A stretch of 64,000 bases of DNA from Alphaproteobacteria bacterium (GTDB lineage: Bacteria; Pseudomonadota; Alphaproteobacteria; JAAXGF01). The stretch spans positions 800,001 through 864,000 of the forward strand of contig CAUVXB020000001.1 in assembly GCA_963555825.3 (NCBI GenBank), in the 5' to 3' direction. This document shows, in pieces, positions 1 through 64,000 of this stretch. Under the pieces are notes generated by a model. It was not told the DNA's origin and ran no database searches. It saw nothing but the letters and a program-made list of their open reading frames with translations. A program made the position numbers and the translations under genes. Position 1 is the stretch's first letter. The number at the start of each line of letters is the position of its first letter.

Positions 1-945
1 ATAAGACGCGCCGTGGTCGGCATAGTAAGGGCACTCATTGACGCCGCCGGCGCCGAAGCTCTCCCACGGTACATTGGTCGAATCCTTGTGCGTGTACTGA
101 CGGTTCCAGACATCCATGTCGAACCACGACGGATAGACGTTGTAGCCGCGCGTGTCGGGCGTGTTGCCGGGCTGCGTGACATGCAGCGTCGCGTCGTCGT
201 AGACGTACAGCTCGGCGCGGTTGATGTCGACCCGCTGGGCCGTCACCGTGATCTCGACGACCGGCGCCAAGGGATCGGACTGATCGACCGGACCCAAGGT
301 GACCGTCGGCGAGGTGGCATCCTGGTAGGGCAGCACGAACAACGTGTGCACGGTGTCGCGCTGCCATCGGCTGAACACGTCATCGGCCGGCGCGTCGCGC
401 AGCTCGAAGTGCAGGTGGTCGAAGCCGCTCGCGCTCTCGCCGGTATAGCCGATCAGGTCGCCCTTGCTGATGACGTCGTCGGCCGCGACGGCCCAACCGC
501 TAAGATGCATGTAGTTGCTGTGATAGCAGCCGACACCCGAGCAGCTCGCAAGACCGGGGCGAAAATGACGGAGTTGGACCAGCGGATCGGAATAGCCGGA
601 GTGGTTGCCGGCGATGATGACCTCGCCGTCGGCGATGGCGAACACCGGCGTGCCGATCGGCGTCGGGATGTCGATGCCGCGGTGGAAGTCGTAACGCGAA
701 TTCTCGGACGTCAGCTCGCGCGGGCCATAGGTCGACTCGAGCGGCAGGTCGGTGAACGCGGGATCGCCCCAGCGTTCGCTCGGGCAGCCGTCGGCTTCGG
801 CCCAGCCCTGTGGCGGGGTCTCGGCGATGCGGCCGCACAGCGGCCAGGCCGGCGTCGGGTCATATTGCTGAGCCGACGCGGCCGTGCTCCAGGCCAGCAC
901 GACGCCGAAGCCTGATCCAAGCAACAGTTTACCCAGGTTCCGCAC
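1..945 (-). CDS. Secreted M23-family metallopeptidase, 3' end runs off window
   Basis: Manual minus-strand translation MRNLGKLLLGSGFGVVLAWSTAASAQ... (signal peptide), then FHRGIDIPTPIGTPVFAIADG, YMHLS and HLHFE (M23 HxxxD and HxH motifs). Not in the ORF track because there is no stop inside the window; the GTG start is tentative. Confidence 0.8.
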   Translation of the reverse strand, partial: MRNLGKLLLGSGFGVVLAWSTAASAQQYDPTPAWPLCGRIAETPPQGWAEADGCPSERWGDPAFTDLPLESTYGPRELTSENSRYDFHRGIDIPTPIGTPVFAIADGEVIIAGNHSGYSDPLVQLRHFRPGLASCSGVGCYHSNYMHLSGWAVAADDVISKGDLIGYTGESASGFDHLHFELRDAPADDVFSRWQRDTVHTLFVLPYQDATSPTVTLGPVDQSDPLAPVVEITVTAQRVDINRAELYVYDDATLHVTQPGNTPDTRGYNVYPSWFDMDVWNRQYTHKDSTNVPWESFGAGGVNECPYYADHGASY

Positions 946-988
946 CCTCCAAACGTCCGCGTCCGTCGTCTTGCGTTCCCCGCCGCGC

Positions 989-1026
989 AAAAAATACGAG
1001 CCCCCTCCCTCGCGGGCGGGGGCTCG
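989..1026 (-). terminator. Probable intrinsic terminator of the ntr-trk-dat-HAD transcript
   Basis: GC hairpin cgagccccc..gggggctcg followed by TATTTTTT on the minus strand. Confidence 0.6.
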
Positions 1027-1145
1027 GCATATCCGATAACCCTCGGTCCGATGACAGTGCCGTCCAACCGGATTGCCACACCATCGTTGGCCGACAAACT
1101 ACCATCGGCACCCGGGCGGCACAGGGCGGTGAGGAGTGACGACTG

Positions 1146-1799
1146 TCACAGTTCGCGCACTATCGCGGCCAGCTCGGCACAGTTTTCGAAGCGCCAGGGC
1201 GTTCGCTCGGGGCCGGGCTCGTGGCCCGTCGTCACCGCGCCGCGCATCAGCATCGGCACGCAACCGGCGGCCTCGGCGCATTCGATATCGACCGCGTTGT
1301 CTCCGACGAACCAGACGTCCCCGCCGCGGCTGATGCCGCTGCCCTCGAGTGCGAGATCGACAGCCTTGGTCGACGGTTTGTCCTCCTCGGCGTCGAACGC
1401 GCCGACCGCACGATCAAAATAGTCCTGCCAACCCAGGTGATCGATCTCGATGCGCAGGTTGACGCCGCTCTTGTTGCTGACCAGGGCCAGGTAGATACCG
1501 GCGTCGCGCACGGCGTCGAGCACATCGACCGCGCCGGGCATCGGCTGGATATGCTGAAGGTGATGCGTCTGGTAGCTGGTATAGAAGATATCACGCGCCG
1601 CCTCCCATCGATCGTTGAACAGCGTGGGAAAGAAGTCGCGCATCGACCGCGCGATCTGGCGGCAGGTGTCCTCGTAGGTCCATGTTTCGTGGCCCATCGC
1701 CGCGAGCGTCTCGTTGAGCGCGATATGGATGACGCCGAACGAATCGACCAGCGTGTTGTCCCAATCGAACAGGATCGCACGCGGCCGGGTCAGGCGCAC
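1146..1799 (-). CDS. HAD-family phosphatase (Gph-like)
   Basis: FDWDNTL, SNK, KP and VGDNAVD HAD motifs. Confidence 0.88.
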   Translation of the reverse strand: MRLTRPRAILFDWDNTLVDSFGVIHIALNETLAAMGHETWTYEDTCRQIARSMRDFFPTLFNDRWEAARDIFYTSYQTHHLQHIQPMPGAVDVLDAVRDAGIYLALVSNKSGVNLRIEIDHLGWQDYFDRAVGAFDAEEDKPSTKAVDLALEGSGISRGGDVWFVGDNAVDIECAEAAGCVPMLMRGAVTTGHEPGPERTPWRFENCAELAAIVREL

Positions 1800-2656
1800 G
1801 CGCCGATCCCGTCGCGCATATAGGCGAGGTAGAGGCCGAGCAGCCGCCGGCTGGTCTCGCCCGGCTCGCCGTTGCCGATAACCTTGTCGTCGATCTGGGT
1901 GATTGGCCTGACGAAGTTGGTCGTGCTCGAGATGAACGCCTCGCGCGCCGCCTTGGCTTCTTCGATGGTGAAGGGCCGCTCGACGACCTCGATGCCGTCC
2001 TCGCGGGCCAGACGGATCAGCGTCTGGCGCGTGATGCCGCCGAGGATCGCGTTGCTCGTCGGGCGCGTGACGAGTCGTCCGTCGCCGTCCATGATCCAGG
2101 CGTTGGTCGAGCTGCCCTCGGTGACATAGCCTTCGTTGTCGACCATGAACGATTCGTAGGCGCCTTCGGACAGCGCGTGTTGCTTGGCGAGCACGTTGGG
2201 CAACAGCGCGATCGATTTGACGTCGCAGCGCTCCCAGCGGATGTCACGCATGCTGACCGCCTTCGACCCCTTCACCGTCTCCGCATCGTTCATGAAGGTC
2301 ACGCGCTTGGCGGTGACGACGAGCGCCGGGCGCGTGTCGGCCGGGAACGGGTGATTGCGCGACGCGACGCCGCGGGTCACCTGAAGATAGACCATGCCGT
2401 CGCGCACGCGGTTGCGGCGAATGGTCTCGTTCATGACTGTTTCGAGCGGGCCGCGCGCCATCGGGATGTCGATCTGGAGCTCGCGGAGCGAACGTTCGAG
2501 CCGATCGAGATGCGGGCCGCCATCGACCAAGGCGCCACCAGCGACGGCAACGACCTCGTAGACGCCGTCGGCGAACTGGTAGCCGCGATCCTCGATATGG
2601 ACCTGGGCGGCGCCATGCGGCACGTAACGGCCGTTGACATAGGCTACACGTGACAT
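1790..2656 (-). CDS. dat: D-amino acid aminotransferase (PLP class IV)
   Basis: MSRVAYVNG, DRGYQFADGVYE, CDVKSIALL, TEGSSTN, ILGGITR; usual position downstream of trkA. Confidence 0.9.
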   Translation of the reverse strand: MSRVAYVNGRYVPHGAAQVHIEDRGYQFADGVYEVVAVAGGALVDGGPHLDRLERSLRELQIDIPMARGPLETVMNETIRRNRVRDGMVYLQVTRGVASRNHPFPADTRPALVVTAKRVTFMNDAETVKGSKAVSMRDIRWERCDVKSIALLPNVLAKQHALSEGAYESFMVDNEGYVTEGSSTNAWIMDGDGRLVTRPTSNAILGGITRQTLIRLAREDGIEVVERPFTIEEAKAAREAFISSTTNFVRPITQIDDKVIGNGEPGETSRRLLGLYLAYMRDGIGACA

Positions 2657-2672
2657 TCGGACGATCCTCGGT

Positions 2673-4124
2673 TCAGCGTCGCCAGAACATCGGCGCGAGC
2701 AGCGCCAAGACGGTGACGAATTCAAGCCGGCCCAACAGCATGGCCACGCAGAGTACCCATTTCGCGGCATCGGGCAACAGCGCATAACCGGCTTCGGGCC
2801 CGACGACCATGCCAAGGCCGGCGCCGGCGTTGGTAAGGGTGGCCAGCGCCATGCCGAGGGCGGCGGCGGGATCGAGACCCCACATCGACAGGACGACCGT
2901 CAACAGTACGAAGGCCGCAAGAAACAGAGAAAAGAACGTCCATAGCGCCTTGATCGCCGACTCGGGCACCGAGCGATCGCCATAACGAATGCGCACCACG
3001 CCGTGCGGATGCGACAGCCGCGCGAGCTCGCGGCGGCCGTGCTTGAAGGCGAGAATGAGGCGGATGAGCTTGGCGCCACCGCCCGTCGAACCGCTCGAGC
3101 CGCCGACGAACATCAGCGCGAGCAGGAGAACCGGCACGACGGTCGGCCACATCGTCGTTCCGCCATTGATGAAGCCGGTGGTGGTCAGCGCCGAAACAGC
3201 CGAGAACATGCCGTGGCGCAGCGCGTCGCCGCCACCCAACGTTCCTTGATGCATCAACAAGAGGCCCGCGACGAGCGTGGCGATTGCCGCGGTGACGATC
3301 AACAGCGCGCATTCGGGGTCGTACCGCCAGACCCCAAAGCGACCGTGCACGAGCGCCCAGTAAAGCGTGAAGTTCATGGCGGCGGCCAACATGAAAACGA
3401 CGAGGACGGCTTCGACGTTCGCATTGTCGAACGCGGCCACCGAGGCATCGCGCGTTGAGAAGCCGCCCGTCGACACCGTGCTGAGGGCATGGCCCAGGGC
3501 GTCGAACGTGGGCATGCCGGCGAACCAGAGGGAAACCGCGCAGGCCGCCGTAAATGTGGCGTAGATCCATCCCAGCACGGCGGACGAGCGCAGGACGCGC
3601 GCCTCCACCGTTGCGTGATCGCCATGCGGCATGGCGCTCTGGAATACTTCCATACCGCCGATCCCCAGCATGGTCAGAACCGATACCGCGATGATGATCG
3701 TTCCGAAGCCGCCGATCCATTGCAACCAGGCGCGCCAGAAGACAACGCCGCGGCCGAGTTCGTCGAGGCCGGTAATCAGCGTCGCCCCGGTCGTCGTGAG
3801 GCCAGAGACCGACTCGAAGATGGCGTCTGTTGGGTTGCTGAGCACATCGAGCAAATAGAACGGCGCTGCGCCGATGATCGCAAGTACAGGCCAGGCCAGC
3901 GCGACCAGCAAAAAGCACCCACGCCGCCCGATACGCCGCTCGCCGCCCTGGGTCGCGAACACCATACCGATGCCGAAGAACAGCGCAACCGCGGCAACTC
4001 CGGCGAAGACCGCGGCGTCACGCGTCTCGCCATAGCCGAGCGCGACGGCGGCAGGCGCCAACATCAATCCGGCAAAGCCGGCGATCAACCATCCGAGGTT
4101 GGCGATGACCGGGGCGAAAGACAC
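2673..4124 (-). CDS. trkH: TrkH potassium uptake permease
   Basis: FESVSGLTTTGAT, STVSTGGFS, GGSSGSTGGG, LLGRLE; GTG start inferred. Confidence 0.92.
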   Translation of the reverse strand: MSFAPVIANLGWLIAGFAGLMLAPAAVALGYGETRDAAVFAGVAAVALFFGIGMVFATQGGERRIGRRGCFLLVALAWPVLAIIGAAPFYLLDVLSNPTDAIFESVSGLTTTGATLITGLDELGRGVVFWRAWLQWIGGFGTIIIAVSVLTMLGIGGMEVFQSAMPHGDHATVEARVLRSSAVLGWIYATFTAACAVSLWFAGMPTFDALGHALSTVSTGGFSTRDASVAAFDNANVEAVLVVFMLAAAMNFTLYWALVHGRFGVWRYDPECALLIVTAAIATLVAGLLLMHQGTLGGGDALRHGMFSAVSALTTTGFINGGTTMWPTVVPVLLLALMFVGGSSGSTGGGAKLIRLILAFKHGRRELARLSHPHGVVRIRYGDRSVPESAIKALWTFFSLFLAAFVLLTVVLSMWGLDPAAALGMALATLTNAGAGLGMVVGPEAGYALLPDAAKWVLCVAMLLGRLEFVTVLALLAPMFWRR

Positions 4125-4152
4125 TCGGTATTCCCGTCGTAAATACCGGCGC

Positions 4153-5529
4153 CTAGAAGAATTCCAGGCGCACCGAGAACAACTTCTCGACTTCCTTGAC
4201 CATGCCGGCCGCGGCGAGGATGACGACACGGTCGTTGGCCTTCACGACACTGTCACCGCGCGGCATGATGACCTCGTCGCCGCGCACGATGGCGCCGACG
4301 ATGATGCCCTGCGGCAACTTGATCTCGCGTAACGGCGCGCCGACCAACGGCGAGGTTTCGAGCGCCTCGGCCTCGATCACCTCTGCCAGACCCTCGCGAA
4401 TGCTGTGGACGGCGCGGATGCGACCGCGTCGGACGTGCTGCAGGATCGTCGACACCGTCACGTCGCGCGGACTGACCGCGACGTTGATGCCGAGCGGCTC
4501 CACCAATGGCGCGTACGTCATATTGTTGATCAGCGTCACCGCGCGCTGGGCGCCGTAGCGCTTGGCCAGCAGCGACGCCAGAATATTGACTTCGTCGTCG
4601 TTCGAGACCGCGACAATCGTTTCGGTCGCGGCGACGTTGGCTTCTTCCAAAATGTCTCGGTCGAGTGCGCTGCCGTTGAGCACCACCGTGCGCGACAATT
4701 GGCCGGCCAGTTGCTCGGCGCGATCCTTGGAGAGCTCGATGATCTTGAGGTTGACGTCGGGGTAGTGTTGCTCGATCTCTTGGGCGAGAAACAGGCCGAT
4801 GTTGCCGCCGCCGATGATAATGACGCGCCTGGCTTCCTTTTCGTCGTGGCCGAAGGCTGACAACGCCCGTTCCATATGCTCGGCGGTTACCGTGAAATAG
4901 ACATCGTCGCCGGGCAGCATGTGCTCGTCCCCGCTGGGTACGATCATGCGGTCGCCGCGATTGATGCCGACGACGAACATGCTGAGATCGGGAAACACCT
5001 CGGTGAGCTGCCGAAGCGGCGTGTTGATGATCGGGCAATCGGCGCCGCAGTGGACGCCGACGACACGCACGCGACCATCTGCGAAGGGAATCATGTCGAT
5101 CGCACCGGGCACCTGAAGTCGGCGGATGACCGCGCGCGCGACCTCGACCTCGGGCGAGATGATGACGTCGATCGGCATGTTGTCGCGGCTGAACAGGTCG
5201 CGCCAGATCGGCTTGAGATAACTCTGGTGGCGCACGCGGGCGATCTTGGTCGGCACGTTGAAGATCGAATGGCAGACCTGACACGCCACCATGTTGACCT
5301 CGTCGGCGAGGGTCACCGCGATGACCATGTCGGCGTCCGCCGCACCGGCCCGCTCGAGCAAATCCGGATGCGACGCGAAACCGACCAATCCCTTGACGTC
5401 GAGCGTATCGCTGATCGAGCGCACCAATTCGGGACGCTGATCGATCACCGTCACGTCGTTGCGCTCGCTGGCAAGGTGGCGCGCAATGTTGTAGCCGACC
5501 TGACCGGCGCCACAGACGACGACCTTCAT
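4153..5529 (-). CDS. trkA: TrkA potassium uptake NAD-binding subunit
   Basis: Two RCK domains (GAGQVG, GGGNIG). Confidence 0.95.
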   Translation of the reverse strand: MKVVVCGAGQVGYNIARHLASERNDVTVIDQRPELVRSISDTLDVKGLVGFASHPDLLERAGAADADMVIAVTLADEVNMVACQVCHSIFNVPTKIARVRHQSYLKPIWRDLFSRDNMPIDVIISPEVEVARAVIRRLQVPGAIDMIPFADGRVRVVGVHCGADCPIINTPLRQLTEVFPDLSMFVVGINRGDRMIVPSGDEHMLPGDDVYFTVTAEHMERALSAFGHDEKEARRVIIIGGGNIGLFLAQEIEQHYPDVNLKIIELSKDRAEQLAGQLSRTVVLNGSALDRDILEEANVAATETIVAVSNDDEVNILASLLAKRYGAQRAVTLINNMTYAPLVEPLGINVAVSPRDVTVSTILQHVRRGRIRAVHSIREGLAEVIEAEALETSPLVGAPLREIKLPQGIIVGAIVRGDEVIMPRGDSVVKANDRVVILAAAGMVKEVEKLFSVRLEFF

Positions 5530-6974
5530 CACCAGCCGCGCCCCATGGATCGCTCGGCCGGCGTTGCAGCGGCATTGTCGGCCCGCGCCTGGCCGTCGCC
5601 ACCGATGCCGAGGCCCTTGAGCTTGCGGTGTAGCGCTGACCGCTCCATGCCGATGAACGCCGCCGTGCGCGAGATATTGCCGCCGAATCGCATGATTTGC
5701 GCGGCCAGGTACTGCCGCTCGAACATCTCGCGCGCCTTACGCAGGGGCATCGCCATGATCTCGCCGGTATGCTCGCTGCGCATGGCAGGCGGAGCACTGG
5801 CGGAGAGTTCCGGCGGCAACATGTCGGCGCGGATCGCGCTCTCGGCATCACCAGGCGCCATGATCAACAGCCATTCGACCAGATTTCGCAACTGGCGCAC
5901 GTTTCCGGGCCAGTCGCAGGCCTGGAGCGCGGCGAGCGCGTCGTCGCCGATTTCGCGCGGCGGCAACCCCAACGAATCTGCCGCCCGCGCCATGAAATGG
6001 CGGGCCAGCAAGGGAATGTCTTCGGGGTGGTCGCGCAGCGCCGGCAAATTCATCGGCACGACATTGAGACGGTAATAGAGGTCTTCTCGAAAATTGCCGG
6101 CGGCGATTTCCACCGCGAGATCGCGGTTCGAAGCGGCGATGAACCTGACATCGACCTCGACCATCTGATCGCCACCAACCCGCTTGAATGCTTGGTCCTG
6201 CAGGAACCGGAGCATCTTGGCCTGCGTTTCAAGCGGCATGTCGCCGACCTCGTCGATGAACAAAGTGCCGCCATGCGCTTGCTCGAAGGTGCCCGTCTTG
6301 CGTGGCGTGTCCGGGCCTTGCGCACCGGCTTCCATGCCGAACAGTTCGGCTTCCATGCGTCCGGGTGTCATCGTCGCCGAACTCAAAACGACGAATGGCG
6401 CATCCGATCGTCGCGACCAGGCGTGCAACAGGCGCGCGACGACCTCCTTGCCGACGCCGGGCGCTCCGGTAATCAGGACGCGGCTGCCGGTCGGTGCCAC
6501 GCGCTCGATCACGGCGCGCAATTGGTTGATCGCCTGGGAATCGCCGATCAACTCAGGGCTGCCGCCGGCCCGAAGTCGCAACTCCTGGACCTCGCGCTTG
6601 AGGCGCGCGGCCTCGACGGCACGTTCGACGACAAGCAGCAGGCGGTCGGCCTGAAAGGGTTTTTGGATGAAATCATACGCGCCGATCTTGATCGCCCTCA
6701 CGGCGGTCTCAATGTTACCGTGGCCGCTTATGATGACGACCGGGAGTTCGGGGTAGTCGCGTTTGACGATATCGAGAATTTCCAGGCCATCGAGTCGCGA
6801 ACCCTGAAGCCAGATATCGAGAATCAATAGCGCGGGAATGCGCGATTCGATCGCCGTCAAGGCCGCATCGCTGTCGGCGGCTTCGCGTGCTTGGTACCCC
6901 TCGTCACTCAGGATTCCCGCAATCAAGAGCCGGATATCGGCCTCGTCGTCGACGATCAGAATATCAAGCGCCAT
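5529..6974 (-). CDS. ntrX: NtrX response regulator (REC-AAA-HTH)
   Basis: LDIWLQGS, AAA domain lacking GAFTGA, GMERSALHRKLK; follows ntrY. Confidence 0.95.
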   Translation of the reverse strand: MALDILIVDDEADIRLLIAGILSDEGYQAREAADSDAALTAIESRIPALLILDIWLQGSRLDGLEILDIVKRDYPELPVVIISGHGNIETAVRAIKIGAYDFIQKPFQADRLLLVVERAVEAARLKREVQELRLRAGGSPELIGDSQAINQLRAVIERVAPTGSRVLITGAPGVGKEVVARLLHAWSRRSDAPFVVLSSATMTPGRMEAELFGMEAGAQGPDTPRKTGTFEQAHGGTLFIDEVGDMPLETQAKMLRFLQDQAFKRVGGDQMVEVDVRFIAASNRDLAVEIAAGNFREDLYYRLNVVPMNLPALRDHPEDIPLLARHFMARAADSLGLPPREIGDDALAALQACDWPGNVRQLRNLVEWLLIMAPGDAESAIRADMLPPELSASAPPAMRSEHTGEIMAMPLRKAREMFERQYLAAQIMRFGGNISRTAAFIGMERSALHRKLKGLGIGGDGQARADNAAATPAERSMGRGW

Positions 6975-9234
6975 GCGATACCACCTTGGGCACGGTCGGA
7001 CCCGCGCCGTCCACCGACGTTTCGCTCTCTGCGGTGCGGAAAATAATCCTTACCTTCGCGCCGCCGTCGGCGCCATCATCGAGCACCAACTCACCATCGT
7101 GATCTTCTATGATCTTCTTGACAATCGCCAGCCCTAAGCCGGTTCCCTTCGCCCGAGTCGTTACATAAGGCTCGACGAGCCGGTCGCGCGCATCATCCGG
7201 AAACCCGCGGCCGTTGTCTTCGACCTCGATGACGACGTGCTCGGCATCGGTCTGGCCGATCACGATCCGAATCCAGCCACCGTCCAGCTCCTCGCCGACG
7301 GATGACGCACGGCCGGCGATCGCATCGGCGGCGTTGCGCAGGACATTGGTCATAACCTGTACGACCTGCCGACCGTCGCAATGAAGCATGACGCCGTGAT
7401 CGGGGAATTTCTTGATGTAGCGAATTTCGGGATGCTCGACTTCCTGCAGATCGACCGCCTGCTGTACGAGTTCGACGACGGCTTCGGTTTGGAAAACCGG
7501 CGCGGGCATGCGCGCGAAGGCCGAAAACTCGTCGATCATGCGGCCGATATCGCCGACCTGGCGCACGATCGTATCGGTGCAGGCGATGAAGACTTCGGGA
7601 TCGCTCTTGATCTCGTGTTGGTACTTCCGTCTGATGCGCTCGGCGGAGAGCTGAATCGGCGTCAACGGGTTCTTGATCTCGTGCGCGATGCGTCGCGCGA
7701 CGTCGGCCCATGCCGCGGTGCGCTGGGCGACAACCAGGGCGCTGATGTCGTCGAACGTCACGACGAACCCTTCGAGCTCGTGGCCCAACCGCTCGGCGCC
7801 GACGCGCACCAGCAGCGTCCGCGTCCGACCACGGCGTTCGATCGTGATTTGGGTTTCGGCCCGCCGGTCGGGCCGGCGCTTGACCTGTTCGATCAGCTCG
7901 CCGACCTCGGGCATGATCTTGATCAGCGGCCGGCCGATCAACCGATCGGCCCGGGTCGCCAGGAAATCGAGCGCGGAACGGTTCGGCAGCTCCACCATGC
8001 CCTCGGAATCGAGGCCGATAACGCCCGCCGAGACACCAGAAAGGACCGATTCGGTAAACCGCTGACGCGCCTCGATCTCGAGGTTGGTTTCGAGCAATTC
8101 CTGGCGCTGACTTTCCAGTTGGTTCGTCATGCGATTGAAGGCTCGGCTCAGACTGCCGATTTCGTCGCCCGACGGCCGTTCCGTGACGCGAGCCGTCAGG
8201 TCGCCCTCGCGAATTCTCTCTGCGGCGCCGATCAACGCGCTGATCGGCCGCGCAAGTTGCGTCGCGAAGTTGAGGCCGAGCCAAACCGCCGCGAGCAGCA
8301 ACAGTAACGTGACGACGGCAAAAATCAGCGCGAATGTAATCTGGATCTTCGATCGATCCCCCTCGAGACGCTGATAGGCCGCGACGGCGCTTTGCGTCCG
8401 CTCCATGTGGCCGATCACGCGGGGATCGACGAAACGCCCGATCATCAGATAGACATCGCCGAATACATCCAGCCGCATGAGTGCTCGCACGCGGTCGTCG
8501 GTGTCGCTCGTCAGAATCACGACCTCGCCGCTGTCGGCCTGCCGCATCGACAACAGCGCAACGGGTTCGAACATCAGCGAAAATACAAATCCCGTGCGCC
8601 CCAGCACGCTGCCGTCGCGGGTGAACACCAGCGCTTCGCTCAGCGAGCGCAGCGCGGCCTGGGTCGCGAGCAATCTGTTGAGCTGTGCGGGATTGGCGAG
8701 CTGACGCGCGCCCGAGCGACTGATGTCGTTGGCCATGGCCTCTGCGTCGGCCCGAATTATCTTGCGGTGTTCATCGAGATAGGCCTCGGCGACGGCAAGC
8801 GATTCGCCGATCGCGGTGCTGACTCGCTTGCTGAACCACGCCTCGATGCCGAGGTTGAAGAATGACACCGAGAAGACGGCAACGATAATTGCCGGCGCAA
8901 CGGCGACGACGCTGAACATCGCGACCAGGCGGATATGCAGCCGGGAGCCGGCCATGCCGCGCCGGCGTTCGATCCACAACTGCACCAAACGCCTGAGCAC
9001 GACCGCGCTGAGCACCAGCGCCAGAGCAAGGTCGATATACAACAACACGAGCACGACCCGTGGATCGCCGCCGAACGGGCGCGATTCGGTCAACGCAGCA
9101 TAGGTCGTGACGCCCGAGGCAATCGCCGCGATGGTCAGCGCCATGGGCAGGCGGCGCGACAGCCCGACGCGCCGCGCCCAGCGCCGCGCGCGGCGCCAGA
9201 GCGTGGCTCTCGGTTTCTCGGTTTCAGCCGTCAC
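6964..9234 (-). CDS. ntrY: NtrY sensor histidine kinase
   Basis: TM-HAMP-PAS-His[28 protein letters not shown]. Confidence 0.95.
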
Positions 9235-10672
9235 GCGTGCCTCCCCGTATGACTTCGATGTCGAGCTCGCGAATCTTCTTGCGCAAGGTGTTTCGGTTGA
9301 TGCCAAGAACCCGGGCCGCCTTGATCTGGTTGCCGCGCGTCGCGGTGAGCGTCAGTGTGATGAGCGGCCGTTCGATTTCGCGCAACACCCGGTCGTAGAG
9401 TCCGGACGCCGGCAGGCTGCCGTTATGGGCGGCGAAATACTGCTGCAAATGGTTTTCGACGGTGGCGCCCAGGCCATCGGCCTCGTCCCGGACCGGCGCC
9501 ACGGGGGCGCCGTCGGCGAGTTCGCTCGCGATGATGTCGGCATCGATCACGTCGTCCGAATACAGCACCGCGAGGCGCCGGACAAGGTTCTCCAGTTCGC
9601 GCACGTTGCCGGGCCATTGATGGGCGGCCAGTCGCACCATCGCGCCGGAATCGATCGACTTGGCGGGCAATCCTTCGGCCTGCGACTGAATCAGGAAATG
9701 GCGCACCAGGACCGGTATGTCTTCGCGCCGTTCGCGCAGCGGCGGCACGCGGATCGGCACGACGTTTATCCGGTAATAGAGGTCTTCGCGAAACTGGCCT
9801 TTTTCAACCAGACGCTTGAGATCGTGATGAGTAGCGGCGACGACACGGACATCGGCGCGCATGGCGGCGCGACCGCCGACCGCCATGTATTCGCCCTGCT
9901 GCAAGACGCGCAGCAGCCGCGTCTGGGCGTCGATCGGCATGTCGCCGATCTCGTCGAGAAACAAGGTGCCCCCCTGGGCCTGGTCGAATCGGCCAAAATG
10001 GCGGCTGGTGGCGCCAGTAAAGGCGCCCTTCTCGTGCCCGAACAGTTCGCTTTCGATCAGCTCGCGCGGGATTGCCGCCATGTTGACGGCGATGAACGGC
10101 CCGCTGCGGCGCCTGCCGAAATCGTGCAGAGCGCGGGCGACGAGTTCCTTGCCGGTACCCGATTCACCGACGATCAACGCCGTCAGATCGGTCGCCGTGA
10201 TACGCGCGATGATGCGGTAGATGTCCTGCATTGCGGGCGAGCGTCCGATGAGTGGTGATTGCTCGCCCTCAAGCGTCGTTTCGTCGAGCGCGTCCACGGG
10301 TCCTTCCTCGATTGAAAGCGCTCTGTCAACAACGACAATCAAGTCATTGAGGTCGAAAGGTTTTGGTAGATATTCGAAGGCGCCGCCTTCGGTGGCTCGG
10401 ACCGCCGTCATCAGCGTCGAATGCGCGCTCATCACGACCACCGGAAGGTCGGGGCGAATGCGCTTGATGCGCGGCAACAGTTCGAGACCGTCTTCGTCGG
10501 GCATGATGACGTCGGTGATCACCAGATCGCCCTCACCGTCCTCGACCCAGCGCCACAGGGTCGCGGCCTCGCCGGTCACGCGCACCTCGTGGCCATGGCG
10601 CGCGAGCGCCCGGCTGACGACGGTGCGGATCGCCTTGTCGTCATCGACCACCAGGATGGTCGCGCCCGCCAT
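9224..10672 (-). CDS. ntrC: Nitrogen regulation protein NR(I)
   Basis: [26 protein letters not shown], Fis-type HTH. Confidence 0.96.
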
Positions 10673-11790
10673 CAGACCGAACCGTCGCCAGGATGGAGTG
10701 GCAGGAGCACCCGGAACGTCGTATGGCCTGGTTCGCTCTCGAATTCGACGATGCCACCGTGATCGCCGATGATTTTCGCCACCAGGGATAACCCGAGCCC
10801 CGTACCGCCGGCCTTGCCGCTGACGAAGGGATCGAAGAGGTGGCCTTGCATGTCGGCCGGCACGCCTGACCCATTGTCCTCGATGCTCACGACCAACGGC
10901 AGGCGCTGGCGGCCGCGCTCGCCACCGATCGACAGTCTGAGGCCGGGCTCGAAGGCCGTCTTGAGGGTGATTTCCCCGGTCTCGGCCGGGACCGCCTCGG
11001 CGGCGTTCTTCAAGAGGTTAAGAAAGACCTGCACGAGCCCGTCCCGGTCGCCCAGAACGGCGGGCAACGATGGGTCGTATAGCTCGACGAGCGATGCGTG
11101 GCTGGCAAAGCCGGTCGACGCCAGTCGCCGGACGTAGTCGAGCACCTCGTGTATATTGACCGCCTCGCGCACGCCAGGCCGGGTATCCGAGAATACTTCC
11201 ATTCGGTCGACCAGCCGGCAGATGCGGTCGGTTTCCTCGGTGATGAGACGCGTCAGATCACGCTCCTCGGCCGAGGCGTTGTGCTCCAGCAATTGGGCCG
11301 CGCCGCGAATGCCCGACAAGGGATTCTTGATCTCGTGGGCCAGCGCCGCGGCCAGGCCGGCGACCGAACGGCCGGCGCCGAGGTGGGTCAACTGTCGGTC
11401 GAGCTTGTGCGCGATGCTGCGCCCGCGCATCAGTGCAAGAACCCAACCAGGTGCTTCGGCAACCGCTGACACCTTGACGTCGATGGCGCGTGCGTCACCG
11501 CGCGGCATGGCGATATCGATGTCGTGTTCGGTGATCGTCGTCCCTTCCTCGCGAACTTTGGCGACGAGCGAGATCAGCGGGCTGTCGAAGCGCACGATAT
11601 CGTCGAGCGGCCGGCCGCACACCACGCCGGCGCCGGCGCCGAGCAGGGGTTCCGCGGCCGAATTTACGAACCGGACGACGTCACGCTCGTCGATCAGCAA
11701 CAAGGCGTCCGGCATCGCCGCGATGATTGTCTCGGCATCCGGGATCGGTGTGTCTGTCCGCGCCGCGCGCGCCGTTGCCAGCTTGGCCAT
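10672..11790 (-). CDS. ntrB: Nitrogen regulation kinase NR(II)
   Basis: PAS + [24 protein letters not shown]. Confidence 0.95.
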
Positions 11791-12776
11791 CACGCGGCCT
11801 GTCGATCGATCAGCGGGGTGTAGAACGCGTCGATCGCCTGGCGCACCGCTTCGGCCTCGGCGATCCGATTGACCGTAGCGCGGAATTCGGCCGACCCCGG
11901 CAATCCCTTGCTGTACCAGGCGAAGTGCTTGCGGGCCATGCGCACGGCGTGTTCGTGCCCATAATGGACCAGCATGTCCTCAAACTGCTCGATCATCATG
12001 GCGAGTTGGGTCGCAAGCGTCGGGTTGGCGAGCCGTTCACCGGTGCGCAGGAAGTGGGCCACCTGGCGCAGGAACCAGGGACGGCCATAGCAGCCCCGGC
12101 CGATCATCACGCCATCGGCCCCGGAAAGCTCGAGGGCCGACGACACGTCGTCCAGGCTGGTGATGTCGCCGTTGACGACGACCGGGATCGTCACCGCCTC
12201 CTTGACGCGCCGTACGAAGTCCCAATCGGCGCTGCCGCGGTAGAGCTGGCAACGCGTGCGGCCGTGCACCGAGACCATGCGGATGCCGCTGTCCTCGGCG
12301 ATGCGCGCGATGTGCGGCGCGTTGCGGTTGTCGTCGTCCCATCCGGTGCGGATCTTCAGCGTGACCGGCAAATCGACCGCGCTGACCGTCGCCGCCAGGA
12401 TGCGGCCCGCGTGGACCTCGTCGCGCATCAGTGCCGAGCCGGCGTGGCCGTTGACAACCTTCTTCACCGGGCATCCCATGTTGATGTCGATGAGCGCGGC
12501 GCCCCGATCCCGATTGAGCTTGGCCGCCTCGGCCATGATACCGGGCTCGCAGCCGGCGAGCTGGACCGCCATTGGCTGCTCGTCAACGCAGCTCGTCGCC
12601 ATGGTCATGGTGCGCCGCGTTTCGCGAACCATCGCCTGGCTTGCGATCATCTCCGAGACCACGAGTCCCGCGCCACACCGCTTGACGAGGCGGCGGAACG
12701 GCAGGTCGGTGACGCCGGACATCGGCGCCAGAATGACGGGGTCGGCAAGCGTGACCGAACCGATTGTAATGGTCAT
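11790..12776 (-). CDS. dusB: tRNA dihydrouridine synthase DusB (NifR3)
   Basis: [22 protein letters not shown]; canonical dusB-ntrBC order. Confidence 0.96.
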
Positions 12777-12798
12777 GGCGAAGGCAGTCGGTTATCTG

Positions 12799-12815
12799 TG
12801 CTCAAAATTTGGGCA
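12799..12815. promoter_or_regulatory. Putative NtrC (or Fis-type) binding site
   Basis: TGCTC-AAAATTT-GGGCA, a 17-bp GC-N11-GC dyad about 22 bp upstream of the dusB-ntrBC start. Confidence 0.6.
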
Positions 12816-12883
12816 AATCTAGGGGGTGTCGCGCGTCGACGCAAGCCCGATTCCCCGGACTGGCCGGGTTGCGGTCTATACCA

Positions 12884-12935
12884 CGATATTTCTGCCACCA
12901 AGACGTCGGCGATATTTATGCCACCAAGACGTCGG
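12884..12935. repeat. 26-bp tandem duplication overlapping the 3' end of the ccsA-like gene
   Basis: cgatattt(c/a)tgccaccaagacgtcgg x2, one mismatch. Confidence 0.85.
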
Positions 12936-13716
12936 TGACGAATTTGACGCCGGGATAGGCCAAGGTCAGCAAGAGATAGGCCAGCAATACATAGCGCGCG
13001 GCGCGGCGGCCACGCACACCGGTACGCCGATGGGCGTACAGCAGGGCGCCGATGACGACGAAGGCGAGGATCGAAAACAACGACTTGTGATCGAGATCGA
13101 TAAATCGCCCGTCTTCGATGAACTGCGTCCCGATACCGGTCACGAGCCCCGCCCCGAGCACTAGTTCGCTGAGTACCAACAGGCGAAACTGCAAGTTTTC
13201 GGCATCGACCACGGCAGGCAGAATTAGGTTAAAGAGGACGGTTTCCTTACGTTTTAGGGCGCGTTCCTGCAGAACCACGGCGAGCCCGGCGACCGCCGCG
13301 ATGGTCAGCATCGCGTACGTTAGGATGGACGCGAAGATATGCACGCCGAGCCAACTCGACGGCGCGGCCTCGGTGAGCGGGCGCTCTGGCGCCTGCACCC
13401 AAACCAGGGCGAGCGCCCCGAGCAGTACGAGATAGGGCATCAGCAAGGGTCCGAGCCGGCGTGCATTCGGCCACACCAGCGAAACCAGGATGAAGATGCC
13501 CAGGCTCGCGGCGACGCTGATCCACAGCGCGGCCGAGAGTCCCGTGCGCCAGCCGTCTTCCATCAAGTGAGAAAGCTCGATGAGGGCGCATAACAGCGCG
13601 ATGAGCAGTGAAAGCCAGAACACCACGTCGGCCCGCTCGGCGCCGCGCGGGCGGATCAGCGCGACGACCAGGATCGCCACGAGTGGGACGAAGTCGACTA
13701 TGCCTGCATTAGCCAT
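12916..13716 (-). CDS. Cytochrome c assembly family membrane protein (CcsA/YpjD-like)
   Basis: Multi-TM; HIFASILTYA, QERALK, DHKSLFS, LAYPGVKFV. Confidence 0.85.
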   Translation of the reverse strand: MANAGIVDFVPLVAILVVALIRPRGAERADVVFWLSLLIALLCALIELSHLMEDGWRTGLSAALWISVAASLGIFILVSLVWPNARRLGPLLMPYLVLLGALALVWVQAPERPLTEAAPSSWLGVHIFASILTYAMLTIAAVAGLAVVLQERALKRKETVLFNLILPAVVDAENLQFRLLVLSELVLGAGLVTGIGTQFIEDGRFIDLDHKSLFSILAFVVIGALLYAHRRTGVRGRRAARYVLLAYLLLTLAYPGVKFVTDVLVA

Positions 13717-13789
13717 GGCCACATTATATCGTTCACGCGCAATGTTGCCCAGCACGCCGGCAACCTTGGCAATCAACCAAGTGAGGTCG

Positions 13790-14060
13790 AGCCCGGACTT
13801 CTCACCATGGACGGGTGCGGCACGGCGGATATCGGCCGACAGGCTAGGAAAAGCTCGCCGCGCGATGCTTGCGCATCGGGCAAGCGCTTTGACGCCGCCT
13901 GTCGTCCGAGATCCGCCGCCCTTCGGGTCGCGCCGGGCGGGCCGCCCGCGGCGTCGAAGACCTTGACCGTGGCCCAGGCCACGCTCGGCGGCCTTCTCCT
14001 GGCGGAATCGGCTCCGCCCGACGCGATGACGCGCCTGTCCATGGTGAGAAATCCGGGCTA
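13790..14060 (-). mobile_element. ~270-bp structured inverted-repeat element, copy A1
   Basis: TIR agcccggaYttctcaccatggac; central gacccgaagggcggc on the minus strand at 13915-13929; close homologue of 20849-21387. Confidence 0.85.
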
Positions 14061-14094
14061 GGCTGCGCCGCGACGCGGTTCACGGGATAGCGAA

Positions 14095-15249
14095 ATGACC
14101 CAGACCATCGCGCTCGTCGTGGCGGCCGGCCGCGGGCACCGGATCGGCGGCGAGACGCCCAAGCAATATTGCGAGGTGGCTGGCCAGTCGTTGCTGCGCC
14201 ATTGCACCAGCGCCCTCGTCCGACACCCGGCCATCGACGCGGTGCGCGTGGTCATCCACCCCGACGATCGCGCCCTGTACGACGACGCGGTGGCGGGCCT
14301 CGGCCTGCTCGATCCGGTCGACGGTGGCGCGGCGCGCCAGGATTCGGTCCGTCTGGGCCTCGAAAGCCTCGCGGCAGTGCGGCCCGATCGCGTGCTGATC
14401 CATGACGCGGCGCGCCCGGCGGTCGACGCGCGGCTGGTCGATCGCGTGATCGCCGCGCTCGACGACGCACCCGGCGCTATCCCTGCCCTGCCAGTCAGCG
14501 ACAGCCTCAAGCGCGCGAACGGCGACCGGCGCATCACCGGTGTCGTCGATCGAAACGGCCTATGGCGCGCGCAGACGCCACAGGGTTTTCGATTCGCCGA
14601 TCTGCTCGACGCCCACCGCGCCGCCGCCGGCCAGGAATTTACCGACGACGCGGCGGTCGCCGATGCGGCCGGACTGACCGTCAGTTTGGTCGATGGCTCG
14701 GCCGACAACATCAAGGTCACGACAGAGGATGATTTCGCGCGCGCCGAGCGGCTGCTCGGCGGTCAGTCGGAGACCCGCGTCGGCATGGGTTTCGACGTTC
14801 ACGCGTTCGAGCCCGGCGATCACGTCGTTCTGTGCGGTGTCCGCATCGCGCACCAGGCGGGTCTCGCCGGGCACTCGGACGCCGATGTCGGCTTGCATGC
14901 GTTGGTCGACGCCGTTCTTGGCGCGCTTGGCGCCGGCGATATCGGCGAGCATTTTCCGCCGTCCGACCCAGCCTGGCAGGGCGCCGATTCGGGCCGCTTC
15001 GCGATGCATGTCCGACAGATGGTCGCGGACGCCGGCGGCGCGATCGCCAACCTCGATGTGACGCTCGCCTGCGAAGCGCCCAAGCTCGCCGTCCACCGCG
15101 CCGCGATGGTCGCCCGCGTCGCCGAATTGTTCGGCGCGCCGACATCGCGCGTCAGTGTCAAGGCGACGACGACCGAACGCCTCGGCTTCCTGGGCCGCGG
15201 CGAGGGCATTGCGGCGCTTGCCGTCGCGACTCTCAGGCTGCGCGCGTAG
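14095..15249 (+). CDS. ispDF: Bifunctional IspD/IspF
   Basis: AAGRGHR..PKQY, HDAARP, AQTPQGF, GFDVH, GHSDADV, KATTTE. Confidence 0.96.
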   Translation: MTQTIALVVAAGRGHRIGGETPKQYCEVAGQSLLRHCTSALVRHPAIDAVRVVIHPDDRALYDDAVAGLGLLDPVDGGAARQDSVRLGLESLAAVRPDRVLIHDAARPAVDARLVDRVIAALDDAPGAIPALPVSDSLKRANGDRRITGVVDRNGLWRAQTPQGFRFADLLDAHRAAAGQEFTDDAAVADAAGLTVSLVDGSADNIKVTTEDDFARAERLLGGQSETRVGMGFDVHAFEPGDHVVLCGVRIAHQAGLAGHSDADVGLHALVDAVLGALGAGDIGEHFPPSDPAWQGADSGRFAMHVRQMVADAGGAIANLDVTLACEAPKLAVHRAAMVARVAELFGAPTSRVSVKATTTERLGFLGRGEGIAALAVATLRLRA

Positions 15250-15250
15250 C

Positions 15251-15745
15251 ATGAGCGACGCGCCGGGCTTGCCGCCGGAGGTCGAGTTCTGGCGGCCGCC
15301 GACGCTCGTTGCGACCTGGTTCGGTATCGGCCTGCTGCCGTTGGCGCCCGGCACTTGGGGCTCGATTTCGGCGTTGCCGATCGCCTGGTACCTGCATGCC
15401 GCTTTCGGCGCTTGGGCGGTCGTGCTCGCCGCGGTCGTGGTGTTCGCAATCGGCTGGTGGGCGTCCGAGAATTTCGCCAAGCGCGGCTACACGTCCGATC
15501 CGTCGTATATCGTGGTCGACGAGGTCGCCGGCCAATTGGTCGCGCTCGCGCCCGTGGCGCTCGATCCGCTGTTCTACGCCATCGCCTTGATCGGTTTTCG
15601 CGTCTTCGACATCATGAAGCCCTGGCCGGTCGGTTGGGCCGACCGCGAGGTCAAGGGCGGCCTCGGCGTCATGCTCGACGACCTGCTGGCCGGCGTCTAC
15701 GTTGCGGCAATCTTGATCATCGCGACGCGGCTCAATTCCGGGTGA
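15251..15745 (+). CDS. pgpA: Phosphatidylglycerophosphatase A
   Basis: APGTWGS, DPSYIVVDEVAG, FRVFDIMKPWP, GVMLDD. Confidence 0.93.
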   Translation: MSDAPGLPPEVEFWRPPTLVATWFGIGLLPLAPGTWGSISALPIAWYLHAAFGAWAVVLAAVVVFAIGWWASENFAKRGYTSDPSYIVVDEVAGQLVALAPVALDPLFYAIALIGFRVFDIMKPWPVGWADREVKGGLGVMLDDLLAGVYVAAILIIATRLNSG

Positions 15746-15750
15746 GGTGG

Positions 15751-16257
15751 ATGGTGTTCGACGAGACGATCCACGCCAAGGCGCGACGCGTACTCGAGGC
15801 CTGCCGCGCCGCCGGCGTCATGCTGGTGACCGCGGAATCCTGTACCGGCGGGCTGGTTGCCGGCGCGCTGACCGAAATCGCCGGCTCGTCCGACGTCGTC
15901 GATCGCGGTTTCGTCACCTATTCCAACGAGGCCAAGTCCGAGATGCTCGACGTACCGACCGATTTGATCGAGGCGCAGGACGCGGTCAGCGAACCGGTCG
16001 CCCGCGCCATGGCCCAAGGCGCGCTGGCCCGCGCGGCGCCAAAGGCCCAGCTGAGCGTCGCGGTGACCGGCGTCGCCGGTCCGGGCAGCGACAGCCAGTC
16101 GAAGCCCGCCGGCCTGGTCCATATCGCCGCCGCACAAACCGGCAAGGACGTCATCCACGAGATGCGCGAATTCGGCGACGTCGGCCGTGACGCCGTCCGG
16201 CTTGCGGCGGTCGAAGTGGCGCTCGACTTGATCCTCAGGCGATTGGCCGAGGGCTGA
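15751..16257 (+). CDS. cinA: CinA C-terminal / NMN deamidase (PncC-like)
   Basis: TAESCTGG, GFVTYSNEAK, VTGVAGPG. Confidence 0.9.
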   Translation: MVFDETIHAKARRVLEACRAAGVMLVTAESCTGGLVAGALTEIAGSSDVVDRGFVTYSNEAKSEMLDVPTDLIEAQDAVSEPVARAMAQGALARAAPKAQLSVAVTGVAGPGSDSQSKPAGLVHIAAAQTGKDVIHEMREFGDVGRDAVRLAAVEVALDLILRRLAEG

Positions 16258-16267
16258 GGCGCGCAGC

Positions 16268-17131
16268 TCAATACGGGACGTCGCCCTCGATCGTCGTGCG
16301 CCACATGACGCGGCGGTACTTCTCGGCGTCGTAGGCGGTGGCGGTGTGCAGCATGCAGCGGTTGTCCCACACGACCAGATCGCCGACGCGCCACTTGTGG
16401 CGGTAGACGAATTGCGGCTGCGTGGCGTGGTCGGCCAAACGGCGGATCAGCTTGCGGCCTTCGTCTTCGGATTGCCCCTCGACCCGCTCGATCACCTCGG
16501 GCGCGACGTAGAGCGATTTGCGCCCGGTTACCGGATGGGTGCGCGCGATCGGTTGCGCAATCGGTGGCGCCTCGCGACGCTGCGCCTCGGTCATCGGCGC
16601 CCGCGTCGGGTCCTGGGTGCGCAGATGCCTGTCCATCGCTTCGAAACTGTGGATCGCGCGCAGACCGTCGATGCGCGCCTTCTCGTCATCGGGCAACGCG
16701 TCATAGGCGGCTTGCGCGCCGGCGAATTTGGTGTCGCCGCCTTCGGGCGGCGTCTCGACGCAATAGAACAGCGAGCCGAGGCTGGGCCGTGGCATGTAGC
16801 AGCGGTCGGTGTGCCATTCCTCGTCGACGTTGACGAACAGCGAGACCAGGCGCCCGTCTTCGATGACATTGCCGACGACGATGATCTCGGGATAGCCGGC
16901 GAGCTGGTATTGCCGGTCGATATGGACGTCGATCTTGCCGAAGTTGCGGCTGAAATCGATCAACGCCTCGGGCGTCAGGTGCTGGCCGCGAAACAGCAGG
17001 ACGCCGTGCGCGTGGAAGGCGTCGAGTACGGCGCCGAAGGTCGCCGGATCGACGGGGCGCGCGGTGTCGACACCGCCGATCTCGATCCCGAATGCGTCGG
17101 TCAGCGGCCGTGTTTGGATCGTTCCTGTCAT
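16268..17131 (-). CDS. TauD/TfdA-family Fe(II)/2-oxoglutarate dioxygenase
   Basis: WHTD, GGDTKF, HPVTGRKSLY, VWDNRCMLH. Confidence 0.92.
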   Translation of the reverse strand: MTGTIQTRPLTDAFGIEIGGVDTARPVDPATFGAVLDAFHAHGVLLFRGQHLTPEALIDFSRNFGKIDVHIDRQYQLAGYPEIIVVGNVIEDGRLVSLFVNVDEEWHTDRCYMPRPSLGSLFYCVETPPEGGDTKFAGAQAAYDALPDDEKARIDGLRAIHSFEAMDRHLRTQDPTRAPMTEAQRREAPPIAQPIARTHPVTGRKSLYVAPEVIERVEGQSEDEGRKLIRRLADHATQPQFVYRHKWRVGDLVVWDNRCMLHTATAYDAEKYRRVMWRTTIEGDVPY

Positions 17132-17273
17132 GACTGGCCATTCTGACAACTTCCGGCCACTTCGTCACCATTGCGTGAGGATGAGCCGCGCCGCTTGATA
17201 CGGCCGACAAAGCGGGCTTTGATGGGGCGAGCGCGAACCGACGCCGATAACGTCAGTCGAGGTCGCCAAGTCG

Positions 17274-17564
17274 TTGCGCAAGACGCTTTTGTCCAGCACC
17301 GTCGTTCCACTCGCGGTGAGCGTCGGCCTGGGACTTGCCACGGCCGGCTGCGCCACCGACCAGAACGCCGCGCCGCAAAAGAAGATCGGCTACATGTGCA
17401 GCCCGACGATGATCTGCGGCCCCAACGAGCCGTGGGGCAAGCAGTCAGCCTGCAACCCGTGCAATCCCTGCGCCGCCGCAAACCCGTGCGCCCCGTGCAA
17501 TCCCTGCGCGGTTGCCGCGGGTTGCAACCCCTGCAATCCCTGTAACCCTTGCGCGGCGAACTGA
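17274..17564 (+). CDS. Small cysteine-rich lipoprotein with CNPC repeats
   Basis: Signal peptide ending LATAGC; C-terminal tail with 10 Cys in (N/A)PC units encoded by varied synonymous codons; TTG start uncertain. Confidence 0.7.
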
Positions 17565-17602
17565 ACAGGCGCGAATATTGACGATGGTCGTGCACCTTCG
17601 CG

Positions 17603-18121
17603 TCACGGCGCACGCCCAAGACAGACGAGATCGCGATCGCGCCAGCGGCGCCGCGCGACGGTCTCGAAGCCGCACCGACGATAGAATCCGACGTTGCGCG
17701 CGCCTTCGGCGGTGACGGCATGGACACCGCTAAGGCCCTCCCCCCGGCAGTCGTCCAGGAAGCCCGCGACCAACCGACCGCCGATGCCGTGGTTGCGATG
17801 GTCCGGATGGCAATTGACGTGGAAATGCGCGGGATAGGCGTCGAATTGCGCCTCGAAGACGGCGTAGGTCGCGATGTCCGTGTAGAGGCGCTTCGCCGCC
17901 CTGCTATCACGACACCCCATCAGGTAGCCGGCGACGCGTTCGTCCGGTGTGAGACATAGATAAATTCCGTCGGGTTCGCTCTCGCGGTAATAGCCTGTCC
18001 AGGCGTCGAGGAAGCGTTGGCGCGCGTCGTCGCTGTCGAACGATTGCACCGACGACGAAAGGAAGAAAATCTCCTCGATCATCGGCCATGCGTCGGGGAC
18101 GTCGGCCAGGCCGACGATCAT
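17603..18121 (-). CDS. GNAT-family acetyltransferase
   Basis: HFHVNCHPDHRNHGIGGRLV, NVGFYRRCGF; start overlaps the SDR stop (ATGA). Confidence 0.85.
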   Translation of the reverse strand: MIVGLADVPDAWPMIEEIFFLSSSVQSFDSDDARQRFLDAWTGYYRESEPDGIYLCLTPDERVAGYLMGCRDSRAAKRLYTDIATYAVFEAQFDAYPAHFHVNCHPDHRNHGIGGRLVAGFLDDCRGEGLSGVHAVTAEGARNVGFYRRCGFETVARRRWRDRDLVCLGRAP

Positions 18122-18885
18122 CGGTGGCCGACGATGAAGCCACCGCCCGAGGCGTCGATGCAGGCGCCCGAGATGAAAGACGCGGCGTCGGAGAGCAACC
18201 ACAGGATCGGCCGGGCGATCTCGTCCGCCGTCGCGAACCGACCCATCGCGATGGTTCCGGCGATGTCCGCCTGAACCTCGGGGTCGGTGTGCCGGTCCGC
18301 GGTCATGTCGGTGATCGTCATGCCCGGGCGCACGGCGTTGACGCGGATGCCCTCGCGGCCGACCTCCTTGGCGAGACCGATGGTATAGGCGTCGACCGCG
18401 GCCTTCGAGGCGGCGTAGTGGCCCGCCCCGGCGCGCCCGCCGATCGTCGCGGCCATCGACGAGACGTTGACGATGGCGCCGCCTGTGCCGCCCTGCACCG
18501 TCGACATGCAGCGCACCGCCGCGCGGCAGCACAGCATGGTGCCCAGCACGTTGACGTTGAACAGCCTGGCGATTTCCCCCGCGTCGCTCTCGGCAGTGGT
18601 GCGCTTGCCGAACGAGACGCCGGCGTTGTTGACTAGCGCCGTCGGTGGCCCGAGCCGCGCCTCGACCTCGGCGAACAGCCGCGTGACGTCGCCGACCACC
18701 GCGACGTCGCCCTGGAATGCCGCCGCCGCCCCGCCCGCCATGACGATGTCGGCGACGACCGCTTCCGCGGCGTCGGCGCGCTCGCGATAGTTGACCGCGA
18801 CGGCATAGCCCTCGGCCGCCGCGAGCCGCGCCGTCGCCGCGCCGATGCCACGCGAGCCGCCGGTGATGAGAAGAACGCCCGTCAT
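18118..18885 (-). CDS. Short-chain dehydrogenase/reductase
   Basis: TGGSRGIG, NNAG, YAASK. Confidence 0.93.
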   Translation of the reverse strand: MTGVLLITGGSRGIGAATARLAAAEGYAVAVNYRERADAAEAVVADIVMAGGAAAAFQGDVAVVGDVTRLFAEVEARLGPPTALVNNAGVSFGKRTTAESDAGEIARLFNVNVLGTMLCCRAAVRCMSTVQGGTGGAIVNVSSMAATIGGRAGAGHYAASKAAVDAYTIGLAKEVGREGIRVNAVRPGMTITDMTADRHTDPEVQADIAGTIAMGRFATADEIARPILWLLSDAASFISGACIDASGGGFIVGHR

Positions 18886-18967
18886 GGCGCCAGCGTAGCG
18901 TCTCGATGCGTGGAGTCCAGACGTGTAAGCTGCCGCCACGAACCGAATTCATCACCGGGAGGACCCC

Positions 18968-19456
18968 ATGGCGAACAAGCCACCCATCGTCAACTTCGCC
19001 GAGGCCAAGCGCCAGACCTTCGGTCACGGCGAGGCGTTCAAGGCGACCACCGCACGCATCGGCGCCGAGCTCGGCGTCGAACAGATCGGCTGCACCCTGG
19101 TCGAGCTCGAGCCCGGCAAGCGCGCCTGGCCCTACCACCTGCACTACGCCGAGGAGGAAATGTTCGTCATCCTCGAGGGTCAGGGCACGATCCGCTATGA
19201 CGGCGAGAAATACCCGGTGCGCGAGGGTGACGTGATCTTCACGCCGACCGGACCCGGCACCGCGCATCAGATCATCAATACTTCGGACGCGCCGCTGCGC
19301 TATTTGGCGCTGAGTTCGCGCGCCGACGCCGAGATCGCCGTGTATCCCGATTCGGGCAAGATCGGCGCCTATGGCAGGACCGACGACATCTTCGCGTTCC
19401 TGGCGCCCGCGAGCGCCGAGGTCGACTATTTCGATGGCGAGGACGGCGAGCCGTAG
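18968..19456 (+). CDS. Cupin-domain protein
   Basis: WPYHLHYAEEEMFVILEG..AHQ..YPDSGK. Confidence 0.88.
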   Translation: MANKPPIVNFAEAKRQTFGHGEAFKATTARIGAELGVEQIGCTLVELEPGKRAWPYHLHYAEEEMFVILEGQGTIRYDGEKYPVREGDVIFTPTGPGTAHQIINTSDAPLRYLALSSRADAEIAVYPDSGKIGAYGRTDDIFAFLAPASAEVDYFDGEDGEP

Positions 19457-19878
19457 AGTTTCCTTGCGCGCACCTCGAAGGCCGAGACCATGCGGCGGAC
19501 GGCCTCGTTGAACAGCGCGCCGATGGCCATCTGAAGGATAGCCGAGCGGAACTCGAAGTCGACGTAGAAGTCGATCATCGTGCCGCCGTCGTCCTGGGCG
19601 ATGAAGCGCCAGTGGTTGTCGAGGCGGCGCATCGGCCCCTCGATGTATTCGACGTCGATGCGGTCGGGGCGGTCGAGCGTCACCCTCGAGGCGAAGCGCT
19701 CGCGGAACAGCTTGAAGCCGATAACCAGATCGGCGTGGATCACATCGCCCTCGCGCTTGGTGATGCGCGACGCGCGGCACCAGGGCAGGAATTCCGGATA
19801 GCGCTCGACGTCGGCGACCAGCTCGAACAGCTGGTCGGGCGTATAGGGCAGCACCCGCTGCTCGGCATGGCTGGACAT
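19426..19878 (-). CDS. RatA/COQ10 START-domain protein
   Basis: LVADVERYPEFLPWC; usual position after lipA. Confidence 0.92.
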   Translation of the reverse strand: MSSHAEQRVLPYTPDQLFELVADVERYPEFLPWCRASRITKREGDVIHADLVIGFKLFRERFASRVTLDRPDRIDVEYIEGPMRRLDNHWRFIAQDDGGTMIDFYVDFEFRSAILQMAIGALFNEAVRRMVSAFEVRARKLYGSPSSPSK

Positions 19879-19896
19879 GGGCGGTTATACCAAGTA

Positions 19897-20844
19897 TTAG
19901 CCGGCGGCGAGCCGCTCCTCGCGCGCGGCGCGCAGCTTCTCGAAGTCGTCGCCGGCGTGATACGACGAACGCGTCAGCGGCGACGACGAGACCATCGCGA
20001 AGCCCTTGCCGCGCGCCATCGCCGCGAAGGCCTCGAACTCGTCGGGCGTGACGAAACGCTCGATCGCGGCGTGCTTGACGGTCGGCTGCAGGTACTGGCC
20101 GATGGTCAGGAAATCAACCTGCGCCGCGCGCAGATCGTCCATTACCTGGTGAACCTCTTCCGGCGTCTCGCCGAGGCCGACCATCAGGCCCGATTTGGTG
20201 AACATCGCCGGGTCGAGCCGTTTGACCCGGTGCAACAATTCCAGGCTGGTGAAATAGCGCGCGCCGGGCCGGATCGTCGGATAGAGCCGCGGCACGGTTT
20301 CGAGGTTGTGGTTGAAGACGTCGGGCCGGGCCTGGACCACCGTCTCGATGGCGCCTTCCTTGGCCATGAAATCGGGCGTCAGCACCTCGACGGTGGTGCC
20401 GGGCGACAGCTCGCGCACGCAGCCGATCATCTCGGCGAAATGCGCGGCGCCGCCGTCGTCGAGGTCGTCGCGGTCGACGCTGGTCACCACCATGTGCACA
20501 AGCCCCAGCTTGGCCGCCACGAGACCGGTGTTGAACGGTTCCAACGGGTCGAGCGGCCCGGGCTTGCCGGTGATCACGTTGCAGAACGAGCAGGCGCGCG
20601 TGCAGGTGTCGCCCATCATCATCACGGTGGCGTGCTTCTTCTCCCAGCATTCGCCGATGTTGGGGCAGCCGGCCTCCTCGCAGACGGTGTGCAGGTTGTG
20701 CTCGCGGACGATGTCGCGGGTCTCGACGTAGCCCTTCGAGACCGGCGCCTTGACGCGGATCCAGGCGGGCTTGCGCCGAATCGGGTTGTCCGGCCGGTTG
20801 CGCTTCTCAGGATGGCGCAGCGTGACGGGCGGTGCCGTGTTCAT
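19897..20844 (-). CDS. lipA: Lipoyl synthase
   Basis: [26 protein letters not shown]. Confidence 0.97.
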
Positions 20845-20848
20845 GGCC

Positions 20849-21387
20849 TAGCCCGGACTTCTCACTATGGACAGGCGCGTCATCGCGTCGGGCGGTCGCC
20901 GAGCCGCCAGGAGAAGGTCGCGGACCGTGGCCCGGGCCACGGTCAAGGCCTTCGACGCCGCGGGCGGCCCGCCCGGCGCGACCCGCAGGGCGACGGATCT
21001 CGGGCGACAGGCCGCGTCAAAGCGCTTGCCCGATGCGCGAGTACTCACTTGCACGATGCCACGGTACGTAGGACGGCCGTGCGTGGTCGTCCGGCAAGGC
21101 GCCCGGCGCGCCGTGATGCTGGGCGCATCACAAGCGCCGGGCAACGCCGCCGGCGGCCGCGCAAGGCCGCCCTGCGGGTCGCGTTTCCCGTCCCCTCGGG
21201 GCGTCGGGAACGCTCTGCGATGCCACGGCATCGCCGTCACGCCCCCGACTGCCGAGGAAACGGGAAACGCGATCCTACGTGCCGTGGAATCGTGCAAGGG
21301 AGTACTGGCATCGCGCCGCACGCTTTTCCTAGCCTGTCGTCCGATATCCACCGTGCCGCACCTGTCCATAGTGAGAAGGCCGGGCTA
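20849..21387 (+). mobile_element. Structured inverted-repeat element copy A2 (carries nested copy B)
   Basis: TIR tagccc/gg..ttctcactatggacagg; core gacccgcagggcg at 20980; right end overlaps the lpdA TAG stop. Confidence 0.85.
21040..21306 (-). mobile_element. Structured inverted-repeat element copy B, nested in A2
   Basis: TIR agtactcMcttgcacgatKccacggYacgtagga; core on the minus strand at 21166-21180; absent from copy A1. Confidence 0.85.
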
Positions 21388-22788
21388 AAAATGGATAATC
21401 CGGCCGTAGGCGTCAAGCACCGATTCGTGCATCATCTCCGACAGCGTCGGGTGTGGGAAGATGCTGTGCATCAGCTCGGCCTCGGTGGTCTCGAGCGTCT
21501 TGGCGACGCCGTAGCCCTGGATCAGCTCGGTCACCTCGGCGCCGATCATATGGGCGCCGAGAAGCTCTCCGGTCTTGGCGTCGAACACGGTCTTGACCAG
21601 CCCCTCGGTCTCGCCGAGCGCGATCGCCTTGCCGTTGCCGGCGAAGGGGAACTTGCCGACCTTGACCTCGTGGCCGGCCTCTCTGGCGGCCTTCTCGGTC
21701 AGGCCGACGCTCGCCACCTGCGGCATGCAGTAGGTGCAGCCCGGGATGTTCGAGACAATCAGCGGATGGACGCCGTCGAGGCCGGCGATCTTCTCGACGC
21801 AGATGATGCCTTCGTGGCTCGCCTTGTGCGCCAGCCACGGCGGGCCGACCACGTCGCCGATCGCGTAGATGCCGTCTTCGCCGGTGCGCAACCACTCGTC
21901 GACGACGATATGACCGCGGTCGACTTCGACCTTGGTGCCATCGAGCCCGAGGTCCTCGACATTGCCCGTGATACCGACGGCGAGGATGACGCGGTCGACC
22001 GTGATATTGGTCGTCTTGCCATCGCCCATGTCGATGACGGCGAGCACGTTCTTGGCCGCCTTCTGCAACGAGGTGACCGAGGCGCCGGTGTGGATCTTGA
22101 TGCCCTGTGCCTCGAACGACTTGCGCGCCAGCGCAGAGATATCCTCGTCCTCGACGGGCAGCACATTGGGCAGTATCTCGACCACGGTGACGTCGGCGCC
22201 CATGGTCCGGTAAAAGCTGGCAAACTCGATGCCGATGGCGCCCGAGCCGACGACGAGCAGCGAGGCCGGCATGGTGTCGGGCACCATCGCCTCCTTGTAG
22301 GTCCAGACGAGCTCGCCGTCGGCCTCGAGACCCGGCAGCTCGCGCGCGCGGGCACCCGACGCGAGCAAGATGTGCTTGGCGGTGAGTTCGGCGACCTCCT
22401 TGCCGTCGGCCGTGACCGCCAGCTTGCCCTTGCCGGCGAGCCGGCCATGGCCGTCGAACACCGCCACCTTGTTCTTCTTCAACAGGTGCTTGACGCCGGC
22501 CGACAGGCGCTTGGCGACGTCGCGGCTGCGCTTGACGACCTTGTCGAGGTCGAAGGCGATCTCCTTGACCGCTAGGCCGAACTCGTCGGCCCGGTGCATC
22601 AGGTGGTAGAGCTCGGCGGTGCGCAGCAGCGCCTTGGTCGGAATGCAGCCCCAGTTGAGACAGACGCCGCCGAGGTGCTCGCGCTCGACCAGCGCGACCT
22701 TGCCGCCAAGCTGGGCCGCGCGGATCGCCGTGACGTAGCCGCCCGGCCCGCCGCCGACGATGACGATATCGAAGGATGTGTCGGCCAC
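21385..22788 (-). CDS. lpdA: Dihydrolipoamide dehydrogenase E3
   Basis: GGGPGGY, GGVCLNWGCIPTK, HPTLSE. Confidence 0.97.
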   Translation of the reverse strand: MADTSFDIVIVGGGPGGYVTAIRAAQLGGKVALVEREHLGGVCLNWGCIPTKALLRTAELYHLMHRADEFGLAVKEIAFDLDKVVKRSRDVAKRLSAGVKHLLKKNKVAVFDGHGRLAGKGKLAVTADGKEVAELTAKHILLASGARARELPGLEADGELVWTYKEAMVPDTMPASLLVVGSGAIGIEFASFYRTMGADVTVVEILPNVLPVEDEDISALARKSFEAQGIKIHTGASVTSLQKAAKNVLAVIDMGDGKTTNITVDRVILAVGITGNVEDLGLDGTKVEVDRGHIVVDEWLRTGEDGIYAIGDVVGPPWLAHKASHEGIICVEKIAGLDGVHPLIVSNIPGCTYCMPQVASVGLTEKAAREAGHEVKVGKFPFAGNGKAIALGETEGLVKTVFDAKTGELLGAHMIGAEVTELIQGYGVAKTLETTEAELMHSIFPHPTLSEMMHESVLDAYGRIIHF

Positions 22789-22800
22789 CTGAGTTTTCTC

Positions 22801-24045
22801 CTAGAGCAGCATCGAGAGCGGTTCTTCGACGTACTTCTTGAAGACGCCGAGGAACGTGGCGCCGACCGAGCCGTCGACGACGCGGTGGTCGATCGAGAGC
22901 GTGCAGCTCATGACGGTGGCGATCGACAGCGCGTTCTCCTTGACGACCGCGCGCTGCTCTCCCGCGCCGACCGCGAGGATGGCGCCCTGCGGCGGGTTGA
23001 TGACGGCGGCGAACTCCTTGATGCCGAACATGCCGAGGTTCGAGATCGAGAAGGTGCCGCCCTGGAATTCCTCGGGCGAAAGCTTGCCCTCGCGGGCGCG
23101 TTTCGCGAGGTCTTTCATCTCGTTCGAGATGGTGGCGAGCCCCTTCTGGTCGGCGCCGCGCACGATCGGCGTGATCAGCCCGTCTGGGATTGCAACGGCG
23201 ACCGAGACGTCGACGCCCCGATAGACGCGGATCGCCGCGTCGGTCCACGACGCGTTGGCCGCCGGCACGTCGCGCAGCGCCAGCGCCGCGGCGCGGATGA
23301 CGAAGTCGTTGACCGAGATCTTGTAGGCGCCCTCGCCTTCCGGGCTGCGTTCGTTGAGCGCCTTGCGCGCGGTGAGCAGCGCGTCGATCTCGCAGTCGAC
23401 GGTGAGGTAGAAATGCGGTGCGTCGCGCTTCGATTCGGCGAGCCGGCGGGCGATCACCTTGCGCATGTTCGAATTCGGCTGCTCGGTGAAGGGCGGCATG
23501 CCCGGCGCCTCGCCGACCGGCGCCGGGGCGGCGGCTGGCGCCTTCGCCGGCACGTCGCCGGCCAGTGCGCCCTCGACGTCGCGCTTGACGACACGGCCGT
23601 GCGGTCCGCTGCCGGCCAGCGCAGCGATATCGAGCCCGGCCTGCGCCGCCATGCGACGCGCCAGCGGGCTGGCGAACGTCCGCTCGCCGTCGACGCGCGG
23701 CGCGGGCGCCGCGGCAGGCGGTGGCGCCGTCGGCGTCTCGGCCTTGGCCGGCGCGGCCTTGGCCGGCGCGGCGGAGACGTCAACGATCGCAGAGGCGTCC
23801 TCGCCCTCTTCGAGCAGGATGGCGATCGGCGTGTTGACCGCGACGCCCTCGGCGCCCTCGGCGATCAGGATATTGCCCATCGTGCCTTCGTCGACGGCCT
23901 CGACCTCCATGGTCGCCTTGTCGGTCTCGATCTCGACGATGATGTCGCCGGACACGACCGCGTCGCCTTCGCTCTTGTGCCACTTGACGAGGTTCCCTTC
24001 GGTCATGGTCGGCGACAAGGCCGGCATGAGAATTTCGATCGGCAT
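22801..24045 (-). CDS. pdhC: Pyruvate dehydrogenase E2 acetyltransferase
   Basis: Lipoyl domain [22 protein letters not shown]. Confidence 0.96.
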   Translation of the reverse strand: MPIEILMPALSPTMTEGNLVKWHKSEGDAVVSGDIIVEIETDKATMEVEAVDEGTMGNILIAEGAEGVAVNTPIAILLEEGEDASAIVDVSAAPAKAAPAKAETPTAPPPAAAPAPRVDGERTFASPLARRMAAQAGLDIAALAGSGPHGRVVKRDVEGALAGDVPAKAPAAAPAPVGEAPGMPPFTEQPNSNMRKVIARRLAESKRDAPHFYLTVDCEIDALLTARKALNERSPEGEGAYKISVNDFVIRAAALALRDVPAANASWTDAAIRVYRGVDVSVAVAIPDGLITPIVRGADQKGLATISNEMKDLAKRAREGKLSPEEFQGGTFSISNLGMFGIKEFAAVINPPQGAILAVGAGEQRAVVKENALSIATVMSCTLSIDHRVVDGSVGATFLGVFKKYVEEPLSMLL

Positions 24046-24107
24046 CTCAGTCCCTCTCGGCGGCGGCGCGGTGGCCGGCTCCGACGCGTCGCGCGTCGCT
24101 TGCTCGG

Positions 24108-25481
24108 TTACGTCCGATAACAAATCTCCCTGGCCGCGGCCGCGATACCGTCGGGCTGCGGCAGCGCCAGGATCTCGAGGTTAGCGGCATAAGGCATGGG
24201 CACGTCGACACCGGCCACGCGGGCGACCGGGGCATCGAGGTAGTCGAAGGCATGGGTCATCATTTCCGCGGCGAGCTCGGCGCCGATGCCGGCGAACGGC
24301 CAGCCTTCCTCGACCGATACCAGCCGGTTGGTCTTCATGACCGAGGCGGTCAGCGTCTCGACGTCGAGCGGTCGCAGCGTGCGCAGATCGATCACCTCGG
24401 CCTCGATGCCCTCGCCCGCCAGCGTCTCGGCCGCGTGCAACGCGTACTCGACCATGCGCGAGAACCCGGCGATCGTGACGTCGCCGCCGGCGCGCACGAC
24501 CTTGGCGCGGCCGATCGGCACGGTGAAGTCGGGATCTTCGGGCACCTCGAAGCTCTGGCCGTAGAGAATTTCGTTTTCCAGGAAGATCACCGGGTTCGGG
24601 TCGCGGATCGCCGACTTCAAGAGCCCCTTGGCGTCGCCCGCCGAATAGGGCGCGACGACCTTGAGGCCCGGGCAATGCGCGTACCAGCTCGCGTAGCATT
24701 GCGAGTGCTGGGCGGCGACCCTGGCCGCCACGCCGTTCGGCCCGCGGAAGACGATCGGACAGCGCATCTGGCCACCCGACATGTAGAGCGTCTTGGACGC
24801 CGAATTGATGATCTGGTCGATCGCTTGCATGGCGAAATTGAAGGTCATGAACTCGACGATCGGACGCAAGCCACCGAACGCTGCGCCAACGCCGAGGCCG
24901 GTGAACCCCGCCTCGGTGATCGGCGTGTCGACCACGCGCTGGGCGCCGAATTCGTCCAGCAGGCCCTGGCTCACCTTGTAGGCGCCCTGATATTCGGCGA
25001 CCTCTTCGCCGATCAGGAAGACGGCCGGATCGCCACGCATCTCCTCGGCCATGGCGTCGCGCAAGGCCTCGCGCACGGTCTGGGTGGTGGTCTTTTCGTA
25101 GAACCTATCCTCATCGCTCGCCGGTGCCGCGGCGGCCTGGGGCGGCGCCGCCGGCGCCGATGAATCGGCCCGGACGGGCGTCGCGACTGGCGCGGGTGGT
25201 TGCGCGGCGACGGGTGTGTCGAGCACCGCGCTGTCCTCGCCGTCGCCGAGCAGGATGGCGATCGGCGTGTTGACCGCGACGCCCTCGGCGCCCTCGGCGA
25301 TCAGGATCTTGCCCATCGTGCCTTCGTCGACGGCCTCGACCTCCATGGTCGCCTTGTCGGTCTCGATCTCGACGATGATGTCGCCCGCCGTAACGGTGTC
25401 GCCGACGCTCTTGTGCCATTTCGCAACGTTGCCCTCGGTCATCGTCGGCGACAGCGCGGGCATGAGAATTTCTATCGGCAT
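24108..25481 (-). CDS. pdhB: Pyruvate dehydrogenase E1 beta with N-terminal lipoyl domain
   Basis: [32 protein letters not shown]. Confidence 0.96.
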
Positions 25482-25514
25482 GACGATACTCCGCGAGCCG
25501 TTTGCCAACGCTGT

Positions 25515-26525
25515 TCAGGCATCGACCAGAACGTCGGTGTAAAGCTCCGACACGTCGGGCTCGGGACTGTTCTGGGCGAACTCGGCCGACTCGGCGACGA
25601 TCGCCTTGATCTCGCGATCGATATCCTTGAAGGCGGCCTCGTCGACGCTTTTGTCGTCGATCAGGCGCTTGCGCAGCTGGTCGATCGGGTCGCGCTGGGC
25701 GCGCACCTTCTGGACCTCCTCGCGCGTCCGGTACTTGCCCGGGTCCGACATCGAGTGGCCGCGGTAACGGTAGGTGCGCAGTTCCATCAGTATCGGTCCG
25801 TTGCCGGCTCGGCAATGGGCGACCGCCGCGTCGCCCGCCTGCTTGACCGCGACGACGTCCATGCCGTCGACCTCGACGCCGGGGATGCCGAACGCGTCGC
25901 CGCGCAGGTAGAGCTCGGTGCCCGCCTTGCTGCGCGTGATCTTGGTGCCCATGGCGTACTGGTTGTTCTCGATCGCGAAGATCACCGGCAGCTTCCAGAG
26001 CGACGCCATGTTGAACGATTCGTAGACCTGACCCTGGTTGGCGGCGCCCTCGCCCAGATAGGTCACGCTGACGTTCTTCTCGCCGCGATATTTCATCGCG
26101 AAGCCGAGCCCGACGCCGAGCGGCACCTGACCACCGACGATGCCGTGCCCGCCGTAGAAATTCTTCTCGGTCGAGAACATATGCATCGAGCCGCCCTTGC
26201 CCTTGGAATAGCCGCCGCGCCGACCGGTGAGTTCGGCCATGACGCCCTTGGCATCCATGCCGCGCGCCAGCATGTGGCCGTGATCGCGATAACTCGTGAT
26301 CACCGCATCGTCGGGTCCGAGCGCGTTCTCCATGCCGACGACGACCGCCTCCTGGCCGATGTAGAGGTGACAGAAGCCGCCGATCAGCCCCATGCCGTAC
26401 ATTTGGCCGGCCTTCTCTTCGAAGCGCCGGATCAACAGCATCAACTTATAGTAGCCGAGCAGTTCGTCGGCCTTGGGTTTGGTGCTTGAACGGGCCGTCT
26501 TGGTCTTACGCTTTGGCTCGGCCAT
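25515..26525 (-). CDS. pdhA: Pyruvate dehydrogenase E1 alpha
   Basis: GFCHLYIGQEA, GKGGSMH, YRGHSMSDP. Confidence 0.97.
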   Translation of the reverse strand: MAEPKRKTKTARSSTKPKADELLGYYKLMLLIRRFEEKAGQMYGMGLIGGFCHLYIGQEAVVVGMENALGPDDAVITSYRDHGHMLARGMDAKGVMAELTGRRGGYSKGKGGSMHMFSTEKNFYGGHGIVGGQVPLGVGLGFAMKYRGEKNVSVTYLGEGAANQGQVYESFNMASLWKLPVIFAIENNQYAMGTKITRSKAGTELYLRGDAFGIPGVEVDGMDVVAVKQAGDAAVAHCRAGNGPILMELRTYRYRGHSMSDPGKYRTREEVQKVRAQRDPIDQLRKRLIDDKSVDEAAFKDIDREIKAIVAESAEFAQNSPEPDVSELYTDVLVDA

Positions 26526-26823
26526 GTCTACTCCCTACTCCGCCGGCGGCGCGTCGCCGGCATGGGCTCTGCGGCCCCCCGGTATTCGATCAAAGGTACG
26601 CGCAATGCGCCGGGCTTTCAAGCTGACGCCCTGAATTTGGGATGAAGTCGGAAGATGTTTCCCAATAGTGGCCGCGATCGAATTCTTTCAGCCCGCGCCA
26701 ATCTAATTGGGACAAGAGGGGGCGGGCCGCCGACCGTTCGGCCAGCTTTGATTCCATAAGATTGGCATGCGTGGCGATTGAGCGCAGGTCATCTTCACGA
26801 AGTGAAGGTGACCGCACAAATTC

Positions 26824-27153
26824 CTAGAACCTCGGCGCGGTGGGTTCGTCGAAGATGACCAGGTCGTCGGGGTGCGCGAGGTTCAAGACGTCGCGCGCGC
26901 GTTCGTCCAGCAGGTCCGGGTCGAGGCCGTCGCCGCGCATCAGCGCGACGCGGTGCGCCAGCTTGCGCTCATCGCCACGGCTCAAGGCCAGGGCGGTCTG
27001 GGTCTGCTCGATCTGCTGGGAAAGCTGAAGCCAGGTGACGAGACCACGCTCGCCCTGGATGGCGTGGAAGCCGATGTACACGACCAGACAGGTCGCGAGA
27101 AGCGGCGCCGCTATGTCCCGCGCACGTTGGGCAATTTCTTCAGAAAACGCCAT
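26824..27153 (-). CDS. ftsB: Septum formation initiator FtsB/DivIC family
   Basis: TM + GERG + coiled coil + LDPDLLDERAR; typical eno-ftsB-pdhA synteny. Confidence 0.85.
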   Translation of the reverse strand: MAFSEEIAQRARDIAAPLLATCLVVYIGFHAIQGERGLVTWLQLSQQIEQTQTALALSRGDERKLAHRVALMRGDGLDPDLLDERARDVLNLAHPDDLVIFDEPTAPRF

Positions 27154-27221
27154 AAGCCCAGTGAATCACGAGAGATTCCTGCCGGTCAATCAAAAAATTT
27201 CAGGCTGACCCGCCGCCGTCG

Positions 27222-28489
<1,268 letters not shown>

Positions 28490-28520
28490 AAACGGCCCCT
28501 CGCTCCTTGGATCAGCGGTT

Positions 28521-29351
28521 TTATCCGCTCTTGGTCAATCGGTCGAGCGCGACGAGGCGCGCCAGCAGTGTCGGCAGCTCGGCGATCGGCACCATGTTGG
28601 GGCCGTCGCTCGGCGCGCTGTCGGGATCCTGGTGCGTCTCCATGAAGACGGCGGCGACGCCCACGGCGACCGCGGCGCGCGCCAAGACCGGCACGAACTT
28701 GCGCTGGCCGCCGCTACGCCCGCCTTGGCCGCCCGGCTGCTGCACCGAGTGGGTCGCGTCGAAGACGACCGGGCAACCGGTCTCGGCGAGCACCGGCAGC
28801 GAGCGCATATCCGAGACCAGCGTGTTGTAGCCGAAGCTCGCGCCGCGCTCGCACACCATGACGTTGCGGTTACCCGCCTGCTCGGCCTTGGCGACGACAT
28901 TGACCATGTCCCAGGGCGCCAGGAACTGGCCTTTCTTGATGTTGAGCGGCCGGCCGGTCTCGGCGGCGGCGACGATCAGGTCGGTCTGGCGGCACAGGTA
29001 GGCGGGAATCTGCAGCACGTCGACGGCCTCGGCAACAGCCGCGCACTGGTCGGGCAAGTGAACGTCGGTGATCACCGGACAGCCGACCGCCTCGCGCACC
29101 TCGGCCAGGATAGCGAGGCCCTTGACCATGCCGATGCCGCGCGGGCTCTCCAGGCTGGTCCGGTTCGCCTTGTCGAAGGAGCTTTTGTAGATCAGGCCAA
29201 TGCCCTGGGCCGCCGCGATCCCGGCCAGCGCCTCGGCCGTCTCGAGCGCATGGGCGCGGCTCTCGATGGCGCAGGGTCCGGCGATCAACGTGAGCGGCCG
29301 GTCGTTGCCGATGCTGAGATCGCCGACGGCGACGTGTCGCGGCTCGGTCAT
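28521..29351 (-). CDS. kdsA: KDO8P synthase
   Basis: [36 protein letters not shown]. Confidence 0.96.
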
Positions 29352-29362
29352 CCGAATATCCC

Positions 29363-29632
29363 CTAGTGGATAGAGTCCAACATGTGGCACCCATACGATC
29401 CCATATCCCGGTTTCTCGGCAGGAGAGCGCGCGCCGGCGATGCCGAAGCATCGGCAAGGGTGTTCGACGCCCCGAGAAGCCGGGATATGGGACCCGCAGG
29501 GCGGCGTCCCAAGGCCGCCGGACGCGTTGCCCGATGCTTGTGATGCTCCAGCATCACCGCACATCGGGCGCCTTTCCGGGCGACCTTGGGACGCCGTCGT
29601 ATGGGCACCATATGTTGGATTCTATCCACTAG
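29363..29632 (+). mobile_element. 270-bp structured inverted-repeat element copy C
   Basis: ~36-bp TIR ctagtggatagaRtccaacatRtggYRcccatacga; core gacccgcagggcggc at 29491; right end contains the pyrG TAG stop. Confidence 0.88.
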
Positions 29633-31257
29633 ACCAAGCGCGACTGCTCGACCGCCGCGCCGATGAACGAAGCGAACAGCGGATGCGGCTCGAACGGCCT
29701 CGACTTCAGCTCGGGGTGAAACTGGACGCCAATGAACCACGGGTGATCGGGAATCTCGACGATCTCGGGCAGCACGCCGTCGGGCGACATGCCGGAGAAC
29801 ACCAGACCGACCGCCTCGAGCCGCGGCAGGTAGTTGATGTTCACCTCGTAGCGGTGGCGGTGGCGCTCGCTGATCTCGAGCCCATCGTAGATCTCGGCTA
29901 CCCGGCTGCCGGGCTTCAGGTTGCAATCATAGGCGCCGAGCCGCATGGTGCCGCCCAGGTCGTCGTTGGTCGTACGGGTCTCGCGCACACTGCCGCGCAT
30001 CCATTCGGTAAGCAGGCCGACGACCGCCTCGTCGCTGGGTCCGAATTCGGTCGACCCCGCCTTGGGCATGCCGGCCAAATTGCGCGCCGCCTCGATGACC
30101 GCCATCTGCATGCCGAAACAGATGCCGAAATACGGGATGCGCCGTTCGCGCGCGAAGCTCGCCGCCGCCACCTTGCCCTCGGCGCCGCGCTCGCCGAAGC
30201 CGCCCGGCACGAGGATCGCGTCGACCTCGCGCAGTTCGTGCACGGCGCCGTCCGATTCGAAGATCTCGGCGTCGATCCACTCGGTGCGCACGCGCGTATT
30301 GTTGGCGATGCCGCCGTGGGTGAGCGCCTCGGCAAGCGACTTGTAGGCATCGACCAGGCCGGTGTACTTGCCGACCACGGCGATGTTGACCTCGCCTTCC
30401 GGCTCGCGGATGCGGCGGACGATATCGTGCCAACGCGTCAGTTCGGGTTCCTTGGCGTCGTCGATGCCGAAGCGCGCCAGCACCTGCACGTCGAGGCCCT
30501 CGCCGTGATAGGTCAGCGGCGCCTCGTAGATCGTCGAGACGTCGAGCGCCTGGATCACCGCTTCGGCGCGCACGTTGCAGAACAGCGCGATCTTCTTGCG
30601 TTCGGTCTCGGGGATCTCCATCACCGATCGGCACAGCACGATGTCGGCCTGGATGCCGATGCTGCGCAGCTCCTTGACCGAGTGCTGGGTCGGCTTGGTC
30701 TTCAGCTCGCCGACCGCATCGAGGTACGGCAGCAAGGTGACGTGGATAAAGCAGGAATCGTTCCTCGGCAGCTCATTCGATAGCTGCCGGATCGCCTCGA
30801 GAAATGGCAGGCTTTCGATGTCGCCGACCGTGCCGCCGATCTCGCACAGGATGAAGTCGTCCTCGTCGCTGTCGGCGAGGATGAATTCCTTGATCGCGTC
30901 GGTGACATGCGGGATCACCTGTACCGTGCCGCCCAGATAGGCGCCGCGCCGCTCGCGCGTCAACACCGTCTGATAGATGCGGCCGCTGGTGACGTTGTCG
31001 CTGCGTCGGGCCGAAACACCGGTGAAGCGTTCGTAGTGCCCCAGATCGAGGTCGGTCTCGGCGCCGTCGTCGGTGACGAACACCTCGCCGTGCTGATAGG
31101 GACTCATGGTGCCCGGGTCGACGTTGAGGTAGGGGTCGAGCTTGCGCAGCCGGACGCGATAACCGCGCGCCTGCAGCAGCGCGCCGAGCGCCGCCGAAGC
31201 CAAACCCTTGCCAAGCGAGGAAACCACACCGCCGGTAATGAACACGTACCGCGCCAT
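29629..31257 (-). CDS. pyrG: CTP synthase
   Basis: [37 protein letters not shown]. Confidence 0.98.
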
Positions 31258-31351
31258 GGGTCTCTAGACTATCACAGTCGGATGAGCTCCGAAAGTGACA
31301 GAGGCGGCGCCGAGGCCACCTCCGACAACTTTCTCGGATATCATCGGGCGA

Positions 31352-31672
31352 TCATTGCGCGATCGGTACGGTCGGGTTCGCCGGTTCGGCCGGCGCCTCG
31401 ATCGGCGCGGGCGGCGTGCCGCCCTGGTCGAGAATCGAGGTCGACCCTGTATCGCGGCCCGCGAGCATCGTCAGCACCAAGCTGGTCACCATGAAGGAGC
31501 CGGCAAGCACCGCCGTTGCGCGGGTCAGCAGGTTGGCCGACGAGCGGCTGCTCATCATGCCGCCACCGCCGCCACCCATGCCCAGCGCGCCGCCTTCGCT
31601 ACGCTGCACAAGTATCAGGCCGACCAGGGCGAGCGCGATGAGAATGTGGACTACGAAAACTATCGTTATCAT
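31352..31672 (-). CDS. secG: Preprotein translocase SecG
   Basis: LVQRSEGGALG, NLLTRAT; tpiA-secG-pyrG synteny. Confidence 0.93.
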   Translation of the reverse strand: MITIVFVVHILIALALVGLILVQRSEGGALGMGGGGGGMMSSRSSANLLTRATAVLAGSFMVTSLVLTMLAGRDTGSTSILDQGGTPPAPIEAPAEPANPTVPIAQ

Positions 31673-31756
31673 TACGGACCACTATATAGGCGCCGCGCGG
31701 ATGCGCTGCAATTGGCACGAGCGTATATCACACAGAATCGCCGGGCGGCTAGGCTT

Positions 31757-32506
31757 CTACGGACACGCCGTGCAAATTCCCCAGAAATCTTGTACGTCGA
31801 GGCTCGCGCCGCCGACCAGCGCGCCGTCGACATCGTCGAGCGCAAGAATGTCTGTGGCGTTGGCCGGCTTGACCGATCCGCCATAGAGCAGGCGAATGCC
31901 GTCCGCTTCGCCGCCGAGACTCGCGCGCAGCCGTTCGCGCAGATGCGTATGCACGGCGGCGATCTCGTCGCCCGTCGGCGTCCGGCCGGTGCCGATCGCC
32001 CAGACAGGTTCGTAGGCGACGACGATGTTGGCCGCGACGGCGCCGTCGGGCAGCGAACCGACAAGCTGGCGTTCGACGACGGCGAGCGCCGCGCCGGCAT
32101 CGCGCTCGGCCTCGCTCTCGCCGAGGCAGACGATCGCGACGAGCCCCGCGCGATGCGCCGCGGCGGCTTTGTCACGCACCCGGGCGTCGGTTTCGCCGTG
32201 GTTGGCGCGCCGTTCTGAATGGCCGACGATGACGTATCGGCAACCGACGTCGGCCAGCATCTCGGCGCTGACGTCGCCGGTGTGCGCGCCCTTCTCGGCA
32301 ATCGCACAATCCTGGCCGCCGAGCGCCACCGGACCGTGGCGGAGGACGTCTGCGATCGGCGCCAGTAACGGCGCCGGCGGGCAAATCGCGATATCACAAC
32401 CGGGCGGTGACGCGGCCGCCTGCGATTGGATCGCCTCGGCGCGCGCGACGCCCTCGGCGCCGAGCCCGTTCATCTTCCAATTGCCGGCGATCAGCGGTCG
32501 TCTCAT
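31757..32506 (-). CDS. tpiA: Triosephosphate isomerase
   Basis: AGNWKMN, GHSERR, AYEPVWAIGTG, YGGSV, LVGGASL. Confidence 0.97.
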   Translation of the reverse strand: MRRPLIAGNWKMNGLGAEGVARAEAIQSQAAASPPGCDIAICPPAPLLAPIADVLRHGPVALGGQDCAIAEKGAHTGDVSAEMLADVGCRYVIVGHSERRANHGETDARVRDKAAAAHRAGLVAIVCLGESEAERDAGAALAVVERQLVGSLPDGAVAANIVVAYEPVWAIGTGRTPTGDEIAAVHTHLRERLRASLGGEADGIRLLYGGSVKPANATDILALDDVDGALVGGASLDVQDFWGICTACP

Positions 32507-32680
32507 GGCGCTCGAGGTGGGATGCTTCGTGATGGCCGCTTGTGTAGCATAGCCGCGACCGGCGGCAAAGATGCGCCGCACGTCGGAATTGCGTGTTGCC
32601 GCCGAAACGCGACACACCTAGTATTCGCGACCGCGCGACCCGCGCACCGAAATTTACGAAACCGAGGAGACGTTTTCGCC

Positions 32681-34570
32681 ATGCTGGTCAAGATGCGCAA
32701 ATTCGCCGGCACATGGATCATGGCGATATTCTCGTTCATGATCATCCTCAGCTTCGCGGTCTGGGGCGTCGGCGACATCTTCCGCGGCCGCACGTCCAAC
32801 GCGGTCGTCACGGTCGGCGACATCGAGATCGCCGACACCGAGCTGTCGCGCGAGTTCCGCCGACAGATGGGCCAGATGCAGCGGCTGTTCGGCGGCACGC
32901 TCGACGCCGAGCAGGCGCGCAACCTGGGGCTCGACGACCGGGCGCTCAACACGCTGGTCGCGCGCGCTCTCTACGATCTCGAGTCGGGAAACCTGGGGCT
33001 CGCGGTCGGCGACGATTTCATTAGAGACACCATCCAAAGCAACCCGAACTTCCACAATCAGGTGGGTGTCTTCGACCGCAGCATCTTTGATTCGGTGATC
33101 CGCCAGATGGGCTATGGCGAGCAGCAGTTCATCGCGCTGATGCGCGCCGAGATCATACGCTCGCAATTGCTTGGCTCGTTGGTCTCGGCCGTGCCGACGC
33201 CCAAGTTCGCGGTCGACGCGCTGTATCGCCATCGCGAGGAGCGCCGCGCCGCCAGCTATGTCGTGGTCACGAACGACTCGATCACCGGCCTTGCCGAGCC
33301 GTCTGAAACGGCGCTGGAAACATTCCATGGCGAGAACGCCGCACAGTTCACCGCGCCCGAGTACCGTACCTTCACGTTCATCCACTTGACCGTCGACGAC
33401 GTCGTCGACGAGATCGGTGTCGCCGTGGACGAGGTGCAGGCGGAATACGACGAACGCCGGAACATCTACGTCACGCCCGAGAAGCGCGACGTCGAGCAGA
33501 TACTGCTGCCCGACGAAGCGGCGGCGCGCGCGGCCCACGCCGCGCTCATGTCGGGCGAGGATTTCCTGGCCGTCGCCGAGCGGACGACCGGCGCGACCGG
33601 CGATGCGGTGGCGCTCGGCAAGATAACGCGCAGCGATCTGTTCGAAGAGATCACTGACAAGGTCTTCGCGCTCGGCGTCGACGAGATCGGCGAACCGCTC
33701 GAGAGCCCCTTCGGTTGGCATATCTTCCGGGTCCGGGCGGTCGAACCCGAATACGCCCGGCCGCTCGCCGAGGTGCGCGGCGAGTTGGAACGCGAGATCG
33801 CGCTGCGCGGCGCGGTCGACGTTCTGCACCGGCTGGCCAAACGGCTCGACGACGAACTGGGCAGCGGCGCGACGATCGAAGAGGCCGGCGCGGCGCTCCA
33901 ATTTCCAGTCACGCGGATCGATGGCGTCGACGACGCGGGCCTCGGACCCGACGACGTGCCGGTCGCCGGTTTGCCCACTGTCCGCGAGTTTCTGACGACG
34001 GCCTACGCGACGCCCGAAGGCGACGCATCTTTGCTGATCGAAACCGACGACGGCAGCTATTTCGTGCTGCGCGTCGACGGCGTGACGCTGCCGACGTTGC
34101 GCCCGCTCGACAGCATCCGCGGCGAGGTCACCCAGGCATGGCGTGCCGCCGAGCGCGACAAGCTGGCCGCGGCGCGCGCGACGGAAGCGGCCGAGCGCAT
34201 CAACGGCGGCGCGTCGATAGCGACGGTCGCGGGCGACCTCGGCCTCGACGTGACGGTCGGCGATCCGGTGCGCCGCGATGGCGACGGCGCCGCGCTCCAG
34301 TTCTCCAACGCGCTGGTCCGGGCGCTGTTCTCGGGCTCGATCGGCGATGCGGTGAGCGCCCCGGCGCGCAGCGGCTCGGGTCATGTCGTCGCGCGCCTCG
34401 ACGAGATCGTCGAGGCCGAACCGGGCGGTGATGGCGACGCGCGACGGGCATCGATACGCGCCGAGCTGCAGGGCGCGATGGCCAACGATCTGACCACGCA
34501 ATACCGCATGGCGCTGGAGGCGCGCTACCCGGTCAAGATCAACCAGGGCGCGGTCGACGCGCTGTTCTAG
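32681..34570 (+). CDS. ppiD: PpiD/SurA-like peptidyl-prolyl isomerase chaperone
   Basis: SFAVWGVGD N-terminal anchor, FTAPEYR, ESPFGWH; tpiA-ppiD-trpE synteny. Confidence 0.9.
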   Translation: MLVKMRKFAGTWIMAIFSFMIILSFAVWGVGDIFRGRTSNAVVTVGDIEIADTELSREFRRQMGQMQRLFGGTLDAEQARNLGLDDRALNTLVARALYDLESGNLGLAVGDDFIRDTIQSNPNFHNQVGVFDRSIFDSVIRQMGYGEQQFIALMRAEIIRSQLLGSLVSAVPTPKFAVDALYRHREERRAASYVVVTNDSITGLAEPSETALETFHGENAAQFTAPEYRTFTFIHLTVDDVVDEIGVAVDEVQAEYDERRNIYVTPEKRDVEQILLPDEAAARAAHAALMSGEDFLAVAERTTGATGDAVALGKITRSDLFEEITDKVFALGVDEIGEPLESPFGWHIFRVRAVEPEYARPLAEVRGELEREIALRGAVDVLHRLAKRLDDELGSGATIEEAGAALQFPVTRIDGVDDAGLGPDDVPVAGLPTVREFLTTAYATPEGDASLLIETDDGSYFVLRVDGVTLPTLRPLDSIRGEVTQAWRAAERDKLAAARATEAAERINGGASIATVAGDLGLDVTVGDPVRRDGDGAALQFSNALVRALFSGSIGDAVSAPARSGSGHVVARLDEIVEAEPGGDGDARRASIRAELQGAMANDLTTQYRMALEARYPVKINQGAVDALF

Positions 34571-34571
34571 T

Positions 34572-36089
34572 ATGCAGATATCCCCGGGCCTCGACGCGTT
34601 CACCGCGACCTACCACGCCGGCAAGGCTCAGGTCGCCTGGACGACGCTGGTCGCCGATCTCGAGACGCCGGTCTCGGCGATGCTCAAGCTGGCCGACGGG
34701 CGCGCCAACAGCTTCCTGCTCGAATCGGTCGAGGGCGGCGCGGTGCGCGGCCGCTACTCGATCATCGGCTTGAAGCCCGACCTGGTCTGGCGCGCCACCG
34801 GCGACAACGCCGAGATCAATCGCGACGCCATCGGCGACGCGGACGCCTTCGCGCCCTGCGCCGACGGCGCGCTCGCCTCGCTCCGCGCGCTGCTCGATGA
34901 ATCGCATATCGATCTGCCCGACGAACTGCCGCCGATGGCGGCCGGCATGGTCGGCTACATGGCCTACGACATGGTGCGGCTGATGGAACGTCTGCCGGAT
35001 TCGAACCCGGACGTCATCGGCACGCCCGACGGCTTGTTCCTGCGCCCGACGATCATGGCGATCTTCGACAACATCGAGGACGTCGTGACCGTGGTGACGC
35101 CGGTGCGGCCGGCCGACGGCGTTGACGCCCAGGCCGCCTACGACGCGGCCGACGCGCGCATCGCCGCGGTGGTCGCCGACCTCGGCCGCAGCCTGCCACA
35201 CCCGACCGAGAACGTCGCCGCCGAGGTCGCGGCGGTCGAGCCGATCTCGAACACGACGCGCGAGCGCTATCACGCCATCGTCGAGCAGGCGAAGGCGTAC
35301 ATCATGGCGGGCGACATCTTCCAGGTCGTGCCGTCGCAGCGCTTCTCGGTGCCGTTCACGCTGCCGCCGTTCGCGCTCTACCGCGCGCTGCGCCGGCTCA
35401 ACCCCTCGCCCTTCCTGTTCTTCCTGAACTTCGGCGATTTCGCCGTCGTCGGCTCGAGCCCCGAGATCCTGGTCCGCCTGCGCGGCGAGGTGGTGACCAT
35501 CCGGCCGCTCGCCGGCACCCGGCCGCGCGGCGCCACCGCGGCCGAGGACCAGGCGCTGGCCGACGAGCTGCTGGCCGACCCGAAGGAGCTCGCCGAGCAC
35601 CTGATGCTGCTCGATCTGGGGCGCAACGACGTCGGCCGCTTCGCCAAGATCGGCACGGTCCGCGTCACCCAGCAGTTCGCCATCGAGCGCTACTCCCACG
35701 TCATGCACATCGTCTCCAACGTCGAGGGCGAGATCGACCCGCGCCACGACGCGCTCGACGCGCTGATCGGCGGCTTCCCGGCCGGCACCGTCTCGGGCGC
35801 GCCGAAGGTGCGCGCCATGGAGATCATCGACGAGTTGGAGCACGAGCGGCGCGGCATCTACGCCGGCGCGGTCGGCTATTTCTCGGCGGGCGGCGCGATG
35901 GACACCTGCATCTCGCTGCGCACCGCGGTGGTCAAGGACGGCGTCATGTACGTCCAGGCCGGCGGCGGCGTGGTCGCCGACAGCGACCCCGAGACCGAGT
36001 ACCAGGAGAGCTGCAACAAGGCCCGCGCCCTGATCCGCGCCGCCCAGGAAGCCGTCCGCTACGCGCCGCGTAGCGAGGGGGACGGGTAA
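34572..36089 (+). CDS. trpE: Anthranilate synthase component I
   Basis: DLETPVSA, LLESVEGG, NPSPF, GSSPE, GTVSGAPKVRAME. Confidence 0.96.
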   Translation: MQISPGLDAFTATYHAGKAQVAWTTLVADLETPVSAMLKLADGRANSFLLESVEGGAVRGRYSIIGLKPDLVWRATGDNAEINRDAIGDADAFAPCADGALASLRALLDESHIDLPDELPPMAAGMVGYMAYDMVRLMERLPDSNPDVIGTPDGLFLRPTIMAIFDNIEDVVTVVTPVRPADGVDAQAAYDAADARIAAVVADLGRSLPHPTENVAAEVAAVEPISNTTRERYHAIVEQAKAYIMAGDIFQVVPSQRFSVPFTLPPFALYRALRRLNPSPFLFFLNFGDFAVVGSSPEILVRLRGEVVTIRPLAGTRPRGATAAEDQALADELLADPKELAEHLMLLDLGRNDVGRFAKIGTVRVTQQFAIERYSHVMHIVSNVEGEIDPRHDALDALIGGFPAGTVSGAPKVRAMEIIDELEHERRGIYAGAVGYFSAGGAMDTCISLRTAVVKDGVMYVQAGGGVVADSDPETEYQESCNKARALIRAAQEAVRYAPRSEGDG

Positions 36090-36190
36090 CGTCGCCGCGC
36101 CGGCGCGGCGCCCCCCTGAACATCGAAAAGTTAAACGGAAATCGACCCACCCGCCGAGGCTGCATCCGGCCGGTTGTGATCAACGAATCG

Positions 36191-36229
36191 TTGACACATT
36201 CTCTCATGCGTGCTATTCTTGTTTTGTTC
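36191..36229 (+). promoter_or_regulatory. Sigma70-type promoter with overlapping LexA-like box
   Basis: TTGACA-N17-TATTCT; ATTC-N7-GTTC at 36215-36229 is one mismatch from the alphaproteobacterial GTTC-N7-GTTC box. Confidence 0.6.
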
Positions 36230-36307
36230 CAGTTTATAACTGAGATTCGACACAAGAGATGCGCCGCATCTTCGTATTGGTTCTGAGCGTTCTCGCTGTC
36301 CTCGCTA

Positions 36308-37486
36308 GTGTCCTGATCGATAAATTGATATGATTATGTCTCTATTTGTTTTTAGGAGGCGCGATTGATGGCGAGAGTGGCGGTGACGATCTCTTTGAGC
36401 GATGACGAGCGCGCCGAATTGGAGGCGCTGTCTCGTCGTCGCAAGACGTCGCAGGGGCTTGCGCGGCGGGCTCGGATCGTCTTGGCGGCGGCGGAAGGGT
36501 TGGAGAACAAGGAGATCGCCGTTCGTCTCGAGGCGAGCGCGGACACCGTGGGCAAGTGGCGTCGCCGCTATGCGGCGGAGGGCCTCGACGGTCTGTACGA
36601 CGAACCCCGCCCCGGCGCGCCGCGTCAAATCGGCGATGACGCCATCGCGGAAGCGGTCCGGCTGACGCTGGAAGAGACGCCGCCGGACGCGACCCATTGG
36701 AGCCTTCGCTCGATGGCGCGGGCGAGCGGCCACGCGCCCTCGACCATTCATCGCATCTGGCGGGCCTTCGGCTTGCAGCCGCATCGCTCGGAGACCTTCA
36801 AGCTGTCGAGCGATCCCTTCTTCGTGGAGAAGGTCCGCGACATCGTCGGTCTGTATTTGGCGCCGCCGGATCGTGCCCTGGTTCTCTGTGTCGACGAAAA
36901 GAGCCAGATCCAGGCCCTGGACCGTTCCCAGCCCCTCTTGCCGATGCGCCCCGGGCAGGCGGAGCGGCGCAGCCACGACTACAAGCGCCACGGCACGACC
37001 TCTCTCTTCGCGGCCCTCGACATCGCCACGGGAGAGATCATCGGCAAATGTTTCCCGCGCCATCGGGCCCGAGAGTTCCGCAAATTCCTCGACCTCGTCG
37101 AGGCGAACGTCCCTGCTGATCTCGACATCCACATCGTCATGGACAACTACGGGACCCACAAGACCAAGGCGATCCGCGACTGGTTCGCCAAACGGCCGCG
37201 CTGGCAGGCCCATTTCACACCCACCAGCGCCTCCTGGCTGAACCAGGTCGAGCGCTGGTTCGGGCTGCTGACCGACAAGCAGATCAGGCGCGGCGTCCAT
37301 CGCTCCACCAAGGAGTTGGAGCGCACCATCCTCGACTACATCGACACGACAAACCAGAACCCCAAACCCTTCAAATGGACCAAATCCGCCGATGACATCC
37401 TCGGCGCCATCCAGCGCTTCTGCCTCCGAACAATCGAAATCGCTGAACAGCAGGCGAAAATCATGCGAACTTCGGAATCGGGACAC
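36308..37486 (+). mobile_element. IS630-family insertion sequence
   Basis: Ends gtgtccYgat; TA duplicated at 36306-7 and 37487-8 (CTAG target). Confidence 0.92.
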
Positions 37487-37489
37487 TAG
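36368..37489 (+). CDS. IS630 DDE transposase
   Basis: [38 protein letters not shown]. Confidence 0.95.
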
Positions 37490-38502
37490 GGAGGATGTTG
37501 AAGCACGCGCCCAGACCGCCGGCAACGACTTCGGCTGGAGCGCGGAAGTCGACGCGGCACTAACCGAATTCGAGATCGGCAATACCGACGGAGCAGTCGA
37601 GCAATTGATTCCGCTTGCCGACGCGGGCGATGTCCATGCCCAGTTCCTGCTTGGGCGGTTCTACGAAGATGAGATGGAGTTCAAGGTCAACCATTGCCGC
37701 GCACTCCATTGGTACAAGGAGGCCGCGGCCCAAGGACATGCCGCAGCCACGACCGCAGCGGGCTACTTCTACCTTTCAGGATATTGCAGGCATAAGGACT
37801 ACGACGAAGCGGCCCGCTACTTCGAGCGCGCAGTGATTCTCGGTGATGCCAGCGCGGCTCTGATGTTGACCTATCTCCATCTGACCATCGACTCCGGTCA
37901 CTTCGACCCGCAATCGACCGTAAAGCGCGCCGAAACTGCGTGGGACTTGAGCCAAGAACCCAAGGGTCCCGACTGGGTGGCGATCAATGCCGCCATGGTA
38001 CTAGGACGGGTTTACGGGCGCGGCTATGGCGTTTCTAAAAATTCCGTGAAAGCGGAACATTTCCTGCGCGTTGCAGCGGAACAAGGTTCGCCAGACGCCC
38101 AGTACCAATTGGGCGAGTTTTATCGAGACCGATACGGCCATCCACGCTATCGCGAATCCTGGATGTGGTTGTCACTTGCTGCCCATCAGGGCGATCGGTC
38201 TGCCGTCGACCAGATAGCGCATCTGTCCGACGAAACACGAGTTGAAGCACGGCGGACAGCTATCGCGATGTTCGAGAAAATGATCGAAGACCCGCAGCTT
38301 GCAATCGGCAGGGCGGCCAAGTGGTGCCTCGATCACCAATCGAGCGCGGAGATTTGCCTGCGTTTCGCCTATCGAGACCACTTCGAATGCGATCCGCATA
38401 TCTCACCAGGTTACTTCGAGGCGCGGTATGTAGACTCGATCGCGTACGACGCGTGCCGGCGCGAGGTGTTCGATTCGCACGCAGAGAAGGGCGGAGGCTA
38501 GA

Positions 38503-39442
38503 ATGATATTCGCCCGGCCACTTTGCGCACTTGCATTCGTCGTATTCGCGATCGTTGCCACCGGCACGGCACCCGCAGCCTCACAGTCGGATGAGTTCGT
38601 GCCGCCCTGGAGCGCGGAGGTCGACGCCGCACTCGCATTCTTCGAAAGCGGCGATACCGAAGCGGCGATCGAGCGGCTCGAGCCGCTCGCCGAGGCGGGC
38701 GACGTCGACGCGCAATACATTCTCGGCAGTATCCATGCGCGGGGAATCGGCGTCGCCGAGGACCGCTGCCGCGCTCTCCCATGGTTTCAGCGCGCCGCCG
38801 CGCAAGACGACTCCCGAGCGATCGCATGGTTGGGCGTCTACCATCAATTGGGCGATTGCATGCCAAAGGACTACGACGAAGCGGCGCGCTACTTCAAACA
38901 GGCCGCGGAACTCGGCCAGGCCGGGGCTTACGTCTCGCTTGCTCTTCTCCATAGCGACAAGTCCGAGGGTCTGTACGATCCGATATTGACCATCAAGTGG
39001 GCAAAAAAAGAATGGGACGTAAATAAAGAAACAAATAAAGGATATCATGTTATTGTTGCGGCATTAATTTTAGGGTCTTCATATAAAGTAGGGAAAGGAG
39101 TTTCGGTAAATTTAGAAAAAGCCGCATTTTATTCTTCGTTCGCCGCAAATCAAGGACTTCACTATGCGCAATTCCTTTTGGGGAAAATTTACGAAATTCA
39201 CCGCGACCCCGCGAGGAGGTACACCGAAGGTTACGAGTGGATTTTCCTGGCGGCGTACCAGGGGAACGAGGACGCCATCGCACTGCTGCATCATTTCTAT
39301 GGCAAGGTTCCCGAATGGATGATTACGAATCTACGGAGAGCAGCGCGCGATAGACTGTTCGAGATTGCCGCAAGACCAAGGTCGCAGATCGGAAAGGCGG
39401 CCCAATGGTGCCAATCCCACAAATCGGGCTCGTTCGAATCTT
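38503..39442 (+). pseudogene. Second secreted Sel1-repeat protein, 3'-truncated by IS1595
   Basis: Paralogue of the upstream gene (WSAEVDAAL, KDYDEAARYF, IGKAAQWC); the last ~45 aa of the ORF are IS sequence. Confidence 0.8.
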
Positions 39443-40544
39443 GCCTATCCGGTTTACACCCACACCCACTAGGGCTAGAATGGGCGCAAACCGGATATAG
39501 GGGAGCGCGCCATGGATGTTCTCGACCGCGCCGATCTCCCATTCCCGCATTCGCTACCCGAGTTCCAGCGACTTTTCCCCGATGATGCGGCCTGCGCCGC
39601 CTACCTGGAGAAAGCCCGCTGGGGAGACGGCTTTGCCTGCCCGCACTGCGGCACGGCGGGAGAGCCGTTCCACTTTGAAAACCGCCCTGGCGTCCTGCGC
39701 TGCCGCAAGTGCCGCCAGAACACCGGGCTGACGGTGGGAACAGTGATGGAGCGTAGCCACACTCCGCTGAACGTCTGGTTCTGGGCCGCTTATCTGGTCG
39801 CCAGTCAGACGCCCGGCATGTCCGCCGTGCAGTTTCAGCGGCAACTTGGTCTTTCGCGCTACGAGACGGCCTTTCAAATTCTCCACAAGCTCCGCTCGGG
39901 CATGGTGCGGCCCAACCAAGACAGGATCGGTGGACAGCCCAAGAACCATGTTGAGGTGGACGAAACCTGGGTTGGCGGGCGAACGCGTGGGGAAGGCCGT
40001 GGTGTTCACCACAAGGTTCTCGTCTCCTGTGCCATCGAGGTGCGTCATCGAAAGCCGGGCACCAAGCTCGACAACCGGAAAGACGGACGCTATGCCGGAC
40101 GCGTTCGGCTCGCCGTCGTGCTCGACCGTAGCGCCGAGTCGCTCTGTGGGTTCGTCGAGAGCACCGTCGCGCCGGGATCGCTGATCGTTACTGACGATTG
40201 GAGCGGCTATGCTGGCCTCGGTAAGCGCGGCTATGAGCACTTCGCTGTTGCCGAGTGTGGTGATCCAGAGGTTGCCGAGCAATACCTGCCGATCATCCAT
40301 CTGGTTTTCGCCAACCTGAAGACGTGGCTGATCGGTATCCACCACGGCGTTAGCCACCAGCACCTACAAGCCTACCTCAACGAGTTCACCTTCCGCTTCA
40401 ACAGGCGGTTCTACCCGTTCAACGCCTTCCGCTCATTGCTCGGCATCGCGGGCGACACCTCTGCTCCAACCTATGCCGAGCTTTACTCGGGAGAGTGGCG
40501 GCACCCTACATGTAGCGGTCATGGGCGTTAACCGGATAGGCAAG
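39440..40544 (+). mobile_element. IS1595-family insertion sequence
   Basis: IR cttgcctatccggttWacRccca; exact ends uncertain by ~2 bp; no target duplication visible. Confidence 0.88.
39512..40531 (+). CDS. IS1595 transposase (Zn ribbon + DDE)
   Basis: CPHCG..CRKC, VEVDETW, TDDW, YLNEFTFRFNRR. Confidence 0.93.
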   Translation: MDVLDRADLPFPHSLPEFQRLFPDDAACAAYLEKARWGDGFACPHCGTAGEPFHFENRPGVLRCRKCRQNTGLTVGTVMERSHTPLNVWFWAAYLVASQTPGMSAVQFQRQLGLSRYETAFQILHKLRSGMVRPNQDRIGGQPKNHVEVDETWVGGRTRGEGRGVHHKVLVSCAIEVRHRKPGTKLDNRKDGRYAGRVRLAVVLDRSAESLCGFVESTVAPGSLIVTDDWSGYAGLGKRGYEHFAVAECGDPEVAEQYLPIIHLVFANLKTWLIGIHHGVSHQHLQAYLNEFTFRFNRRFYPFNAFRSLLGIAGDTSAPTYAELYSGEWRHPTCSGHGR

Positions 40545-43099
<2,555 letters not shown>

Positions 43100-43383
43100 C
43101 GCTCAACCCCCTTACAGCCGATAGGATACGCCGCATCGCAAGATTGGGGAATACCGGATGACAAAGGCAATACACGGGCAAAAAGCTGAACCACCAATGT
43201 CGGTTGTGGGTAATCGGCTCAAAGCAGACATGTTCCGCTAATGAGCAGACATTCCTGGCGTTGTTTCGGCGAATTTTCTAACTGAGAGATGATCAACACG
43301 ACCAAGGGTGCAAACGGTGAGTCGGACCCGATTTCCTTGGACACAGAATTGGCTTAATCGAAGTGTCCAAGGAGGACCGGAAC

Positions 43384-43794
43384 ATGACCGACAATTTTGA
43401 GAACAAAGTTGCTGTTGATGGGCCTGTGGTAAACGAGGGCGAGCTTGGCTCGTCCACGTTTTCCCCGGGCCAGGTTTCGCCGGCAGGCCCGCTGGGACTT
43501 GGCCAGCGGTGGACGGTGACGCGCAAGCGTGAGGTTGCCCTGCGGCTTTTGCGTGGCGAGCCGGTGGAACTTTTGTCGCGGCAGTTGGGCGTGGAGATTT
43601 TCCGGCTCGAGCAGTGGCGTGAGAAGGCGATCGCCGGGATCGATGCCTCGCTCAAGGAACGCAAGGGCGATCCGGTGAAGGCGGAACTGGACATCGCCAT
43701 GAAGCGGATCGGGGAGTTGATCATGCAGGTGGAACTGCTGGAGGCCAAGACGGAGACGTCCGGCCCTTTGGGGCGGCGGAGGTCGCGGCGATGA
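43384..43794 (+). CDS. IS3-type OrfA (HTH)
   Basis: RWTVTRKREVALRLLRGE; ATGA overlap with orfB. Confidence 0.85.
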   Translation: MTDNFENKVAVDGPVVNEGELGSSTFSPGQVSPAGPLGLGQRWTVTRKREVALRLLRGEPVELLSRQLGVEIFRLEQWREKAIAGIDASLKERKGDPVKAELDIAMKRIGELIMQVELLEAKTETSGPLGRRRSRR

Positions 43795-44702
43795 GTGCCG
43801 CCACCTCTCCCGGCACGGGTTTGGCCTACGGCCTCCAGCGGGTCTGTGCGGCCTGGGGTTTTGCCCGTTCCTCGTTCTACGCCATGAAATCCCGGCAGCA
43901 GGCCACCGCTGAGCGCCCACCAGCAAAGCGCCGGGGACCGAAGCCCTCGATCTCGGACGAGGCTCTGCTGGTGGCCATCGAGGCCGACCTGGAGGCATCC
44001 CCCTGGGAGGGCGAGGGACACCGCAAGGTCTGGGCTCGGCTTCGGGTCTGTCGTGGCATCCGTGTTTCCCGCAAGCGGGGGCTCCGGGTGATGCGCGAGA
44101 ACAACCTGCTCTCGCCCCATCGCTGCCGCCGCCGTGGCGGAAATCCCCATGTCGGTGAGATCATCACCCATGCCCCCAACCTCATGTGGGGCACGGACGG
44201 CGTTCGGGTGTTCACGGTGGACGACGGCTGGGGCTGGATATTCACCGCCATCGAGCATTGGAACGCCGAGTGCGTCGGCTGGCATGTGTGCAAGCGAGGC
44301 GACCGCTTCGCCGCCCTTCAGCCGATCTCCATGGGGCTTGCGAGGCTGTATGCCTCGACCTCCGCCGGTGCGGCGCGGGGGCTGGCCTTGCGGATGGATC
44401 ACGGCTCCCAGTATCTGTCGGACCACTTCACCAACCAGATCAAGTTCTGGGGCATCCAGCCGTCCTACGCCTTCGTCGAACAGCCCCAGACCAACGGCGT
44501 CGCCGAGAGGTTCAATCGCACGCTCAAGGAACAGATCATCCATGGCCGCATCTACCGCAACATCGCGGAGCTGCGGAACGCCGTCCGCGGGTTCGTCGAA
44601 CAGTACAATGCCCAGTGGATCGTGGAGAAGAACGGCTACCTGAGCCCCGCTCAAGCTCGTCAGGCGTGGCACACCGCGATGTCACTCAGGCCCGCCGCAT
44701 GA
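43791..44702 (+). CDS. IS3-type OrfB (rve DDE transposase)
   Basis: WGTDG, MDHGSQY, NGVAERFNRTLKE. Confidence 0.92.
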   Translation: MSAATSPGTGLAYGLQRVCAAWGFARSSFYAMKSRQQATAERPPAKRRGPKPSISDEALLVAIEADLEASPWEGEGHRKVWARLRVCRGIRVSRKRGLRVMRENNLLSPHRCRRRGGNPHVGEIITHAPNLMWGTDGVRVFTVDDGWGWIFTAIEHWNAECVGWHVCKRGDRFAALQPISMGLARLYASTSAGAARGLALRMDHGSQYLSDHFTNQIKFWGIQPSYAFVEQPQTNGVAERFNRTLKEQIIHGRIYRNIAELRNAVRGFVEQYNAQWIVEKNGYLSPAQARQAWHTAMSLRPAA

Positions 44703-44816
44703 GACAAACTTGTGTCCAAGGAACCGGGTGCGATACAAAGGGTGCAAACGGCGCGCTTGCGTCGGCGCGCGGGGCGCGTAGGCTGGCCGGCGACATCGAC
44801 GCGACAGGGTAAGGTC

Positions 44817-45725
44817 TTGCGCCGCAACACCGATCTCTTGCCCAGCCTGGCGATCGTCGCCACCGGGCTGCTGTGGGGCACATACTGGATTCCGCTGCGC
44901 GCGCTCGACGCGGCGGGCTTAAGCGGGCCGTGGGCGACCTTCGCGCCGGTCGCCGCCGGCTTGGCGCTGCTCATGCCCGTCGCCGTCGCGCGCTGGCGCC
45001 GGCTGGCCGCCGGCGGCTGGCCGCTGATCGGCATGGGGCTCTTGTGCGGCGCGGCCTTCTCGCTCTATTCCAACGCGCTCTTGATGACCGAGATCATCAC
45101 GGTCATCCTGCTGTTCTACCTGACGCCGGTGTGGGCGACGCTGCTCGCGCGCGTCTTCCTCGGCCAGCCGATTACCGTGACACGCATCCTGACGATCCTG
45201 CTCGGCATCGGCGGCATGGTGGTGGTGCTCGGCATCGACGATCGGATCCCCCTGCCGCGTGGTCTGGGAGACTGGCTCGGCCTGATTTCAGGCATCGCCT
45301 GGGCGCTCGGCTCGGTGATCATCCGCAAGCGCGACGACGTCGCCGCGATCGACAACACCTTCGCCTTCCTGACCGGCGCGACGCTGGTCGCCATCGCCCT
45401 GCCGATCCTCGCCATGCCAGCCGAGGGCGCCGCCGTCGATCCGCTCGCCTTGCCGCTCGGCGCGATCGCACCGTGGCTCGCGCTGACCACGCTGGCCTGG
45501 GCGGTACCGATCATAGTGTTGTTGATGTGGGGCACCCAACGGCTCGATCCCGGCCGCGTCGGCATTCTCTTGATGGGCGAGGTGCTGGTCGGCGCCGTCA
45601 CGGCCGCGATCCTGACCGACGAGCCCTTCGGCGCGCGCCAGTTCATCGGCGGCGGCCTGATCGTCGCGGCGGCGCTGATCGACGTGCTGGCGCAGCCGCC
45701 CGAGGCCGACGCCGCACGGGCGTAA
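44817..45725 (+). CDS. DMT/EamA-family transporter
   Basis: About 10 TM segments, LWG, LFYLTPVW, EPFG; start approximate. Confidence 0.88.
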   Translation: MRRNTDLLPSLAIVATGLLWGTYWIPLRALDAAGLSGPWATFAPVAAGLALLMPVAVARWRRLAAGGWPLIGMGLLCGAAFSLYSNALLMTEIITVILLFYLTPVWATLLARVFLGQPITVTRILTILLGIGGMVVVLGIDDRIPLPRGLGDWLGLISGIAWALGSVIIRKRDDVAAIDNTFAFLTGATLVAIALPILAMPAEGAAVDPLALPLGAIAPWLALTTLAWAVPIIVLLMWGTQRLDPGRVGILLMGEVLVGAVTAAILTDEPFGARQFIGGGLIVAAALIDVLAQPPEADAARA

Positions 45726-45810
45726 CGTCTCACCGGCGTCGTTGTTTCACGCGAGCGGCCGGGCGGTGTAGGATCGCGACGTCGGTCGGTTGGCGATAAC
45801 GCTGTGGGAG

Positions 45811-48528
45811 ATGTCGTCGGTGATCTATGGCTTGTTGAGCCTCCTCGCGCTCGGTCTTCTGCTGTGCATTCTGGTGGCGCCGATCGTCGCCCTGGTGCGC
45901 ACCGGGCAGTTGCGCCGCGACGTCGACCAGCTGTACCGCGAGATGGTCATGCTGCGCGCCTCGTTCGATGCGGCTCCAGCCGCCGAGCCGCCCGAGGCGC
46001 CGTCCGAGCCCGAACCCGCCGTAGAGCCTGAGCCCGCCGTAAAGCCTGATGAACCGCCGACCGACGACGAGCCGCCGCCCGCAGTGCCGCCGCCCTGCGC
46101 GCCCAAGGAGGCGCTCGAGCAGCGGCTGACCATGCGCTGGCTGGTCTGGCTGGGTGGCGTGACGATCGCGCTCGGCGGCGTGTTCCTGGTCAAGTACTCG
46201 ATCGAGCAGGAACTACTCGGGCCGGTCGGGCGGTGCAGCCTGGGCCTGGCCCTCGGCATCGCGCTGGTCGTCGCCGGCGAGTGGCTGCGCCGCCAGCCGC
46301 TGCAGCGCGCCATCGCCTCGGTGCGGCCGTCGCAGGTGCCGCCGGCGCTGACCGCGGCGGGCATCGCGACGATGTTCGCGGTGACCTACGCGGCGTTCGC
46401 GCTCTATGGCCTGATCTCGCCGCTGGTGACTTTTGCCGCCTTGGCCGTGATCGCGCTCGGCGCCTTCGCGCTGGCGCTCCTGCAAGGCCCTTTCGTCGCG
46501 CTCTTGGGGCTCGTCGGTGGCTTCCTGGTGCCCATGCTGGTGCCGTCGGACGATCCTTCGGCCTATGCGCTGTTCGGCTATCTCCTGGTCGTGCTCGCCG
46601 CCGCGCTTGCAGTGGTGCGTTACATGGCGTGGGGCTGGCTCGCCTGGATCGCACTGGCCGGCGCGATGCTGTGGACCGCGCTCTGGCTGGCTGCGGGATG
46701 GCAGCGCGGCGACGCGCTCGCGCTCGGCGGCTTCCTGATAGCGACAATTTACCTGTTCGTCTTCCTACGGCCGCGCCTCGCGCCTGGGCCGCCGGCGCCG
46801 AACCTGTGGCGCGCGTTCCTCGCCATGGCGCCGCCCGACCGCCTCGCCTGGCTCGCGGCAATCGCCGCGGCGGTCCTGATGTACGCGGTGGTGCGCCAGG
46901 ACGGCTACGGCGTCATTTCGCTGGTCGCGTTGGGCCTGCTCGCGGCGTCGTTCATGGTCATCGGCCGGCGCGAATCGGTGTTCGACGGGCTCGCCATCGT
47001 CGGCGTGGTGGCCGTGGCCGCGGCGCTGGCGACCTGGCATCTGCCCTATGTCATCGAGGACGAGCGCTTCATCTACGACATCCTGGGCACGCGCAAACCG
47101 TTCCCGGGTGCGCCGGTCGTGCCGCCCGAGCTGGTGTCCTACGTCGTCACCGCGGCGGCCTTCGCCGCGCTGTTCGCCGTCGGCGGCTTCACCGCGTTGT
47201 GGCGCGCGGCGCGGCCGGCGCTGTGGGCGGCGGTCTCGGCCGGCGCCCCGCCGCTCATCCTGGCGATCGCCTTTTGGCGCGTCGCGGCGGCCGGCGGTGA
47301 TCTCGCCTGGACCACCGCGAGCCTGGTGCTCGCCGGCCTCGCCCTCGCCGGCGCCGACCGTTGCGCCCGCCACCGCGGCGCGGCCGGCATGGAGGCGGCG
47401 CTGGGCGCCTATGCGGTCGGCGTCGTCGCGGCGGTCAGTCTGTCGGCGACCATCGCGCTCGAACAGGCCTGGCTGACCGTCGCGCTGTCGCTGCAGCTGC
47501 CGGCGCTCGCCTGGATCGACGGCAAGCTCGGCGTCCGCGCGCTGCGCCGCGTCGCCTTCGTGATTGCCGCCATCGTTTTGGCGCGTCTCGCGCTCAACCA
47601 CCAGGTGCTCGATTACCCGTCGGGCGCCGTGCCGGGGCTCAATTGGGTGCTCTACGGCTATGGCATCCCGATGGTCGCGTTCCTCGCCGCCGCCTGGCAG
47701 TTCCGCAGGCGCATCGACGACAACCTGGTGGTCGCGCTCGAGGGTGGCGCGCTGGTCTTCGGTGCCCTCTTTGTCACCCTCGAGATCCGCCATTTCGTGA
47801 CCGGCTCGCTCGATGCGCGCGACTATTCCCTGATCGAGCAGAGCCTGCAGTCGATCGCCTGGCTGGCCATCGGCTACGGCCTCTACCGCCAGCGCCGCCG
47901 GTCCGATCGGGCGGTGTTGCGTTGGGGCTGGCGCATCGTCACCTCGCTGGCGACGGCGCATGTGATCTTGATCCAGGTCGTGTTGTCGAACCCGATGATG
48001 ACCGGCGACAGGGTGGGCGACTGGCCGATCGTCAATATGCTGCTGCTCGCCTATGGTGCGCCAGGGGTCTTCGGCATCCTTTTCCTGCGCGAGGCGCGCC
48101 GCCAGAGTCATGACTGGACCGCCGCCGGCGCAGGCGTCGCCACGGTGGCGCTGTTCTTCGTTGAAATCTCGCTCGAGGTGCGCCGCGCGTTCCTGGGCGA
48201 CGACCTATGTCTCCTGCGCGGTGCGAGCGACGCCGAGTGGTACAGCTATTCGGTCGCCTGGCTGGTCTACGCCGGCATGCTGCTCGCCGCCGGCATCCTG
48301 CGCGGCCATGTCGCGTTGCGCTACGCCTCGCTCGCCATCCTGGCGCTCACCGTGCTCAAGGTCTTCTTCTCGGACATGGATGCGCTGACCGGTCTCTACC
48401 GCGCGCTTTCGTTCCTCGGCCTCGGCGCCACCCTGGTCGCCATCGGCTACCTGTACCAGCGTTTCGTCTTCCCGCAGCAGCAGCCGGCGGCCTCCGCCAC
48501 GACCGAGGACGACGACGCGGCGACGTGA
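45811..48528 (+). CDS. DUF2339-like large membrane protein
   Basis: LEQRLTMRWLVWLGG, LKVFFSDM..LTGLYRALSFLGLG..IGYLYQR. Confidence 0.85.
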   Translation: MSSVIYGLLSLLALGLLLCILVAPIVALVRTGQLRRDVDQLYREMVMLRASFDAAPAAEPPEAPSEPEPAVEPEPAVKPDEPPTDDEPPPAVPPPCAPKEALEQRLTMRWLVWLGGVTIALGGVFLVKYSIEQELLGPVGRCSLGLALGIALVVAGEWLRRQPLQRAIASVRPSQVPPALTAAGIATMFAVTYAAFALYGLISPLVTFAALAVIALGAFALALLQGPFVALLGLVGGFLVPMLVPSDDPSAYALFGYLLVVLAAALAVVRYMAWGWLAWIALAGAMLWTALWLAAGWQRGDALALGGFLIATIYLFVFLRPRLAPGPPAPNLWRAFLAMAPPDRLAWLAAIAAAVLMYAVVRQDGYGVISLVALGLLAASFMVIGRRESVFDGLAIVGVVAVAAALATWHLPYVIEDERFIYDILGTRKPFPGAPVVPPELVSYVVTAAAFAALFAVGGFTALWRAARPALWAAVSAGAPPLILAIAFWRVAAAGGDLAWTTASLVLAGLALAGADRCARHRGAAGMEAALGAYAVGVVAAVSLSATIALEQAWLTVALSLQLPALAWIDGKLGVRALRRVAFVIAAIVLARLALNHQVLDYPSGAVPGLNWVLYGYGIPMVAFLAAAWQFRRRIDDNLVVALEGGALVFGALFVTLEIRHFVTGSLDARDYSLIEQSLQSIAWLAIGYGLYRQRRRSDRAVLRWGWRIVTSLATAHVILIQVVLSNPMMTGDRVGDWPIVNMLLLAYGAPGVFGILFLREARRQSHDWTAAGAGVATVALFFVEISLEVRRAFLGDDLCLLRGASDAEWYSYSVAWLVYAGMLLAAGILRGHVALRYASLAILALTVLKVFFSDMDALTGLYRALSFLGLGATLVAIGYLYQRFVFPQQQPAASATTEDDDAAT

Positions 48529-48605
48529 CGCGGCGACGCTGGCGGGCACCGTCGCCGGCCTGTAGACTTATCCAGCAACCGACCCCTTCCGCGAGCCCGC
48601 ATGCC

Positions 48606-50570
48606 ATGACCCACCCGCAGTTCCCGCATCTCTTCTCGCCGCTCTCCATGCGCGGCGTGACGCTCAAGAACCGCATCTTCTCGACCGGCCACATGACCTC
48701 GCTGGTCACCGACGGCAAACCGAACGACGCTCTGGTCGCCTATCACGAGGCGCGCGCGGTGGGTGGCGCCGGGCTGATCATCGTCGAGGTCGCCGCGGTG
48801 CACTCATCGGCGATCTTCACGACCCACACGATCATGGCGACTTCCGACGACTGCATCCCCGGCTACCGCAAGATCGCCGACGCCTGCCACGCCCACGGCT
48901 GCAAGGTCTTCGGCCAGCTGTTCCACCCGGGCCGCGAGCTGATCGAATCGCTCGACGGCAGCGCGCCGGTCTCCTTTGCGCCGTCGGCGACGCCCAACGA
49001 GCGCTTTCACGTCATGCCGTCGCCGATGTCGCGCGCGATGATCGCCGAAGTCGTCGCGGGTTTCGGCGACGCCGCGCGCCGCATGATCGCGGCCGGTCTC
49101 GACGGCGTCGAGATCGTCGCCAGCCACGGCTATCTGCCAGCCCAGTTCCTCAACCCGCGCATCAATGCGCGCGACGACGACTACGGCGGCTCAGACGAGA
49201 ACCGGCTGCGCTTTCTGCGCGAGGTCGCCGCCGATGTCCGCGCCAAGATCGGCGGCGACGCGGTGCTCGGCATGCGCATCTCGGGCGACGAGAAGAGCGT
49301 CGAGGGGCTCACCGTCGACGAGGTGATCGAGGCCTGCATAGCGCTCGACGGCGACGGCGCGCTCGACTACTACAACGTCATCGCCGGCTCGTCGTCGACG
49401 CTCGCCGGCTCGATCCACATCGTGCCGCCGATGCTGATCGACAACGCCTATGTCGCGCCCTATGCCGCGGGTGTTCGCGCCAAGGTTTCCAAGCCGGTGT
49501 TCGTCGCCGGGCGCATCAACCAACCGCAGATCGCCGAGCAGGTGCTCGAAGGCGGCCAGGCCGATATGTGCGGCATGACGCGCGCCATGATCTGCGACCC
49601 GGCGATGGCCGGCAAGGCCGAGGCCGGCCGCGCCGACGACATCCGCGCCTGCATCGCCTGCAATCAGGCGTGCATCGGACATATGCTGGCCGGCTACTCG
49701 ATCTCCTGCATCCAACACCCCGAGACCGGGCGCGAGCTGGTCTACGGCACCCGCGTGCCGGCCGAACGCGCGCGCAAGGTGCTGGTCGCCGGCGGCGGGC
49801 CGGGCGGCATGAAGGCCGCGGCGGTCGCCGCCGAGCGCGGCCACGACGTGACGCTTTATGAGCGGGGCTCGCGGCTCGGCGGCCAGACGCTCTTGGCCCA
49901 GCTGCTGCCCGGGCGCGCCGAGTTCGGCGGCATCGTCCCCAATCTCACGCGCGAGATGGAGCTGGCCGGCGTCACCGTGGTCAAGAACACCGCCGTCACC
50001 CGAGAGCTGGTCGAAGCGGAAGCGCCCGAGGCCGTAATCGTCGCGACCGGCGCGAGGCCGCGCCGGCCCGAAATCGAAGGCGCCGAGGAGGCGCATGTCG
50101 TCGACGCCTGGCAGGTGCTCGGCGACGAGGTCAACGTCGGCCAATCGGTCGTCGTCGCCGACTGGCGCTGCGACTGGATCGGCCTCGGCCTGGCCGAGAA
50201 GCTGGCGCGCGACGGCTGCCACGTGCGCCTCGCGGTCAACGGCTACATGCCGGGCCAAACCATCCAGCAGTACGTCCGCGATCACTGGATCGGCATCCTG
50301 CACAAGTTGGGCGTCGAGATCATCCCCTACGTCCGGCTGTTCGGCGCCGACGCGGATGCGGTCTACCTGCAGCACACCACGAGCGGCGAGCCGGTGATCT
50401 GCGAGAACGTCGAGACACTGGTCGTCTCGCTCGGCCACGAGAGCGACACCGGCCTGATCGGTGCGCTCGACGGCTACGCCGGCGCGGTGCATGCGATCGG
50501 CGACTGCCGCGCGCCGCGCACCGCCGAAGAAGCCGTCCTCGAGGGCCTCAAGGTGGCTTCGGCGCTGTAA
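48606..50570 (+). CDS. NADH:flavin oxidoreductase (OYE + Fe-S + FAD; StcD/N-methylproline demethylase-like)
   Basis: LKNRIFSTGH, SHGYLPAQF, CIACNQAC, GGGPGG. Confidence 0.88.
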   Translation: MTHPQFPHLFSPLSMRGVTLKNRIFSTGHMTSLVTDGKPNDALVAYHEARAVGGAGLIIVEVAAVHSSAIFTTHTIMATSDDCIPGYRKIADACHAHGCKVFGQLFHPGRELIESLDGSAPVSFAPSATPNERFHVMPSPMSRAMIAEVVAGFGDAARRMIAAGLDGVEIVASHGYLPAQFLNPRINARDDDYGGSDENRLRFLREVAADVRAKIGGDAVLGMRISGDEKSVEGLTVDEVIEACIALDGDGALDYYNVIAGSSSTLAGSIHIVPPMLIDNAYVAPYAAGVRAKVSKPVFVAGRINQPQIAEQVLEGGQADMCGMTRAMICDPAMAGKAEAGRADDIRACIACNQACIGHMLAGYSISCIQHPETGRELVYGTRVPAERARKVLVAGGGPGGMKAAAVAAERGHDVTLYERGSRLGGQTLLAQLLPGRAEFGGIVPNLTREMELAGVTVVKNTAVTRELVEAEAPEAVIVATGARPRRPEIEGAEEAHVVDAWQVLGDEVNVGQSVVVADWRCDWIGLGLAEKLARDGCHVRLAVNGYMPGQTIQQYVRDHWIGILHKLGVEIIPYVRLFGADADAVYLQHTTSGEPVICENVETLVVSLGHESDTGLIGALDGYAGAVHAIGDCRAPRTAEEAVLEGLKVASAL

Positions 50571-50616
50571 TCGCCGGCGCGCAGGCAGCACATTCGCGTC
50601 GTGAACCGGTTCAATA

Positions 50617-50684
50617 AACGTTAGCTTACGAGCCGAAACGGACGTTCGGTGTGAATGACTGGAAATCGGCCAGAAGCGGCCGAA
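50617..50684. repeat. Pair of ~30-bp degenerate palindromes
   Basis: aacgttagcttacgagccgaaacggacgtt and aatgactggaaatcggccagaagcggccgaa; similar pair at 53781-53845. Confidence 0.5.
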
Positions 50685-50782
50685 CAGTGCGGTTGGCGGA
50701 TTGGAAAACAATCGTTCGTCCCCAACCGATTGCACTACCGTTCGGGACCGCAAGCGAACAAGTTGGATTCGTCGAGCGACCA

Positions 50783-51895
50783 TCAGACCGGATCGAGCTC
50801 CGGCGGGATGAGGACGAGCTTACCAGTGTGCTTCTTCTCGACGAAGTCACGTTGCGCTTGAACGATGTTCTCCAGAGCATACGTCTCCGCGACGACAGGG
50901 CGAACCTCGCCTCTTTCTATGTAACCGACGAGGTTTTCGAACACGACATCTTCCTGAAACGTGCAGCCGAAGAAGCTCAGATCTTTCAGGTACAGCGTTC
51001 GAACGTCCAATTCCACCATGGGGCCTGCGATTGCGCCGGCTGTCACATAACGCCCCCCGCGGCGGAGGATCTCAAGCAGTGCCGGCCATTGCGCGCCGGC
51101 AACGAGATCGACGACTACGTCAACCGTCTCGCGTCCGAGGGCGGCGACGAGCTTCGCATCGCGCTCAACAACTTGGTCGGCGCCCAGCGCCAGCACCTCG
51201 TCGAACTTGCTACGCCCGCAGACCGCCGTCACCTGGGCGCCGCGGCGCTTGCCAAGCTGGACGGCAGCTGAGCCGACGCCACCTGATGCGCCGGTGATCA
51301 GGACCTGTTCCTCACCCACATTCGCGCGGTGCAGCATGCCCTCCGCCGTCGAATAGGCGCAGGGGATCGAGGCGAGTTCGGCATCTGACCAGTCGCACGC
51401 GACCCGGTAGGTCTCGCGCGCCGGCGCCGTCGCGAACTGGGCGAACGCGCCGTCGCATTCCGAGCCGAAGGTCCAGCACTCGAAAGGGCGATAGTCGACA
51501 GGCGTCCGGAGCATGTTCCTGACAACAACGCGCTCCCCGATTCGCGCTGGATCGACGCCGTTCCCGACATTAACGACACGCCCGCAGCAGTCTGCGCCTT
51601 GGATGCGGGGGAACGAGACCGGGATGCCTGACCAGCTCGCGTCGTCATCCGATGCCGACGCAAACCCGCCTTCTCCGCCAGCATTCGTGTCCGATGTCAC
51701 GGATTTTGAGTACCACGCGATCCGCGTGTTGATGTCGGTATTGTTGACCCCTGCCGCGCGCACCTGAATCAGGACTTCGCCGGTGTCCGGCTTGGGCGTC
51801 GGTACATTGGTGCGATAGTCGAGATTGTCGAAACCGCCATGCCCAGTGAGCAAGACAGCCGCCATCTTCTCAGGAGTTGTCGGTGGATTGGCCAA
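50783..51895 (-). CDS. MDR/zinc-binding alcohol dehydrogenase family oxidoreductase
   Basis: GVNNTD, PRIQGAD, GASGGVG, GKLVL. Confidence 0.9.
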   Translation of the reverse strand: MANPPTTPEKMAAVLLTGHGGFDNLDYRTNVPTPKPDTGEVLIQVRAAGVNNTDINTRIAWYSKSVTSDTNAGGEGGFASASDDDASWSGIPVSFPRIQGADCCGRVVNVGNGVDPARIGERVVVRNMLRTPVDYRPFECWTFGSECDGAFAQFATAPARETYRVACDWSDAELASIPCAYSTAEGMLHRANVGEEQVLITGASGGVGSAAVQLGKRRGAQVTAVCGRSKFDEVLALGADQVVERDAKLVAALGRETVDVVVDLVAGAQWPALLEILRRGGRYVTAGAIAGPMVELDVRTLYLKDLSFFGCTFQEDVVFENLVGYIERGEVRPVVAETYALENIVQAQRDFVEKKHTGKLVLIPPELDPV

Positions 51896-51904
51896 GGCGT
51901 GTGC

Positions 51905-53125
51905 TCAAATTAACAGGACGTCTTCGAACGGCAGGCTACTCATCAGCTCGTGACCGGATGACGTCACGACGAGTTGCTGCTCGAGCTTCACACCTTCATA
52001 CCCCTCGACCTCGCCGGCATAGGCCTCGGCGCAAATGACCATGCCGGACTCCAGTTCCATGTCGGGATACGGCATCCGATGGATCTCGTCCTTCCTGCAG
52101 AGAAGCGGAAATTCGATCTGTACGCCCGCCCCATGTCCGACGGCCTCCTGATAGGCTCTGAACTCCTCCGGCGGCTCAAAGCAGCGCTCGGCGATCTCGC
52201 GGAAAGAAACGCCGGGACGCATGAGGTCCAGATTGTGGTGCAGGGTGTCATAGGCTACGCGATAGAGCCGTTTTTGCGCATCGCTCGGCCTGTCGCCGCA
52301 GAGATAGGCGCGAGAGATATCACCGACATAGCCGAAAGGGCCGACCATATCGGTGTCGAAAACGATCAGCTCGCCATCTTCGACGACCTTTTCGCTCGCG
52401 GACTGATACCAGGGATTGGTCCGCGCACCAGAGGTCAGCAAGCGCGTCTCCAACCACTCCCCGCCATGCTCCACGTTAGTCTCATGCAGGGTGGCCCAGA
52501 GTTGTTGCTCCGTGATGCCCGGTCGCAGGCGTTCTCGAATCCGCCGTGCCCCGAGGTCCGCGACCTCCACCGCAGCGCGCAGACACGTGATCTCCTCATC
52601 GGATTTGATGAGCCGGGCCCGCGCCATGAGGCCGTCGCCGTCGAGCACGCCAAAGCCTCGCTTAACCAACTCGGCACAGGCCGGGGGTGACAGCTTGTCG
52701 ATGGCCACCCGGCGGCTGTCGCCACAGTGCTCGCGCATCAGGGCTTCCAGTTCGGCGCACCAAGCCTCGACGAACGGAGCCTTGGCGTCGAGTTTGTAGA
52801 AGGTTGCGAAGGACGTTGCTGGACGCACGTCGGCGACGAACTCCAGATCATCAGCCGAGATCGGGCAGGTTTTCAGCGCATATTCGAACATAATCGGTAG
52901 GCCATCCGCTGGGACGAATGCGTATCGGACGGGCGTGTAGGACGTCCATAGAAGATTGGCGTTTGTCAGGTTGGTGGCGTAGCGGATATTCTGCGGCTCG
53001 AACAGCACGGCGGCCGCAATATCGCTATGGTGCAGCTGTTGCTGAATGCGTGCAAGCCGATGGCGGCAAAGTGCCCGAAAGTCGATGGCCGCATCGGCCC
53101 GCTCCTTGATAGTTTGCATGTCCAA
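51905..53125 (-). CDS. M24-family metallopeptidase, DddP-like
   Basis: EWLETRLLTSGARTNPWYQ, FDTDMVG..DISR, HGAG, CAEAY, VKLEQQ. Confidence 0.8.
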   Translation of the reverse strand: MDMQTIKERADAAIDFRALCRHRLARIQQQLHHSDIAAAVLFEPQNIRYATNLTNANLLWTSYTPVRYAFVPADGLPIMFEYALKTCPISADDLEFVADVRPATSFATFYKLDAKAPFVEAWCAELEALMREHCGDSRRVAIDKLSPPACAELVKRGFGVLDGDGLMARARLIKSDEEITCLRAAVEVADLGARRIRERLRPGITEQQLWATLHETNVEHGGEWLETRLLTSGARTNPWYQSASEKVVEDGELIVFDTDMVGPFGYVGDISRAYLCGDRPSDAQKRLYRVAYDTLHHNLDLMRPGVSFREIAERCFEPPEEFRAYQEAVGHGAGVQIEFPLLCRKDEIHRMPYPDMELESGMVICAEAYAGEVEGYEGVKLEQQLVVTSSGHELMSSLPFEDVLLI

Positions 53126-53184
53126 ATCCGGCCCCCACTGGTATGTCTAGTGTCTGTGCACAATAGTATAGTGATCGCTCTACT

Positions 53185-53739
53185 TTGGCAAAGACGAATA
53201 CGAAGATCAAGATCGCCGCAGCCGCCAATCGGCTGTTTTCAGAGCACGGCTTCGCGGAACCGGGCGTCGAAGCGATCCGTGAAGCCGCAGATGTCAGTAT
53301 CCGGACTCTCTACAAACACTATCCATCGAAGAATGCGATGATCGTCGCCGCGCTCGCCTATCGCCACAAGGCGTATCTGGCGCATCTGCGAAAAAATTCA
53401 CCATCCGCCCCAGGCTCGGCGGCGATTGCACACCTGTTCCAGTGCGTGGCGGTATGGATGAGCGGCGATCACGCGCGCGGTTGTCTGTTCCTCCAGGCGC
53501 TCGCCGCCTATCCGGGGAGCACGACGATCATCAATGAGGTTGAGCGAAATAAAAGCGGTGTCAGGGCCGAGATTGCACGCCGTGTCCCTGCTCACAATCA
53601 AGCGATCATCCCGATACTTTTCCTTCTGCACGAAGGCGTGACGGCGGCTGCTTCTAGTGTCGGGGCGAAGGTAGCCGCAGAAAATGCGATCGCGGCGGCC
53701 AACAGGCTTCTTGCGGGAAATGACCTCCCACCAGGGTAG
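53185..53739 (+). CDS. TetR-family regulator
   Basis: N-terminal HTH IREAADVSIRTLYKHYPSK, GCLF; divergent from the M24 gene. Confidence 0.9.
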   Translation: MAKTNTKIKIAAAANRLFSEHGFAEPGVEAIREAADVSIRTLYKHYPSKNAMIVAALAYRHKAYLAHLRKNSPSAPGSAAIAHLFQCVAVWMSGDHARGCLFLQALAAYPGSTTIINEVERNKSGVRAEIARRVPAHNQAIIPILFLLHEGVTAAASSVGAKVAAENAIAAANRLLAGNDLPPG

Positions 53740-53780
53740 CATTGGCCTTTTTAAGTATCTCACGAGGTCGACTTGAGTTG

Positions 53781-53845
53781 GAGGGCCGGTTAGCGATCCG
53801 AAAGCAGCCGTTCACGTGGACGACACCAAAGGTCCGCCTCGGGTC
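53781..53845. repeat. Pair of degenerate palindromes; the second is the IS1182 target and continues at 55534-55547
   Basis: gagggccggttagcgatccgaaagcagccgttc; aaggtccgcctcgggtc|gaaagcagcggttc. Confidence 0.55.
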
Positions 53846-55529
53846 CAGACTGTGTAAGAACGTTTGCTGCGTGATCTGTACGGCGCGTCTTTGGCTTCGA
53901 TGATCCGTCGCGGCGGGTATTCCGGGATTAAGGATTTTCGCCACTCGTGCGGACCTGTCGGCCGGCTGGCGCCGGTGTGAGCTGCGATTTGGCCGGATAT
54001 GGGCGCAATTTGCGGCGCAGAGAGGCCTATGCGGTCCTCATCGCCGCGATCAGCGGGTCGATGCCCGTGATGTTCATGACGCGCTTGAGATTGTAGGCCA
54101 GCACGTGCAGGGCCATCTCGGTCCTCACCCGTTTCAGCGTCTTCGTCTGGAAATGCGTCGCGCCCATCCAGGACTTGATGGTGCCGAAGGGATGCTCGGC
54201 CGTCTCGCGCCGCCGACGCATCGCCTCCGGGTGCTCGTCGAGCCGCCTCTCGACGGCCTCGAGAACATGCTCGTGCTGCCAGCGGGTGATGCGGCGCTGC
54301 TTGGCCGTGGTGCAGCGATGCTTGATGGCGCATCCCTGACAGGCGTTGGTCCAGTAGCGCCGCATGCTCAGCCCCCTCTCCTGGCTGGTGAAGCGGTAGA
54401 CCAAACGCTCGCCGGCCGGGCAGCGATAGACATCGTCGGCGGCCAGATAGACGAAGTCCTGTTTGCCGAAGCGGCCCTTGGCCTTGGCTCCAGAGGTCAG
54501 CGGCTTAGGCAATGTGACGGTGATGCCGGCCTCATCGCAGGCCAGAATCTCCTTACCGTTGTAGTAGCCGCGATCGGCAACGACATCCAACTCGTCGGTC
54601 TCCAGAGCCGCCTTGGTCCGCTTCGCCATGGCTGAGAGCTGGGCGCGGTCGGTGCCCTGATTGGTCACCTCGTGGGCGACGATCAGGTGGTGCTTGGTGT
54701 CGACGGCGGCCTGAACGTTGTAGCCGACCACGCCGGAACCCCGGCCGCTCGTCGCCATCGAGCGGGCATCGGGATCGCTCAGAGAGATCTGCTGGTCCGG
54801 GCTCGCACGCCGCTCGACTTCAAGCGCCTTCAGGCGCCGCATCTCCTCCTTGAGGATCGCGATCTTGTCGGCCAGACGAGTCGTCTTGGTCGTGCGCGCC
54901 AGCGACGGCTCTTGCCGGTCGGCGCTGTCCAACTGGTCCAGATAGCGCGCAACGCTCTCCTCGATCTGCGCCACCCGCCGCGCCATCTTGGCCCGCGTGA
55001 AGTTCCTGTCCCGGCTGTTGACCGCCTTGAACTTCGAGCCATCGATCGCCACGCTCGCCTCGGCGAACAGCCCGAGTTGCCGGCACAGCGCGACGAACCG
55101 GGCGCAGACCTTGCGGATCGCACGGCCGTTGTCCTTGCGGAAGTCGGCGATCGTCTTGTGATCCGGCGCCAGCCGGCCGACCAGCCACATCACTTCCACA
55201 TTGCGCCCGGCCTCCCTCTCGAGCCGACGGCTCGACTGAACCCGGTTGAGATAGCCGTAGATGTAGAGCTTCAACAAATCGCAAGGATGATAGGCCGGCC
55301 TGCCGGTCGCCAGCGGCTCGACCCGGTCGAACCCGAGGCCGCCAAGATCGAGCTCATCGACGAAGACGTCGATCGCCCGAACCGGGTTGTCGTCGCCGAT
55401 CCAGTCTTCCAGGCGCTCCGGAAACAACGTGCCCTGGCTGCGATCGACACCCTCGACAAAACGCTTCATCAGACCCTCCCGCCAAAGCACGAGAGAATCA
55501 TAACACCATCGACGTTTTTACACAGTCTG
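53846..55529 (-). mobile_element. IS1182-family insertion sequence
   Basis: IR cagactgtgtaaRaacgt; 4-bp duplication GGTC at 53842-45 and 55530-33. Confidence 0.92.
54027..55469 (-). CDS. IS1182 transposase
   Basis: GRPAYHP, SSRRLE, PDHKTIADFRK, IDGSK, ADRGY, EHPFG. Confidence 0.94.
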   Translation of the reverse strand: MKRFVEGVDRSQGTLFPERLEDWIGDDNPVRAIDVFVDELDLGGLGFDRVEPLATGRPAYHPCDLLKLYIYGYLNRVQSSRRLEREAGRNVEVMWLVGRLAPDHKTIADFRKDNGRAIRKVCARFVALCRQLGLFAEASVAIDGSKFKAVNSRDRNFTRAKMARRVAQIEESVARYLDQLDSADRQEPSLARTTKTTRLADKIAILKEEMRRLKALEVERRASPDQQISLSDPDARSMATSGRGSGVVGYNVQAAVDTKHHLIVAHEVTNQGTDRAQLSAMAKRTKAALETDELDVVADRGYYNGKEILACDEAGITVTLPKPLTSGAKAKGRFGKQDFVYLAADDVYRCPAGERLVYRFTSQERGLSMRRYWTNACQGCAIKHRCTTAKQRRITRWQHEHVLEAVERRLDEHPEAMRRRRETAEHPFGTIKSWMGATHFQTKTLKRVRTEMALHVLAYNLKRVMNITGIDPLIAAMRTA

Positions 55530-55664
55530 GGTCGAAAGCAGCGGTTCGGCATTAGGCCTTGGTGCCCTGCAATCGTCCCCTCCCGGCCCGAACCAGGCCT
55601 TCATTAAACCGATTCCCCCTCGCGCCTCCCCTTGACAGCCGGGCGACCATCGTGTTTTCTCCCT

Positions 55665-55720
55665 TCAGCGCCGATTTGACCGATCAGCTTGCGGGCGCTT
55701 AACAAATACGGCTAAAGCGA
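55665..55720 (+). ncRNA. SAM-II (SAM-alpha) riboswitch
   Basis: GCGCCGATTTGACCG..TTGCGGGCGCTTAACAAAT..GCTAAAG resembles the SAM-II pseudoknot consensus; TTGACA at 55632; upstream of a sulfur assimilation gene. Confidence 0.8.
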
Positions 55721-55724
55721 TGGC

Positions 55725-55756
55725 AACCGCCACGCCCCGCCGTGGCGGTTTTTTTA
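55725..55756 (+). terminator. Intrinsic terminator directly after the riboswitch aptamer
   Basis: aaccgccacg-loop-cgtggcggtt followed by a T run. Confidence 0.8.
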
Positions 55757-55832
55757 TGCCACGGCACCGATAGCGCCCGCGAGCGACGATCGACCGGCCG
55801 AACCGAATTGTGCTCTCGGGGAGACCGCTACC

Positions 55833-56603
55833 ATGTACGACGACCGCCTCGCCCTGCCCGGCCCGCTGCCCTATTCACCGCTCGATGACCCTGCCGCCGC
55901 GCGCGCCCAGGCGCTGAGCAACACATACGGCCATCTCGATGCGGTCGCGCTGCTCGAGGTCATGATCGGGCGCGAGTTTCCCGGCCGGATCGCGCTGGTC
56001 TCGTCATTCGGCGCCGAGTCGGCGCTGCTCTTGGACCTGGTCGCCGGCATCGACCGCGCCACGCCGGTGATCTTCCTCGACACCGGCAAGCTGTTCCCCG
56101 AGACGCTGGCCTACCGCGATGAATTGGTCGATTGGCTCGGCCTCGGCGACGTTCGCGCCATTCAGCCCCCGGCCGACGTACTCGCGGCGCACGACCCCGG
56201 CGGTGATCTCTGGCGGCGCGATCCGGACGCCTGCTGCGCATTGCGCAAGGTCGCACCGCTGGCCGGGGCGCTGGCCGGGTTCGACGCCTGGATCACCGGG
56301 CGCAAGCGCCACCACGGCGCCGCGCGGGCCACGCTCGACACCATCGAGGCGGTCGACGGGCGCGTTAAGATCAACCCGCTCGCCGATTGGTCGGCCGCGC
56401 GTATCGAGGCCGGGATCGCCGCCCGCGGCTTGCCGCGCCATCCGTTGCAGGACGCTGGCTACGCGTCGATCGGCTGCGTCACCTGCACGCGACCGCTCGA
56501 GCGCGGCGAGGCGGCGCGCGCGGGCCGCTGGGCGGGCCTCGCCAAGACCGAGTGCGGCATCCACCGTGCGCCCAGGGACACACGACCGGATGTGGCGGAC
56601 TGA
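55833..56603 (+). CDS. cysH: (P)APS reductase
   Basis: SSFGAES, LDTGKLFPET, CCALRKV, SIGCVTCT, KTECGIH. Confidence 0.93.
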   Translation: MYDDRLALPGPLPYSPLDDPAAARAQALSNTYGHLDAVALLEVMIGREFPGRIALVSSFGAESALLLDLVAGIDRATPVIFLDTGKLFPETLAYRDELVDWLGLGDVRAIQPPADVLAAHDPGGDLWRRDPDACCALRKVAPLAGALAGFDAWITGRKRHHGAARATLDTIEAVDGRVKINPLADWSAARIEAGIAARGLPRHPLQDAGYASIGCVTCTRPLERGEAARAGRWAGLAKTECGIHRAPRDTRPDVAD

Positions 56604-56870
56604 TCGCGTGGTTGCGGTTGTGGGTAACCTTGGCTGCGATGGCGGACTGGCTCCAGGCGTGTAGCCGCCGCAAGAAACAGGAACTCGGCATCGCCTGAGC
56701 GGCGCGGTTACGCCCCAATAGGTTGATCCCGGCAAGCCATGTCGCGGCATCGCGCCGCGCTTGCACATCAGCATCATAGCCGTCACAATCGCACCGCCGG
56801 ACCGACGCCAGGGCGCCATGTCCGCCCGCCCGATCCGCGCATGCCTCCCAACTGTCGTCGGACCTCGCCC

Positions 56871-57770
56871 ATGCCTCGTCATTCTGCCTGCGCCTACGCG
56901 CTCGCCGCCACGCTCGCGCTCGCCCCCTTGCCGGCGTCGGCGCAGCAAGCCCAACCCGAACCGGGACAGGACCCGGTCGTCGCCACCGTCGCCGGCGACG
57001 CGATTCGCCTTTCCGAGGTCGTCGATTCCAAGTCGCAGCTTCCCCAGCAGTATCAGTCGATGCCGATGGAGGCCATGTTTCCGGCCCTGGTCGAACGGGT
57101 GATCGACATACGGCTGGTCGCCCGGGAAGCGCGCGCCAACGGCATCGCCGACGATCCGGACGTGCGGCGCGAGCTGGCGCAGATCGAAAATCAGATCATC
57201 AGCCAGGTCTTTCTGACGCGCCATATCGACGCGATGATTACCGATGAGGAAGTGCAGGCACGCTACGACGAACACATTGCAGCCCTGCCGCCAGACGAGG
57301 AGATAAGCGCGCGCCATATCCTGCTCGTGACGGAAGAGGACGCGCTGGCGGTCATCGCCAGCCTCGGCGAAGGCGCCGACTTCATCGAGCTCGCCGCCGA
57401 AAAGTCGATCGGCCCCTCGGCCGACCGGGGTGGCGACATCGGCTATTTCGGCCGCGGCAACGTCGTGCCCGAATTCGCCGATGCCGCCTTCGCGCTCGAG
57501 CCCGGACAGACCTCCGAGACACCGGTGCAAAGCGAATTCGGTTGGCACGTCATCAAGGTCGATGACCGACGCGCCGTGGCGCCGCCTTCACTGGAAGAGA
57601 TGCGCGAGCAGTTCGTCACGGAAATCTCGCAACAGCTCATCGCCGAGCTGATCGGCGAGCTGCGCGACGCGGCGGCGATAGAGCGATTCAACATGGACGG
57701 CTCGCCGAAGACCGAGCCCGAACCGGCCGCCGAACCGGAAAGCCAACCCGACGCCGAACCCGCGCCCTAG
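56871..57770 (+). CDS. Parvulin-type peptidyl-prolyl isomerase (PrsA/PpiC-like)
   Basis: Signal peptide, ARHILL, GGDIGYF, PEFA, SEFGWHVIK. Confidence 0.92.
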   Translation: MPRHSACAYALAATLALAPLPASAQQAQPEPGQDPVVATVAGDAIRLSEVVDSKSQLPQQYQSMPMEAMFPALVERVIDIRLVAREARANGIADDPDVRRELAQIENQIISQVFLTRHIDAMITDEEVQARYDEHIAALPPDEEISARHILLVTEEDALAVIASLGEGADFIELAAEKSIGPSADRGGDIGYFGRGNVVPEFADAAFALEPGQTSETPVQSEFGWHVIKVDDRRAVAPPSLEEMREQFVTEISQQLIAELIGELRDAAAIERFNMDGSPKTEPEPAAEPESQPDAEPAP

Positions 57771-57783
57771 CGGCTCACTGCCG

Positions 57784-58980
57784 TCAGACCGCACGCGCCG
57801 CCCGGTTGCGCACCGGGTGGCGGTTGGCGTCCTTGTAGCCGAGCGCGTCCTCGGCAATCAGCACGCGCTGGACGTTGGGCGTGCCCTCGCCGACGTTGAG
57901 CATGTTGACGTAGGCGGTGATCTTCGAAACCGGGTATTCGTCGGCCAACGCGTAGCCGCCATAGATTTCGGCGACAGCCTGCGCCGCCTGCTTGGCGACC
58001 TGGCCGGCGAAATACTTGGCGCGCGACGAGGCGCGGGTCGACGGCGCGCCCCGGTCCATCGTCCATGCCAGGCGCTGCACCATCAACCGCGCTGCCTCGA
58101 CACCCACCGTCATGTCGGCGATCGGCTGCTGGACCATTTGGCGCCGTCCGATCGGCTGGCCGCCGACGACGCGCTCGGCCGCGTAGGCGCAGGCATGGTC
58201 GAGACACGCCTGGGCCAGGCCGACGAGCCGCGCGGAGACCGTCAGCCGACCGTACTCAAGCGCGTTCATGGCAATCTTGAAGCCCTCGCCCTCCGCGCCC
58301 AAGCGGTTCGCCACCGGCACCGCGAAACCGTCGAGGAAGACCGCGCAGCTGCACAGCGACTTCGACAGCCCGGTCATCGGGATCGGTGTCGCCGAGAAGC
58401 CGGGCGCCGCCTTCGGCTCGACGATGAAGGCGGTGATGCCCGCATGGCCGGCATCCGGGTCGGTCTTGGCGAACAGCAGCCCGGTGTCGCAGGCGTCGGC
58501 GAAGGTGATCCACTGCTTGGCGCCGTCGAGCCGGTATGCCTCGCCGTCGCGCCGCGCCCGCGTCTGCATCGCGCCCGCCGGGTCCGAGCCGCCGCCTGGT
58601 TCGCTGAGCGCGAACATGCCGACGCGGCGGCCGGCGATCAGGTCGGGCACGAAGCGTTCGATCTGCGCGTCGCTGCCCCAGTTGTAGATGGTGAACGGGC
58701 AGGTCATCGCCTGCAGGTTCATGGCATAGCCGAACTCGGGCGCCAGCCGGGAAATCTCCTCGGCGACCGTGGCGACGGCGAGGAAGCCCATGGCGCTGCC
58801 GCCGAGGCGCTCGGGAAAGGCGGCGCCGAACAAGCCCGCGGCGCCCATCTTCTCGATGATCGGCCCGGGGAACGCGCCGCGCGCCTCATAGTCGGCCATC
58901 GCCGGCGCGATCTCGGTCTCGACGAAGCGCGCGACGCTGTCGCGGACCTGGGCGATCTCATCGGGCAGAGTGAAGTCCAT
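57784..58980 (-). CDS. Acyl-CoA dehydrogenase
   Basis: ALSEPGGGSD, GAKQWIT, GAEGEGFK, YGGY, EGTPNVQR. Confidence 0.93.
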   Translation of the reverse strand: MDFTLPDEIAQVRDSVARFVETEIAPAMADYEARGAFPGPIIEKMGAAGLFGAAFPERLGGSAMGFLAVATVAEEISRLAPEFGYAMNLQAMTCPFTIYNWGSDAQIERFVPDLIAGRRVGMFALSEPGGGSDPAGAMQTRARRDGEAYRLDGAKQWITFADACDTGLLFAKTDPDAGHAGITAFIVEPKAAPGFSATPIPMTGLSKSLCSCAVFLDGFAVPVANRLGAEGEGFKIAMNALEYGRLTVSARLVGLAQACLDHACAYAAERVVGGQPIGRRQMVQQPIADMTVGVEAARLMVQRLAWTMDRGAPSTRASSRAKYFAGQVAKQAAQAVAEIYGGYALADEYPVSKITAYVNMLNVGEGTPNVQRVLIAEDALGYKDANRHPVRNRAARAV

Positions 58981-59052
58981 CGCGGGGTTCCGGCCGGTTT
59001 TTGCGTCTGGCAAAGCTAGCACAATCCGCGTATACCGCCGTCCGGTTATGTA

Positions 59053-59316
59053 ATACCAAGGACCAGTGATAAAGACCCATAGAGATCGCGTCCGCTTTTC
59101 GCCGGTGAGGCAAGGGAGCCGCGGGCGATGCAGCGCATCGGCTAGGCTTCCTGACGCCCTCCGGCGATAAGCGGACGCGACCCGAAGGGCGGTTTGCCGA
59201 GGCTCTCGGACGTCGTTGCGCCCGTCTTGCGATGCGCTGCATCGCCGCGACGGGCGCGCCTAGCCGAGAACCACGGCAAGCCGTCTCCATGGGTCTTTAT
59301 CACTGTTCCTTGGTAT
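59053..59316 (+). mobile_element. 264-bp structured inverted-repeat element copy D
   Basis: TIR ataccaaggaMcagtgataaagacccatRgaga; core gacccgaagggcgg at 59179; extra 19-bp TIR arm at 59318-59336. Confidence 0.88.
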
Positions 59317-59344
59317 AATACCAAGGAACAGTGATAGGACAGTC

Positions 59345-61018
59345 ATGACGCAGCGTACTAACCTGCGCACCGGCGGCCAGATTTTGGTCGACGCGCTCAA
59401 AATTCACGGCGTCGACATGGCATTCTGCGTGCCCGGCGAAAGCTATCTCGCGGTGCTCGACGCGCTATACGACGCGCAGGGCGACATCCGGCTGATCACC
59501 TGCCGCCACGAGAGCGGCGCGTCATTCATGGCCGAGGCGTACGGCAAGCTGACCGGCCGGCCCGGCATCTGCTTCGTGACCCGGGCTCCGGGTGCCTGCA
59601 ATGCCAGCATCGGCGCGCATACCGCGCTGCAGGACTCATCACCCATGATCATGTTCGTCGGCCAAGTGGCGCGCGACCAACAGGACCGCGAGGCCTTCCA
59701 GGAGGTCGACTATCGGCGTATGTATGGCGAGCTCGCCAAGTGGGTCGGCCAGGTCGAGAACCCGGCGCGGCTGCCGGAATACATCAGCCATGCGTTCCAT
59801 GTCGCGGTCTCGGGCCGGCCCGGGCCGGTCGTGCTCGCGTTGCCCGAGGACATGCTGACCGAGACCGCCGAAACCGCCGACACCGGTCCCTACACGGTCG
59901 TGCGCCCCAACCCCGGCGCCGCCCAGCTCGACGAGATGCGGCGCCTGTTGGCCGATGCCGAGCGGCCGATGATGATCGTCGGTGGTGGCGGCTGGAGCGC
60001 CCGGGCCGCGACCGACATCGTCGGCTTCGCCGAGGCCAACGACATCCCGACCGGCGTCGCGTTCCGCTGCCAGGACCTGTTCGACAACGACCACGCCAAT
60101 TACGCCGGCGACATCGGCATCGGCCTCAACCCGCCGCTCGCCCGGCGCCTGCGCGAGAGTGACCTGCTGCTCGTCGTCGGCGCGCGGCTCGGCGAGATGA
60201 CGTCCCAGGGCTATACCCTGCCCGCGCCGCCCAACGCGCCGCAGACGCTGGTCCATGTCCACGCCGACGCCGGCGAGTTGGGCCGCGTCTACCAGGCCGA
60301 CCTGCCGATCGCCTCGGGCATGGCCGAGTTCGCCGCCGCCGCGCGGGCGCTCGACCCGGTCGACACAGCAGCCCGGCGCGACTGGGCCAAGGCCGCGCGC
60401 GACGACTACCTCGCCGGTCTCGAGCCGGGGCCGACGCCCGGCCCGGTCGACATGGCGCTTATCATCGCCGCGCTCAGCGCGCGCGTGGCGCCCGACGCCA
60501 TCATCACCAACGACGCCGGCAACTTCTCGGGCTGGGCGCAGCGCTTCTACCGCTTCACGCGCTACCGCAGCCAGCTCGGCCCGACCAACGGCGCGATGGG
60601 CTATGGCGTGCCGGCGGCGGTCGCCGCCAAGGCGGCCTGCCCCGACCGGACGGTGATCTGCTTCGTCGGCGACGGCGGCATGCTGATGACCGGCCAGGAG
60701 ATCGCCACCGCCCTGCAGCACGGCATCGCGCCGGTCATCATCGTGGTCAACAACGACATGTACGGCACGATCCGCATGCACCAGGAGCGGGACTACCCGG
60801 CGCGGGTCCATGGCACGGCGCTCGCCAACCCCGACTTCGCGGCGCTGGCCCGGGCCTATGGCGCCCATGGCGAGACGGTCGAGAAGACCGAGGACTTCGC
60901 GCCGGCGCTCGACCGCGCGCTCGCCGCCGGACGCTGCGCCGTCATCGAGCTGCGCATCGACCCCGAGGCGATCACCACGCGCACGACGCTCGGCGCGATC
61001 CGCGAAAAGGCGCTGGCG

Positions 61019-61033
<15 letters not shown>
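59345..61033 (+). CDS. Thiamine-pyrophosphate enzyme (acetolactate synthase large subunit-like)
   Basis: VPGESYL, CRHE, GAMGYG, GDGG..NN. Confidence 0.92.
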
Positions 61034-62470
<1,437 letters not shown>

Positions 62471-62512
62471 GCGGTTGGCCTCCCGGTTGCGTGAGTTTCG
62501 TTGTATCAGCGA

Positions 62513-62805
62513 TCACAGCGCGTCGGCGGTCGCATCGACCTTGCCGCTGCGGATTTGCACGACGTGCGTGAGCTCGGAGACGAAGATCCGGCCGTCGACA
62601 GCACGTTCTTCTTGCGCACCATGCCGCCGTAAAACAACACCAATCGGGGCACGGTCATCATCAGCACGAGCGCCGTGGCGACCAGCATCCACGCCGTATC
62701 CCCGCTGTCGAGCTTCGGCGCATTTGCCTGGGCGAACGCCGGGGTAGCATTGACCAGGGCCGCGGCTATCACGCCATACCGAAGAGACCGCAAAATTTGT
62801 ACCAT
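62513..62805 (-). pseudogene. Deletion remnant: amtB 5' part fused to PII (glnB/glnK) 3' part
   Basis: [35 protein letters not shown] (AmtB N-terminus) abuts DGRIFVS..IRSG..DAL* (PII C-terminus) in another frame. Confidence 0.85.
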
Positions 62806-63171
62806 CTGGGAAGCCTCTTGATTTTCGCCTGCCACGGACGGAAACGAGACGTCGCGGCCAGCGGGCGACACCGCCGCCCGGGCCTACAATTTCCACAACC
62901 GAAACGTCAAACCTGGCCGCAAACGACTATAAAACAGCCGCCTATGCGGCTAACTTCGCGCCGATGCGCCCCCATGGGCGCGCCGACGGCTATCGATCGC
63001 CCCACGCTTAGTTGTTTTTGGCAACGCCCGATTGAAGCATTTCGCGGCAATCTGTTGCGGCATTGTGGCGATTGATACGGATTCGCAAACGTCATTAATC
63101 CCCGAACTATATCCGATCATCGACGGGGCGGTAAAAAGTCGATTCCTCATGAGAGTCGGCTGGATTATAAT

Positions 63172-64000
63172 TGAGTCGGACCCGATTTCCTTGGACACAG
63201 AATTGGCTTAATCGAAGTGTCCAAGGAGGACCGGAACATGACCGACAATTTTGAGAACAAAGTTGCTGTTGATGGGCCTGTGGTAAACGAGGGCGAGCTT
63301 GGCTCGTCCACGTTTTCCCCGGGCCAGGTTTCGCCGGCAGGCCCGCTGGGACTTGGCCAGCGGTGGACGGTGACGCGCAAGCGTGAGGTTGCCCTGCGGC
63401 TTTTGCGTGGCGAGCCGGTGGAACTTTTGTCGCGGCAGTTGGGCGTGGAGATTTTCCGGCTCGAGCAGTGGCGTGAGAAGGCGATCGCCGGGATCGATGC
63501 CTCGCTCAAGGAACGCAAGGGCGATCCGGTGAAGGCGGAACTGGACATCGCCATGAAGCGGATCGGGGAGTTGATCATGCAGGTGGAACTGCTGGAGGCC
63601 AAGACGGAGACGTCCGGCCCTTTGGGGCGGCGGAGGTCGCGGCGATGAGTGCCGCCACCTCTCCCGGCACGGGTTTGGCCTACGGCCTCCAGCGGGTCTG
63701 TGCGGCCTGGGGTTTTGCCCGTTCCTCGTTCTACGCCATGAAATCCCGGCAGCAGGCCACCGCTGAGCGCCCACCAGCAAAGCGCCGGGGACCGAAGCCC
63801 TCGATCTCGGACGAGGCTCTGCTGGTGGCCATCGAGGCCGACCTGGAGGCATCCCCCTGGGAGGGCGAGGGACACCGCAAGGTCTGGGCTCGGCTTCGGG
63901 TCTGTCGTGGCATCCGTGTTTCCCGCAAGCGGGGGCTCCGGGTGATGCGCGAGAACAACCTGCTCTCGCCCCATCGCTGCCGCCGCCGTGGCGGAAATCC
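63172..64000 (+). mobile_element. IS3-type insertion sequence copy 2 (runs off window)
   Basis: Appears identical to copy 1 from 43318 onward (same OrfA protein, offset 19854 bp). Confidence 0.93.

Follow-up and report, generated by a model that had tools for sequence, protein, structure and literature searches.

Short elements with a conserved two-armed interior and class-specific ends in an alphaproteobacterial genome, probably MITEs of IS630-type transposases

A 64,000-nucleotide stretch of an alphaproteobacterial genome (the whole stretch analyzed, hereafter the window) carries several short elements that share one interior and differ in their ends. They probably belong to a superfamily of non-autonomous MITEs moved in trans by IS630/Tc1-mariner-type DDE transposases, in which a cruciform interior is under selection and the ends can be exchanged. 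Our best reading is that this superfamily has not been described before, the alpha-proteobacterial repeat CIR having been compared by its published description.

Results

Elements in the window and in the genome

Four classes of non-coding elements, A, B, C and D, with lengths of 264–271 bp and TIRs of 34–38 nt that are 84–91% complementary, were found in the window. The five copies listed in a first-pass annotation were all confirmed by complementarity, reading and folding, and the elements contain the core GACCCGNAGGGCG as well as two junctions, GATC/CATC and GCCGT. An A-class element of 271 bp lies at 13790..14060 on the minus strand, which is the strand bearing the core (GACCCGAAGGGCG; core at 13917-13929; MFE −191.4, z −11.3). 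A second A-class copy, at 20849-21387, is opposite in orientation and is split by a B-class element. Its first part (20849..21039, plus strand) comprises the TIR, arm 1, the core at 20980-20992 and arm 2 as far as the tip loop, and is 90% complementary over 196 nt to 13868-14063; the rest (21307..21387, plus strand) comprises the 3′ half of the arm-2 tip, the arm-2 stem and the TIR, and is 90% complementary over 79 nt to 13790-13868. The B-class element, which lies inside the tip loop of arm 2 in this copy, occupies 21040..21306 on the minus strand (267 bp; core 21168-21180; MFE −202.2, z −13.6). Class C is represented at 29363..29632 on the plus strand by an element of 270 bp with CTAG on both sides (core 29491-29503; MFE −192, z −15.4), and class D at 59053..59316, also on the plus strand, by an element of 264 bp with ends ATACCAAGG...CCTTGGTAT (core 59179-59191; MFE −187, z −14.7). 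Length variants of class D exist among the genome copies. One base past the D element, at 59318..59336 (plus strand), a lone D-class TIR of 19 nt was read directly in the sequence and is probably a stump left by another insertion. Other D copies in the genome also adjoin similar lone ends.

The window also contains a full insertion sequence of the IS630 family, IS630a, at 36305..37489 on the plus strand (1185 bp including the CTAG flanks, both ends read). Its transposase reading frame spans 36365-37489, and Pfam DDE_3 and HTH domains were identified on an identical copy. This IS630a is one of 62 intact copies in the genome and has CTAG/TA ends, as classes A and C do.

Genome-wide, full-length copies amounted to 33 for A (solo), 18 for B, 11 for C and 42 for D, and a fifth class, E, was present twice. 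The elements are intergenic, since none of the 33 A copies, none of the 11 C copies and a single D copy out of 42 fell inside a called gene (1/86 together). Their DNA has a G+C content of 65%. Other genera and many MAGs contain the same end classes, invariably flanked by TA or CTAG. Plasmid and phage collections gave matches neither for A and D nor for the A::B composite. Cumulative GC skew varied too little for origin and terminus to be located, and hence for a replication-strand bias to be assessed.

A common fold maintained through compensatory changes

All classes share a fold consisting of a terminal stem, arm 1, a CCC-GNA-GGG mini-hairpin and arm 2, with a closing helix of 29 pairs and arms of about 95 nt tipped by GATGC-N3-4-GCATC. 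Predicted energies of the window elements ranged from −187 to −202 kcal/mol (z −11.3 to −15.4), and none of 200 shuffles folded as well. The earlier proposal that pairing is kept while sequence changes was borne out: both sides had changed in 74 of 97 pairs, the observed values being reached in 0 of 500 shuffles, and compensatory change affected 45 of 68 pairs in the arms. Paired cells made up 92.2% of those observed, compared with 67.7% in shuffles and with 33–43% when partners were slid by 1–3 columns.

Arm stems had been thought to be swapped wholesale between copies, and this did not hold. Arm-stem columns are 75% identical over 18 aligned elements and the interiors of B and C are 76% identical, so that the interiors of all classes are, as judged from the alignment, homologous. 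The TIRs had been described as unrelated sequences, which is correct between classes but not within a class, where each keeps its own TIR across copies and genera. An invariant set of tip, bulge and junction motifs was found across classes, with 14 invariant unpaired columns. Loops as a whole were not better conserved than stems (0.739 for unpaired interior columns and 0.754 for stem columns); the case for selected loop motifs is therefore made by the 14 invariant columns and not by an overall contrast.

Quasi-palindrome correction occurs, and the palindromy might be kept by such a mechanism, with template switching or intrastrand repair copying changes between the halves of an arm while the interiors evolve neutrally. 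The equal pairing of both strands and the about equal conservation of stems and loops agree with this explanation, which however accounts neither for the same architecture, arm lengths and invariant unpaired columns over five classes and many genera nor for the persistence of asymmetric internal loops. We consider it quite improbable.

Selection of the fold in RNA appears very improbable. According to this interpretation the interior would be a structured RNA gene or a cis-regulatory RNA riding on transposon ends, as the covariation of RNA-like strength, the G-U pairs present in arm 1 of B and C, and the metatranscriptome contigs touching the elements could suggest. Against it, the two strands folded alike, within 4 kcal/mol of about −185, no asymmetry between strands in stability or G-U count was detected over 97 copies in the genome and 49 elsewhere, and genome copies showed no bias in orientation relative to neighbouring genes. 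In Rfam 15, the SAM_alpha riboswitch was the only family to reach its gathering score anywhere in the window, and five elements gave nothing but miRNA-precursor noise (E 0.17–0.75). No promoter or terminator pattern was present inside the one A copy scanned. With strands that fold equally, unbiased orientation and Rfam matches at noise level, the mobile structured RNA envisaged in the first-pass annotation found no support.

The expression runs consist of contigs, which break at repeat ends, and parts without cover were not counted as evidence. A metatranscriptome run contained contigs touching the elements; neither these RNA contigs, which end at the repeat ends, nor the depth in RNA run X15 can reveal a transcript. 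The elements account for short-read assembly breaks of this organism at these places.

Flanks and ends compared with those of IS630 elements

The IS630 load of the genome comprises 62 intact IS630a, 58 intact IS630b and further IS630 types, with Pfam DDE_3 and HTH domains. IS630a is preceded by CTA and followed by TAG in 61 of its 62 copies, and 45 of the 58 IS630b copies carry an identical 3-bp TNA on both sides. CTAG was found at the left of 19 and at the right of 17 of the 33 A copies, 7 others having CTAA at the right, and at the left of 8 of the 11 C copies; D copies were flanked by identical TNA in 18 of 42 cases. TA is palindromic and inseparable from the TIR without an empty site. Judged by their flanks, classes A, C and D are probably mobile and probably duplicate TA.

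Resemblance of the ends to IS630 ends differs between classes. When the first 30 bases of the C end are compared with an IS630-family left end in a related genome, G412, 24 agree, and IS630 elements with a C-like end occur in two related genomes other than that of the host. For D, the resemblance to IS630b, c and d is confined to the terminal ATACCA and the type of flank. Autonomous partners whose ends are of A, B or E type were encountered neither in this genome nor among IS630a relatives of four other genomes. TIR pairs at IS-like spacing were considered as candidate partners and turned out to be only elements interrupted by other insertions (an IS5/IS1182-like element, an IS110-family element and an IS630b). 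G412 has an abundant IS630 type (‘25%’) whose ends are of CTAGTGTCC type and not of A type, and this was likewise discarded as a partner of A.

Searches for paralogous empty sites of A, C and D gave matches elsewhere for 2 of 86 flank pairs, neither of them clean, and no empty sites for these classes were seen in contigs of other samples. One joint that skips the A interior (13831 to 14038, side 24) was not counted as an empty site, being most simply an assembly jump between the complementary ends.

Class B inserts repeatedly at one position of class A

Of the 18 B copies, 16 lie within diverged A copies, each at exactly the same nucleotide of the arm-2 tip, and in all 16 the insertion involves neither TA nor a duplication. 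A copies occur both filled with B and empty, which proves insertion of B. Divergence is 8.0% among the A parts and 2.95% among the B parts, without correlation between the two sets of distances (Mantel r −0.11, p 0.74), and amplification of a single A::B composite was rejected on these grounds. Gene conversion among A copies was also rejected as the way in which B spread, as diversity in composites equalled that in solo copies in every bin more than 8 nt from the junction (0.124 and 0.106, respectively, at +8..25). Combined, these results point to independent, site-specific and repeated insertions of B into A. A general preference of IS110 for hairpin tips was also considered. One IS110 copy lies in a D arm-2 tip, where it had entered a tip variant of 21 bp that already existed, and five other near-identical copies lie elsewhere, so this candidate was dropped.

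The fixed hairpin-loop target of B, without TA or duplication, keeps alive part of the idea of recognition by structure. In its full form, this idea states that the elements are recognized as folded single-stranded or cruciform DNA, in the manner of attC sites, REPINs or IS200/IS605 ends, the TIRs being a mere closing helix. The maintenance of pairing under sequence change, the invariant bases in tips, bulges and junctions, and the 16 entries of B at a single hairpin-loop nucleotide all speak for it. Yet terminal sequences are conserved within each class across genera, flanks obey the target rules of IS630 and the end of class C resembles one of IS630; moreover, both strands fold equally, whereas single-strand systems usually have a functional strand. 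An HUH or Y1 gene bounded by the elements, as the first-pass annotation suggested looking for, was not encountered: none of the three Y1_Tnp genes had an element beside it in a profile search of the fetched loci (about 1.5 kb on each side). Recognition of the fold in place of the ends is therefore unlikely. What stands of the original proposal is that the shape, with its junction and bulge bases, appears to be under selection, as the doubly changed pairs and the invariant motifs suggest; that shape is recognized instead of the ends does not agree with the preserved TIRs, the IS630-type flanks and the C end.

Discussion

The preferred reading, MITEs mobilized in trans by IS630-type transposases, assigns distinct tasks to the two parts of the element. 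The outer 25–30 nt or so of the TIR, specific to each class from A to E, would be the part read by a particular IS630 lineage. The inner module of about 195 nt, homologous in all classes, comprises arm 1, the CCC-GNA-GGG linker, arm 2, the GATGC-N3-4-GCATC tips and the fixed bulge motifs, and would be kept by selection acting on the element itself. Only copies able to extrude both arms as a duplex cruciform, or to fold back as single strands, may be mobilized efficiently, and extrusion could unite the two ends, separated by only 265 bp, in a single synaptic complex. Replacement of the outer repeat, or its drift towards another transposase, would give rise to a new class. Several observations count against the MITE reading: B breaks the TA rule, the C-type partner was found only in other genomes, the genomes searched yielded no partner for A, B or E, and no empty site was seen for A, C or D.

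A more specific proposal, which we regard as rather unlikely, is that the four-way interior is a cis module read in its extruded or single-stranded state by the transposition machinery or by a host junction-binding protein. Only copies that keep the shape would then move, the ends being swapped to parasitize successive IS630 lineages, and B would integrate site-specifically into the GATGC-loop-GCATC tip of another member. If true, such structure- or sequence-guided integration of B would be a mode not known for IS630-type elements.

Several known systems resemble these elements in part. RUP of Streptococcus pneumoniae, which is associated with IS630-Spn1, is a single stem-loop of 107 bp as outlined in PMC2229807, and MITEEc1_IS630 is named in bioRxiv 10.1101/2024.01.18.576219. 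Both are short, non-coding and multi-copy, with TIRs resembling those of an IS630-family element and insertion at TA; the elements described here differ in their 265 bp, their four-way fold, the presence of five end classes on one interior and DNA that is G+C-rich (65%), not A+T-rich. Correia/NEMIS elements of Neisseria are, like ours, TA-flanked MITEs with TIRs (about 24–26 bp), and their transcripts form long hairpins (PMC2229807). In that account, however, they measure 107–155 bp and have one stem and an IHF site, with neither arms nor linker, and it describes no family of end classes with a common interior. CIR is an alpha-proteobacterial intergenic repeat of about 110 bp with a predicted fold, conserved between species, of two arms joined via a linker (PMC2229807, section 7). 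According to that section, no stem closes the ends of CIR, and GANTC is displayed in a terminal loop, whereas our elements have 265 bp, a terminal stem of about 35 bp, GATGC-N3-4-GCATC tips and TA/CTAG ends; judged by this description, the CIR traits (about 110 bp, no closing stem, GANTC loop) are not found in them.

REPINs with their RAYT genes and integron attC sites, to which the first-pass annotation compared the elements, are also mobile or recombining DNA in which fold rather than sequence is conserved. Such DNA is shorter, a Y1/HUH or a tyrosine enzyme reads it on a single strand, and REPINs flank a RAYT gene; by contrast, the elements reported here have ends that follow IS630 rules and are absent from the surroundings of the Y1 genes. 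Stowaway MITEs of plants are mobilized by Tc1/mariner transposases, target TA and do not derive from their transposase source by deletion, and their internal sequence has been reported to tune transposition. They are eukaryotic, and we know of no conserved multi-arm fold with covariation among them.

The interiors of MITEs usually pass for mere filler that separates the ends to which the transposase binds. In the present elements it is the interior that is conserved, a two-armed cruciform maintained through dozens of compensatory changes, in five end classes and in many uncultured alpha-proteobacterial lineages. The exact and repeated arrival of B at a single loop nucleotide in A provides a natural example of targeted insertion. 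The family makes two questions testable: whether the shape of the DNA between the ends helps a short transposon to join them, and how a non-autonomous element changes the transposase that it exploits.

The elements of the window share one fold

Elements of 264-271 bp with four classes of ends were read in the window: A at 13790-14060 (minus strand), B at 21040-21306 (minus), C at 29363-29632 (plus) and D at 59053-59316 (plus). A repeat finder paired 13868-14063 with 20846-21041 (196 nt, 90% complementary) and 13790-13868 with 21308-21386 (79 nt, 90% complementary). Since both segments are complementary to A, 20849-21387 is a second A copy in opposite orientation, split by the B element. The five coordinates reported in the first-pass annotation were correct. 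The B insert had 156 nt in common with C at 76%, and D was more distant from the other window elements.

Single-strand folding gave the same architecture for A, B, C and D, consisting in order of a terminal helix with some 35 pairs, an arm of about 95 nt, a short CCC-GNA-GGG hairpin whose three pairs mark the midpoint, and a second arm of about 95 nt. Minimum free energies were -191.4 kcal/mol for A (z-score -11.3), -202.2 for B (-13.6), -192 for C (-15.4) and -187 for D (-14.7), and for each of them none of 200 shuffles folded as well as the real element.

Copy numbers in the genome

These elements form families rather than five oddities. BLAST over the whole genome (G000; 6.04 Mb, 2 contigs, 65% G+C) recovered 33 full-length solo copies of A, besides additional ones holding a nested B, 18 full-length copies of B (16 of them within an A copy), 11 of C and 42 of D, the latter measuring 262-265 nt (24 copies), 282-283 nt (13) or 299-300 nt (5). 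A profile made from all copies recovered a fifth class, E, with two copies whose ends read GGAGCCTATC... and whose fold is that of A-D. All 56 genome matches to the pattern "core, 36-52 nt, GATGC-N3-6-GCATC" lay within full-length copies.

Covariation and conservation of the interior

Covariation was assessed on an alignment of 18 elements: the window's own four, a near-consensus representative of each class from A to D, the two E copies, and eight taken from five further genomes belonging to the same family (G004, G005, G006, G007 and G010). RNAalifold predicted 97 pairs at -143.3 kcal/mol, of which the covariation term contributed -21.0. Standard pairs filled 92.2% of cells (67.7% when shuffled), both-side changes occurred in 74 of the 97 pairs (55 when shuffled) and 411 cells carried such a change (125 when shuffled), values reached by none of 500 shuffles. 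As the halves of the terminal helix are inverted repeats by definition, pairs were also counted without it, and both-side changes persisted in 45 of the 68 pairs located in the arms and linker. Kinship among sequences can by itself outdo shuffles without any structure; however, the number of pair types and controls in which the 3' partner was slid by 1-3 columns, which lowered pairing to 33-43% and left both-side changes in 25-37 pairs, argue against kinship as the cause here. The covariation is real.

Mean column identity was 0.556 in the terminal helix (0/58 columns invariant), 0.754 in arm stems (31/136) and 0.739 in unpaired interior positions (14/61); taken as a whole, loops were no better conserved than stems. 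From these identities, the interiors are homologous and moderately conserved, and the wholesale swapping of arm stems described in the first-pass annotation was not borne out. Invariant positions make up recognisable motifs: AGG and GACGCC in the arm 1 internal loop, GCGATGC...GCATCG at the tips, GACCCGNAGGGCG in the core, CCT(A/T)GCC in arm 2, and GATC and GCCGTC at the junctions.

Strand, orientation and RNA signals

A mobile structured RNA, one of the readings first put forward, should be weighed against the behavior of the two strands. In 97 copies there was no sign of a functional strand: folding energies of the two strands differ by no more than 4 kcal/mol (mean energies of top and bottom strands, -185.7 and -187.5 kcal/mol for A, -204.3 and -202.1 for B, -185.7 and -181.9 for C, -178.2 and -178.7 for D), and G-U counts favored neither consistently. 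Strand symmetry was likewise found in 49 copies from other genomes. Between genes of the same direction, elements lay either way (A 6 versus 12, C 5 versus 5, D 15 versus 11), and by a crude gene prediction that relied on G+C at third positions and covered about 55% of the genome, 0/33 A, 0/11 C and 1/42 D copies fell within a gene. The window elements had no Rfam match at gathering scores and only miRNA-hairpin noise at E ≤ 1, and no terminator-like or promoter-like site was found inside the A copy scanned. The alike strands, the lack of orientation bias and the Rfam noise speak against the RNA reading. Elsewhere in the window, a SAM_alpha riboswitch was detected at 55658-55736 on the plus strand (38.1 bits; gathering score 36).

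The region is present in public runs, whose contigs stop within about 30 nt of element boundaries. Summed depth in element bins is about 15-25 times the flanking depth, which is what a dispersed repeat should give. These contigs contained no empty site and gave no usable transcript evidence. At least half of the words sampled from window 58700-59700 were present in fifteen public runs from several studies, including two DNA runs labelled sponge metagenome (X7 and X11).

Nesting of B in A

Sixteen of the 18 B copies occupy a single position within A copies, in the loop at the tip of arm 2, with junctions GATGCGCG/B/GGCATC in 15 and GATGCGCG/B/AGCATC in one. The corresponding tip of solo A reads GATGC-GCAA-GCATC in 16 copies, has the loop GACA in 6 and other loops in the rest. 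Neither TA nor a duplication is present at the insertion site. Amplification of one A::B composite, or gene conversion, would leave linked similarity; however, A-part and B-part distance matrices were uncorrelated (Mantel r -0.11, p 0.74), and diversity in 14 composites, leaving out two with an extra 40-bp insert, equalled that of 30 solo copies in all bins except the 8 nt adjoining the junction. Mean divergence was 8.0% for the A parts of the 16 composites, 8.5% for solo A and 2.95% for the B parts, and composites and solo copies share A variants, among them a GTGGCC indel located 7 nt away from the junction. The simplest reading of these comparisons is that a young B family would have inserted many times independently into one site of old A copies.

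A further insert of about 40 bp (…GCGAAGCCGGAGCTTCGCTTCGGCGAAGGCAGG…), which adds to the small insertions located at hairpin tips or close to them, lies beside the A arm-2 tip in one solo A and two A::B composites (G000 C1:608511-608824, C2:1554032 and C2:2908933).

Inserts in D copies and other repeats

In one subfamily of D, arm 2 contains an insert of 18 bp, CGCCCGCTATCAGACTGG (G000 C1:158745-159026 and 12 other copies), inside which, in one copy, lies an IS630b insertion sequence with a TCA duplication (C2:941111-942588). Some D copies have 21 bp inserted in the loop at the tip of arm 2 (L003 at C1:169401-171500, and 7 D copies); within one such insert lies an IS110-family element encoding a 340-aa transposase, with tandem repeats of about 100-130 nt at its left end.

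A separate 109-bp repeat at window 26690-26798 folds at -41.5 kcal/mol and has 131 BLAST matches in the genome; its summed contig depth is about 20-30 times that of its flanks, and some contigs link it straight to an A-class end. Three direct repeat pairs of the window are unrelated to the A-D elements: 43318-43617/63172-63471 (300 nt, 100%), 40545-40820/40914-41189 (276 nt, 93%) and 23784-24045/25220-25481 (262 nt, 88%).

Distribution in other genomes

By BLAST, A/B-like sequence was found in 13 of 41 genomes including G000, and in 9 of the 12 others of the same family; D-like sequence was found in 7 of 41 and 6 of 12, respectively. In a set that represents each bacterial and archaeal species by one genome, the exact pattern occurred in at least 97 stretches, mostly from MAGs labelled Alphaproteobacteria, Rhodospirillales, Kiloniellaceae, Thalassospiraceae, Magnetovibrionaceae, Inquilinaceae or Tistlia. 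Among the matches listed (81 in 80 loci), 52 had terminal repeats in which at least 18 of 22 positions were complementary; the ends of these 52 again belong to classes A to D and have TA or CTAG flanks. The weaker ones include some that a nearby contig end kept from being scored, as well as likely chance matches in other phyla. Of 401 genomes sampled evenly across the class, 4 matched (56 times in G000; 1, 3 and 1 in the others), and the reversed pattern matched in none.

In a midpoint-rooted FastTree phylogeny of interiors, copies clustered largely by end class, C was nested among B-like interiors, and D-type ends, which include those of L044, L051 and L084 (labelled in the tree by a crude rule), occurred on two separate interior groups. 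The tree, displayed without support values, hints that ends may have been exchanged.

IS630 elements and the ends of the repeats

The genome contains about 282 repeat units of at least 1.4 kb, 81 of them of one IS21-like type; its insertion-sequence load is extreme and its cumulative GC skew almost flat. IS630-family copies are many and of at least five types, including 62 intact copies of IS630a (one at window 36305-37489) and 58 of IS630b, nearly all 100% identical. Two IS630 types matched DDE_3 and HTH domains in Pfam. IS630-family elements are known to duplicate a 2-bp TA; IS630b (e.g. G000 C2:36622-37700), with its TNA flanks, may form a subgroup that differs in its stagger.

CTA and TAG flank 61 of the 62 intact IS630a copies. 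CTAG stands on the left of 19/33 A and 8/11 C copies, and CTAG or CTAA on the right of 24/33 A copies. Identical 3-bp TNA flanks both sides of 45/58 IS630b and 18/42 D copies, TNA being still read on both sides in most remaining D copies, and the D class has terminal ATACCA in common with IS630b, c and d. Two other genomes carrying the repeats (G412 and G413) contain IS630-family elements of 1.14-1.16 kb whose transposase is 47-50% identical to that of IS630a, and at 24 of its first 30 bases the C-class end agrees with the G412 element's left end. A search of this genome and of these IS630a relatives yielded no autonomous element that has the ends of A, B or E.

A probable MITE superfamily with a conserved interior

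Bacterial MITEs are described in PMC2229807 as single long stem-loops of 100-200 bp; the same paper presents RUP as probably mobilised by IS630-Spn1, and CIR as a two-arm repeat of about 110 bp with GANTC in a loop. The titles and opening lines of abstracts retrieved by a full-text literature search described nothing of this kind, and a supplementary census outside that search could list them.

Judging from the sequence at the ends, from what flanks it and from its agreement with IS630 termini, the elements are probably a MITE superfamily of the IS630 kind. These features likewise speak against an RNA gene or an element recognised by its shape: the first-pass annotation was right that a symmetric fold is kept, as the covariation confirms, but recognition by structure was not supported, the ends and flanks following IS630. 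What is unusual for such a superfamily is the compensating two-armed interior, conserved across several end classes, together with the site-specific nesting of B.

Follow-up and report, generated by a model that had tools for sequence, protein, structure and literature searches.

Mirrored arms with opposite strand preferences in a dispersed, possibly mobile repeat of Alphaproteobacteria

Bacterial interspersed palindromes such as REPs, REPINs and MITEs are common. To our knowledge, the molecule in which such a palindrome acts (double-stranded DNA, single-stranded DNA or RNA) and its acting strand are rarely known, and we know of no enzyme for the CGTC-tagged repeats of Alphaproteobacteria. The same question is raised by element C, a palindromic sequence of 270 nt that separates two minus-strand genes, with the stop codon of the pyrG-like one on one side and the start of the kdsA-like one on the other. 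C belongs to a repeat family with five related elements of about 270 nt (A, B, N, C and E) in the window, by which we mean the whole 64-kb stretch of DNA that was analysed. An earlier note had described the two arms of each element as inverted versions of one bulged-hairpin motif, with one correctly oriented arm on each DNA strand, and had judged that this dyad fits a DNA-level substrate for a dimeric protein better than a single-orientation ncRNA. On which strand does each arm fold, and what would read the folded form? The features that bear on these questions are listed below, with positions in the window.

29363..29632, plus strand: element C, whole, from CTAG to CTAG; strand set by the central GNA mini-hairpin
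29366..29398, no strand: C outer stem, 5' half; its partner is 29597-29629 and TA lies at 29364-29365
29399..29492, plus strand: C arm 1; sense reading on plus, with arm-model scores of 91.7 bits on plus and 31.7 on minus
29493..29501, plus strand: C central mini-hairpin CCC-GCA-GGG at the four-way junction
29502..29596, minus strand: C arm 2, the same module as arm 1; sense reading on minus, 93.6 bits with the nine-arm model
29597..29632, no strand: C outer stem, 3' half, and terminal CTAG
13788..14061, minus strand: element A, end type I; arm 1 13928-14026 (minus), centre 13919-13927, arm 2 13823-13918 (sense plus)
20848..21388, plus strand: element B, end type I; arm 1 20883-20981 (plus), centre 20982-20990
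21040..21306, minus strand: element N, nested in the apical loop of B arm 2; arm 1 21179-21272 (minus), centre 21170-21178, arm 2 21074-21169 (sense plus)
59051..59318, plus strand: element E, end type III; arm 1 59086-59180 (plus), centre 59181-59189, arm 2 59190-59283 (sense minus)
59318..59336, plus strand: additional inverted copy of the right end of E, forming a perfect palindrome with 59298-59316

Arm 1 of C consists of a 21-bp stem, an AGGAG internal loop, an 8-bp helix, a GATGC/GCATC hairpin, CAAG and GACGCC. The element also supplies the TAG stop codon of the pyrG-like gene (29632-31257, minus strand) as CTA at 29629-29631, and B likewise supplies the stop codon of an lpdA-like gene as CTA at 21385-21387. 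Element N is inserted at the tip of the arm hairpin of B and cuts arm 2 of B into 20991-21039 and 21307-21352. Between copies, identity is 90% for A and B and 76% over 156 nt for N and C; by this measure the copies within one genome are old. Beside E, a palindromic match to the arm model occurs on both strands at 59300-59334. The elements carry spurious ORFs of 84-173 aa.

Either strand of an element folds to the same architecture, a perfect four-way junction in which every junction base is paired. The parts of the junction are an outer stem of 32-33 bp, arm 1 of 94-99 nt, a 3-bp CCC-GNA-GGG mini-hairpin and arm 2 of 94-96 nt, and the whole element is 267-276 bp long. When C was folded computationally as single-stranded DNA, its two strands gave -106.5 and -106.2 kcal/mol; relative to dinucleotide shuffles, the z-scores of these DNA folds were -14.9 and -14.2. 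The element has a polarity, given by the GNA loop and by the differing arm starts (TCGCG... in arm 1, CGGCG... in arm 2), and all copies were oriented by these two features. The outer stem terminates at TA, mostly inside CTAG, and in the 16 elements for which pairing was counted, 492 of 528 outer-stem pairs were Watson-Crick. We took element ends from ungapped pairing, as automatic trimming of MFE folds proved unreliable. Read 5' to 3', the module of each arm runs through a long stem, N-A-G-G-A, an 8-bp helix, a GC-clamped 6-bp hairpin, R-A-G, a helix, G-A-C-G-C-C and a long stem; its internal loop is a 2 x 3 loop followed by a G-C pair and then by tandem G·A/A·G adjoining the 8-bp helix. The arms are placed head to head, with each sense strand running 5' to 3' inward from its nearer terminus. 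We conclude that the element is a nest of palindromes and that its arms are long-separated copies of a single asymmetric module, each evolving on its own.

The motif strings that the earlier note quoted for C are present where it had placed them, and arm 2 (29502-29596) has the motif on the minus strand. To examine the mirror relationship, we used a covariance model built from the five arm 1 sequences only (R1) and run on the whole window with filters off. The reverse complement of arm 2 scored on this arm-1-only model, as the earlier note implied, and the opposite strand outscored the same strand in all four intact cases: 65.0 versus 25.4 bits for A, 58.9 versus 31.7 bits for C, 42.1 versus 19.7 bits for E, and 33.6 versus at most 13.9 bits (partial match) for N. 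The strongest R1 match outside the elements reached 18.6 bits (E = 0.057). The earlier note had counted ten arms, a figure we correct to nine intact arms, arm 2 of B being split by N. With a second model from all nine intact arms (R2), we recovered 41 arms at 44-94 bits in the sense reading, and the same arms gave at most 39 bits in antisense. Opposite-strand arms about 10 nt apart were found in 18 of 18 two-armed elements, of which four are in the window and 14 are loci in other genomes (L numbers below). Five arms are single, those of B (interrupted), L027 and L070 (contig ends), L076 (arm 2 deleted exactly, down to the stem base) and L111 (truncated). By descent, the two ends of any mobile element with inverted repeats mirror each other, and the layout may have a trivial origin. 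It is the maintenance of the layout, not its origin, that needs a function.

The arm fold was assessed in the 41-arm alignment, which was fitted to the covariance model and so favours pairing, and in which the stems are almost free of indels. Paired cells made up 92.9% of 1423 in this alignment, versus 63.4% when shuffled and 34-44% with slid partners. Change on both sides was observed in 32 of 35 pairs (403 cells), and none of 500 shuffles reached any of these measures. In the nine window arms, aligned with MAFFT and analysed with RNAalifold, 26 of 35 pairs were already compensated. Stem sequences are wholly different between end types, with helix lengths unchanged. The loop letters are conserved across the 41 arms: A30 and G31 are each present in 39, G32 in 36 and A33 in 34. 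A77, C78 and G79 and the G-C clamps of the apical hairpin are present in 41 of 41, with the qualification that the locus search pattern required GACGCC and the central hairpin and thereby fixed those letters in arm 1 of the loci, not in arm 2. Arms cluster by position across species, type I arm 1 having GTAGC and type I arm 2 GATGC, and within one element the stems of arm 1 and arm 2 differ throughout and have the motif alone in common. Because the two arms share only the motif and group by position, the motif is maintained by selection on each arm and not by copying between arms. We conclude from these alignments that the arm fold is under selection.

The strand on which selection would act was assessed from wobble pairs, which the earlier note had proposed to tabulate per strand. 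Each arm's sense reading is richer in G·T (89) than in A·C (25). Within the consensus structure the counts in the sense reading are 50 G·T versus 9 A·C for arm 1 and 35 versus 15 for arm 2, and arm by arm G·T exceeds A·C in 31, falls below it in 5 and ties in 5. The G·T counts are non-independent events; after collapsing relatives they become 68 versus 22 at 80% identity or more and 41 versus 19 at 70%. Folding energies, from a set that omits one cut arm, gave the sense strand the greater stability in all 40 arms under RNA parameters (mean difference -8.5 kcal/mol) and in 37 of the 40 under DNA parameters (mean difference -2.7 kcal/mol). The conserved purine loops themselves contribute part of this energy gap between sense and antisense. 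Over whole elements, wobble is balanced, with G·T at 109 on the oriented strand versus 96 on its complement in 17 elements; the whole-element count masks the bias because the two arms face opposite ways and cancel. The outer stems served as an internal control and had no strand bias (10 G·T versus 15 A·C in 16 elements). Thus, the outer stem behaves like a duplex inverted repeat, and each arm behaves like a strand-specific fold, the two arms on opposite strands. Two parts of the dyad interpretation stand on these data, namely that each strand carries one arm in foldable orientation and that a single-orientation ncRNA is disfavoured; the further step to a DNA-level substrate for a dimeric protein is taken up below as a conditional reading.

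To place the window copies among relatives, we scanned genome contigs for the 3' tag of arm 1 followed by the central hairpin, which gave at least 116 loci. Most of these pattern loci are chance matches in high-GC genomes. The arm model matches at least 18 loci, and among those listed all are in MAGs labelled Alphaproteobacteria, Rhodospirillales, Geminicoccaceae or Proteobacteria; both the family range and the copy numbers are lower bounds. At the loci in other genomes, identity to the window is 70-87%, is confined to the elements and never extends to the flanks. The best relatives are L047 for A (87%), L106 for C (81%), L024 and L033 for N (80%) and L094 for E (77%). Outer stems are of three types: type I has TA followed by GCCCGGATTTCTCAC..., type II has TA followed by GTGGATAG... 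or by GTACCCAC..., and type III begins TACCAAGG.... Since only the elements match across genomes, these end types are common to several species at different genomic sites.

The five window copies occupy unrelated intergenic sites within 64 kb, and the genes beside the elements, in the window and at the loci, are unrelated housekeeping genes. Neighbouring genes are divergent at A, E and L047, convergent at L033, L041 and L076, and tandem at B, C, L040 and L062. In B, C and L024 the element starts at the stop codon of the upstream gene. Genes reading into the element meet the complement of the oriented strand in four cases (B, C, L024 and L040) and the oriented strand in three to four (L062, L098, L111 and weakly L106). 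An apparent bias in transcription orientation, 7 to 1 when judged from long ORFs, was discarded, as it became 4 versus 3-4 when codon-position GC was applied to all flanks. MAG contigs end within an element at L003, L027, L070 and L091. Of the 18 elements with both ends present, 8 have TA at each end, 8-9 have it at a single end and one (N) has it at neither. CTAG is itself palindromic, so that a terminal TA may be part of the palindrome or a duplication.

We searched for an enzyme that could mobilise the element and for a family to which it might belong. The window holds transposases of the IS630, IS1595, IS3 and IS5/IS1182 families. There was no Y1/HUH transposase (Y1_Tnp domain) among the 76 window ORFs scanned and no RAYT gene in the window, and no transposase lay within 1.5 kb of the element in the 11 loci whose flanks were checked; neither the window ORFs nor these flanks held a mobilising enzyme for the element. 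The window also contained no autonomous element with matching ends. The resident IS630-family copy was considered as a partner and rejected: the sole copy in the window (36365-37486) has ends of TA followed by GTGTCCTGATCG... (TA, then GTGTCC...), unlike all outer-stem types, and has no arms. A blastn search of PLSDB plasmids gave no match for C and two partial matches of 20-24% for A, at E = 6e-3. With Rfam 15 at the gathering score, the sole match in the whole window was SAM_alpha at 55658-55736, and none fell on the elements. This SAM-alpha riboswitch, together with the relatives of the element, assigns the window to Alphaproteobacteria. At an E-value threshold the best Rfam match on C was mir-49 (22.8 bits versus a gathering score of 60), and five loci gave nothing below E = 0.25; the weak matches to miRNA-type families and naRNA4 were set aside as hairpin noise. 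Several known motifs were inspected by eye and rejected. A kink-turn was dismissed as the 28-82 pair covaries, which leaves the three letters after the tandem G·A as a bulge on the wrong side. CsrA GGA sites were dismissed on a fourth letter of C in 7 arms, strings resembling DnaA boxes on their confinement to type II outer stems, and promoter or terminator function on the lack of a T run.

Four known kinds of repeat come close to the element. As described by Di Nocera, De Gregorio and Rocco (2013, PMC3733652), CGTC-tagged REPs of Alphaproteobacteria have a CGTC (or TGTC/CCTC) tag, a stem of 8-9 bp, a loop of 4-5 nt and a 3-nt tail that is mostly CCA; they have A·T at the first two stem positions, occur predominantly as head-to-head dimers, and lack an associated transposase. 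The same source states that these dimers can sit in longer palindromes and have spacers with small stem-loops (PMC3733652). The arms resemble them in several ways. Read from the opposite strand, 35 of the 41 arm cores carry CGTC at columns 76-79 and the other 6 carry CGTT; this tag is fixed by the search pattern in arm 1 of the loci but not in the 19 arm 2 sequences or the window arms. Next to the tag is a helix of 8 covarying pairs; the tail reads CCT in 34 arms and CCG in the other 7, and all 18 two-armed elements are arranged head to head. At the two stem positions where those REPs have A·T, a minority of the arms do so, the first position being G-C in 30 and A-T in 9 and the second A-T in 13. 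Unlike CGTC-tagged REPs, the arms have a structured insert of 24-28 nt with an extra 6-bp hairpin instead of a 4-5 nt loop, each core is borne by a stem of 21 bp, and an outer stem of 32-33 bp with TA encloses the two. The number of canonical CGTC REPs in the window (8, versus 3.65 in shuffles) did not exceed chance. Because the structured insert replaces the loop and no canonical CGTC REPs occur above chance, we do not file the element as a CGTC REP; the likeness is one of tag, stem length, tail, dimer type, host range and lack of a transposase.

REPINs and BIMEs, according to Bertels and Rainey (PMC3337134), are mobilised by RAYT (Y1/HUH) transposases and are built from GTAG-tagged REPs of 20-40 nt, two of which pair into one hairpin; the RAYT gene itself has REPs on its flanks. 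They share with the element inverted copies of one hairpin unit, one correctly oriented per strand, and provide the nearest known logic to the dyad idea. The element differs in its CGTC-type tag, in its units of about 95 nt that fold on themselves and are mutually non-complementary, and in its four-way junction, outer stem and TA flanks. IS630 makes a 2-bp duplication and targets CTAG (PMC2577343, Table 1). Like MITEs of the IS630/Tc1-mariner type, for example RUP (PMC2229807), the element is small, non-coding and dispersed, has terminal inverted repeats and TA/CTAG flanks, and can insert into other repeats. Unlike them, it has variable ends, a structurally conserved interior and strand-specific arm folding of a kind that a DDE transposase binding double strands would not impose. 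CIR repeats of Caulobacter and Brucella, as given in the same source, are about 110 bp long, with conserved GANTC sites exposed in a loop and two hairpin arms with a linker (PMC2229807). They too are alphaproteobacterial intergenic repeats with two long hairpin arms; the element differs in its length (267-276 bp) and its outer stem, and only 4 of 17 elements contain GANTC, at varying positions. In the IS200/IS605-derived PATE both subterminal hairpins are recognised on the top strand, unlike the arms here, which lie on opposite strands in 18 of 18. The limited set of literature searched contained no description of this element or of a bacterial MITE with a four-way junction.

What, then, could maintain two mirrored, strand-specific folds in a dispersed element? 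Four features together indicate a non-autonomous mobile repeat: the copies are dispersed, one is nested in another, end types recur in different species, and the flanks are mostly TA/CTAG. It is unlike usual MITEs in that the ends vary, the interior is conserved as structure and each arm is under a strand-specific constraint. Our tentative first choice, to which we give slightly less than an even chance, is that the family is a non-coding, dispersed, mobile repeat of MITE/REPIN-like character whose arms are head-to-head tagged hairpin modules read as folded DNA by an enzyme acting in trans. The module would be the recognition element of this putative mobilising enzyme, probably a dimer or a paired-end complex. 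The enzyme would recognise one module on each strand, in the form of either a folded single strand or an extruded hairpin, and would act at TA, about three helical turns from the junction. By analogy with transposon ends, head-to-head arms are the symmetry that a dimeric or paired-end complex would impose. Three parts of this reading are inferences: folding as DNA, recognition by an enzyme, and the origin of TA as a target-site duplication. The most specific version is mobile DNA read by its shape instead of its sequence. Both strands would fold, either into a branched cruciform or as two single strands; a structure-specific dimer would bind the sense arms, one on each strand; and cleavage and rejoining would take place at TA, a fixed 32-33 bp from the junction. 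This version strikes us as unlikely.

Some observations hint at DNA. Copies lie in divergent promoter regions and in all intergenic types, in both orientations; the loss of arm 2 in L076 resembles the deletions that hairpin slippage during replication would produce; and N is inserted at the tip of an arm hairpin. Counting against the reading as mobile DNA are the lack of a mobilising enzyme among the window ORFs and in the locus flanks scanned, the chance that TA belongs to the terminal palindrome, the age of the copies, the absence of TA flanks from N and the four copies (B, C, L040 and L062) between co-directional genes. As to the form of the nucleic acid, the tolerance of G·U, the tandem G·A and the larger gap with RNA parameters (-8.5 versus -2.7 kcal/mol) fit RNA at least equally well.

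These last observations belong to a rival in which the arms are an orientation-proof RNA module, acting in transcripts, where it might direct processing, stabilise the RNA, insulate cistrons from one another or serve as a decoy that binds protein. With mirrored arms, read-through RNA from either strand would begin with a sense arm, whatever the orientation of insertion. We regard this as a serious rival, though a less likely one. The covariation, the frequent G·U pairs and the tandem G·A in purine-rich loops are typical of structured RNA, the sense-antisense energy gap is bigger with RNA parameters, four elements (B, C, L040 and L062) are placed between co-directional genes and would be transcribed, three (B, C and L024) begin at an upstream stop codon, and RNA hairpins of MITEs have been reported to regulate neighbouring bacterial mRNAs (PMC2229807). 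Yet read-through is unexpected at A, E and L047, between divergent genes; host-level selection would be weak over hundreds of dispersed copies, whereas selection in each round of mobilisation explains the covariation more easily; and the antisense arm would be dead weight in each transcript. The search of Rfam brought up no family match, and by eye the outer stems have neither a T run nor a conserved promoter-like box. An RNA with one fixed orientation, that is, a gene family for a structured ncRNA of about 270 nt, would account for the strong covariation and the conserved geometry, and the central hairpin does give the element a polarity. However, the arms favour opposite strands, wobble over the whole element is balanced, either orientation is seen relative to neighbouring genes, the copies are nested and flanked by TA, and Rfam again has no matching family; we regard this explanation as extremely improbable.

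If the repeat is mobile DNA, the arms could still be passengers. In an ordinary MITE of the IS630/Tc1-mariner type, a DDE transposase binding double strands would read only the terminal inverted repeats of the outer stem, the arms would derive from an ancestral fold-back duplication, and their mirror symmetry would be no different from the symmetry of inverted ends. The TA/CTAG flanks with terminal inverted repeats of 32-33 bp suit this well, as do the multiple end types, which are expected with different cognate transposases, the lack of strand bias in the outer stems and the IS630-family transposase in the window. It is nevertheless distinctly unlikely in our estimate. Passenger DNA would not retain 93% pairing through a full turnover of stem sequence, and neither the invariant loop letters in both arms nor the strand-specific excess of G·T is explained. 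A conserved inside with variable ends is the reverse of the usual MITE, and the ends of the resident IS630 do not match. This rival accounts for the ends of the element and leaves the covariation unexplained.

The family gives an unusually clean comparative signal, a duplex-like outer stem versus arms folded on opposite strands, and this makes the question of the acting molecule directly testable. The covariance model of the arm can be used for a census of the family and for a search for a co-occurring enzyme. The element also matters for annotation, in that it supplies the stop codons of neighbouring genes, breaks MAG assemblies and carries spurious ORFs. If mobile DNA read by shape is the true account, the opposite-strand wobble bias would count as comparative evidence for in vivo folding of both strands of a bacterial mobile element, and the acting strand of the orphan CGTC-tagged repeats of Alphaproteobacteria could be identified.

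At several loci, the ends of the element, a dispersed repeat of about 270 nt that folds as a four-way junction, coincide with the stop codons of neighboring genes. In the window, the TAG stop codon of the upstream gene is formed by the element's own terminal C-TA at 21385-21387 (an lpdA-like gene) and at 29629-29631 (a pyrG-like gene). The same arrangement was found at L024, a locus from another genome, where the terminal C-TA again supplies the TAG stop codon of the upstream gene (1664-1666). The element end is TGA or TAA instead of TAG in three further loci, L076, L086 and L111, and at the left end of L076 the neighboring ORF is again closed by an element end of the TGA or TAA type. Because a G follows the TA at both element ends, an element that inserts at a stop codon's TA restores a stop codon there.

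Some ends are duplicated. An inverted copy of 18-19 nt of the right end of copy E directly follows E, and the end and its copy together form a perfect palindrome (59298-59336) immediately upstream of the following gene's start codon. Locus L088 carries a 21-nt tandem duplicate consisting of the element end, TA and flank. Aberrant insertion or excision may have left these duplications behind.

The window also contains other mobile elements and repeats. GC content, judged by eye, is lower at about 36100-43300. The features in this stretch and beyond it are:

36306-37489, IS630-family element, TA-flanked, in the lower-GC stretch
39440-40544, IS1595-family element, in the lower-GC stretch
about 36100-43300, two Sel1-repeat ORFs and an 888-aa caspase-domain protein
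40545-41189, 276-nt tandem repeat within the gene of the caspase-domain protein
43791-44699, rve-domain ORF of an IS3-family element
54030-55490, IS5/IS1182-family transposase, adjoining the SAM-alpha riboswitch
55833-56600, PAPS-reductase-domain gene, downstream of the riboswitch

The start of the IS3-family element is present twice, 100% identical and 19.9 kb apart (43318-43617 and 63172-63471). With a score of 38.1 bits, the SAM-alpha (SAM-II) riboswitch (55658-55736) lies above the gathering score of 36. A 262-nt direct repeat of 88% identity (23784-24045 and 25220-25481) coincides with the lipoyl domains encoded by the E2 and E1-beta genes in the pyruvate dehydrogenase cluster.

Within the arms, G·T pairs recur at columns 17/91, 38/71 and 37/72 of the A4 arm alignment, in many subfamilies and in arm 1 and arm 2 alike; they may represent conserved wobble pairs belonging to the recognition surface. 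Two loci have lost parts of the element: arm 2 is absent from L076 (about 1461-1644), leaving only about 8 nt of the stem base, and the truncated element in L111 stops after the central hairpin. Both deletions are hairpin-precise, which is what slippage across a DNA hairpin should produce. Copy N, the only element lacking TA on both sides, interrupts copy B precisely at the apical loop of its arm 2 (21030-21045 and 21300-21312); this placement may stem from structure-directed targeting of such hairpin tips.
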